Shown: positions 1 to 32,000 of the stretch, in pieces | Layout of the letters: each line of letters starts with the position of its first letter | How positions within the stretch are numbered: position 1 is the first letter of the stretch | Assembly: GCA_000503875.1 (NCBI GenBank) | Contig: CP006913.1 | Coordinates: forward strand, 480,001-512,000 | Length of the DNA: 32,000 nucleotides | Reading direction: 5' to 3' | Source of the DNA: Candidatus Saccharimonadota bacterium | GTDB lineage: Bacteria; Patescibacteriota; Gracilibacteria; Absconditabacterales; Absconditicoccaceae | Position numbers and translations under genes: made by a program | The notes under the pieces: generated by a model | Told to the model about the DNA's origin: nothing | The model's input: the letters and a program-made list of their open reading frames with translations, nothing else | Database searches by the model: none

Positions 1-401
1 ATTAAAATTTGTTTATAAATTTTCTTTGCGAAAATTTGCTTTTAAAATAATCCTCGTTATACTTTATACGAAAGAATGAATGTAAGGATATCGGAATATT
101 GTATATATACTACTAATTCCCTGATATTATCTACAAATAGGATGGCCACCCAAAACAAAAACAAAATCTAATACTATTTACCCCTTAGACAGTGGCGCCA
201 ACATTTTATTTCCCTGGATATTATTCATAATTACGTATTATGTATGTGGTCAAAATCTGATTATCTCCACCAGTGAGATAGGCATCGCTTGCAACACATT
301 GCTTTCATGTAAAATTTGTTATCTGCACGGTAATCCAAACCCAAGGATTAAGAAAGTGTATCAGTATCTGGTACCACCACAAGACATCAAATTTTCTATT
401 A

Positions 402-434
402 GACCGTAGCGTTATTGGACCTACGGTCTTTTTT
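402..434 (+). terminator. Rho-independent terminator-like hairpin
   Basis: GACCGTAG (402-409) pairs with CTACGGTC (421-428) and is followed by T6 (429-434). It closes a ~400-bp stretch with no convincing ORF. Confidence 0.7.
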
Positions 435-501
435 GTTGATTTGAAAAGAAAAATAGATAAATAGAACATAGCCACTATTTATATACCTAACCAATGTAAA
501 A

Positions 502-945
502 ATGTGTATATTTTGCAAAATTATTTCAGGAGAAATACCGTCTTACAAGATATGGGAAAACGATAAATTTATAGCAATTCTCGATATTTTTCCAAATTGT
601 AAGGGACAAACATTATTGATTCCCAAAAAACATTATGAATCAGATTTATTTAATATTCATGACAAAGAACTCTATAAAGATGTTATTCTTGCTACTGATG
701 ATGTAGTCCAACTTCTAAAAGCAAAACTTAACGTACAGAGAGTAGGAATGATTATGGAAGGAATGGGTGTAAATCATCTCCATATCAAACTTTATCCTAT
801 GCATGGAATAGAAGAAGACTGGAAACAAAATATTTGATGAGAACAAGTATTTTTCGAAGAATATCCAGGATATCTCACGACAGAAATAGGTGAACAAGCC
901 GACTTCCAAGATCTAGCCAATATCCAAAGACAAATAAAAGAGTAG
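502..945 (+). CDS. HIT-family (histidine triad) hydrolase, 147 aa
   Basis: ATG at 502. N-terminus is MCIFCKIISGEIPSYKIWEND, with an NHLHIKLYP triad-like motif. The standard-code ORF ends at tandem TGAs (835-840), but the frame continues to TAG 943-945. Confidence 0.8.
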
Positions 946-1009
946 TTGACTTTTATGTATAAATGGTTATATATTGGTTTGTTCTATGTTTTATATATAA
1001 TAGATAAAA

Positions 1010-1783
1010 ATGACCGTAGAAACCATTTCTATCAACGAACAAATGCAAATAGAAACGAAAGAATCTAAAGATTCTACTTTTTGGAAAAATGAAATAATAA
1101 AGTATATAGAAAAAGCAAAAATAGATACCCACAAACGAAAACCAACGTTAGAAAAAGAAGATGATATATTAAATGATATTCGAAAAAATATTCAGAATTT
1201 AGCAATGCAAGCAAAAAGTTATTATATCCATAAAAAGAATACTCAGAAAATAAAATTTGAAGTTGGAAAAAGAGATTTTCCAGAAAAATTTAGAGAAAAA
1301 GTTATAAAAAAACTCAATAAAAAACTTTTCCAAATAAACGCTGAAGATATTAAAAATGAATTAGAAAGAGCATATCAAAAAGAGCATCAAAAAGAAATAC
1401 ACCAGTACCAAAGTATAGAAGAAAAATGGAGAAGATTAGAACAAATGTGTATCCGATGAAGCAAAAAAAGAGCGATAAGAACGTTAGTAAATGGAAGTCT
1501 TTTTAAAAATTTAATAAATCAACCAGAAAACAATCGTTTCACCTATACAACAAAAACAAGCAAAAAGCTTTATGATGTTGTAGTATTAGGTAAAGAAACA
1601 GTAAATGATAAAACTATATATCAGCTAGAAATGGCAGAGGGAAAACCATTAAAATTTGCTGTATCAATGGATAAAAATCAAGAGGAGCACTTCTTTCAAA
1701 CAAGCAAAAATACCTCAACAATAGAATGATTACAAGAAATAGAAGACACTATATACAATTTCCTCAACAAGATCCCTTGATAA
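1010..1783 (+). CDS. Hypothetical Lys/Glu-rich protein, 257 aa
   Basis: Open frame from ATG 1010 through in-frame TGAs (e.g. 1457-1459, 1778-1780) to TAA 1781-1783. A terminator follows immediately. No recognisable motif. Confidence 0.6.
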
Positions 1784-1799
1784 GTAAGGGATTTTTTTT
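1772..1799 (+). terminator. Rho-independent terminator
   Basis: ATCCCTT (1772-1778) pairs with AAGGGAT (1786-1792), followed by a T-run (1793-1799). It overlaps the stop codon of the 1010..1783 CDS. Confidence 0.75.
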
Positions 1800-1831
1800 A
1801 TAAAACGGATAATTTACTATCAATAAAATAT

Positions 1832-2437
1832 ATGAAACACTACGTTGTACGAGAGGGAAAAACCCCTTGAATTTATGATTCACGAGATAATTGTTTACCC
1901 AATGTTTCTTGATTTTCTGGTGCAAAATACAAATCATTTAAGACCAAACAAGAAGCAGAAATAGCATACAAAAAACCGTATACAGAATATTACGAAACCA
2001 AAGAGAAAAAAAACTGGAAAACAGGTGATTTTCCTTTTGAAAAAAATAGTATTGCAGTTGATGCTGCTTGTAGCGGAAACCCTGGTGAAGTTGAATACCA
2101 AGGAGTTGACCTCATCACAGGAAAAACACTTTTTCACAAAAAATATCCTTTGGGAACCAATAATATAGGGGAATTTTTGGCTTTGGTTGAGGGTCTTAAA
2201 TATTTACATAACATTAAATCTGATCAATATCTTTATTCAGACTCCAAACACGCTATCAGTCGAATTTCACAAAAGAAATGCAAAACAAAATTAGAGAAAC
2301 TCCCATGAACAGAGAGGATTTTTGTGGCAGTACAAGAAGCAGAGGAGCGACTCCGTCAAACTAATCCCTCCACAAAAATCCTCAAACGACATACCGATGA
2401 ACGAGGTGAAATTCCCGCTGATTTCTGAAGAAAATAA
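1832..2437 (+). CDS. RNase H1-type hybrid-binding domain fused to an RNase H-like domain (viroplasmin/RNaseH family), 201 aa
   Basis: After recoding, the N-terminus reads YVVWEGKTPGIYDSWDNC...GFSGAKYKSFKTKQEAE (HBD/Cauli_VI-like). The core has AVDAACSGNPG and NNIGEFLALVEGL. The C-terminus reads ILKWHTDEWGEIPADFGRK. It contains 4 in-frame TGA and 5 CGA codons. Confidence 0.85.
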
Positions 2438-2518
2438 AAATAAATTATTAAAATAATAAATATCATTGATTTTATTGATAAAATATATATAATAATAAAA
2501 ACAACTAAAATAAAAGAA

Positions 2519-2647
2519 ATGAACGAAAAAATTAGATTAATTCCTGAACTTTCAATAGAAATTCCTTTAGGAATGAGCGACGAAGAAGCAATTGGAAGAA
2601 CTGTATGTAGTCCTGGAGGACTTGTAAGGTTTTATGATCCTTTTTAA
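2519..2647 (+). CDS. Small stand-alone ORF, 42 aa (MNEKIRLIPELSIEIPLGMSDEEAIGRTVCSPGGLVRFYDPF)
   Basis: ATG 2519 to TAA 2645-2647. It sits behind an AT-rich promoter-like stretch and ahead of a strong terminator. No homology recognised. Confidence 0.3.
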   Translation: MNEKIRLIPELSIEIPLGMSDEEAIGRTVCSPGGLVRFYDPF

Positions 2648-2666
2648 CAAGGTATCAAATTTAATT

Positions 2667-2695
2667 AACGGGAAGAATACTTTCCCGTTTTTTTT
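2667..2695 (+). terminator. Rho-independent terminator
   Basis: AACGGGAA (2667-2674) pairs with TTCCCGTT (2682-2689), followed by a T-run. Confidence 0.8.
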
Positions 2696-2727
2696 GTAAG
2701 AAAAAAATCCCTAGCAATCTCACAACA

Positions 2728-2775
2728 AATCCTTATATACAGATCAATCAAAGTTGATAAGGATTTTTCTTTTTC
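2728..2775 (+). terminator. Second terminator-like compound hairpin
   Basis: AATCCTTAT (2728-2736) pairs with ATAAGGATT (2757-2765) around an inner ATCAA/TTGAT stem. TTTTTCTTTTT follows. Confidence 0.45.
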
Positions 2776-2908
2776 TCACAAAACGGAGAACACATGCCTT
2801 GTCTGGCTTTGACTCGCGTTTTCTATATTTTCTCTCGAAATAGGAAGTCTTTAATTTTTTTTTCGTGGTATAAAAAGTAGAAACCATTTTTATAATGTAT
2901 TTTTTCGT

Positions 2909-4669
2909 ATGACTGAAATTACTTTCAAAGACTTAGGGCTGTCTTCAAGAGCTCTAGAATGATTAGAAAAAAAATGATTTAAAATTCCTTCTCCTATCCA
3001 AGCCGAGGTTATTCCTTTGTTGATTGCCAACAAAAAGAATATTATAGGACAAGCTGCTACAGGAACAGGTAAAACAGCTGCTTTTTGATTACCTTTAATT
3101 GAAAATCTTAAGCACGAAAATCACATTCAAGCACTTATTTTGGTACCAACAAGAGAATTAGCCGTACAAGTTGCTGAAGAAATAAATTCATTACAGTATC
3201 CAAAGAACCTAAGTATTGTTGCTATTTACGGAGGACAATCTTATGAAATTCAAAATAGAGCTCTCAAAAAGGGAATAGATATCGTAGTAGGTACACCAGG
3301 AAGAGTTATGGATCATCTCAATAGAAGAACATTAAAAATAGAAGAGATCAAATATTTCATTCTTGATGAAGCGGATGAAATGCTCAATATGGGATTTATT
3401 GACGATATTGAAACAATTTTCAAACAAACAAATCCAGATAAAAGAGTATTGTTGTTTTCTGCAACTATGCCAAGAGAAATTCTTTCTGTTGCAAAAAAAT
3501 ACATGGGAGAATATGATCTTGTAGCCATCAAAAAAAATGAAAACATAACTGCCCTTACCGAACAATTCTATATTCAAATCAGTGAAAGAGATAAGTTAGA
3601 AGCACTATGTAGAATTATGGATAAAGAAGATGATTTTTATGGAATAGTGTTTTGTAAAACAAAATTGGACGTAGACCATGTTTTTGCTAGACTTCATGAA
3701 AAAGGATACAGTACCCAAGCACTTCATGGTGATGTACAACAAAAGCAAAGAGAAAATATCCTTAAATTATTTAAAACTAAAAAAACCAAAATTCTGGTAG
3801 CAACCGACGTTGCGGCTAGAGGAATCGACGTAAACGATATTTCTCACGTTATCAATTTTGGATTACCACAAGATCCAGAAAGTTATGTGCATAGAATTGG
3901 AAGAACAGGAAGAGCGGGAAAGACAGGAACTGCAATTACTTTCGTAACGCCTAGCGAATATAGAAAATTCGTATTTTTCCAAAAAGCGACAAATAATACC
4001 GTAAAAAAGATAGAAATCCCTGCAATAGCCCACGTTATTGAAACAAAAAAGAAGAAATTAAAAGCAAATATAACAGAAATGTTGGAAAAAGGGGCTCATG
4101 AAAAATATCTAACTATAGCTCAAGAGCTTTTACAAGAAAGAGAAGCTGATCATGTGCTTGCTGCATTATTGAGAATAGCTTATTCAAACGAATTTAACGA
4201 AGAACATTATACTACTATAGAAAAAACTTCTTCATCAGTAAATACTCCTGGAGAAGGAAAAGCAAGAATATTTATCGCTTTAGGAAAAACAGCTGGATAT
4301 TATCCAAAAACTATGGTAGATTTTATTACCGAAGAAACAGGTGTCCCTTCAAGAGAAATCGATGACGTAAGAGTTTTAGAAGATTTTTCATTTATCACCG
4401 TACCTGAATATCAATCTGAAGTAGTAATTAAAACGCTAAAAGGAACAGCAAGCAGAGCCAAAGACGATAAAGGTAGCTGAAGTGGAGATAGATGAGGAAG
4501 AGGATGATTTAGAGGTTGAAGCAGAGGAGGAGATAGATGAGGAGACAGAGGATGATTTAGAGGTTGAAGCAGAGGAGGAGATAGATGATGATTTAGAGGT
4601 TGAAGTAGATGAGGAGATAAAAGACCAGAAAGAAGTTGAAGAACATTTGAAAAAGGACCAAGAAAATAA
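2909..4669 (+). CDS. DEAD-box ATP-dependent RNA helicase (CshA/DeaD-like) with DbpA-type RNA-binding domain and C-terminal RGG tail, 586 aa
   Basis: Motifs found: [19 protein letters not shown] (the G of FGLP is TGA 3086-3088), [23 protein letters not shown]. The track ORF 3140..4480 is the central fragment. The frame runs through 12 further TGAs to TAA 4667-4669. Confidence 0.95.
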
Positions 4670-4815
4670 AAATCATATAAATAATAAATTAAATTATAAG
4701 CGCTAAGAGCTAAATTTTCTCTTGAAAGGAAAAGCTAAATAATTACATTTCATTGAGTCTATGACATTTTTAACGGAACGCCTATACTATAGGCTCTAGT
4801 TTAAGTATATTATTA

Positions 4816-5517
4816 ATGCATTATCCAAAACATGTAGCTGTTATTCCTGATGGGAACAGAACTCGAGCCAAAGAGAACAATGTAAGTATTCCTGAAGCAT
4901 ATTGGGTATCTTACCAAAAAGGAGTTGATATGTTAGAATATACATTTACAAACACTGATGTTAGTGTTTTTACTCTACGAGGATTAAGTACAGAAAACAC
5001 AGCAAAAAGACCACAAGAAGAATATGATTTCCTTATGAATATGTATAAACAAGTAGATAGTAAATTAGATGAAATCTTAGAAAAAAATCAGATTAATTTT
5101 ATGCGAATAGGAAATCCAGCATGAGTTACTGACGGATTCAAGAATTATCTCAATGAAAAAAAAACAAGATTTAGCTATCCAACAAATAAACGATTTGTAT
5201 TTGCTATAAATTACGGGTGAAGAGATGAGATAACAAGAGGAATTCAAAAATTAGCTCAACAAGGTATGGATTTGAGTAATGTTACCGAAGAAGATATTAC
5301 TGCTGCACTAGATTTGGGGCATATACCTCCTATTGAACTAGTAATTAGAACAAAATGAGATCAAGCTCAAAGAACATCTGGATTTATGTCTTGGTGGATT
5401 GGATATGCAGAATTATATTTTACTGCAAAAAGATGTCCAGAATTAGATATTCCAACATTTAAAGAAGCTCTTGCTTGGTTTGATACTATGGCAGAAAAAC
5501 GTAATTTCGGAAAATAA
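4816..5517 (+). CDS. uppS: Undecaprenyl-diphosphate synthase (cis-prenyltransferase), 233 aa
   Basis: HVAVIPDGNRT[CGA]AK matches the DGNxRWA motif. Also LSTEN, AINYGGRDEI (G is TGA 5218-5220) and RTSGFMSWWIGYAELYF. Confidence 0.9.
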
Positions 5518-5544
5518 TCTTTTATTCTATTATTCTACACGCTC

Positions 5545-6687
5545 ATGAAAATCAGTATCGAGACTGCAAAATTAATTGATGTAATAGATATTTCTAGTAG
5601 ATTCGTTGCCAAAAATGCAACATTACCTATCCTACAAAATATATATCTCAAAGCATCTATTGATAATATCATTATCAGAGCTACTGATATGGAAAAATAT
5701 GTAGAAATAGAACTTCCTTGTAAAGTAAGTCTTGAAGGAGCAGTAACCGTAAATGCAAGAACATTTTTAGATATTATAAAAAGCATTGAAGACCAACATA
5801 TCGAGATCAGTGCTGATCAAAAAACACAAGTAGTTACCATAAAAGGAGCAAAAGATACATTTGATATTAATTGAATTTCTGCTAGCGAATATGTAGCATT
5901 ACCTGAAGTTCCAAGAGAACATACAGTATCTTTAGATACACAAACTTTTGCTCAAGGTGTAGAAAAAGTAGAATATGCAGTAACAGAAAAGAATTTTAGT
6001 CCAGTATTAACCTGAGTATTGATCAAATCAAAAAAAGAAGATGATGGTTCTAAATTAATTTTTGTTGGTACTGATTCATTTAGATTGTCTGAATACAAAA
6101 CCAAAAATACTATTGAAAATGAATTTTCTCTTATCGTTCCAAAATTATCTATCAACGATATACAAAGAATCACAGAATACGGTATCAGTAAAGAATGTGA
6201 TACAATGAAAATATTTTATTCTGAAAATCTAATAGCATTTGAATTTACTATCAACGATATCAAAATTATCGCAACTTCATTACTTATTCAAGGTAATTTT
6301 CCAGAATATGATAGAGAAGAAATTATGCCAAAACAATTTAACACAAAGATTTTGGTAGATAAAGCTATTTGTGAAAAAGCTATCAAAAAAATTGGAATTT
6401 TGACAAAAGATATCAACAATTTTATCCAAATAGAAAGTAACAAAGATAGCATTATTATTTCTTCTGGTAAAACAGATAAAGGAGCTGGAAATACAAGCAT
6501 ACCTGCAATTATAGAAGGAGAAGCTGTTTCTTTCGGTATCAATGGAAGATATATTACTGATTTCATCAGAATCATGAAAGAAGATGAACTACTTTTCCAA
6601 ATCGTTGACGGACAAAAACCATTGGTAATAGGTGAAAAGAGCGAAAAAAATTACAAATATGTTATAAGACCTCTCATCAATAACTAA
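5545..6687 (+). CDS. dnaN: DNA polymerase III beta sliding clamp, 380 aa
   Basis: The two track fragments (5545..5874 and 6019..6687) are in the same frame, joined across TGAs. Typical clamp N-terminus (LPILQNIYLKA...IRATDME) and middle (VGTDSFRLSEY). Confidence 0.9.
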
Positions 6688-6708
6688 TTTTATTTTTTGA
6701 AAGCTTAT

Positions 6709-7326
6709 ATGAAAAAAAAATGATTCACTTTGCTAGAACTTATTATGGTAATAGGAATCATTTTGGTACTTATAGTAAGCTTTAGAAATATTTTCGAAAA
6801 TAATAATAAAGATTTTTTATATGCAGAAACATGTATAAATAAAGTTCATGGAGATATGAATAATTTTATCTATTCTGCAATGACAAGTAGAGGATTATAT
6901 ATTACAACAGGCACAATATTTCCTTTACAATATACTATTTCCATTTTACCTGACAAAGAAATTCACCTACGATATAAAGATCAAAATAATAATACATGAA
7001 CATATATAAGACATGATCTTTCTTCAACAGGAACATTGAGCCAATCATACTGTAGAACAAATAATTATACCACAAAACTTAGTTGAAGTGCTTTTAATAT
7101 AACGATAAATAAAGCATCTCTGCAAGATCAGACACTACCTACATTTACCATAAATGATGGTCAAGAAATATTCACAAAAACTACAGAAATGTATCTTTGT
7201 TATACAGGAAATCTTTGCAAAGAGATAGCTAATTTTATAACCGATATTAGAACACAAACTATCAAAAAAAAGAAATGTATTCTGATAAATAAAGAATGAG
7301 CAAATTGTTTACAACGAGATCAATAA
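6709..7326 (+). CDS. Type IV pilin / pseudopilin-like protein with prepilin N-terminal cleavage-methylation motif, 205 aa
   Basis: The N-terminus MKKKGFTLLELIMVIGIILVL is the class III signal (G|FTLLE). The cleavage-site Gly is TGA 6721-6723. The C-terminal part has Cys pairs. Confidence 0.8.
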
Positions 7327-7329
7327 GAC

Positions 7330-8154
7330 ATGAAACAATCAGACTTATTGTTATATGAAATTATGAATTATCCTATTCCTAAGCATTGGGAATATTTTAG
7401 TACAGAAAAAAAACAAGATTTTAAAAGCGATACAGATCAAAAATTTTCTCGAGATCATGAAAATCCTTTATTGGAAGAATATCGTATCCATATCAAAAAA
7501 CATCAAAAGATTTTTCAGTCACTGCCTTGGATAAAAAGCATCTATCTATGTAACTCAATTAGTTTCAATTCACTTCATCCGTGATCAGACATAGATCTAT
7601 TTATTATAACTCAAAAAAAATGTTTACGACGTGCAAGATTAGCTAGTGCCATAATATTTTTTGTATTAGGACTCAAAAGAAGTAAAGGGAATACCAATAA
7701 AAAATATTGCTTAAGTTTTTATATAACTGAAGAAGCACAAAATTTATATACAATAAGCTTGGAAAACACAGATATTTATCTTGCTTATCGGTTAGCTCAT
7801 CTTGTACCTATTTATCAAGATACTATTGAGAAAAAAACTATCTATGAACAAAATCAACGATTGTTTTCATTATTACCAAATCTTCCAAAAGATCATCATA
7901 GTATAAATTTAGGCCTACCTATTTATCATGGGAATACAAAAATAAAAACAATAATAGAAAAATATATAGGGTGAGTGATTTGACATATTGTAGAATATAT
8001 GATAAAAACATTACGAGTACCAATACTTATATATAAGATCAAAAAACTAAAAGAAATCTGAAAAGATATAATTTTTAGCAATACTATGTTAAAATTCTAT
8101 CACGATAAGAGAAAAAAAATTTCTTTACTCTATAGATCAAGATTTACTAAGTAA
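7330..8154 (+). CDS. Nucleotidyltransferase-fold protein of unknown function, 274 aa
   Basis: Track fragments 7330..7584 and 7759..7974 share a frame. The GSDIDLFII motif (G is TGA) is typical of Pol-beta-type NTases. Ends at TAA 8152-8154. Confidence 0.6.
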
Positions 8155-8222
8155 GACCTAGCTAAATCTACTGATAACTAAAAGTTATATACCACAAAAA
8201 CAATAGATAACCTTTGTATATC

Positions 8223-8251
8223 ACAATTCTACAAAATAGAATTGTTTTTTC
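8223..8251 (+). terminator. Rho-independent terminator
   Basis: ACAATTCT (8223-8230) pairs with AGAATTGT (8238-8245), followed by a T-run. Confidence 0.75.
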
Positions 8252-8370
8252 TTTTTACATTAATACACCTGAAAACGAAACAATTTTTCTACCTACAAAA
8301 AGCAGATTGTGAGTAGAGCGCGTGTACACGTTATATATTTAATTTTATTTTTTAAGAACCTGATAAAGAT

Positions 8371-9546
8371 ATGAGAAACATCAAAGCTGTGTTTGATATC
8401 GGGAACGATAGCATAAAAGCAATTGTTATTGGAAACGATGAAGGAAAAGAAATCGTTCTTGCAAAACAAATAGAACAAACACAAGGACTTCGCAAAGGTA
8501 AGATCCTAGACTCAGAATGATTTACAGCCACTATAAACAAAATATTAGAAAATTTTGTAAAAAAATTATGAGGCGATTTTATTGAAGAACTTTTTGTTAG
8601 CATCTCTCACCCTGAACTTATTATCAATAGAGTAGTAGAACAAAAAAGAGTTATGAGAGATGAAATTAGCGAAGAAGATGTAGATCACTTATCAAGAGTT
8701 ATCACAGAAATTTCTCACAAAAGTAACTACGAAACTATAAAGATCGTTCCTGTTCATCGAATCATAGATGAAACAAAAAGAGAAAAAGATCCTATAGGAA
8801 TGAAAGGTAAAAAATTAGAACTTGTTGCAGATGTATTCATGATTCCCAAAAATCTTTACAATGGACTTATAGATTCATTCGAAAGAATTGGTGTAAAAAT
8901 AACAGATATTATTCCAAATATTATCGCTGCCAGCGAAATAGCATTAGATTATGATCATAAAGATTTGGGAACAATTCTTATTGATATAGGAAAAAACCAA
9001 ACAAGTTATGTAATCTACGAAGATGGTTACGCATTGGGATATGGAGTAGTGCCTATGGGAGGTGAAGATGTTACCAAAGACATCTCTATAGGAATGCAAA
9101 TAGATATAAAAGAAGCTGAAAACATTAAGAAAACACATGGCTCTGCAATCGTATTCAAAGACAATATTAAAGATGATAGCGGCCTTGATATCTTATTCTT
9201 ATCAGATGTAATTAACGCTAGATATGAGGAAATATTCAATAAAATAAATAAGCATCTCCACCAATTAGACAAAGAAGGAAGATTAGCTGGATGAGTAATT
9301 CTTATTTGAGGAGGTTCAAAAGTAGGTAACATCGATATTCTAGCCAAAGATATCTTTAAGTTAGCAACCTTCTATGGTAAAGATAATGTGCTTAACCTTT
9401 GAGATATATCTACTAATCAATTATTTACAAATGTATTATGAGCTTATCTACGATCAAATAAATATACTGAATGAAGAAAAATGTCATTTAAGTTAAACTT
9501 TGATTTCATAGGAAGTATTACAAAGTTCTTCAAAGAATTATTCTAG
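8371..9546 (+). CDS. ftsA: Cell division protein FtsA, 391 aa
   Basis: Actin-fold motifs: AVFDIGNDSIKA, ILIDIGKNQTSY, VPMGGEDVTKDI, GGVILIGGGSKV. C-terminal amphipathic helix GSITKFFKELF. Lies immediately upstream of ftsZ. Confidence 0.9.
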
Positions 9547-9681
9547 AATAAGACGCCGAAACTTCCCAAGAAGTTTAACGTCGTTTCTATCCTTTGCGTA
9601 GTCAAAGGATAAATAATAAAAATAGCCAAACAAAAAATTTCATAGCAATTATACATTTTTAATTATTAATTATGTAAGAGA

Positions 9682-10830
9682 ATGGTTATACAAGAAATCA
9701 ATCCAGAATTTATTCCAGGAGCTAAAATTAAAATTTTAGGAGTAGGTGGATGTGGAAATAAAGCATTAGATAGAATGATAACTGAAGGTTTGGAATGAGT
9801 TGGTTTTGTAGCTATCAATACTGATGCTCAAGATTTAGCAAGAAGTCTTGCTGATACAAAAGTAAATATTGGACTTAACCTTACAAAAGGTCTTTGAGCA
9901 GGAGCAAATCCTGAAATAGGAAGAAAATCTGCTGAAGAAAGTGAAATGGAGGTTAAATCAGTACTTCAAGATACCGATATGGTATTTATTACTTGTGGAC
10001 TTTGAGGAGGAACAGGAACTGGAGCTGCTCCAGTAATTGCTACTATAGCAAAAAATATGGGAATTCTTACTGTAGGAATCGTAACCAAACCATTTAGTTT
10101 TGAAGGAAGAAAAAGAGAAGCAAACGCTGAAGAAGGACTAAAAAAGATGAAAGAATCAGTTGATACACTTATCGTTATTCCAAACGACAAAATTTTCACG
10201 GTTATCGATAAAAAAACAACATTCAAACAAGCTTTCACTATGATTGATAAAATCCTATTCTTAGGAGTTCAAGGAATATCTGATCTTATTGTAAAACCAG
10301 GAGATATTAATATCGATTTTGCAGATATCAAAGCAGTTATGACAGATTCTGGAAATGCATTATTGGGAATCGGTTACGGAGCTGGAGAAAAGAGAGCAGT
10401 AGATGCCGCAAGAAAAGCTATCGAAAATCCATTATTAGAAACAAATCTTGATGGAGCAAAAAAAATAATTTTTGCTGTTTCTGGAGGACATGACCTTACT
10501 CCTACGGAAGTAAGAGAAGCTGCAGCTGTTGTTGAAGAAATCATTGATCCTGAAGCTAATTTCTTCTGGGGAATGACTTTCGATGAAAGTATGGAAGATG
10601 AAGTAAAAGTAACTATTATAGCTACAGGTTTCGAAGAACAAAGTAGAGATCAAATACTCAAAACCCCAAAAAGAGATATGCTTGGAAGATCTATCAAAAG
10701 AGAATCAGAGAATTTTATTACAAGATTGACTAAACAAGAAGTAAACACAAACAATGAAGAAACTATTGATTTAGATGCAGAAGAAGATATAGAAACTCCA
10801 GCATTTATTAGAAGATCTTTAAATAAATAA
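9682..10830 (+). CDS. ftsZ: Cell division GTPase FtsZ, 382 aa
   Basis: Motifs: [31 protein letters not shown] (G is TGA 9895-9897) and the tubulin signature [10 protein letters not shown] (first G is TGA 10003-10005). C-terminal peptide [10 protein letters not shown]. Confidence 0.97.
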
Positions 10831-10852
10831 ATATAATTTTCATATAAGAAAA

Positions 10853-10882
10853 GTCTGGCTAAAAAAAAGAGTCAGATTTTTT
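10853..10882 (+). terminator. Terminator-like hairpin after ftsZ
   Basis: Imperfect stem TCTGGCT/AGTCAGA with an A-rich loop, then T6 (10877-10882). Confidence 0.5.
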
Positions 10883-10946
10883 CTTTTGTTTTTTCTTTCC
10901 ATTTTACTATATATCAGACGTTGTATTTTATATTATAGATCATAGT

Positions 10947-11987
10947 ATGTATTTCGCCATTTTAGGAAAACACCCTCAAATAAGCTTAGCTGAGCTCCAA
11001 AAAATCAAACCAACATTCTATCCTAGTAGCAAAAAGGGGATAGTAATTTTTGAAACAGAAATCCCAGAATGATTGAAGCTACTTTGATGATCAATCAAAA
11101 CAGGGAAAGTGGTAGCAGAAAAAGACCTTCAAACACTTCTCCAAGAGGTGAAAATTATAGGAATTCAAGAAGAAGCTATAGGAAAACATTTCAAAAGAAC
11201 TATTGGTATCAGAAGATTTAAAACAGTAAAAATAAATCACACGGACAAAGAGATCAAAGAAAAAGGGAAAGAAATCATTAATCTCGATAACGGAAAATAT
11301 GGAATAGTAGAGCAGTATCAAAATATTCCCCTTTATGAAAGTATTGATTTTGAAAAACCAGGACGCAGCATGAGCATGGGAATGATGCCAGCAAAGCTTA
11401 CGCATATTCTGATTAATATTTGAATACAAGCAACAACAATAATTCAAAATGAGCCAATAACTATCTACGATCCTTTCTGTGGATCAGGAACAACAAATTT
11501 CCTTGCAAATATATTGGGCTATAACACGGTTGGTTCCGATATAAATATTACTTATGCACAAAAGAATCTCCCTTGGCGACAAGCAACCCCTTTTTACAAT
11601 CAAGACACGTCTATAGACTTTTTCACTCATGATATTACCAAACCTATTCCAAACAACATCTCTAATTGATCTATTATTATCACTGAAGGACGACTTGGCC
11701 CTATTATCACCAAAAGAAGTAATCCCGATGACGTAAGAAAGGCTCAACAACAAATTCAAAAACTCTACACTGATTTTTTTACAAACATTATAAAATCTGA
11801 TCTTTTCCCAACGATTATATGTACTATTCCACGATATATTGGATATGACAATACACACGAACAATTATTACAAACAACAATAAATAGTCTTGGATACGAT
11901 CGAAAAAGTATTAGCGAAATTTACCAGAGAGAAGATCAACAAGTGGGCAGAAAAATTTGTATAGTAACAAAAAAAGGGAAGAAGTAA
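10947..11987 (+). CDS. SAM-dependent RNA methyltransferase-like protein (UPF0020/Trm11-type), 346 aa
   Basis: MPAKLTHILINIG...IYDPFCGSGTTNFLANILGYNTVGSDIN is a SAM-binding motif I. The catalytic-loop variant is IIITEG[CGA]LGP. The frame joins track ORF 11109..11423 to both flanks through TGAs. Confidence 0.65.
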
Positions 11988-12021
11988 AAACCTCCGCCCT
12001 TTTAAATAGATAATATAATTT

Positions 12022-12342
12022 TTATACCATTGCAACCTTAGCCTGCAAAACTGCAGTATCTTTTTGCCATTCAACAGCAGGAGTTACAGAAACAACTTCG
12101 GCTCCTGATTTTGTTTTGAGAGAAAAAATATTTTTCCCTTTTCTAGGGTTATAGGTCTGTTTTTTACAAACACTAAGATGAACAACCCGAAGATTCGTTT
12201 TTTCTCTTGTTTTCTGAAACACATCATTAAAGAAGTGATTCAAATCACCATGAACATCAATCACTCCCTTTTTAAGAATTTGACCAGAATAATAATCATC
12301 TCCTGTAAGGAAAAAGCCAGAAACAGTTTGATCTTTCAACAT
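12022..12342 (-). CDS. Hypothetical protein, 106 aa
   Basis: Complete ATG..TAA ORF, convergent with the methyltransferase gene. Has one in-frame CGG (plus-strand 12187-12189). No motif recognised. Confidence 0.5.
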   Translation of the reverse strand: MLKDQTVSGFFLTGDDYYSGQILKKGVIDVHGDLNHFFNDVFQKTREKTNLRVVHLSVCKKQTYNPRKGKNIFSLKTKSGAEVVSVTPAVEWQKDTAVLQAKVAMV

Positions 12343-12491
12343 AATAGTTTTTTTTAAGTTTTATTTTTAGGTTAACGGGGTATATTATACATATATAAAG
12401 AATAAAATCAATATAAAAATAGATATAATAAATTGTAGTTGCAATTAGATGAGATTTATCTAAAGTAACTCAGCAAAAAAAAACTAAAAAA

Positions 12492-12956
12492 ATGAAAAGG
12501 TTTCTAAAAAAAATTTCAAAAAAAGATTTCTGGATCGAATATATTACTATCTATATATCCATCATAATTGTAACAATTGTGATACAAATAGTAATATTAC
12601 GACTGGATATTTTACTCCTAGTTTATTGTCTAGGAAAATCAATTTTCACAACTATACCAAACGTAGCAGCTATTATGTATGGTAGAAAAAATACAATAAT
12701 TAGCAGATCTCGATTGGGAGAAGCATTACTATTTGTTATATCAAGTCTTCCTTATTTGGAAATATTTCTTATTTCTGGATACGAAAGAAATTGGGAAACA
12801 ATAGGTAAAGTAATAGCATTGTATATTATCGCTTATTTTTTTATGGGATTATTTAGTAAACCATATCTAGAAGCTATAAAAAAAGTTGTGAATTTACCAG
12901 AAACGGTTGTTAAAAGAACCGTTAGTAAAGTAAAAGGGGAAAGGAATGCTGTATAA
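12492..12956 (+). CDS. Hypothetical multi-pass membrane protein, 154 aa
   Basis: ATG..TAA ORF with several hydrophobic segments. The terminator overlaps the stop codon. Confidence 0.55.
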   Translation: MKRFLKKISKKDFWIEYITIYISIIIVTIVIQIVILRLDILLLVYCLGKSIFTTIPNVAAIMYGRKNTIISRSRLGEALLFVISSLPYLEIFLISGYERNWETIGKVIALYIIAYFFMGLFSKPYLEAIKKVVNLPETVVKRTVSKVKGERNAV

Positions 12957-12969
12957 GCATTCCTTTTTT
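12942..12969 (+). terminator. Rho-independent terminator
   Basis: AGGAATGCT (12942-12950) pairs with AGCATTCCT (12956-12964), followed by a T-run. Confidence 0.8.
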
Positions 12970-13043
12970 ATATTTGACTTATCTTGGGAAATATATATCA
13001 TTCACAACAGAAATCAAACAACTAAAAAAAAACCAATAATTTT

Positions 13044-13388
13044 ATGGAAACAAAAAACAAAGAAGATTACTATGTTACGCATATTGCGGTAACAGACATA
13101 CCAATGGAATCGAACAAAAAATTAGTTTTCTATACAACGAATCAAAAAAACGAGGAGAAAGGGAAAATTTTTGTAAGATTTAATCCTGTTGCATTTGAAA
13201 AGGCATTTATAGAACATTTAATGCAACAAGGAAAAGCTATTAAACTAGATAGTTCTATTCCTATTTCAAAAGGGAAAACGCTTTGGTTAAATACAGATGG
13301 GAATGTTTATCTGGGAGAAATCACAGAAAATAATAAAAACTTGGTATTTTGCTTTAATTACCAAGAAGTAATACAAGCCAGAGTATAA
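13044..13388 (+). CDS. Hypothetical protein, 114 aa
   Basis: Complete ORF followed by a terminator. No motif recognised. Confidence 0.5.
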   Translation: METKNKEDYYVTHIAVTDIPMESNKKLVFYTTNQKNEEKGKIFVRFNPVAFEKAFIEHLMQQGKAIKLDSSIPISKGKTLWLNTDGNVYLGEITENNKNLVFCFNYQEVIQARV

Positions 13389-13400
13389 TCTCTGGCTTTT
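13377..13400 (+). terminator. Rho-independent terminator
   Basis: GCCAGAG (13377-13383) pairs with CTCTGGC (13390-13396), followed by TTTT. Confidence 0.7.
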
Positions 13401-13489
13401 CTTATTATTTTTTTCTGAGTATGACTTGAAAAAGACCGTTAAATACATAATTTCGAATCTGATATTTTTTTTATTATTTCATAATAGCA

Positions 13490-14074
13490 ATGGAAAACAT
13501 TACAATCATCAAAGACACAACAGCCAATCCAGCACCAATGGGGTTATTGGGATTTGGAATGACTACTATTCTCCTGAATATTCATAATGCAGGATTTTTC
13601 GAACTCAATGCTATGATTATGGGTATGGGAATTTTTGTTGGATGAATTATGCAAGTTATTGCAGGTATCCAAGAACGAAAGAAGAATAATACCTTTGGTG
13701 CAACGGCATTTACTGCATATTGATTTTTTTGGATAGCATTAGTAACTACATGGTTACTACCAAAGACAACTATGCTCGTAACAAAAGCAGATGAACTTTC
13801 AATGGGATTTTTCTTAGCAATACGAGGTTTATTTACACTATTTATGTTCATTGGAACACTCAAAATAAATAGAGCATTACAAGTAGTATTTGGTTCTTTA
13901 ACAATATTGTTTGCTCTCTTGGCAATAGGAGATTTTACAGGAATTGCTCTTATCAAAACTATTGCTGGATACGAAGGAATCTTTTGCGGAATATCAGCTA
14001 TCTATGCATGTGCTGCACAAATTTTAAACGAAGTATATGGTAAAAGCGTATTACCTCTAGGAAAAGTTAAATAA
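13490..14074 (+). CDS. satP: GPR1/FUN34/YaaH-family acetate/succinate channel, 194 aa
   Basis: [33 protein letters not shown], and LAI[CGA][13 protein letters not shown], which aligns with E. coli SatP LGLWGVFTLFMFFGTLK. The track shows only fragment 13772..14074. Confidence 0.9.
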
Positions 14075-14106
14075 AATAGGACATCTTCATTCATTAATCA
14101 GACTCT

Positions 14107-14132
14107 AAAAGCCTCTATTTGAGGCTTTTTTT
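14107..14132. terminator. Bidirectional terminator between convergent genes
   Basis: AAAGCCTC (14108-14115) pairs with GAGGCTTT (14121-14128). T-run downstream and A-run upstream. Confidence 0.7.
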
Positions 14133-14146
14133 CTAAAATAAAACGT

Positions 14147-14659
14147 TAACAATAAAATTCCAAACGATAAAATAATACTTATTACAAACGATTGTATTGC
14201 TATATGTTCAAAAAACGAAGCCGGAAACAATTGAATTAACACACTAGATCAATCAAAGGATCGATTACCTTGAGGAAAAAAAACATAATGAAAAGAAAGA
14301 AATAGTGATTGAAAATCAATAAAAATAGCAATTATTATCGACAAAATCAAAAGCAAAGAAATAGCAGATCATCGTAAAAATCACAAAACAATTTTTTTCT
14401 TAAATTTCAAATAAACAAATAACATAAAAATAATAGCAAAACCTGATAACGAAACAATTTCTATCATAGAAATCGTAGTAAATATAGAGGCAACATCTTG
14501 TAAGTGACTGAGTTCATTAGTTGTAAACAACGATGAAAATTGCCCAAGATACTGGGAAGATAAATAAGGAAACGAATAAAAGAGGAGTGGAGACAATACA
14601 AAAAGAACAATTAAACAACCAACAAAAATAATAAGCAATATGTTATATATATATTTCAT
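14147..14659 (-). CDS. DUF1461/TIGR01906-type integral membrane protein (Lit-like), 170 aa
   Basis: Track ORF 14381..14659 extends through TGAs to TAA (plus-strand 14147-14149). The C-terminal motif FLSFHYVFFPQGN[CGA]SFDGSSVLIQLFPASFF matches the family FHxxFFxxxxWxF...FP..FF pattern. Confidence 0.65.
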
Positions 14660-14774
14660 AAGATCGATTAGACATAAAAATCAAACAGGTTATATATAAT
14701 AATAAAGCTTTTTCTATTGAAAAGTTATACAAATTCCATAAAAGTCAAATATATTTTATCGATAAAGTGAATAT

Positions 14775-16460
14775 ATGAAATATAGCGATATATTAGAACC
14801 ATCAATAAAAGAAGATGTTTTACTTGCAAAATATCTATCAAACGAGAGAAAAAATCAGATTTTAAGCAATCTCAATACGACTATTGACGATAGATTTTCA
14901 GGGTGTAAACACACTATTATCCCAACACCAAGAAGATTAACAAACCATGAATTAATAGAAAATGAATCATATTTTGATCCTTTTACTATAGATCAAAGTA
15001 AAATTATTAGTTCTAAAGCACTTAGAAGATTAGGAGACAAAGCTCAAGTATTACCCAATGTTAAAGAACAGAACTCTCATATGCGCAATAGATTAACGCA
15101 TAGTTTGGAAGTAGCCGATCTCAGTGCTACTTTTTGTGATATGATGAACCACCACTTCGCATTAAAAAAATCACCTATTAGGCTTAATAAAGAATTATGT
15201 AGAGCGATAGCATTAGCACATGATATAGGACATACCCCTTTAGGACATATCTGAGAACATTTTATTACAGAAGAAACAGGCAAAGAATTTAATCATAATG
15301 TTTTCTCAACTATTGTTGCTGAGAACCTTGAAAGAAAAGGAAATGGCCTAAACCTTACCGAGGAAACATTAACAGGAATTTTGAATCATACAACCAATGG
15401 AGGTGCTCTTGATTTAAAAGGATTACCTCAAGAATATGCTGTAGTAAGAATTATGGACAAAGTTGCTTATGTATTGTCTGATTTTAATGATGGACTAAGA
15501 CAAGGATATATCGACAAAAATGTTGCTCCTTTATTTAACAAATTAGGACAAGATCAAAGAGAAAGAACCTTTAATATTCTCCAATGTTTAGTGAAAGAAA
15601 CCTATGAAAATGGTTACGTAACATTTGGAGAGAGTGAAATAGGTAAAATATTTAAGAATGTAAAAGGCATTCTTTTTGATGAATATTATAGAAAAGTAGA
15701 TGAAGAACGAAAAGCACCTGGATACGAAAAATTAGGTAGTATTTATGCATTTTTCAAAAGAGAACGACCTGATGTAGATCCAGCTGTAGCACTAGCATTA
15801 TTAACAGATAATGAAGCAATGGAAATGGGTACTATTCTAAAAAAGAATCCAAATATTTCCTATGAAGACTTATTAACCAAACAACATATTGGTGTAGAAG
15901 AAATTCTCCCGTATATTGATGGAAGAGATATAGATTATACAAGCCCAGCTATAAGATGAATGAGAAAACAAACAGAAAAACAAACACCACTAGAAATAGA
16001 AAAAAAGTTTCTCATACATAGTTTACCTGCAAATCTAGAAAGTTATCCATATGCAGATATTACCCAATGATACCTAGCTATCAATAGTTCCAATGAAGTA
16101 AGAATTAGAAAATCACAAAAATCTGATGGAACAATGAGCTATACAAGAACAATTAAAGACGGATATGCAATTGGTATAAACAAAGAAAAAGAATCTGAAA
16201 TTTCTCAAGAAAAGTTTGATTATCTCTTTCAATTCACAAGCAAACAAATCGTTTCCAAAAGACGTTATTATATACCATTAAGTAATTGACTCACCGTAGA
16301 ATTAGATATTTTCCCAGACGAAAAACCAATAGCTGAAGTAGAATTTCCAAGCAAAGAAGCAATGGATAGCTTCGTTCCACCTATACGATTTGGTGAAGAA
16401 GTAACAGGGGATAAGTACTATAAAAATGCCAACAGAGCATTGAGAAATTCTAGAAAATAG
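14775..16460 (+). CDS. Fusion protein: HD-domain dGTPase-like triphosphohydrolase (N-terminal) plus CYTH triphosphate-tunnel domain (C-terminal), 561 aa
   Basis: HD part: RNRLTHSLEVADLS and ALAHDIGHTPLGHIGEH. CYTH part: EIEKKFLIHSLP...ITQGYL...VRIRK...SKRRYYIP...VELDIFPDEKPIAEVEFPSKEAMDSFVPPI[CGA]FGEEVTGDKYYKNANRA. Track ORFs 14775..15254 and 15381..15959 plus the tail form one frame, ending at TAG 16458-16460. Confidence 0.85.
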
Positions 16461-16524
16461 AATTATTTGATTTTCCACAAAAGAAAAGTAGAGTAGGGAC
16501 AATTTAGAAATCCAAACAAAACCT

Positions 16525-17469
16525 ATGTACCTCTTATTAGTTTTTCTTATACCACCAATATTATTTAATCTAACATGATTGATAGATACTTTTCTTGTTA
16601 CCAAATTTGGAGAAGAAAAAAGCAATTGAACATTAGAAAGTGGTATATGAACATTGATGATCATAGGCGGAACTGTTGCATGATTAGTAGCTTTATGATT
16701 ACTTCCTTTTGTTTACCAAGATATATTTGCTATCAAACGACAACCACTATGTTATCTTTTGGCAGGTGGTGTTGCTTATGGAATAGGTGCATATCCTTAC
16801 TTCAAAGCACTCGAAAAAGAACAAATAGAAAACATATATCCTATATATCAAACCGTGCCTTTATTTGCTTATATTATTGGATTCCTTTTACTATGAGAAA
16901 TAATTCCATTACGACAAATTGCTGCTATTATAGGTATAATCCTAGTAACTGCACTATTTTATGTCGATTTCAAACACTTCACCTTCAATAAAAAAGCTGT
17001 TTTTCTTTGTCTTACAAGCGTTATATTGTATGCTAGTTCTTTTGTCTTCTTCAAAAAATGATGATTAGCAGAAAACAATCTTTGAGTATCATTTTTTTGG
17101 GAACATATAGGGGTATTGTTGACAGGATTACGATTTTTTAGCAAGTCATCAATTAGGAAAACTACTATTAAATATTTCAAACAAGCCTGACGAAAATTTT
17201 CTATTCTAAATATCTTCAACGAAATGTTTTTTATTTCTGGTATCATTCTCCAAAATTATATAAGTCTCCATTATCTTATTGTTTATATGAGTGTTATAAC
17301 AAATGGAGGACAAGTATTATTAGCATTTCTCATGAAATACCTCGCACATAGACGAAACCCTAAACGATACAAGCGAGATTACACAAGAAAATCAATCATT
17401 ATAAAGATAGTATTAGCAATTATAGTTCTTATAGGATTATTCTATATTAGTAGATTTATAGGAGGATAA
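16525..17469 (+). CDS. EamA/DMT-superfamily transporter, 314 aa
   Basis: Codon-by-codon check shows an open frame from ATG 16525 with 10 in-frame TGAs. About 10 hydrophobic segments and an EamA-like ...VPLFAYIIGFLLLGEIIPLWQIAAIIGIILV motif. Only the last 81 aa (17224..17469) appear in the track. Confidence 0.75.
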
Positions 17470-17495
17470 GAAGAGGAGTGGAAGCCCCTCTTTTT

Positions 17496-17523
17496 TTGAC
17501 AAAAAAATTTTATTACGTATAAT
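17496..17523 (+). promoter_or_regulatory. Near-consensus sigma70-type promoter
   Basis: TTGACA (17496-17501), a 16-nt spacer, then TATAAT (17518-17523). It lies upstream of the lipoprotein gene. Confidence 0.6.
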
Positions 17524-17594
17524 GGGACAAAGTTCTTTTATATAATACACAATTGATGATGAATTCTTTAGAGAAAGAGACAAAATGAAACAAT

Positions 17595-18068
17595 ATGGTT
17601 TCAAGATGAATAACTAAAATTAAGGATAAGTGCAAACCATATCTACTTGCAGCATTAATGGCTACTAGCGCATTACAGTCATGTAGTGATTTTACTATAG
17701 AAGTAATTTTTTCTAATCCTAAAAAAACATCCGGTATTGTATATAACAAAGAATACAAAGAAGCTTCTAGTAATCCTGTAACTACTTCAAATTTTATAAA
17801 CAGTGGAGATGCAGGTTCATTCATGATGGATGAAATGGTGGAAGAAGAAGAGGAATTCAAAATATATATCAAAACTGATACTGATACATTTATTGTAGAA
17901 AACAATAAAGATCTTTATCAAAAATTAGCTATAGATTCTAAAGTAGATATAACATACCGTGAAGCACATGAATTACGATATAAAGAAAAAGAAGACTGAA
18001 AAAAAGAACTTGTTGAAAATTATAAAATGAAAAATGAAATATTAGATATTAAACCACAAAAGAATTAA
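17595..18068 (+). CDS. Putative lipoprotein, 157 aa (alternative start 17556)
   Basis: Signal peptide MVSRGITKIKDKCKPYLLAALMATSALQSC with a lipobox-like LQSC. Extends past TGA 17997-17999 to TAA 18066-18068. Confidence 0.6.
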
Positions 18069-18380
18069 TGTAGCTAAAAAGAAAATCCATTGCAGCAAAT
18101 CAAAACAGCTTTCATTCTCCTGTGATATATACCTTGCACAATATATCTTGTGCAAAGTTCTTTGTATTCCAGACTACGCGTGAAGCCAGATTTCTACGTT
18201 TCATTTATTCCTCTTAAATAAAAATTTAAAATACTTTCAGATATAAATTCATTAGTTCTATAAGGAAAATCCAGGGAAACGATCGACAGTCTCAAAAACC
18301 ACACGAAAAAATCATTTTCTACTACCCAAACTCCCCTCCAACCCCAGAAATACCATAAAAACACCAATTATGACCGATAA

Positions 18381-18461
18381 GGCGATTCAAATTCGACGAG
18401 AATTTTCATTGAGTCGAGGAAAGCTCAGCTAAGAGTAAAAAATCAACGAATTTGAATCGCC
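18381..18461. repeat. Perfect 15-bp inverted repeat forming an ~81-nt rod-like hairpin
   Basis: GGCGATTCAAATTCG (18381-18395) is the exact reverse complement of CGAATTTGAATCGCC (18447-18461). The 51-nt interior can extend the pairing (ATTTT/AAAAT, TTGAG/CTCAG). Confidence 0.8.
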
Positions 18462-18751
18462 TCAAATCAAAAAAAGACCAGATGCGAAGAATAATTTCTC
18501 CGTACAATAATAATCCAAATTTTCAAAAAAAAATCAGAATTTTTGATATTTTAAAATATTTTTTAATAAATTTTAGATTAAATTATTTTTTAAACACATA
18601 AAACAAAAAAATTAACACAATTTATAAATAAACTCCTCCTCCGGACCAAAAATGGGGGAGTCCTCCTCTACTCAAAAAGTCAAAACTCCTCTATTGATTT
18701 TTTTCTAGACATATATATACAAGATAATTGCTTTACTTATAAACAAAAATC

Positions 18752-19630
18752 ATGAACAAACTCACTACTCTCCTCTCCAAAGTATCATTGGCCAAAGTTG
18801 AAAAGTATATTACCTTATTCATCTATTATATTCTTCCTGTAATAGTTATTATAACACTTATCTCTGCAATGCTAACAACAAGTAATGTGTGATTTTCACG
18901 ACAAGAATTTCGAGGAAACCGATGATGGAACCTATTGATTATTGTTCTCTTTATAAAACCTATCACTTTCTTAGGGAAAAAATATTTCAAAGCCGAATCT
19001 ATAACACTTGAATACTTTATACAAATACTAAAAGACTTACCAAAAACTATCAAAAATAATCAGAAAAATTTCGATAGTCAGATGATACATAGCCATATTA
19101 TTCCTTTTATTGTAAATAGTTTCTATAGTATATCTCTTTATCTTATGAGATTTAGAAGACCACTAGGAATAGCAACATTCTGGCTTCTCTTCACTCATGG
19201 ACTTTTATGGCAAACATTTCGAATAAGACAAGGATTCTCTTTTGGATTTAACATAGGAGAAACAGCAATATTATCAGGAATGATAACTCTTTTGGCACTA
19301 GTTATAGGAGCAATTACATCAAATGATTATGCTATGCAAAAACTCCAAAAAAATCGAAAAAAAGTACAAATGATAGCTTATATTGCATTCTTTTTTGCTG
19401 CAATTCATACAGGAAATATCTTTTGGCTCATCGTTTACTTTGTAGCTAAATACTTCGAACGAAGAGATACAGGCATGTTAAAAGAACGAAAAATCTGGAT
19501 TATTCACCAAGCAAACACTATCAAAAACAACAAACGAATACAAAAACAACGAAACGCTATCAAAAATAACAAATCAATAACAAAAATCATGGATAAAATA
19601 CATTGATTTGCCAGCAAATTTCTCAAATAA
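18752..19630 (+). CDS. Ferric-reductase-like transmembrane domain protein (MsrQ/YedZ-like), 292 aa
   Basis: MRFRRPLGIATFWLLFTHGLLW and N[CGA]KKVQMIAYIAFFFAAIH resemble the two His-bearing helices of YedZ-type haem proteins. Extends track ORF 18935..19606 on both sides. Confidence 0.6.
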
Positions 19631-19643
19631 TTTATCCTAAAAT

Positions 19644-19671
19644 TTGCAAAAAAAACAATTACAATTATAAT
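19644..19671 (+). promoter_or_regulatory. Sigma70-type promoter for the OLD-family gene
   Basis: TTGCAA (19644-19649), a 16-nt spacer, then TATAAT (19666-19671). It sits 27 nt upstream of ATG 19698. Confidence 0.55.
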
Positions 19672-19697
19672 AGAGATGATTTATATACACAAGAAAA

Positions 19698-21644
19698 ATG
19701 CAAATCATCTCAGCAAACATTTCAAATATATTAAGTTTTCCTTATCAGGAACAATTTTCTGAAGAAAGAAAAATCCATTTTGATGTCAATAAAAAATGAT
19801 GATTAAACATTTTGATAGGTCCAAACGGATCAGGTAAAACGAATTTTTTGGAAATTATTACACAACTCATAAAAGTAGGATTAATCAAAGATTTCGTATA
19901 TACAGAAAATAATGGTATTCAAAACAGTATAATAGAAAATCAATGGCCACTAGAAAATATGATTCCTCATTTTTCTTATCAAGACAAACCATCAATCGTA
20001 GATATGGAATTTCATGTATCCGAAAATGACAAAGAAAATATGTTATTTATCCAAAAAAAACAAGAAATATTTTCAAAAATTATCGAAACATATTCAACAA
20101 CAAAATATAAGATTCCTGTATGTGATATAGAAAAAATCAAAAATCTTCAAACACTCCATATCCAATTCACTATAGACACAACAAATAAAACCGCACATAT
20201 TAGCAATAAATCCAAAAATAAAATTGAAAATTTTGCTATAGAATACCTAATATATCAAGAACTATTTCAAATAGCAATTATGATATATAACAACAATATT
20301 AAAAAATCTGATGAATTATGACGATATCCTTTAAAAAATACATTTGGACACCTTCATAACACAAGAAATTTCTATCATCTCAAAAAAGATATAGCGCAAC
20401 ACAATCTTCGAGACGATTTTATTAGCAAAAAAAATTACAGAGAAAATAATTCCTTATTGGGATATGCTTTATGCATCAAAAAGCTTCATAATATTATCAC
20501 ACATACTTCCGAGGAAAATAGAGATCAGAAGGAAGATAATTATAAACTAACAGAAGAAAATATTGAAAAAAAATTAGAAAATTCCCTTTTTTATACATCA
20601 CTCAAAAAGAGTATCAAAAAATATCTAAATCTTGAATTAAAAGTATCATACAAAAACGAACATATAGAACTTTATTTTATAAACACAACCTGACAAGAAC
20701 AAACACTTCATAGTATCAGTAATTGAGAACAATCATTACTTATTATATTACTTACTATTTATGGATTTGATCTCAAAGATGGTATACTTATTATTGATGA
20801 ACCTGAACTTCATTTTCATCCTCAAATGCAAAGAAGACTAGCAAAAATGTTAGAAAAGCTCAATCACAATATCGGTACACAGTGTATTATATCAACATAT
20901 TCCCCTATTTTTATTGATGAGAAAAACATTACTAACGTATATAGATTTAGCAAAAAAAGTTGAGAGACTCAAGTAAGAATACCAGATAAAACAATATGAC
21001 ATGATGAATCAAGCCTTATTCAGATTCTTAAATTTGAAAATGCAGCTAAAATATTTTTTGTAGATAAAATTATTATGGTAGAAGGAGAAATTGACGCTTA
21101 TTTCTTTGAACACTATTTGCAATATCTTCACAACTTACCGCAAGGAAAGTGAAAAGAAGTTATAACCAATTATGAAATTATCAATATCAACGGCAAAGGA
21201 TCTTACAAAAAGCGAAGTGCTTTTCTCAAAAAATTCTGAATAGAATCATATTTTATAGGAGATTGGGATAATATCGTAGATTACGGTTTTATCAGTCAAC
21301 AAGATCTTAATTTTTACTATAAACAAGCAAAAACATTTTATCATACCCACAAAAAAGACAAAGAAACAACAGATCGTTACTACGCAAAATTAGTAAATGC
21401 GGTAAAATATCTATATCCAAACAAATATAGCTCAATTTTGGAAAAAATAGATTTTCTTTATACAAAAAACGTTTTTATTTTAAAAAAAGGTGATATAGAA
21501 ACTTACCTTGGTATACAATCAAAATGATTAGAAGAGACTATAGCTTTTTGCCATAACTTCTTTGACGTGCGGTTACAAAACAAAAATTTAGCTGAACACA
21601 GAAAAGAACTAGACCATATTCTATTTACTATTTTTTCCCAATAG
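19698..21644 (+). CDS. OLD-family nuclease: ABC-type ATPase plus C-terminal Toprim domain, 648 aa
   Basis: Walker A LIGPNGSGKTNFLE; ABC signature SISNGEQS (G is TGA 20724-20726); Walker B ILIIDEPELHFHP. Toprim Glu in IIMVEGEID and DxD in FIGDWDN. Three track fragments plus gaps form one frame, ending at TAG 21642-21644. Confidence 0.85.
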
Positions 21645-22326
21645 CATTAACATCAAGAAAATCTGTATGATTATGATGATAAACGTGCTGATTAACAGGT
21701 TGTTTTTTTTCTGGAATTATTACTTTTTGCTGGTCTGAAACAGTCATTCATTCAGATAACTTTGACAGATATTGATCTAAATCAGTAATAGCTATCTCTT
21801 GTATTTTTTTCTTAAGATGAATTATTAGAAGATCTTTTTCTCTAACTATTTTATCTTTTTCCATAATAAGAAAAAACATTTTATTTACGACTTCTCTTAA
21901 AATTTTTTGATTTTTTTCTTCCAAAGATCAAATAACACTATCTTTTTGTTGTAATAAAAAATCTTTTTCTTTAATAAGATTTAATATTTTACCATCTAAA
22001 AGCTTTTCCAATGATTCTTCAAAATCAAAAGAAAAATCATTAGTTTCCTTATTTCAAGAAGTATTTCTATCATATAAATCAAAACAAACATCTTTCATTA
22101 AACAATCCATTTCTTCTTTAAATTTAGAAACTTCTCTAATTACTTCCCTAGGAATAGCTTCTTTTTGTGAATTCTTTACAATATCTTGTATTTTTTGGTC
22201 TTTAATATAAGCCAATTCCTGTCTAAATTTAAACCATTGAAAAAATCTTATGATAAGTCCTATCAAAAGAAAAAAAAGTAAAATTCATGAGAAAATAAGC
22301 CAAAAATCAAACCAATCTATTTTCAT
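21628..22326 (-). CDS. N-terminally membrane-anchored coiled-coil protein, 232 aa
   Basis: MKIDWFDFWLIFSGILLFFLLIGLIIRFF is a TM segment, followed by a heptad-rich Lys/Glu region. I checked triplet by triplet and found no in-frame TAA/TAG on the minus strand. The 3' end overlaps the OLD gene by 17 nt. Confidence 0.6.
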
Positions 22327-22393
22327 AAAAAAAGCTTAAAAGATAAACTCCTTTAAGCTGTTATATATATTAGTAACAAAAAGTCAACTACTT

Positions 22394-22957
22394 CTATTTA
22401 AAAAACAAAAATCAAGCAATAATAAGAAATACTAATGTTAAACCTATTAAAATCAGATTTATAAGTTTTTCATTTTTAATAGAAGATTTTAATTGAGAAA
22501 TTTTTTCTTCAAGCTTTTGTTTTTCTATAATAGCTTCTTGTTTTTCTCTTGTATAATCAGGCAAAGCTACCATATTTTGAATTTTAGTTTCTAATTCTCC
22601 TACTCTTTGCTGTAAAACGAAGATAATTTTATTCTTTTCTTCAAGCATTTTATCTTTTTCTCTAAAAATCAAGAAAAATTTTTCTAATTTTTGTTCTATC
22701 ATGGCTTCCAATTGTGGATTTGATTTTGCTAGTCCTGTTGATGATGAAGATTGACTAATAACTTCAGTTTCTACTTCTTGATGTAAAGCAGAAAAATCCT
22801 TTTTAAGATCATATACCTCCCCTTTTTCCAACAATACTTTGTTAGCAACTTTTTTATATGAAAGTTTTCCACTTCTGATATATCTATCTATTGTTCTTGT
22901 AGAAATACCAAGTAATTGCGCCGCAGCTTCTCTAGTAATAGTATACACTTTTGCCAT
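22394..22957 (-). CDS. Excisionase/MerR-type HTH protein with coiled coil and C-terminal membrane anchor, 187 aa
   Basis: The N-terminus YTITREAAAQLLGISTRTIDRYIRSGKLSYKKV is an HTH_17-like motif. It has a central coiled coil, and the C-terminus LINLILIGLTLVFLIIAGFLFFK is hydrophobic. Confidence 0.7.
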
Positions 22958-22978
22958 TTATAAATACAAAAAATAAAA

Positions 22979-23227
22979 TTATAAATTAAATTTTTGCGGT
23001 TCTTGTTTTTTTATATCATCAATAAGTGATTTAACATACAAAACAATCAAACAGCCTTCTAAAACACCAAGAAAAAGCATTATAGGATAAATTCCTACGA
23101 AGGTCCATTCACTATTAAAAAACGCAATAGCACCTGTTTGAACTCAGATGTTTTGGAAATAAGGAATCCAAAGAAGAATAAAGATTATAACAATAAACCA
23201 TAAATACGTTACATTTCCTTTTTTCAT
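22979..23227 (-). CDS. Small two-TM membrane protein (LapA/DUF1049-like), 82 aa
   Basis: MKKGNVTYLWFIVIIFILLWIPYF...FVGIYPIMLFLGVLEGCLIVLYV, then a charged tail. Its start lies 5 nt after the stop of the upstream gene. Confidence 0.5.
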
Positions 23228-23231
23228 TTTT

Positions 23232-23612
23232 TTATATTTTTTTAACTAAAAAATAAACAAAACTCAATAAACATGAAAGAACAAAAACCTGAACTACATT
23301 TCACAAGATAATATATATTCAAAGATCAAGATAGTTAACAAATTGTTCGAATACATATAATAGAACAAAATTTAGAATCAAAGAAAATATACCAAATGTT
23401 AATGCAGAAATAGGTAAAGTAAGTAGTCCAAGAATTCATTTAAGAACAATATTAATAAGCCAAGAAATTATTCCCAAAAAGAGATAAATAATAATATCAT
23501 TAGCGTATTCTGATTGCAAAGAAAACCCTAGTCATGGAAAGTAATGAGCCATAACATAAAGTAATCCAGATCCAAAGACAACATACAAAACAAAATGTTT
23601 GATATATTTCAT
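23232..23612 (-). CDS. Phage-holin-superfamily-IV / YvlD(DUF360)-like membrane protein, 126 aa
   Basis: Four hydrophobic segments with the family-typical ILGLLTLPISALTFGIFSLILNFVLLYV core. Confidence 0.6.
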
Positions 23613-23734
23613 TCTAAAAATGAACCGAATAAAAGAATAGATATTTGTCCACTATTTTCAAGACATTTTGTCAACTTTTGTCATCTCAGATAAACAGAAA
23701 GACAAATACAAAGAGATAAGCAACAATATAGACA

Positions 23735-24139
23735 TTAATCCCCAATAATATCATCAAAAACATCTTCTTTTCCATCCTCAAGATACTTATGAATAGCATT
23801 TCTAGAAGCCAATAAAGCAATTACTGCCGCCCTCTTTCTTCTTGGCGAAACTTCAAATCACAAAGAAAGTATTTTAGAATAATCCCGAGTAAGAACTTCA
23901 TGAATATCAATTCAGACAATTATCTCTGACAATATACTTGCAGCAGCCGTTGTTATAGTTGAACAATTACCATCAAAGCTATATGCATGAACAATATTAT
24001 TCTCTATATGAAGATAAACAGTGATATCATCTCAACAAATAAAATTTCCTTCATGTTGTTTGATAGTATAATCTTTCATAGCAAAATTACAGAGTGGGTT
24101 TTTCGCATATTCCTGGATCATTACACTCAATTCTTCCAT
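23735..24139 (-). CDS. NifU/IscU/SufU-like Fe-S cluster scaffold, 134 aa
   Basis: EYAKNPLCNF...NFICGDDITVYLHIENNIVHAYSFDGNCSTITTAAASILSEIIVG fits the xCGD...F.G.GC...A.AS scaffold pattern. Confidence 0.75.
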
Positions 24140-24155
24140 AAAAAAGTATTAAAAA

Positions 24156-24437
24156 TTAAACGTAATCAAGTCTAATAAATAGATGATTAACCAGTTGTTT
24201 CAATAAGAAAATAAGTTTATTACTAAGCTCTATAAATCATTTTACACAGACAATTTGAAATTCTTGAATTTGATGAGCTATTTGTTGAACAGACAAGAAA
24301 AACTTATTAGAATTGATTTCTAGAACAACATCATAAAAAGAATCCTCACAACAAGAGAAAGTTGCTTTGATATTCTTGAGATAAACTGTTCTTTGTTGGA
24401 GAAAATCTTGATCCATAAGAGTTTTTTGAATAATCAT
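24156..24437 (-). CDS. Hypothetical protein, 93 aa, likely co-transcribed with the scaffold gene
   Basis: Track ORF 24237..24437 extends through a TGA to TAA (plus-strand 24156-24158). Its stop lies 16 nt upstream of the scaffold-gene start. Confidence 0.45.
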
Positions 24438-24592
24438 TCAGTCAACAAAAAAATAAAGGTGAATTTTTTGTATCGTTTTACCCAAAAATTACAACAGAAA
24501 ATTTATTAGAATTTTAAGAGAAAAATCGTCTTGATTTTTATGGAAATATCATTATTTTTTTACAAAGGATTTTATCGGTAATAAAGCGTTAT

Positions 24593-25360
24593 ATGAAAAA
24601 TCAATATTTCGACATTGTTGTTAAAAAAATATGAAAATATAAAAACAAATTATTAGAAATAGAAAAAATCAAAGATATTATCAAAAATATACTAGATTCA
24701 GAGTATTCTGAACAAAAAACCTACAAGATGATCTACTATCTTAAAAATAGGGGCTATATAGAGAGTCTTAAAAAAGATATTTTTTTTATAAAAAGTCCAG
24801 AAAAGACTTATCAAGAGCAAGAACTTGTCGGAAAATTTTATCGAGAAATACTTAAGAAGCATTGTAATGAATATCTTCAAGGAAAACGATATATATGAGG
24901 TTTAAAAGCACTAGAACTAAATATTTCATCTTTTGAAATACCAGAAGAAATCCTCATAGTAAACATGAAAAAACAAGCAACTGAAGTAATTATAGGACAA
25001 AAAAAAGGGTTGTTTAAAACCTATGGATCAAATCAGAAGAATCTTTTTCCTTTATTTTACAAATACACAAAGAAAATACCTATAAATAACCAGTTATATC
25101 CGGTAGCAAATTTAGAATTATCAATAATAGAGACACTTTACAACCAATCCATCATCAACAAAGGATATGGAGAAGAATTAATCAAAAAAATCATCAGAAA
25201 ATTAGGGAAATCAATTAATATAAAAGTATTAGAAGAGTTTTTAAAGCATAATAAACACCATAGCGCTATTAATAAACTTTACAAAGTAAGCCAGACAATC
25301 AATCCAACACTTGCAGATGAGCTCAAAACAATTATTAAAAAATATAGTTATTTCATATAA
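24593..25360 (+). CDS. Winged-helix protein resembling AbiEi-type (type IV TA antitoxin-like) regulators, 255 aa
   Basis: N-terminal wHTH-like KTYKMIYYLKNRGYIESLKKDIFF, then YIGGLKALELNISSFEIPEEILIV, which resembles the AbiEi pattern. The assignment is weak and no AbiEii partner is present. Confidence 0.35.
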
Positions 25361-26202
25361 GAGGATTTTTTTAGAGAACGATACATAAGAAAAATTCCTA
25401 TAATAAAGAAAAGGACAAAAAACCGCTGACTCTTAGTTAAAAAAGCTACATATTCTGATTGACTATCCATTCTTAGATATTCTAAGAAGAATCTTACGAA
25501 TGAGTACCAAACAAGAAAAAAAGATGACAGAAAGCCAATAGTTCGTCTGTTTTTTTTCAAAGAAACAAATAAAACAATACTAGAAAATAGTAAAACAACA
25601 AACCCCTCAAAAAAACTAGCCAAAAAATTAGTATTTATTCTCAAAAATCAATCAACACGGTCATAAATATAAAATAGATGAATATACGAAAAAAACGATA
25701 CGATATGAGATCAAAGAGATGGAAAAACATCAGTAACCAAACGTCCATATAATTCCTGATTTAAAAAATTACCAATTCTTCAAAACATTATTCCAAATGA
25801 AGTAGGCAAAATAAGTAAATCTGCCAAAGTCCAAAAATCACGAAAAGAAAATTTATATTTACGAATAATAAATAATAAAGCGGTTATAACTCATAAAATA
25901 CCACCTATAAATGACATTCACCCCTCCCAAATAGCAAAAACGCGTAAAGGATGTTCTAAGTAATAACTAAAATCATAAATAAAGATATGTCCTAATCTTC
26001 ATCAAACAAGAAGTCATAAGACAGTATACAAAACAATATCCTCTGGAGATTTTTGTAATAAACTATAAAAACCTGGAGCATATTTTTCAAAAAAAGAATA
26101 CCTTTTAATATACATAAAAAACAGATATCCAGCAAGAAAAGCAAGAAAATAGAAAATACCATACCAATAAATCGAAATTCAAAACAAAGAAAAAGCTACC
26201 AT
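25348..26202 (-). CDS. lgt: Prolipoprotein diacylglyceryl transferase, 284 aa
   Basis: GGRLGHIFIY, IWEGGMSFIGGILG, FGRIGNFLNQELYG, VRFFLEYLR. Several of the Gly residues are TGA-encoded. Confidence 0.9.
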
Positions 26203-26266
26203 AAGAAAAAGGATATGAAATAAGACATATCCCTTTTATAGATTTATTTAAAAACTTCAACAAAGA

Positions 26267-26989
26267 TTATAAATCATATTTTTCTAACATATGTTTAATC
26301 AAAATTAAACGTTCCAAAACATCATTTTTCATAAGATCGTAATTTTCTACAATATCGTCGTTATGGCTTGATAAGTAATCATATTTAATTTTTAGTATAG
26401 AACTATAAGCAGCAATTTTATCTGCTAAAACTTTTTTTGCATTATAATCTATTTTTGCATCAGAAGCACATTTTGCATATTCTTTTGAATGATCAATAGC
26501 TTCTTGTAAAAGTATTTGCTGATAAGGAGATTGTACAGCATCAAGATACTGCTTATCTGAAATTATCTTTTGAGATAAACAATGTTTCATAGAATAATCC
26601 AATAAAGACATTTCTTCTTTTATAGTAGATAATGCCATATCTGATTCTAATAAATAAGTATCCAAACGAGAAACATAATCATCCATAACTGTTTTTTTAT
26701 CTATTTCAAATTCTAAAAGTTCCAAAATATTATAAGTAGTAATATCCTTTAATGAAAGAATTAAACGAGCATATTCATATGAAGACGATAAATCAGATGT
26801 AGATCAATGAGCCAAAATCATATGCATACGATACAAATTAAATCATAAAGCTAGCGGCGAAGAAAAAGCCTCTTGTTCTTCTTGAGCAATAGGATCGTAA
26901 ATAACTTCTTGAACTCTAGAAATGTTCATTTGGGCAAATAAACTCAAAGGAATACTAATTAAAACAAATCAAAGAAGATATTTTTTCAT
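26267..26989 (-). CDS. Secreted hypothetical protein, 240 aa, directly downstream of pilC
   Basis: Signal peptide MKKYLLGFVLISIPLSLFAQ. Frame verified triplet by triplet from 26989 to track ORF 26267..26725. Separated from pilC by a 21-nt gap. Confidence 0.6.
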
Positions 26990-27010
26990 AATAATATTAT
27001 TAGAAATAAA

Positions 27011-28090
27011 TTATTGCATTACATTAACCATATCTGCCATAGGAATAAATATAGATCCTACAACTATTCAGATAATAACAGCAATAAATGCCATCAAAAA
27101 CGGTTCCAATAAAGCAAGGAGCATATCTATTTTATTCTGAAGCAATTCACGATAAAATGTGGATATTCTTTTTAGTACATCTGCCATATTTCATGTATTT
27201 TCTCAAACACTAATAATCTGTATCAAAATAGGATCGAAAAGTGTTGATCATTCCATAGATTCAGCCATTCAAAATCCAGATTTCATATCACTTTGAATTT
27301 CCAATACCTTCTTTTTATAATGAAAATTAGAAAAAACATTAGCTATAAGCTTTAAAGAGACAACAGGACTTATTCCCCCACTATATAATTGTCAAAGTAA
27401 TTTGGAATATCTATACATATGAAATGTTTTAACAACATCAGAAACAACAGGTACGCTAATCAATATTTTATCTATGATAATTTTAAACGGTAAGAAAAAT
27501 TTATATAATAACGTATATGAAGAATATATTCATCCTACTGTTAAAAGAATTACATACCAATAATTTTTAATAAAATCTGAAGTATCTAACATAAAAACAG
27601 TTATTGAAGGCAACGAATCCTGACTAGGAAACATTCCAACTATAGTAGGGATAACAAAAAGAAGGAGGATAACGACAGCTATAATAGAGAACGAAAGCAA
27701 AACCATAGGATAAGTACTTGCTTTTTTGATTTTTTGATTAATTTTTTGTTCATTTTCCAAATCTTCTGATATTTCCTCAAGTACATCTGGTAAATTTCCA
27801 ATAGCTTCAGCCGATGTAATAAGTGATATTTCTTCTTCTTTAAATATATACATATGATTACGTAATGTAGAAGAAAAATTAACTCCTTGATTAAGTTGTT
27901 CTATCATATCATCAATAATATACAGTAGTCCAGCTTGTTTTTCTGTCTTTTTTATAGAAATCAAAGAATCTCTAATTCCCAGACCTGCTTTTTGTGATAA
28001 TGCAAGCAATCTAAAAAAATTCGTTTTATTTTTTAAACTTGGTGCATTAAATCTAATATATAATCATTGTAATAATTCTCAAATAGACAT
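27011..28090 (-). CDS. pilC: Type II secretion system F-family / type IV pilus platform protein, 359 aa
   Basis: Two GspF repeats (SLITSAEAIGNLPDVLEEIS...; LIQIISVGENTGNMADVLKRIS...) and three TM segments. Track ORF 27530..28009 is the internal fragment. Confidence 0.85.
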
Positions 28091-28117
28091 AGATACAATA
28101 GGTAATTAAAATTAAAG

Positions 28118-29434
28118 CTATTCTGCTTTTGTTTTTACATTTTCATATACTTCTTGAAGCGTAATATGTCATTGAATTGCTTTAAAAACACCATCTCTTT
28201 CAAGATTAATCATTCCATGTTGAAGTGCATATGCTTCTACTTCAAAAGCAGATTTACCTGCCAAAAGAAGTGTTTTGAGATCATCTGTATAATCCATCAT
28301 TTCAAAAAGTCAGATTCTTCATTTACATCAAGATCAATGACAAACAGGACATACTAATCATGTTTCTGGATCTTTTCCAGTTCCCGTCATAATCATTCCT
28401 TCGTTAATAAAAGAATTTCGTTGTTCTTGTGTTATATTTCTACTAATGATTTCTTTTTTCAAAAGCTCTGGAATAATATTTTTAAAACTAGATACTGCAA
28501 AACGATGTTGAGGTGTTCCTTTTACAGAAGTTGCTTGTTTACAATGATAACATACTTTTCTTGCCAATCTTTCTGCCATAACAAGATTAAAAGTACCAGC
28601 CAACATATACGGCTTTGCACCAAGATTAAATACCCTAGTAATAGTTTCAGCTGATGAATTTGTATGTATTGTAGAAAATACTAAATGTCAGGTCATAGCA
28701 GCTTCCATAGCCATATCCAATGTTTCTCTATCACGGATTTCTCACACCATAATAATATCTGGATCTTGTCTCAGCGCTCATCTCAAACCATTTGCAAAAG
28801 TAAATCAAATATCAGTTCTAACCTGAGCTTGATTTAAACCAGGCATTTTATTTTCGACAGGATCTTCATAGGTGATAATATTTACTTCTGGTTTATTAAT
28901 ATAATCAAGAGCAGCATACAATGTTGTTGTTTTTCCAGATCCCGTAGGACCAGTCATCAAAATAATTCCATTAGGATAATCCAAATGTTTATTGATAATA
29001 TCCTTATTAGAACCATCAATTCCAAGTTCATGCAAAGGAGGAATTTTTTTTGATTTATCTACAATACGCATTACCAATTTTTCTCACCAAACCGTAGGTA
29101 ACGTATTTGCACGAAGATCTATTTCTTTATTTGTTTGTGTTATACTAGAAACTCTAGCATCTTGTGGAAGCCTTTTTTCATCAGGCCTCATTTGACCAGA
29201 CTCAATTTTGAATTTAGAAATAATACTTTCATGAAGATTTCTAGGAAATTGCATCAATTCTTCTAAAATACCATCAATTCTAATTCTAATTCTAGAATAG
29301 TTTTCCAAAGGTTCTATGTGAATATCAGATGCTCACTCCTCAACCGCGACGGTCAACAAGTTATCAAAAATTTTAACAACATCTGAGTCTACAATAGCTT
29401 GCGTTAGTCTTTGTCTATAATCAACAGTAACCAT
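28118..29434 (-). CDS. pilB: Type IV pilus / T2SS assembly ATPase (GspE/PilB family, short form), 438 aa
   Basis: ASDIHIEP, Walker A MTGPTGSGKTTTLYA, Asp box, Walker B DPDIIMVGEIRD, His box TGHLVFSTIHTN. Tetracysteine motif CYHC...CPVCHGSGCKGRIG. Assembled from four track fragments. Confidence 0.92.
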
Positions 29435-29619
29435 ATACGAACATACGTAAAATAATAAAATACATACAATAGATATTCATCTAAGTATATTCAGAAAGCT
29501 TTTAAAAAACAAAAAATCTGACTATCAATTACTATATACACTTGCTTTTTGGGGTAAAAGTGATTAAATAAGGTTTTATATACATTTCAAAACAATTATT
29601 TTATCCACAACGTCGAAAA

Positions 29620-30003
29620 ATGAATAGAGAACGAACGCTTATTTTCTGAATTATTATTGGACTTCTCATAGGATATCTCATAGCAAGAATATATTTTTTT
29701 ATAAAAATAAAACACCAACGCCAAGATGCAGTTACAAGATCTCGCAATGTTGTTCTTGGTAATGTAAACGAAAAAATAGCTCCCCTTCTCCCAGGTTTTC
29801 CTTATCATTACAAGGATTTAATGTTTTTGGGGAAATGAATAGATTATATTGTTTTTGACTGATTAAGTCATTGAAATTTAACAAAAATAGTTTTCCTTGA
29901 AATTAAAACTAATTCCTCTACCCTCAACAGAAATGAAACAATGATAAAACAATGTATCGAACAAAAAAAGGTTGAATATCAAATTTATAGGAAGATAGTT
30001 TAA
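29620..30003 (+). CDS. Membrane-anchored Holliday-junction-resolvase-like endonuclease-fold protein (PF10107-like), 127 aa
   Basis: N-terminal TM segment, then KDLMFLGKGIDYIVFDG...IVFLEIKTNSSTLNRNE, which fits a D...E-x-K nuclease-fold pattern. The last 15 nt overlap the tRNA. Confidence 0.55.
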
Positions 30004-30059
30004 TGGTAAAATACAAGACTCCGAATCCTGTGTTGTAGGTTCGATTCCTACTCTTCCTG
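29989..30059 (+). tRNA. tRNA with anticodon CCG on a tRNA-Trp-like body (candidate CGG-to-Trp decoder)
   Basis: Hand-folded cloverleaf. Acceptor AGGAAGA/TCTTCCT; D stem GTTT/AAAT with loop AATGGTA. Anticodon stem CAAGA/TCCTG (one A-C mismatch) with loop CTCCGAA (CCG at 30021-30023). Variable region TGTT; T arm GTAGG-TTCGATT-CCTAC; discriminator G; no encoded CCA. Confidence 0.9.
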
Positions 30060-30159
30060 AATAGCAAATAAATATTGACATTTTAAATGTAAAATAAAAA
30101 GAGATATAGATAAAATTCTATATATAAATACAATTTTTTACCAAAAAATATGTCTACAT

Positions 30160-30843
30160 ATGTCCAAATTAAAACAAATATTTACATATATAAAGAGACT
30201 TTTCCCCGATCCAAAGACTGAATTAATATATAATATGCCATTTCAATTAGTAGTAGCTGTAATATTATCAGCTCAGACAACTGATATACAAGTAAACAAA
30301 GCAACTTCAAATTTATTCAAAAATATATATACTCCCCAAAATATAATACAAATATGACAATCAAAATTAATAAAGTCAATATCGTCAATTAATTACTATA
30401 AGACCAAATGAAAAAATATATTTCTCTTATCTAAGCTTATTGTAGACAGTAAAAAAGTAAAAGATTTATGAATAGAAAAATGGAATACCTACGAGGATAA
30501 AAATAATATATATTTTATACCCAACACAATAGAGGGACTTAAAAAATTGCCTTGAATTTGAGAAAAAACAGCAAAAGTAGTAGCTCATGTATTATTTTGA
30601 GCACCAGTTATTGCAGTAGATACCCATGTTCATAGAGTATGTAATAGATTATGAATAGTTTCAACAAAAACTCCTGAACAAACTTCAAAATTACTTGAAA
30701 ATATTATTCCAAAACAATACAAATCAATTGCTCATCATAGTATAATCCTCTTTTGAAGATATTATTGCACAGCCAAAAAACCCAAATGTGAAACATGCGA
30801 ATTACAAAGCATCTGTAAACGATATCAATCAATTAAAAAGTAA
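30160..30843 (+). CDS. nth: Endonuclease III (DNA glycosylase/AP lyase), 227 aa
   Basis: LVVAVILSAQTTD; HhH motif LPGIGEKTAKVV...DTHVHRV. The Fe-S cluster loop is CTAKKPKCETCELQSIC. Confidence 0.9.
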
Positions 30844-30926
30844 GTCATTGCACTTGTGTCCCATAGAACAAGCATTAAAGTAACAATTCATATATTATAA
30901 AACTTTTTATCAATTATCATATATTT

Positions 30927-31541
30927 ATGAATCTTATTGAACCAAAACGATGACTTGAATTAGTTCTATCTCTTCATCAAGCAATGCTTTCATCGCAACT
31001 ACGAACAGTTCTTACTCCAACACTAGCTGATGTTTTCGTATTCAGTTACCCTATCTATCTAATAGTTCTTTATAGTATAGGACGAATTAAAAAACAGATC
31101 AGTTATAAAGTTGCATCGCTCTGGATTTTTGCCAATGTGGTTGTTACCACTCTGGTAAACATAGGAATCCAAGCACTTGTCCAAAAATCCAGGCCAAATA
31201 TTGTCCTCTGATTAATTGATGAGAAAGTAGAAACTGTTCTTCATAAATTTTTACCTACAAGTAGTTTTCCTTCTGATCATGCTGCAGTTTCTATGAGTAT
31301 AGCAGTAGCAACATTCCTTCGATGAATACAAAAAAAAGACAGGAAATATATCTATTTTTCAATTATCTTATTCGTTTTTAGTTGTATTATGTGTGTATCT
31401 AGAATAGCTACCGCTGTACATCGACCAACAGATATTTTAGGTGGGATTTTGGTAGGGGCCATCATTCCTCTACTTCTTAGCACAAAAAAAATCTCCTCAT
31501 TTGGAGAGAAGATTTCTTTATGGATAGGAAAGAAAATTTAA
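30927..31541 (+). CDS. PAP2-family phosphatase (undecaprenyl-diphosphatase/BcrC-like), 204 aa
   Basis: The three PAP2 motifs are present: KSRP, PSDH and SRIATAVH[CGA]PTD. Multiple TM segments. Confidence 0.8.
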
Positions 31542-31555
31542 TTACTACTAATCAT

Positions 31556-32000
31556 TTAACTAGTTTTTTTCGCTTCATAATCTACTTTCAATTTACTATC
31601 AGCAAACGACACTTTTATAGTATTACTCGTATCATGACTAAATACTAAAATACCATTGTCTACTTTCATTTTAGTCATGTTTTTTATATTATCCAAAACC
31701 TTATCTCATAAGGTTATTTTACTTGCATCTTTTCATTGAAGATATACAAGCATATTTCTGAAATGCATAGGATCTTTTATAAAATCCAGAGTCGCAATAG
31801 TTGTTTCAGTTGTGATAGATTCTAACAACATATTAAAATTACTTTTAATAACTCATTGGCCTTTATCAAAATCAAACAATTGACTCATTGGAGCTAAAAC
31901 ACCTTTCTGATATTTTGATATAGGAGTATCTGTTTCTGAACTATCATATGTATACAAATCATCAATTTTTTTGAATTCATAATTTCCATATTTATCACTC
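31556..32000 (-). CDS. Hypothetical protein, C-terminal 147 codons (5' end lies beyond the window)
   Basis: This is the only minus-strand frame free of TAA/TAG across 31559-31999, with the stop TAA at plus-strand 31556-31558. No motif recognised. Confidence 0.5.

Follow-up and report, generated by a model that had tools for sequence, protein, structure and literature searches.

An Absconditabacterales genome segment that appears to read UGA as glycine and both CGA and CGG as tryptophan

A probable doubly altered genetic code

The stretch of DNA analysed here (32,000 nt, hereafter the window) very probably uses a doubly altered, order-level genetic code, in which UGA encodes glycine, CGA and CGG encode tryptophan, and only UAA and UAG terminate translation; from the sequence evidence, we put the probability of this reading at about 0.9. 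Under such a code the CGN box would be split: arginine would keep CGU and CGC as well as AGA and AGG, and CGA and CGG would join UGG as tryptophan codons. The first-pass annotation had assigned the window to NCBI translation table 25. This assignment holds for UGA as glycine and for UAA and UAG as stops but not for the remaining codons being standard; the table 25 label is incomplete because CGA and CGG also appear to be reassigned from Arg to Trp. Retranslation with table 25 leaves Arg at 70 positions and leaves the tRNA at 29989–30059 mislabelled as tRNA-Arg. Both reassignments have already been published for the source genome, and the annotation was correct, incomplete and not new. The additions over the published record are evidence on CGG for the source genome and synteny pointing to the duplication of a tRNA-Trp.

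The nearest relatives of the window are Absconditabacteria/SR1 metagenome-assembled genomes (MAGs). Its FtsZ is 94–61% identical to that of 80 SR1/Absconditabacteria MAG loci, with conserved synteny, and the assembly GCA_003543185.1 (contig DPJE01000003.1), taken as that of the window, is listed in the Absconditabacteria sheet of Shulgina & Eddy 2021. These observations indicate that the window comes from an uncultured member of the Absconditabacterales (candidate division SR1), the lineage that had been proposed at the outset.

Reading frames and stop codons

Open reading frames (ORFs) were collected greedily and without overlap, using TAA and TAG as the only stops. This gave 40 ORFs with a coding density of 90%, terminated by TAA (30) or TAG (10), in agreement with the earlier claim that all real stops are TAA or TAG; the use of these two as sole stops is a feature of table 25 that the window shares. 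In-frame TGA occurs 162 times in 9561 codons and at least once in 37 of the 40 ORFs, so that, as previously remarked, nearly every gene appears broken at TGA under the standard code. ORFs of at least 100 aa cover 39% of the window when it is translated with table 11 and 88% once TGA is taken as a sense codon, compared with 47% when TAG is read through instead and a mean of 7% (maximum 11%) in first-order Markov shuffles. The longest ORF is 648 aa in the real sequence vs. 190 aa in the shuffled one. With TGA masked as X, Pfam domains run full-length across the TGA positions, e.g., DEAD (1–164 of 167), T2SSE (6–368 of 370), LGT (2–239 of 240), Tubulin (1–189 of 190) and Prenyltransf (1–215 of 219).

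CGA and CGG as probable tryptophan codons

A screen of all 64 codons flagged only TGA, CGA and CGG, the latter two occurring 65 and 5 times in the window, respectively. Profile likelihood, solved-structure columns and codon exchange in 80 related loci all show CGA behaving as a tryptophan codon in the window. When one residue after another was substituted at CGA, the summed Pfam bit scores were 504.2 for Trp, 490.0 for Tyr, 486.4 for Phe, 466.2 for X, 466.1 for Arg and 463.2 for Lys, a gain over X of 38 bits with Trp and of nothing with Arg. At the CGA columns of the UppS motif DGNRRW and the SatP motif WGxFTLFMF, every solved structure carries Trp, namely four of four for UppS (DGNRT[W]AK, 4864–4866, + strand) and two of two for SatP/YaaH (FLAI[W]GLFTLFMF, 13823–13825, + strand). 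Trp also fits the CGA of the RNase H1 N-terminal domain (GIYDS[W]DNC, 1883–1885, + strand), where the Pfam model Cauli_VI scores 60.3 bits with Trp, 51.1 with Arg and 48.1 with X.

Opposite window CGA, the relatives carry CGA (316), TGG (181), CGG (37) and next Tyr and Phe codons; the listed 14 commonest aligned codons do not include AGA. As the relatives share the code of the clade, they do not provide independent evidence, here or for TGA and CGG. Site by site, comparative data cover 56 of the 70 CGR codons, and an Arg codon was seen once. At the PAP2 motif VH[W]PTDILGG (31422–31424, + strand), for example, CGA is matched by TGG (15), CGG (7) and CGA (5). For window AGA, AGG, CGT and CGC, on the other hand, every exchange is with an Arg or Lys codon. 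With TGA as Gly and CGA and CGG as Trp, Trp makes up 1.19% of the window's residues vs. 0.43% under table 25 (clade mean 1.21%) and Gly 6.0% (clade mean 6.4%); the amino-acid composition thus becomes normal. CGA and CGG then account for 64% of the window's Trp residues (70 positions), at which plain table 25 places Arg.

In the Lys/Arg-rich tails of EamA (17353–17376) and Ferric_reduct (19487 and 19535), five CGA codons, which fall outside the comparative-data set, would read naturally as Arg.

CGG likewise appears to be a tryptophan codon in the window, on evidence thinner than for CGA, this being exchange with TGG and CGA only, at five codons. Opposite window CGG, the 72 aligned codons of the relatives include TGG (43), CGA (22) and CGG (5) and no Arg codon. 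Two of the sites are a CGG at 7789–7791 (+ strand; TGG 36, CGA 19, CGG 5) and one in a NifU-like protein at 23885–23887 (− strand; TGG 6, CGA 1).

In an alternative, improbable in our view, the reassignment is incomplete or ambiguous, with CGA and/or CGG read mostly as Trp and partly as Arg, or with CGG effectively unassigned or very poorly decoded. Consistent with this, CGG is very rare (5 codons), Pfam sums for the CGG codons inside domains (n = 2) single out no residue, with 195.1 for Arg, 197.2 for X, 198.8 for Phe, 199.3 for Trp and 201.4 for Leu, no CGA occurs in four highly conserved genes (DEAD-box helicase, DnaN, FtsZ and T2SSF), and Codetta left CGG uninferred ("?") for GCA_003543185.1 while giving UGA as Gly and CGA as Trp (Shulgina & Eddy 2021, eLife 10:e71402). 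CGA frequency points the same way, at 25 per 10,000 in the Pfam-aligned columns published for this genome vs. 70 per 10,000 over all codons of the window; CGA is probably commoner in the window because only conserved columns were counted there, where the figure stays below 37 per 10,000 in all species (Shulgina & Eddy 2021, eLife 10:e71402). The same authors point out that ambiguity is excludable by experiments only. Against ambiguity stand the exchange of window CGG with TGG and CGA, never with Arg codons, and a dedicated Trp-type tRNA(CCG) in a synteny conserved across the subclade (see below). Moreover, the published table gives one tRNA(UCG) and no tRNA(ACG) for GCA_003543185.1 (Shulgina & Eddy 2021, eLife 10:e71402), so that no inosine-type Arg tRNA would compete for CGA.

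The tRNA(CCG) and the decoding machinery

A tRNA gene with the anticodon CCG and Trp-type identity lies at 29989–30059 (+ strand), its first 15 nt overlapping the end of an ORF at 29620–30003. In the Rfam register (29989–30059, 67.3 bits) it shows A1:U72 and the discriminator G73, has U20 rather than the arginine determinant A20, and carries an A29·C41 mismatch in the anticodon stem. It thereby conforms to the published rule for Trp-type tRNAs, i.e., G73 and no A20, with A/G1:U72 as support (Shulgina & Eddy 2021, eLife 10:e71402). In an alignment of 17 CCG tRNAs (the window's and 16 from relatives), all 17 have a 5′ AGG (AAG in locus L051), a 3′ end CCUG or CUUG with G73, and U20, features which are common to the clade's tRNA-Trp(CCA).

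If TGA alone were reassigned (to Gly) and CGA and CGG remained Arg, as in plain table 25, this gene would be an ordinary tRNA-Arg(CCG), which is indeed what ARAGORN calls it by its anticodon. Table 25 is the NCBI code for SR1 and Gracilibacteria, and some CGA codons sit in Lys/Arg-rich tails where Arg looks natural. This reading is nevertheless highly improbable, given the G73, the A1:U72 and the lack of A20 in the tRNA, the absence of any Pfam gain with Arg at CGA as opposed to the gain with Trp, the Trp of every solved structure at the canonical columns of UppS and SatP, the exchange of CGA and CGG with TGG in relatives with a single Arg codon, and the low Trp content that it would impose.

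Throughout the subclade, the gene order PAP2–EndoIII–tRNA(CCG)–Holl is conserved. Loci L051 and L058 carry CCA and CCG tRNAs in tandem, L045, L059–L061 and L067 carry the CCA tRNA only, near EndoIII, and deeper relatives have tRNA-Trp(CCA) at the site where the window has tRNA(CCG). Most likely, tRNA(CCG) arose from a tandem duplication of the tRNA-Trp(CCA) beside the endonuclease III gene, after which A36 of the anticodon changed to G. Returning to CGG as a Trp codon, we infer that tRNA(CCG) is its decoder, in which case TrpRS would have to accept a tRNA with G36. In E. coli, TrpRS relies heavily on the anticodon as an identity element, and Trp charging of such a tRNA is therefore an assumption. 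The decoder of CGA may be the one tRNA(UCG) of the genome, which lies outside the window, and UGA, judging from the lineage, would be read by a tRNA-Gly(UCA) with RF2 absent (Campbell 2013 and Rinke 2013, cited in PMC8629427). Neither the window nor about 10 kb on either side contains tRNA-Gly(UCA), tRNA(UCG), prfB or trpS, and tRNA-Gly(UCA) and an RF2 gene were not found in the 80 related loci either.

Comparison with known codes

NCBI table 25 (Candidate Division SR1 and Gracilibacteria), which reportedly goes back to Campbell et al. and Rinke et al., both in 2013, has UGA as Gly and UAA and UAG as stops, the same as the window, whereas its CGA and CGG stay Arg, a feature which was not found in the window. 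The code predicted for the Absconditabacterales (UGA to Gly, CGA and CGG to Trp; Shulgina & Eddy 2021, eLife 10:e71402) shares with the window the lineage, all three reassignments and low GC, as well as AGA as the main Arg codon, CGU and CGC as Arg codons and a Trp-type tRNA(CCG). While Codetta gave no assignment of CGG for GCA_003543185.1, codon exchange and the tRNA(CCG) of the window point to Trp.

A more distant likeness is found in Anaerococcus and the Bacilli RFN20/Onthovivens (Shulgina & Eddy 2021), low-GC genomes in which CGG is also reassigned to Trp and a descendant of tRNA-Trp whose anticodon differs from CCA by one base has taken over the Arg codon. These genomes are without tRNA(UCG), read CGA as Arg via tRNA(ICG) and have not reassigned UGA, whereas in the window's genome both CGA and CGG appear to be Trp and no tRNA(ACG) is listed.

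Glycine at TGA

TGA as a glycine codon in the window is strongly supported by comparisons inside and outside the lineage. Summed Pfam bit scores were obtained for each residue placed at TGA in two sets. In set A (16 TGA) they were 491.0 for Gly, 472.3 for Ser, 466.2 for X, 464.6 for Cys and 455.6 for Trp, and in set B (30 TGA) 600.3 for Gly, 569.9 for Ala, 565.9 for Ser, 553.3 for X, 552.7 for Arg and 527.7 for Trp. Relative to X, Gly thus gained 24.8 and 47.0 bits (together 72) and Trp lost 10.6 and 25.6 bits (together 36), with Cys at −1.6 and +3.1 bits. Gly enrichment at TGA columns was the profile check that the first-pass annotation had named, and it came out in favour of the annotation's glycine. 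Solved structures agree, with Gly aligned to TGA52 and TGA78 of SatP in both structures and to TGA181 of UppS. Over 1590 codon pairs aligned with 80 Absconditabacterales loci, window TGA faces TGA (548), GGA (496), GGT (221), GGC (52) and GGG (41), and 78% of the non-TGA codons are GGN.

Although a switch of UGA to Trp is more frequent than any other stop-codon reassignment in bacteria and occurs in low-GC genomes too (PMC8629427), and although table 4 (Mycoplasma/Spiroplasma) resembles the window in that UGA specifies an amino acid, there Trp in place of Gly, in a reduced genome of low GC, the probability of this reading, and equally of selenocysteine, pseudogenes or sequencing errors, is negligible: Trp at TGA scores lowest or nearly lowest, the listed 14 commonest codons of the aligned pairs do not include TGG, and the prepilin model matches with Gly only; selenocysteine does not fit 162 TGA codons spread over 37 of 40 ORFs with so little change for Cys; and in-frame TGA at this number, in ORFs that are conserved in 80 genomes and contain neither TAA nor TAG in frame, excludes decay or error.

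At the level of individual sites, TGA is present at all six + strand coordinates that the annotation had quoted, in each case inside the quoted peptide motif, and in its Lgt motifs as well. In FtsZ, TGA encodes Gly in GL[G]AGANPEIG (9895–9897) and the first Gly of the GGGTGTG signature (10003–10005), and TIGR00065 scores 409.5 bits with Gly vs. 398.7 with Trp. In the OLD-family/PtuA-like ATPase (SN[G]EQ, 20724–20726), the PtuA model gives 50.6 bits for Gly vs. 35.6 for Trp. On the − strand, Lgt has two TGA in succession in LV[G][G]RLGH (25999–26004) and another in IWEG[TGA]MSF (25918–25920), with Pfam LGT at 155.4 bits for Gly, 133.4 for X and 123.2 for Trp. The description of these glycines as invariant was overstated, in that the UppS column NYG[G]R (5218–5220) holds A, G, G and S in four solved structures. 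At the cleavage-site Gly of the prepilin leader (KK[G]FTLLE, 6721–6723), TIGR02532 (IV_pilin_GFxxxE) gives 22.9 bits (cutoff 16.3) with Gly and no match with Trp or X. The residue following TGKTAAF varies among DEAD-box proteins; in the helicase of the window it is a TGA in the motif I region (3086–3088), and the CshA model gives 520.8 bits for Gly vs. 513.3 for Trp. In the C-terminal RGG/FRGG repeat tail of the same protein (4469–4669, + strand), TGA encodes 12 of the 26 glycines.

Reading frames and the meaning of TGA

The genetic code of the window is more altered than translation table 25, to which the first-pass annotation had assigned it: the glycine meaning of TGA and the SR1/Gracilibacteria-type lineage stand, but the other codons are not all standard, since CGA and CGG behave as tryptophan codons. 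The lineage is placed by FtsZ, the nearest relatives of which all come from SR1/Absconditabacteria metagenome-assembled genomes (MAGs), with at most 94% identity.

The six codons quoted earlier as examples are all TGA, lie on the + strand and fall inside the quoted peptide contexts, and the quoted Lgt motifs were likewise confirmed to carry TGA. With TAA and TAG as the only stops, a non-overlapping set of 40 ORFs covers 90% of the window and contains 162 in-frame TGAs in 9561 codons, at least one of them in 37 of the 40 ORFs. Thirty ORFs end in TAA and ten in TAG, in agreement with the claim that these are the real stops. The coverage by ORFs of at least 100 aa rises from 39% under table 11 to 88% when TGA is read through (47% in a control in which TAG is read through instead), which, together with the 37 TGA-containing ORFs, bears out the view that the standard code breaks the genes at TGA. 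In shuffled sequence, coverage averaged 7% and reached at most 11%, and ORFs did not exceed 190 aa, whereas the longest ORF of the real sequence has 648 aa. When TGA was masked as X, Pfam domains ran unbroken across the TGA positions (DEAD 1–164/167, T2SSE 6–368/370, LGT 2–239/240, Tubulin 1–189/190). The in-frame TGA pattern is real and far beyond chance.

The meaning of TGA was examined by three independent approaches, i.e., Pfam likelihood, alignment to solved structures, and codon exchange in 80 related Absconditabacterales loci. For the Pfam test, all TGAs of two protein sets were read as one candidate residue after another and the bit scores were summed, using profiles dominated by standard-code organisms. 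Glycine scored best in both set A (16 TGAs: G 491.0, S 472.3, X 466.2, C 464.6, W 455.6 bits, where X is a masked residue) and set B (30 TGAs: G 600.3, A 569.9, S 565.9, N 562.5, C 556.4, D 555.1, X 553.3, R 552.7, L 533.2, W 527.7 bits), exceeding tryptophan by 108 bits over both sets. In solved structures, Gly stands opposite TGA52 and TGA78 of SatP and TGA181 of UppS, and A/G/G/S opposite TGA135 of UppS. The codons opposite window TGA in the related loci are TGA (548), GGA (496), GGT (221), GGC (52) and GGG (41). The NCBIfam prepilin GFxxxE model matches only with Gly at TGA, and in the FtsZ, CshA and PtuA-like models G outscores W throughout. TGA is therefore glycine, as had been proposed. 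Reading TGA as Trp (table 4) is excluded because W scores at or near the bottom of the Pfam sums and TGG is absent from the 14 commonest aligned codons listed opposite window TGA in the 80 loci; selenocysteine at TGA and pseudogene decay are likewise excluded.

The share of TGA among glycine codons follows AT-richness across 60 related loci (rho −0.83 with GC content), and in the relatives of lowest GC (L045–L080, e.g., L061, L068 and L079) TGA is the dominant glycine codon, reaching 533 per 10,000 codons in L061 vs. 118 for all GGN together. Within the window, TGA provides 12 of the 26 glycines in the RGG/FRGG repeat tail at the C-terminus of the DEAD-box helicase (4469–4669). These tail TGAs, 12 of the gene's 15, stand mostly in GGN-TGA 'GG' pairs.

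CGA and CGG as tryptophan codons

Per 10,000 window codons there are only 43 TGG and 70 CGA, in a genome of 29% GC in which AGA is otherwise preferred. CGA occupies canonical tryptophan positions in UppS (DGNRT[CGA]AK), RNase H1-N (GIYDS[CGA]DNC), SatP ([CGA]GLFTLFMF) and PAP2 (VH[CGA]PTDILGG). Pfam sums for the residue at CGA favour tryptophan (W 504.2, Y 490.0, F 486.4, X 466.2, R 466.1, K 463.2 bits), and in solved structures the canonical columns of UppS and SatP are W in every case, while other CGA columns hold Tyr, Phe or hydrophobic residues but in no case Arg. For CGG alone, Pfam substitution at two codons in weakly conserved columns gave no clear best residue, Arg scoring lowest, so the assignment of CGG to Trp rests on codon exchange and the tRNA.

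Codon exchange in the relatives links the three codons to one another. Opposite window CGA stand CGA (316), TGG (181) and CGG (37), followed by Tyr/Phe codons; opposite CGG, TGG (43), CGA (22) and CGG (5); and opposite TGG, TGG (174), CGA (64) and CGG (20). Per-site comparison had data for 56 of the 70 CGR (CGA/CGG) codons, and an Arg codon was seen once. A screen of all 64 codons flagged TGA, CGA and CGG only. Since CGR matches and exchanges as Trp, while CGT and CGC, like AGA and AGG, exchange with Arg or Lys codons only, the CGN box is split, with CGY as Arg and CGR as Trp; CGA and CGG may be partially ambiguous. With TGG, CGA and CGG pooled, Trp makes up 1.19% of residues, a typical level for bacteria, vs. 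0.43% under table 25.

The idea that CGA keeps its Arg meaning in Lys/Arg-rich tails was rejected, as CGA exchanges with TGG there too, wherever relatives cover the sites. Five tail CGA codons, in ORFs 16525–17469 (codons at 17353–17376) and 18752–19630 (19487 and 19535), lack a covering relative and are assigned to Trp by extension only; in their contexts (AHR.NPK.YK.DYTRK, KE.KIW and KNNK.IQKQ) Arg would read naturally.

CGR codons account for about 0.64–0.66 of Trp codons in the window and for a median of 0.50 (range 0.04–0.78) across 60 related loci, which makes the window a typical member of its clade. A shift from UGG to CGA that escapes misreading of UGG by tRNA-Gly(UCA) wobble found no support in codon usage: the TGA share of Gly and the CGR share of Trp are uncorrelated over the 60 loci (rho −0.04, p 0.74).

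This code was already known. The window is 100% identical to GCA_003543185.1 (contig DPJE01000003.1, 462,027 bp, roughly 123,433–155,432) and also matches the 288 kb contig ERZ936476 k127_922976 from sediment metagenome SRR944699. In addition to UGA as Gly, a Trp meaning of CGA and CGG was predicted for Absconditabacteria by Shulgina & Eddy 2021 (eLife 10:e71402), whose source table lists GCA_003543185.1 with UGA=Gly, CGA=Trp and CGG='?', and two 2026 papers take the Absconditabacterales code as established. Because the code was published in 2013 and 2021, with GCA_003543185.1 itself included, the window corroborates a code that was not new; its only additions are the evidence on CGG in this genome and an origin of tRNA(CCG) proposed from synteny. 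The same table gives 25 CGA, 1.7 CGG and 56 UGG per 10,000 Pfam-aligned codons genome-wide, the first of these vs. 70 over all window codons. It seems that the new Trp codon is used mainly in genes of lower conservation or expression. CGA is absent from the DEAD-box helicase, DnaN, FtsZ and T2SSF genes.

Decoding tRNAs and the origin of tRNA(CCG)

ARAGORN called a tRNA-Arg(CCG) at 29988–30060. The Rfam tRNA model (67.3 bits) places this tRNA(CCG) at 29989–30059, with A1:U72, discriminator G73 and a D-loop AAUGGUA carrying U20. According to the rule of Shulgina & Eddy 2021, a Trp-type tRNA has G73 and lacks A20, with A/G1:U72 as support; by these features the window tRNA(CCG) is Trp-type. Sixteen CCG tRNAs of relatives share the same identity features and are similar to the clade's own tRNA-Trp(CCA); E. 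coli tRNA sequences set beside them serve as illustration only. Overall sequence identity sets the CCG tRNAs apart from non-Trp tRNAs only modestly (0.63–0.66 to Trp(CCA) tRNAs vs. 0.51–0.64 to others), and they are classed by synteny and identity elements. In the window gene, the first 15 nt, AGGAAGATAGTTTAA (29989–30003), are also the last four codons and TAA of a Holliday-junction-resolvase-like ORF (29620–30003).

The gene order PAP2-EndoIII-tRNA(CCG)-Holl-T2SSE-T2SSF is kept in relatives and inverted in the window. Near EndoIII, five deeper relatives (L045, L059, L060, L061 and L067) have the CCA copy only, two relatives have tRNA-Trp(CCA) and tRNA(CCG) in tandem (L051, 17511–17827; L058, 7760–7962), and the window's subclade has the CCG copy only. 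This synteny suggests that tRNA(CCG) arose when tRNA-Trp was duplicated in situ and one copy then changed A36 to G.

Tentatively, with a probability of roughly 0.4, we read the locus as a record of sense-codon capture. tRNA-Trp(CCA) would have been tandemly duplicated next to the gene for endonuclease III, a stage that L051 and L058 would still show; one copy would then have gained A36 to G, giving the Trp-type tRNA(CCG), and the CCA copy would later have been lost from this site in the window's subclade. CGA and CGG would since have come to make up some half or more of Trp codons in about every second Absconditabacterales locus examined, and weakened anticodon stems of some tRNA(CCG) might let one tRNA also read CGA.

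A 2026 NAR survey (PMC13092985) stated that all Absconditabacterales tRNA(CCG) have 5-bp stems. However, a U27.U43 mismatch leaves a 4-bp anticodon stem in four relatives (L013, 18353–18425; L020, 18461–18531; L021, 18112–18184; L025, 17943–18013), and the window tRNA(CCG) has an internal A29.C41 mismatch, both of which contradict uniform 5-bp stems. Under the 'extended superwobble' idea of that survey, a mismatched-stem tRNA(CCG) might also read CGA.

For GCA_003543185.1, Shulgina & Eddy 2021 list tRNA counts of ACG 0, GCG 1, UCG 1, CCG 1 and CCA 1; with one tRNA(UCG) and no tRNA(ACG), CGA is presumably read by tRNA(UCG) and CGU/CGC by tRNA-Arg(GCG). At the lineage level, the literature reports that tRNA-Gly(UCA) is present and RF2 is lost. 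Neither tRNA(UCA) nor tRNA(UCG) was found in the window, about 10 kb of flank on each side and the 80 related loci (1.29 Mb in total). The flanks hold tRNA-Thr(GGU) and tRNA-Cys(GCA) only, and prfB and a TrpRS gene are likewise missing from the window and from 10 kb on either side. Charging of tRNA(CCG) with Trp would call for a TrpRS that tolerates G36.

Consequences for annotation

Tables 11 and 25 both fail to translate this genome correctly. Under table 11 almost all genes are broken up, and the gene calls given for the NCBI record (DPJE01000003.1) in the protein collection searched are fragmented as if by it (e.g., DnaN as 109 + 222 aa); in the ENA copy of this DNA the calls are full-length. 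Table 25 would give Arg at about two thirds of Trp positions, among them catalytic or structural residues of UppS, SatP, PAP2 and RNase H, and would label the Trp-type tRNA(CCG) a tRNA-Arg. Few bacterial clades are predicted to combine a reassigned sense codon with a reassigned stop codon, and this lineage is among them. NCBI labels the MAG 'Candidatus Gracilibacteria bacterium', yet its nearest relatives are SR1/Absconditabacteria, many relatives being labelled 'Peribacteria'.

Other features of the window

An OLD-family nuclease (AAA_15/AAA_21 + TOPRIM, 19698–21644; PtuA-like, 50.6 bits) sits in the part of the window with the lowest GC (0.26); beyond it, small membrane, HTH_17 and holin-like ORFs occupy the opposite strand (21628–24485), and together these genes may form a defence or mobile islet. 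The cumulative GC skew reaches its maximum at about 17–18 kb, and gene orientation switches at about 21.6 kb. A type IV pilus set, comprising a prepilin with a GFTLLE leader, a PilC-like T2SSF and a PilB-like T2SSE (6697–7326 and 27011–29512), is typical of episymbiotic Patescibacteria.

Follow-up and report, generated by a model that had tools for sequence, protein, structure and literature searches.

Genes and in-frame codons of the window

The window, meaning the whole stretch of 32,000 nt that was analysed, was found to contain an RNase H gene (1832-2437, plus strand), a UppS gene (4816-5517, plus strand), a ferric-reductase-like membrane protein gene (18752-19630, plus strand) and a tRNA gene with the anticodon CCG (29989..30059, plus strand), besides genes for SatP, Lit/DUF1461, an HD-CYTH protein and a PAP2 phosphatase. 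Its source is the SR1/Absconditabacterales bacterium RAAC1_SR1_1 (GTDB genus UBA5124), and the window is common to the RAAC1_SR1_1 genome and the assembly GCA_003543185.1. The UppS of the window was identical to AHB41268.1 (RAAC1_SR1_1), a window protein was carried by both DPJE01000003.1 (GCA_003543185.1) and an ENA sediment contig, and PilB showed 64-89% identity to 80 SR1/Absconditabacterales genomes. The GC content was 29%.

TGA was found as a sense codon at 167 in-frame positions, and the ORFs ended in TAA or TAG. In outgroup hits, Gly stood opposite TGA in 56/88, and the relatives contained TGA or GGN opposite the window TGA. The reading of UGA as Gly (NCBI table 25) was confirmed in the window by these comparisons. 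The NCBI gene calls of GCA_003543185.1 were found to be broken at TGA.

The 36 confident genes of the window contained 65 CGA and 5 CGG codons in frame, distributed on both strands (1136..31424). All 13 codons cited in the original prediction were in place and in frame, as CGA or CGG, or as TCG or CCG on the plus strand for the minus-strand genes. The usage per 10,000 codons was 70 for CGA, 46 for TGG and 5.4 for CGG, so that CGA was commoner than TGG in the window. The Trp content was 1.22% with CGA and CGG counted as Trp and 0.46% from TGG alone. The share of CGA and CGG among the Trp codons of the relatives' loci was 5-79%.

Residues and codons at the CGA and CGG columns

Six CGA codons were found in the RNase H gene (starts 1850, 1883, 2261, 2348, 2387 and 2402), and each corresponded to a Trp position. 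The RNase H structures of Bacillus halodurans showed Trp opposite the catalytic-domain codons 2261, 2348, 2387 and 2402 (4/4), and 4/5 hits showed Trp opposite the two HBD codons (1850 and 1883). In UppS, CGA codons were found at 4864 (DGNRT-W-AK), 4978, 5104 and 5191; at the first, Trp was present in the solved structures (5/5) as well as in the database hits (8/8), at the second the structures contained Tyr and the database hits Trp (8/8), and the last two fell in variable columns. The SatP gene contained CGA at 13676 and 13823 (13676..13825, plus strand), and both SatP structures contained Tyr at the former and Trp at the latter. The CGA of Lit/DUF1461 (14261..14263, minus strand; GN-W-SFD) aligned to Trp in the Lit structure 7b0o, and that of the CYTH domain in the HD-CYTH gene (16386..16388, plus strand) to Trp in 2fbl and 3typ, in the motif PPPWFGEEVT.

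The ferric-reductase-like gene contained nine plus-strand CGA codons (span 18899..19552; starts 18899, 18911, 18920, 19220, 19355, 19460, 19487, 19535 and 19550), and at the majority of them the codon in the relatives was CGA or TGG. The column of 19355 was Trp in 84/100 diverse representatives and Arg in 16, largely in the nearest hits, which belong to the same clade (seven among the eight best). The PAP2 gene contained five CGA codons (30948..31424, plus strand; starts 30948, 31002, 31083, 31320 and 31422). The last was Phe in the structures and CGA, CGG or TGG in 25/25 relatives; across these 25 relatives CGA, TGG and CGG dominated 4/5 sites, and 31083 was mostly ATG or ATA.

Taken over the 17 CGA sites that were aligned to solved structures, Trp was present at 8, Tyr or Phe at 4 and variable columns at 5, and a conserved Arg stood opposite CGA at 0/17. 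The blastp tally over database hits at CGA columns contained Trp in 127/146 and Arg in 0/146. The motif comparisons of the original prediction (UppS, RNase H, SatP, CYTH, Lit/DUF1461, PAP2 and YedZ-like) agreed with real homologues in showing Trp or aromatic residues, and the conserved Arg that had been cited were encoded by AGA or CGT, as claimed.

The codon comparison was made with loci from 80 related genomes, in which 533 codons were aligned to the window CGA and CGG. CGA, TGG or CGG accounted for 422/533, and Arg codons for 0/533. Opposite the window CGA (472 aligned codons), CGA (185), TGG (135), CGG (41) and aromatic codons (44) were present with no Arg codon, and opposite the window CGG (61 aligned codons) CGA (34), TGG (21) and CGG (6). 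Opposite the window AGA (2914 aligned codons), 2157 Arg codons (74%) were found, followed by 478 Lys and 2 Trp-class codons. Among the sites with at least four aligned relatives, an Arg codon in any relative occurred at 0/30 CGA/CGG sites versus 122/135 AGA/AGG/CGT/CGC sites, and chance is therefore excluded. The public translations of the relatives displayed a strict Arg/Trp split that was confined to the CGA/CGG columns. CGA, CGG and UGG behave as one synonymous class on Trp/aromatic columns, disjoint from the Arg class.

The four in-frame CGG codons named in the original prediction were all present, but a fifth in a SufU/NifU-like gene (23885..23887, minus strand) had been missed. At this site the 28 aligned relatives contained CGA (18), TGG (7) and CGG (3), and in solved SufU/IscU structures the column was ambiguous and not conserved. 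The CGG of the OLD-family ATPase gene (21570..21572, plus strand) was aligned in 12 relatives to CGA (7), TGG (4) and CGG (1), and that of lgt (25423..25425, minus strand) in 19 relatives to TGG (9), CGA (9) and CGG (1), the position being Ile in E. coli Lgt. The CGG of a clade-restricted nucleotidyltransferase-like gene (7789..7791, plus strand) was aligned in two relatives' loci to TGG and CGG; its column in 120 public homologues contained only Arg (72) or Trp (48), and the true Arg columns of these homologues contained Arg or Lys without Trp. The remaining CGG was verified in a 106-aa ORF with no function given (12187..12189, minus strand), which had no homologue among the retrieved loci of the relatives. 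Four of the five CGG sites were thus aligned only to CGA, TGG or CGG (61/61 aligned codons), a support which comes entirely from within the clade, both structure-alignable CGG columns being not conserved.

The tRNA(CCG) gene and the decoding of CGG

The tRNA with the anticodon CCG, which reads CGG, was detected by the Rfam tRNA model with 67.3 bits. ARAGORN placed it at 29988-30060 as tRNA-Arg(ccg), with the register shifted by one base; the register 29989-30059 is fixed by the genomic CCA that follows G73 in loci L018 and L029. It was found to contain the Trp acceptor features A1:U72, G2:C71, G3:C70 and G73, and U20 where the Arg element A20 would stand. An A29.C41 mismatch was present in the anticodon stem. 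In 23 orthologues, 97.5% of cells were paired with compensatory changes at 11 pairs; the pairs 1-3:70-72, G73 and the CCG anticodon were invariant, the acceptor stem outside the three identity pairs covaried, and A20 was absent from 23/23. The window encodes a Watson-Crick CGG reader with the acceptor end and discriminator of a bacterial tRNA-Trp and without A20, the main ArgRS determinant.

The identity of the tRNA to the tRNA-Trp of E. coli was 65%, and to the tRNA-Arg(CCG) of the same species 48%. Against clade tRNAs it was 61% to tRNA-Trp(CCA), of which one was present in the loci, and 72% to tRNA-Gln(CUG), whole-molecule similarity being non-discriminating. The E. coli trpT, a tRNA-Trp(CCA), shares A1:U72, G2:C71, G3:C70, G73, U20 and a 4-base variable loop with the window tRNA, which differs in containing CCG instead of CCA and G36 in place of A36. 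A36 is said, from the work of Himeno in 1991, to be a TrpRS determinant in E. coli. The tRNA(CCG) also keeps C35 and G36, which are ArgRS determinants as well and leave room for some dual charging.

The tRNA(UCG), the reader of CGA, was absent from the window; a published table gives one tRNA(UCG) gene in this genome (PMC8629427). In a TGA-recoded metagenome contig of 22% GC (L095), a Trp-type tRNA(UCG) adjoined a tRNA(CCG).

An ambiguous or unfinished decoding, in which Trp and Arg would share CGA, CGG or both, or in which CGG would be nearly unassigned in this genus and the tRNA(CCG) decaying, is considered improbable. The retained C35 and G36 and the A.C mismatch are in its favour, as are the loss of one base from the acceptor stem of the orthologue of sister species UBA5124 (L005), the ORFs without CGG in the loci of the five closest relatives, and Codetta, which listed GCA_003543185.1 and RAAC1_SR1_1 with UGA as Gly, CGA as Trp and CGG as '?' (PMC8629427, Fig 4-source data) and called CGG 'Arg' for UBA5124 sp002414185, the sister species (PMC8629427). 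However, the four CGG sites are held strictly to CGA, TGG and CGG in up to 28 relatives, so that CGG would be read as Trp often enough for selection, and the tRNA lacks A20 in all orthologues and keeps its three identity pairs and G73 invariant while its other acceptor-stem pairs covary. Where the original prediction had taken CGG as probably Trp, this putative reading is now directly supported in this genome by the four sites and the Trp-type tRNA.

The genetic code of the window and its origin

With a probability of about 0.92, the code of the window would be that of table 25 (UGA as Gly) with CGA and CGG read as Trp, Arg being left to AGA, AGG, CGU and CGC. The predicted assignment of CGA to Trp is supported by the outgroup homologues, the codons of the 80 relatives and the Trp-type tRNA. 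NCBI table 25 shares UGA as Gly with the window but keeps CGA and CGG as Arg, an assignment that failed the test here; we know of no NCBI table with the extra CGA/CGG change.

The reading in which CGA and CGG stay Arg, the Trp matches being due to chance or to Trp-to-Arg replacements that a reduced and fast-evolving genome tolerates, is already effectively refuted. It agrees with the public annotations, which translate both codons as Arg, with the Lys of one structure at one variable UppS column and with Lys or Arg at one EamA loop column, where the homologues are only 26% identical. It predicts DGNRTRAK in UppS and ILKRHTDERGEIPADFGRK in RNase H. However, it turns the invariant Trp of RNase H, UppS, SatP, CYTH and Lit all into Arg, leaves the Trp content at only 0.46%, requires a CGG-reading tRNA without A20, and is faced with 0/533 Arg codons in the 80 relatives versus 74% for AGA. 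The mistranslation that had been expected of automated annotation was tested on a single protein and borne out there: the public entry for UppS, AHB41268.1, contained Arg at all four CGA sites; the Trp version of UppS was absent from a 15-billion-protein collection.

In plant mitochondria, CGG on conserved Trp columns was apparently Trp and was later put down to C-to-U RNA editing. Such editing of the mRNA, which would convert CGG to UGG and yield Trp with the code unchanged, is very improbable in the window, since 65/70 codons are CGA, edited CGA would be UGA and thus Gly here, and a dedicated, conserved cognate tRNA with the anticodon CCG and Trp features is present; to our knowledge, no bacterial site-specific C-to-U mRNA editing on such a scale exists. 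A reading of CGA as Tyr or Phe, to which four sites in solved structures would correspond, is just as improbable, for Trp occupied 8 structure-aligned sites and 127/146 cells, the relatives swapped CGA with TGG in 29% of cells versus 9% for all Tyr/Phe codons, and the G73 and A1:U72 of the tRNA belong to the Trp set (PMC8629427).

In the preferred reading, with both codons as Trp, TrpRS would charge the window tRNA(CCG), and a second Trp-type tRNA(UCG) outside the window would read CGA and, by wobble, CGG. The likely course of events is the codon capture that has been argued for in print: CGA and CGG would have become rare under AT pressure (29% GC), tRNAs with Trp identity that read them would then have captured both codons, and the Trp codons would since have shifted from UGG through CGG to CGA.

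The reassignment is not new. It was published in 2021 by Shulgina and Eddy (eLife; PMC8629427) as CGA/CGG to Trp in Absconditabacteria, correctly cited in the original prediction, with CGA given for this very genome and both codons for the clade. Phenomenon, clade, genome and tRNA rule for Trp (G73, no A20, A/G1:U72) are the same as here, and the paper states that its own reassignment lacks experimental proof (PMC8629427); two 2026 papers take it as established. Anaerococcus and RFN20 Bacilli (Onthovivens) are similar in that CGG was captured for Trp by a Trp-featured tRNA(CCG) in a low-GC genome (PMC8629427; PMC13092985). There, however, only CGG was changed, tRNA(UCG) is absent and CGA remains Arg through tRNA(ICG) (PMC8629427; PMC13092985), whereas here both codons were changed and there is no tRNA(ACG) (PMC8629427). 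The reassigned codons were described as not yet rebounded, with CGA below 37 per 10,000 Pfam columns (PMC8629427), against 70 per 10,000 codons in the window, although the measures differ. What is added is the direct support for CGG as a probable Trp codon in this genome, where Codetta had given '?' (PMC8629427), together with the excess of CGA over TGG in the window.

Reading of UGA, lineage and codon content

The window (32 kb) was found to contain 29% GC, and its coding sequence fell into fragments when TGA was taken as a stop. The ORF coverage was 43.8 kb with TGA as sense versus 17.8 kb with TGA as stop, and the sense reading gave 41 long ORFs, in which TGA occurred in frame 167 times. 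TGA was aligned to Gly in 56 of 88 outgroup cells of the database-hit tally, and the TGA codons of the window were aligned to TGA or GGN codons of relatives in the codon-level comparison. UGA is therefore a sense codon for Gly in the window.

In standard translation, the UppS protein had a sequence identical to that of AHB41268.1 (candidate division SR1 bacterium RAAC1_SR1_1, 1.18-Mb genome). One protein of the window was encoded also on an ENA sediment-metagenome contig and on DPJE01000003.1 (GCA_003543185.1, 'Candidatus Gracilibacteria bacterium'). The PilB search yielded 80 related genomes with 64-89% identity, all of SR1/Absconditabacterales. The window thus combines a low GC content with a place in this lineage. 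The nearest PilB loci were labelled SR1, Absconditabacterales or, wrongly, 'Peribacteria' (MAGs); the last label was carried by many relatives and 'Candidatus Gracilibacteria bacterium' by GCA_003543185.1, all of which are SR1/Absconditabacterales. In the region of GCA_003543185.1 corresponding to about 3040-23390 of the window, the NCBI gene calls were fragmented by the reading of TGA as a stop, and the ENA calls of the contig L001 were intact.

The 36 confident genes (9273 codons) contained 65 CGA, 5 CGG and 43 TGG codons, the Arg codons being AGA (219), CGT (23), AGG (15) and CGC (6). The original prediction had CGA, and probably CGG, read as Trp; all 13 of the codons it cited were present and in frame, and the conserved arginines it cited were AGA or CGT as claimed. 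Its list of CGG codons was incomplete, lacking the in-frame minus-strand codon at 23885-23887. CGT was suspected to be an unusual codon since many CGT sites vary; it was found to alternate with AGA and CGC at conserved sites and is therefore an ordinary Arg codon.

The DEAD-box helicase gene (2909-4669) was found to contain a long Arg/Gly-rich repeat at its end (about 4480-4669; GDRGGRGGFRGGSRGG...), with 39 AGA, 15 TGA and zero Trp-class codons (TGG, CGA, CGG) in the gene. The OLD-family ATPase/TOPRIM gene (19698-21644; Pfam AAA_15, AAA_21 and OLD-like_TOPRIM in the ENA annotation) was conserved in the loci of just 12 of the 80 relatives and is likely a defence or nuclease gene. The stretches 2438-2908 (about 470 bases) and 18069-18751 (about 680) lacked a convincing gene: their ORFs were short and had no start codon, and zero Rfam matches were found at the gathering threshold.

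CGA and CGG at tryptophan positions

CGA and CGG were masked as X in the homologue searches, against bias, and the window proteins were then aligned to solved structures. Seventeen sites, numbered here by codon start, were aligned, and Trp was found at eight of them: RNase H 2261, 2348, 2387 and 2402, UppS 4864, SatP 13823, CYTH 16386 and Lit (DUF1461) 14261. Tyr or Phe was found at four (UppS 4978, SatP 13676, PAP2 31422 and FtsA 8758), followed by five in variable columns; a conserved Arg column was found at 0 of the 17. The structure alignments of PilB 28418 (an insertion), Lgt, SufU and FtsA 9451 were uninformative. In the machine tally of database hits, 127 of the 146 CGA cells fell on Trp and 0 on Arg, and 62 of the 91 AGA cells fell on Arg. 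One homologue search joined four window proteins into a single query and gave only 35 long fusion proteins.

The ferric-reductase-like protein contained CGA at site 19355, where 84 of 100 diverse representatives carried Trp and 16 carried Arg. This search used a TGA-free stretch with CGA translated as Arg, which is a slight bias against Trp. The Arg cases were mostly among the closest matches (seven of the eight best), several of which contained Arg at further Trp columns too, as is expected if their own CGA had been translated as Arg. The CGA codons of the window therefore stand on Trp-conserved columns of standard-code homologues. C-to-U editing of the mRNA cannot work for CGA, because the edited codon would be UGA, which is Gly here, whereas the conserved residue is Trp.

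All window genes were compared with the 80 loci by tblastn under code 25, and the alignments were mapped back to codons. The window CGA was aligned to 472 codons, with CGA (185), TGG (135), CGG (41), Tyr/Phe codons (44) and Lys (2) among them and Arg codons at 0. The window CGG was aligned to 61 codons, namely CGA (34), TGG (21) and CGG (6), whereas the window AGA was aligned to 2914 codons, including 2157 Arg codons, 478 Lys and only 2 of CGA/CGG/TGG. An Arg codon was thus found at 0 of the 533 aligned codons for CGA and CGG together. Counted per site with at least 4 relatives, any Arg codon was found at 0 of 30 CGA/CGG sites versus 122 of 135 Arg-codon sites. CGA, CGG and TGG therefore make up a single synonymous class with no overlap with the Arg class.

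The standard meaning of Arg for CGA and CGG is excluded by the standard-code homologues together with this codon-level test. The same holds for plain NCBI table 25, in which both codons are Arg, given the absence of Arg among the 533 relatives' codons and the presence of Trp at the outgroup columns. A Tyr or Phe meaning of CGA would fit the four structure-aligned sites, but the Trp columns weigh more heavily, as does the interchange of CGA with TGG.

The case of CGG is carried by the clade, as the solved-structure columns were not diagnostic for it: all 61 relatives' codons at four sites were CGA, TGG or CGG, which places CGG on Trp columns within the clade. Public translations of two protein families contained only Arg or Trp at the CGA/CGG columns (at the CGG site 7789, Arg 72, Trp 48 and nothing else), and their true Arg columns contained Arg/Lys and no Trp. 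The four sites and the tRNA(CCG) give direct, modest extra support to CGG as Trp in this genome.

tRNA(CCG) and tRNA(UCG)

The window contained a tRNA(CCG), called 'tRNA-Arg(ccg)' at 29988-30060 by ARAGORN and placed at 29989-30059 by the Rfam tRNA model. An encoded CCA stood right behind the G in two relatives, and the register is thereby fixed as A1...G73. The ARAGORN register was off by one base (T...A instead of A1...G73) for the window tRNA and most orthologues. The name tRNA-Arg was given from the anticodon alone, and automated annotation would hide the Trp-type identity.

The tRNA(CCG) was found just upstream of pilB in 25 of the 80 loci, as in the window. When the window copy was aligned with those of 22 relatives (23 in all), 97.5% of cells were paired and 11 pairs had compensatory changes, whereas A1:U72, G2:C71, G3:C70, G73 and U33-CCG-A37 were invariant. 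Position 20 was occupied by U, once by G and once by C, and never by A. A U27.U43 mismatch leaving a 4-base-pair anticodon stem was found in five of the 23 copies (L015, L019, L022, L023 and L024); in the dataset of a 2026 NAR paper (PMC13092985) every Absconditabacterales tRNA(CCG) has a 5-bp stem.

The window tRNA(CCG) contained A1:U72, G73 and U20 nucleotides, and the tRNA(CCG) carries the features by which Trp identity was described by Shulgina and Eddy (PMC8629427), namely G73 and no A20, backed by A/G1:U72. The acceptor end and the GGUA D-loop were common to the window tRNA, E. coli trpT and the SR1 tRNA-Trp(CCA), whereas E. coli argX(CCG) and the SR1 tRNA-Arg(UCU) contained G1:C72 and GGAUA, with A20. 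The identity of the window tRNA was 65% to trpT and 48% to argX, and blastn of it against E. coli genomes gave no match. Among the other tRNAs of the clade, the whole-molecule identity was 72% to tRNA-Gln(CUG) and 61% to the only tRNA-Trp(CCA), and is therefore non-discriminating, so that the argument stands on the identity positions and not on overall likeness or on origin from a tRNA-Trp duplicate. Canonical bacterial tRNA-Trp shares G73 and A1:U72, but it contains the anticodon CCA, whereas all 23 orthologues contain CCG. The tRNA(CCG) is thus Trp-like at the acceptor end but is no canonical tRNA-Trp member.

A partly ambiguous decoding of CGA and CGG is an unlikely alternative. The window tRNA(CCG) retains C35 and G36, which are also read by ArgRS, together with G73 (bacterial tRNA-Arg features being C35, G36 or U36, and A/G73), and residual recognition by ArgRS would therefore be possible from sequence alone. 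The A20 of bacterial tRNA-Arg is absent, the position being occupied by U20.

The tRNA(UCG), the presumed CGA-reading counterpart, was absent from the window and from the 80 loci; the published table of PMC8629427 gives this genome a single tRNA(UCG) gene, with tRNA(ACG) at 0 and tRNA(GCG), the expected reader of CGU and CGC in this code, at 1. A metagenome scan for tRNA(UCG) used a pattern that required a Trp-like 3′ end; its hits were for the most part ordinary tRNA-Arg(UCG) with A20 and tRNA arrays of phages, and only the metagenome contigs L095 and L117 were TGA-recoded. Both contained a Trp-type tRNA(UCG) under this pattern. L095 (Ga0052835_100036, 22% GC, TGA-recoded) contained tRNA(UCG) and tRNA(CCG) in tandem at 9904-10060. 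An encoded CCA, A1:U72 and G73 were present in both, and the D-loop of the L095 tRNA(CCG) was unusual in lacking the GG18-19 motif. The L095 pair supports a Trp-type tRNA(UCG) as the explanation for CGA, in a genome other than that of the window and with a pattern preset to a Trp-like 3′ end.

Stage and consequences of the reassignment

[quoted passage not shown] The Codetta call for CGG is '?' in this genome and Arg in UBA5124 sp002414185. The reassignment was found again in a 2026 preprint and taken as given in a 2026 NAR paper. Published for this very genome, it is therefore already known, and the present result is an independent confirmation from a 32-kb sample, not a discovery.

Usage in the window was 70 CGA versus 46 TGG per 10,000 codons (36 genes), CGA being 58% of the Trp codons. 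The values listed in PMC8629427 for this genome are CGA 25 and TGG 56-58 per 10,000 Pfam-aligned columns; the window CGA value is about 2.7 times the published genome-wide one, the latter coming from Pfam columns. The 76 relatives' loci (354,000 codons) contained 40.8 CGA, 8.7 CGG and 60.4 TGG per 10,000, and the share of CGA plus CGG among the Trp codons of these pilB neighbourhoods ranged from 5% to 79%. Because the two measures are not equivalent and the samples are small, an excess of CGA over TGG is a lead and not a result.

The stage of the reassignment was described as early in the 2021 account (PMC8629427). A late stage, with CGA ahead of UGG as the main Trp codon and with CGG and its tRNA(CCG) perhaps leaving the genus UBA5124, is an unlikely reading. 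In the anticodon stem of the window tRNA(CCG), an A29.C41 mismatch stood in place of the G:C pair of the closest relatives, and the tRNA(CCG) of a sister species in UBA5124 (L005, 5399-5469) contained a one-base deletion disrupting the acceptor stem. In the five closest relatives, the ORFs of the loci were free of CGG. The dedicated tRNA(CCG) may be undergoing decay in UBA5124. Speculatively, selection would shift Trp off UGG, the neighbour of UGA read as Gly, whose U34 tRNA could misread UGG.

Sense-codon reassignments are very rare in free-standing bacterial genomes, this one being among five reported in 2021 (PMC8629427). The expectation that standard annotation mistranslates these proteins was borne out for the one public record tested, UppS AHB41268.1, which contains Arg at four CGA sites. 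In public translations, Arg mistranslation affects about 0.75% of the residues of the window and over half of its tryptophans, among them Trp residues of RNase H, UppS and SatP that are catalytic or strictly conserved. Such mistranslation harms structure prediction, homology searches and the matching of metaproteomic peptides across the SR1 clade.

What the first reader, a model, noticed from the sequence alone, without database searches (positions are those of the whole stretch)
29989..30059. The only tRNA in the window has a tRNA-Trp body with anticodon CCG
The cloverleaf has the A1:U72 pair and G73 discriminator, which are the classical bacterial TrpRS identity elements. It lacks A20, the major ArgRS determinant; its D loop is AAUGGUA with U at position 20. 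It aligns almost arm for arm with E. coli tRNA-Trp: UAGUU.AAU.GGUA, anticodon loop CUCCGAA versus CUCCAAA, variable region UGUU versus GUGUU, and T loop UUCGA. The anticodon differs from CCA by a single base (CCA to CCG) and would read CGG. This looks like the physical decoder for CGG to Trp. It probably arose by duplication and anticodon mutation of tRNA-Trp. CGA would additionally need a UCG-anticodon tRNA, which is not present in this window.
Basis: partly seen in the sequence, partly recalled or inferred. Interest (0 to 1): 0.9.

Follow-up and report, generated by a model that had tools for sequence, protein, structure and literature searches.

The report
Tryptophan-type tRNA reading CGG (known)

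Summary
There is one tRNA in the window, at 29989-30059 (+). Its anticodon is CCG. It has A1:U72, G73, D loop AAUGGUA (U20, no A20) and A37, and no encoded CCA.

The window comes from SR1 bacterium RAAC1_SR1_1 or a near-identical genome (GCA_003543185.1). Here UGA is read as Gly, and CGA and CGG sit at Trp positions. In codon-level alignments with relatives, CGG pairs with CGA, UGG and hydrophobic or aromatic codons, and never with Arg or Lys. AGA, AGG, CGU and CGC pair with Arg or Lys.

Ten distinct versions of this tRNA (nine from the same neighbourhood) keep A1:U72, G3:C70, G73, U20 and CCG-A37 unchanged. Thirteen of 21 stem pairs vary with compensating changes.

Charging with Trp is therefore well supported but still inferred. 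It is already known: Shulgina & Eddy (eLife 2021) described CGA/CGG to Trp in Absconditabacteria, with Trp-like tRNA(UCG) and tRNA(CCG). This very assembly is in their source data.

- Lack of A20 is not diagnostic in this group. A genuine Patescibacterial tRNA-Arg(GCG) has U20 and the same D arm.
- Origin by duplication of tRNA-Trp could not be shown. I never reached the clade's own tRNA-Trp(CCA) or tRNA-Arg.

The parts
29989..30059 (+). tRNA gene with anticodon CCG, 71 nt, no encoded CCA. It is the likely Trp-accepting decoder of CGG.
   Evidence: ARAGORN. Rfam tRNA at 67.3 bits. Covariation over 10 distinct versions: 96.7% of cells paired, 13 of 21 pairs with compensating changes, 0 of 500 shuffles as good.
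29989..29995 (+). 5' strand of the acceptor stem (AGGAAGA). It pairs with 30052-30058 (UCUUCCU). A1:U72 is 29989:30058.
   Evidence: Read from the sequence. A1:U72 is found in 10 of 10 versions while pairs 2, 4, 5, 6 and 7 covary.
30059..30059 (+). Discriminator base G73.
   Evidence: Invariant in alignment A3.
30002..30008 (+). D loop AAUGGUA. Position 20 is U, so there is no A20.
   Evidence: U20 is found in 10 of 10 versions.
30021..30023 (+). Anticodon CCG, in the loop CUCCGAA (A37).
30016..30028 (+). A29·C41 mismatch in the anticodon stem (A at 30016, C at 30028). The closest relatives, L013 and L018, have G29:C41.
   Evidence: An independent re-assembly of the same reads shows the same base.
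29620..30003 (+). ORF for a Holliday-junction-resolvase-like protein (PF10107). Its last 15 nt, including the stop codon TAA, lie inside the tRNA (acceptor and D stem).
   Evidence: The protein is 100% identical to that of SR1 bacterium RAAC1_SR1_1.
30160..30843 (+). Endonuclease III (nth), the conserved downstream neighbour of the tRNA.
   Evidence: Conserved gene order in L005, L007, L008, L013, L015, L018, L022, L207 and L210.
28118..29434 (-). Type II/IV secretion ATPase (T2SSE), the conserved upstream neighbour.
21570..21572 (+). In-frame CGG codon in the OLD-family nuclease gene. The orthologous codon in L202 is CGA.
23885..23887 (-). In-frame CGG codon in the NifU/SufU-like gene. The orthologous codons are UGG, CGA and CGA.
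25423..25425 (-). In-frame CGG codon in lgt. The orthologous codon in L211 is CGA, and E. coli Lgt has Ile at this position.
4864..4866 (+). CGA codon in uppS at the conserved Trp of the DGNGRWAK motif.
   Evidence: Alignment to three solved UppS structures.
31422..31424 (+). CGA codon in the PAP2 phosphatase gene. Across relatives this column is a mix of UGG, CGG and CGA.

Best explanation
This is a functional tRNA of an Absconditabacterales (SR1) bacterium. It pairs with CGG through its CCG anticodon and is charged with tryptophan by TrpRS. It is therefore one of the two adaptors that carry out the published CGA/CGG to Trp reassignment in this clade; the other is a tRNA(UCG) encoded elsewhere in the genome.

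Shown here:
- The gene is a genuine, conserved tRNA under purifying selection.
- It carries the acceptor-end marks used by bacterial TrpRS (G73, A1:U72).
- The genome reads UGA as Gly and uses CGG and CGA where relatives use UGG.

Inferred, not shown:
- The actual charging by TrpRS. This requires the enzyme to tolerate G36 in place of A36.
- Rejection by ArgRS.
- CCA addition after transcription.
- The division of labour with tRNA(UCG).
For: It is a real tRNA.

In 10 distinct versions from relatives, nine of them in the same neighbourhood (secretion ATPase, PF10107 ORF, tRNA, nth, PAP2), A1:U72, G3:C70, G73, U20, CCG and A37 are invariant. Thirteen of 21 stem pairs show compensating changes.

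Codon evidence:
- ORFs are intact only if TGA is read through. TGA columns pair with Gly codons 561 times and with TGA 310 times, out of 1320 partner codons.
- CGA sits at the invariant Trp of UppS.
- Twelve CGG columns have 70 partner codons: CGA 22, UGG 21, Leu 8, CGG 5, Tyr 4, and no Arg or Lys.
- Three of the window's own five in-gene CGG codons align to CGA or UGG.
- AGA, AGG, CGU and CGC columns pair mainly with Arg or Lys.

Literature:
- Shulgina & Eddy 2021 report CGA and CGG to Trp for all Absconditabacteria, with Trp-like tRNA(UCG) and tRNA(CCG).
- They list this assembly with one tRNA each of GCG, UCG, CCG and CCA, and none of ACG.
- A 2026 NAR paper repeats the assignment.

Against: There is no biochemical or proteomic evidence, here or in the cited papers.

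G36 replaces A36, which is a major TrpRS identity base in E. coli (established knowledge: Himeno 1991; Giege 1998, as cited).

C35, G36 and G73 are all compatible with ArgRS. Absence of A20 is not decisive in this group, because a genuine Patescibacterial tRNA-Arg(GCG) has U20 and the same D arm.

Home-made isotype profiles did not place the tRNA with Trp.

The window's copy has an A29·C41 mismatch.

CGG is very rare in this genome: 1.7 per 10,000 Pfam-aligned codons. Codetta left CGG as '?' for this assembly.
Confidence: 0.85

Rival explanations
1. It is an ordinary tRNA-Arg(CCG), as ARAGORN labels it. CGG would still mean arginine, and the Trp-like features would simply be the normal look of tRNA-Arg in this bacterial group.
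For: ARAGORN labels it Arg by its anticodon. C35, G36 and G73 fit ArgRS rules. A genuine Patescibacterial tRNA-Arg(GCG) shares the D arm and U20. Home-made profiles score it slightly higher as Arg than as Trp.
Against: CGG and CGA columns never pair with Arg or Lys codons in relatives; they pair with UGG. CGA sits at the invariant Trp of UppS. The Patescibacterial Arg tRNAs have G1:C72 and A73, whereas all 10 versions here have A1:U72 and G73. The published Codetta inference for the clade is Trp.
Confidence: 0.03
2. The tRNA is charged by both TrpRS and ArgRS, so CGG is translated ambiguously. This would be tolerated because CGG is extremely rare.
For: The anticodon bases C35 and G36 are ArgRS determinants, and G36 is a mismatch for TrpRS (established knowledge). 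A20 may not be needed by ArgRS in this group. CGG usage is only 1.7 per 10,000 codons.
Against: CGG, CGA and UGG interchange at conserved Trp or aromatic columns, with no Arg or Lys partners. In some relatives CGG is used repeatedly within a single gene, for example four times in PAP2 of L007. That argues against a harmful ambiguity.
Confidence: 0.08
3. The gene is a decaying or redundant copy. CGG would in practice be read by tRNA(UCG) through U·G wobble, and the A29·C41 mismatch would be a sign of relaxed selection.
For: The window's copy has an A·C mismatch that the nearest relatives lack. Some Absconditabacterales lack a tRNA at this locus. CGG is rare.
Against: It scores 67 bits against the tRNA model. 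There is strong conservation and covariation across deeply diverged relatives whose flanking proteins are only 47-55% identical. The identity bases are invariant.
Confidence: 0.04

Closest known systems
Trp-like tRNA(CCG) and tRNA(UCG) of Absconditabacteria (Shulgina & Eddy, eLife 2021, Figure 4-figure supplement 4)
   Same: Same clade and same code: UGA read as Gly, CGA and CGG read as Trp. It meets the same criteria of G73, no A20 and A1:U72. The source assembly GCA_003543185.1 and the near-identical RAAC1_SR1_1 are both in their source data, each with one tRNA(CCG).
   Different: Nothing essential. For this assembly Codetta left CGG as '?'. The codon-level comparisons here fill that gap: three of the window's CGG codons align to CGA or UGG.
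Trp-like tRNA(CCG) of Anaerococcus, Finegoldia and the Onthovivens/uncultured Bacilli clade (CGG to Trp in Bacillota)
   Same: They have A1:U72 (G1:U72 in some Finegoldia copies), G73, U20, a UAGUUUAAU(U)GGUA D arm and the loop CUCCGAA. Examples are L001, L003, L009, L014 and L017 (Finegoldia) and L010 and L012. The acceptor stem of L012 (AGGAAGU) is nearly the same as here (AGGAAGA).
   Different: They belong to a different phylum, encode CCA, and reassign only CGG. In Finegoldia the gene lies just downstream of tRNA-Trp(CCA) in a tRNA array. Here it is isolated between protein genes.
Met-accepting tRNA(CCU) of Enterosoma (AGG to Met)
   Same: It is also an arginine-box codon taken over by a tRNA with foreign identity marks and no A20.
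   Different: There, conserved gene order showed that an Arg tRNA had switched identity in place. Here the origin could not be settled.
E. coli tRNA-Trp (trpT)
   Same: It shares A1:U72, G73, the UAGUUCAAUUGGUA D arm, the loop CUCCAAA (one base different) and the UUCGA T loop. Identity is 45/71.
   Different: Its anticodon is CCA, its variable region has 5 nt, it has G10:C25 rather than G10·U25, and it encodes CCA.
Canonical bacterial tRNA-Arg(CCG) (E. coli argX)
   Same: It has the anticodon CCG and G73.
   Different: argX has A20 (GGAUA), G37, G1:C72 and a GCUC/GAGC D stem. Identity is 35/71.

Membership tests
tRNA (Rfam RF00005) | Cloverleaf with conserved D- and T-loop bases, scoring above the family threshold | tested here: met
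   67.3 bits against a gathering score of 29, over the full-length model. ARAGORN also calls it. Covariation supports all four helices.
Substrates of bacterial TrpRS (tRNA-Trp identity set) | Discriminator G73 | tested here: met
   G at 30059. Found in 10 of 10 versions.
Substrates of bacterial TrpRS (tRNA-Trp identity set) | A1:U72 (or G1:U72) first pair | tested here: met
   A at 29989 pairs with U at 30058. AU in 10 of 10 versions while the neighbouring pairs covary.
Substrates of bacterial TrpRS (tRNA-Trp identity set) | Anticodon C34-C35-A36 | tested here: not met
   The anticodon is CCG. C34 and C35 are present, but position 36 is G. This tRNA is therefore not a standard tRNA-Trp. The clade's TrpRS would have to tolerate G36.
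Substrates of bacterial TrpRS (tRNA-Trp identity set) | Actual aminoacylation with tryptophan | not testable with these tools
   This needs a charging assay or proteomics. The only support is indirect: CGG sits at Trp positions.
Substrates of bacterial ArgRS (tRNA-Arg identity set) | A20 in the D loop | tested here: not met
   The D loop is AAUGGUA, so position 20 is U. Caveat: the genuine tRNA-Arg(GCG) of a Patescibacterial MAG (L021) also has U20.
Substrates of bacterial ArgRS (tRNA-Arg identity set) | C35 with G36 or U36, and A73 or G73 | tested here: met
   C35, G36 and G73 are all present. These features alone do not exclude Arg charging.
Absconditabacterales code (UGA read as Gly, CGA and CGG read as Trp; Shulgina & Eddy 2021) | UGA is a sense codon at Gly positions | tested here: met
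   ORF coverage rises from 0.55 to 1.36 when TGA is read through. TGA occurs in RGG repeats and in the FtsZ GGTGTG motif. Of the 1320 codons that pair with TGA, Gly accounts for 561 and TGA for 310.
Absconditabacterales code (UGA read as Gly, CGA and CGG read as Trp; Shulgina & Eddy 2021) | CGA and CGG occupy Trp positions, while CGU, CGC and AGR remain Arg | tested here: met
   CGG evidence inside the window itself is thin: five in-gene codons, three of which have informative orthologues.
Absconditabacterales code (UGA read as Gly, CGA and CGG read as Trp; Shulgina & Eddy 2021) | The source organism belongs to the clade | tested here: met
   The window lies on GCA_003543185.1 contig DPJE01000003.1. 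A neighbouring protein is 100% identical to that of SR1 bacterium RAAC1_SR1_1. Both assemblies are listed in the paper's source data.
   The clade's tRNA-Trp(CCA) and tRNA-Arg were never reached. Proxy comparisons tie: 43-49/71 to a BD1-5 tRNA-Trp against 42-49/71 to a Patescibacterial tRNA-Arg. The isotype profiles were uninformative. No CCA tRNA from this clade shares both arms in the metagenome scan.

The most novel reading that the evidence does not exclude
The tRNA did not come from tRNA-Trp. Instead it would be the clade's ancestral tRNA-Arg(CCG), which in this bacterial group already has a Trp/Gly-like D arm without A20. A few changes at the acceptor end (G1:C72 to A1:U72, A73 to G73) would have switched it to TrpRS. 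It might still be partly recognised by ArgRS, so that CGG was, or is, ambiguously decoded.
Probability: 0.25. Interest if true: 0.5.

Novelty: already known. Interest (0 to 1): 0.2.

Why it matters
Sense-codon reassignment in bacteria is rare and matters for how the genetic code evolves. It also matters in practice: translating SR1/Absconditabacteria genomes with table 25 still puts Arg at every CGA and CGG codon where the cell almost certainly inserts Trp.

For this finding the biology is already published, so its value is confirmation rather than discovery. It shows that the signal can be read from a single 32-kb window. It adds codon-level support for CGG in a genome where the published screen gave no call.

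The open points are where the tRNA came from, how TrpRS accepts G36, and how ArgRS is kept off when A20 may not be its key in this group.

Tried and rejected
1. Genome-collection scan for tRNAs with a Trp-like D arm and a YCG anticodon. It gave 25 loci. These were useful for finding versions of this tRNA in relatives, but the pattern was too narrow: some clade versions have a different D stem or U32. It found no tRNA(UCG) from the clade.

2. Virus-collection scan for the D arm with any anticodon. The anticodons were CCA 49, UCC 44 and no Arg. This shows the D arm is typical of Trp and Gly(UCC) in phages, but it says nothing about this clade.

3. Metagenome scan for CCA tRNAs sharing both the D and T arms. 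It gave 45 hits. The ones whose codon usage looked like this clade turned out to be mitochondrial, Mollicutes-like or without recognisable genes. None is evidently from the clade, so a recent duplication from tRNA-Trp is not supported.

4. Extending the window by 10 kb on each side, plus nine further contig look-ups through homologues of the PF10107 protein. Besides versions of the CCG tRNA, only tRNA-Thr(GGU) and tRNA-Cys(GCA) turned up. The clade's tRNA-Trp(CCA), tRNA(UCG) and tRNA-Arg were never reached.

5. Overall-identity ranking against 1428 tRNAs, and home-made isotype profile HMMs with cross-validation. These were not discriminating. A genuine BD1-5 tRNA-Trp and genuine Patescibacterial tRNA-Arg fall in the same score range as this tRNA.

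6. BLAST of the tRNA against E. coli genomes found no match. I fetched trpT and argX by coordinates instead.

7. Promoter and terminator scan around the tRNA found nothing above chance.

8. Solved structures gave no clear answer for the window's CGG codons in SufU and Lgt. The SufU position is not conserved, and E. coli Lgt has Ile there.

Full report
**Observation.** ARAGORN finds a single tRNA in the window, at 29988-30060 on the + strand, with anticodon CCG. It names it Arg from the anticodon alone. Rfam's tRNA model matches 29989-30059 over its full length at 67.3 bits, E = 8.8e-13, and nothing else in the window reaches a family threshold.

The sequence is AGGAAGAUAGUUUAAUGGUAAAAUACAAGACUCCGAAUCCUGUGUUGUAGGUUCGAUUCCUACUCUUCCUG.
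- A1:U72 (29989:30058) and G73 (30059);
- D loop AAUGGUA, so position 20 is U;
- anticodon loop CUCCGAA, with CCG at 30021-30023;
- a 4-nt variable region and T loop UUCGAUU.

I fetched the real E. coli genes to check the claimed resemblance. trpT is AGGGGCG-UA-GUUC-AAUUGGUA-GAGC-A-CCGGU-CUCCAAA-ACCGG-GUGUU-GGGAG-UUCGAGU-CUCUC-CGCCCCU-G. The arm-by-arm comparison is therefore correct. Identity is 45/71 to trpT and 35/71 to argX, the E. coli tRNA-Arg(CCG). argX has A20, G37 and G1:C72.

There is an A29·C41 mismatch in the anticodon stem. No CCA is encoded. The upstream ORF overlaps the tRNA by 15 nt.

**Where the window comes from.** The window is 29% G+C, and its ORFs are intact only if TGA is read through. 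An exact-protein look-up places it on NCBI assembly GCA_003543185.1, contig DPJE01000003.1 (462 kb). The same organism appears in assemblies of a sediment metagenome, run SRR944699. The protein encoded just upstream of the tRNA is 100% identical to one from 'candidate division SR1 bacterium RAAC1_SR1_1', which has a 1.18-Mb genome. All 120 listed homologues look like Absconditabacterales.

**The code.** TGA falls at glycine positions, for example in RGG repeats and in the FtsZ GGTGTG motif. CGA sits at the invariant Trp of the UppS motif DGNGRWAK when aligned to three solved structures.

I then aligned 15 window genes, codon by codon, with their orthologues in 14 loci from related genomes.
- The 12 columns that contain CGG have 70 partner codons: CGA 22, UGG 21, Leu 8, CGG 5, Tyr 4, and not one Arg or Lys.
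- CGA columns pair with UGG 60 times, CGA 43 times and Tyr 21 times.
- As controls, AGA, AGG, CGU and CGC columns pair mainly with Arg or Lys, and TGA columns pair mainly with Gly.
- Of the window's five in-gene CGG codons, three have informative orthologues: OLD nuclease codon 625 aligns to CGA; SufU codon 85 to UGG, CGA and CGA; Lgt codon 261 to CGA.

So CGG, CGA and UGG are interchangeable in this clade, and CGG does not behave as an arginine codon.

**The tRNA across relatives.** A genome-collection scan and the contig look-ups recovered the same gene in the same neighbourhood (secretion ATPase, PF10107 ORF, tRNA(CCG), nth, PAP2). These genomes have flanking proteins only 47-92% identical to those of the window.

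Ten distinct sequences, nine from that neighbourhood plus one Trp-like CCG tRNA from a more distant MAG (L025), fit the cloverleaf. 96.7% of cells are paired, 13 of 21 pairs show changes on both sides, and none of 500 shuffles does as well.

A1:U72, G3:C70, G73, U20, the anticodon and A37 are invariant. Acceptor pairs 2, 4, 5, 6 and 7 and the whole anticodon stem covary. The D stem is not fixed: one lineage has GUGA/UCAC. What selection holds constant is therefore the acceptor end and the loops. That is what one expects if the acceptor end carries the identity signal.

More distant Absconditabacterales have the PF10107 gene but no tRNA beside it. These are Vampirococcus, Absconditicoccaceae and GCA_900198705.

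**How it most likely works.** The tRNA reads CGG by Watson-Crick pairing. It is charged by TrpRS through G73 and A1:U72, which are the published bacterial Trp determinants (quoted). CCA is added after transcription. CGA, the commoner reassigned codon, needs the tRNA(UCG) that the published table counts once in this assembly.

The charging step is inferred, not shown. G36 replaces a major TrpRS determinant, while C35, G36 and G73 suit ArgRS.

**A caveat on A20.** It is present in 31 of 33 Arg(ACG) and 39 of 48 Arg(UCU), and in 0 of 106 Trp.

However, a Patescibacterial MAG (L021) has tRNA(GCG) and tRNA(CCG) genes with G1:C72, A73 and U20. The GCG tRNA's D arm is identical to that of the window's tRNA. 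In that MAG, CGU and CGC encode the conserved arginines of a repeated LamG motif in 10 of 10 cases, so the GCG tRNA really is an Arg tRNA. Lack of A20 is therefore not a safe argument in this bacterial group. The discriminating features are 1:72 and 73, together with the codon evidence.

**Origin.** I could not reach the clade's own tRNA-Trp(CCA), tRNA(UCG) or tRNA-Arg genes.
- Proxy comparisons tie: 43-49/71 identity to a BD1-5 tRNA-Trp(CCA) taken from a paper's supplement, against 42-49/71 to the Patescibacterial tRNA-Arg(GCG).
- Isotype profiles that I built from the session's tRNA library separate ordinary Trp from Arg in cross-validation. They place a genuine BD1-5 tRNA-Trp, genuine Patescibacterial tRNA-Arg and this tRNA all in the same middle range.
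- A metagenome scan for CCA tRNAs with the same D and T arms returned 45 hits. The candidates I checked were mitochondrial or Mollicutes-like, not this clade. That argues against a recent duplication and says nothing about an old one.

**Comparison with what is known.** Shulgina & Eddy (eLife 2021, PMC8629427) inferred CGA and CGG to Trp for all Absconditabacteria. They showed the tRNA(UCG) and tRNA(CCG) of one SR1 genome with Trp identity features. They classed such tRNAs by G73 and no A20, with A/G1:U72 as supporting evidence.

Their source data list this very assembly with UGA Gly, CGA Trp and CGG '?'. It has one each of tRNA GCG, UCG, CCG and CCA, and CGG at 1.7 per 10,000 Pfam-aligned codons. 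RAAC1_SR1_1 is listed with the same calls and the same tRNA counts. A 2026 NAR paper (PMC13092985) restates the reassignment and surveys these CCG tRNAs. Two further literature searches found nothing else on the topic.

**Verdict.** The small additions here are:
- codon-level support for CGG to Trp in a genome where the published screen made no call;
- the conserved neighbourhood, and the invariance of the acceptor end across relatives;
- the warning that A20 is not diagnostic in this group;
- an honest 'unresolved' on the origin.

Noticed in passing
window 29989-30003: The PF10107 (Holliday-junction-resolvase-like) ORF ends inside the tRNA gene. Its last five codons and its TAA stop are the tRNA's acceptor 5' strand and D stem. 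The closest relatives, L013 and L018, show a similar overlap of about 12 nt. In L022 the protein alignment stops about 100 nt before the tRNA.
   Followed up: partly
window 30016 and 30028: The window's tRNA has an A29·C41 mismatch. The nearest relatives (about 80% DNA identity over this region) have G29:C41. It also differs from them at position 38 (A versus C) and at one variable-loop base. An independent re-assembly of the same sequencing run has the same bases.
   Followed up: partly
window, all ORFs: In the 34 ORFs of this window CGA (66) outnumbers UGG (42). The published genome-wide figures for Pfam-aligned codons are 25 (CGA) against 56 (UGG) per 10,000. My counts include some sequence upstream of true start codons and genes without Pfam domains, so the difference may be partly technical.
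   Followed up: no
window about 4480-4669: The C-terminal tail of the DEAD-box helicase is an RGG/FRG repeat in which most glycines are encoded by UGA (16 UGA against 7 GGN codons).
   Followed up: no
L021:4058-4131 and L021:7514-7587: A Patescibacterial MAG (DP16D_bin.9) has tRNA-Arg(GCG) and tRNA(CCG) with G1:C72, A73, U20 and a Trp/Gly-like D arm. CGU and CGC encode the conserved Arg of its LamG repeats. ArgRS in that lineage therefore apparently does not use A20.
   Followed up: partly
L195:149-219, L196:11780-11850, L197:3385-3455: Three large phage contigs (150-216 kb) carry an identical tRNA(CCG) with a Trp-like D arm, G1:C72 and a U73 discriminator. It sits among many other tRNAs; one contig also has a CUA suppressor tRNA. 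Its amino-acid identity is unclear.
   Followed up: no
L002:6170-6243 and L023:6395-6469: Two alphaproteobacterial MAG contigs of medium to high G+C (65% and 53%) carry tRNA(UCG) and tRNA(CCG) with U1:A72, G73, no A20 and a UAGUUYAACGGUAGAAC D arm. The acceptor end looks more like Gln or Trp than Arg.
   Followed up: no
L001, L003, L009, L014, L017: In Finegoldia the Trp-like tRNA(CCG) lies 130-220 nt downstream of tRNA-Trp(CCA), next to a long tRNA array. The two sequences are quite different from each other.
   Followed up: no
L004, L006, L010, L011, L020: Trp-like tRNA(CCG) genes (G73, U20, mostly A1:U72) occur on low-G+C contigs of MAGs labelled Staphylococcaceae, Bacillales UBA4855, Lachnospiraceae and Gemmiger formicilis. 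The Gemmiger and Lachnospiraceae labels look doubtful for contigs of 27-34% G+C.
   Followed up: no
L198, L201, L202, L211-L213: In Vampirococcus lugosii, Absconditicoccaceae and GCA_900198705 the PF10107 gene has different neighbours (serS upstream in most of them; nth not adjacent) and no tRNA beside it. The tRNA(CCG) locus is therefore conserved only in part of the order.
   Followed up: partly
L029:5119-5191 and L029:5343-5419 (about 4.6-4.9 kb upstream of the window's first base): The nearest other tRNAs in this genome are tRNA-Thr(GGU) and tRNA-Cys(GCA), next to smpB. About 52 kb around the finding holds only three tRNA genes.
   Followed up: no
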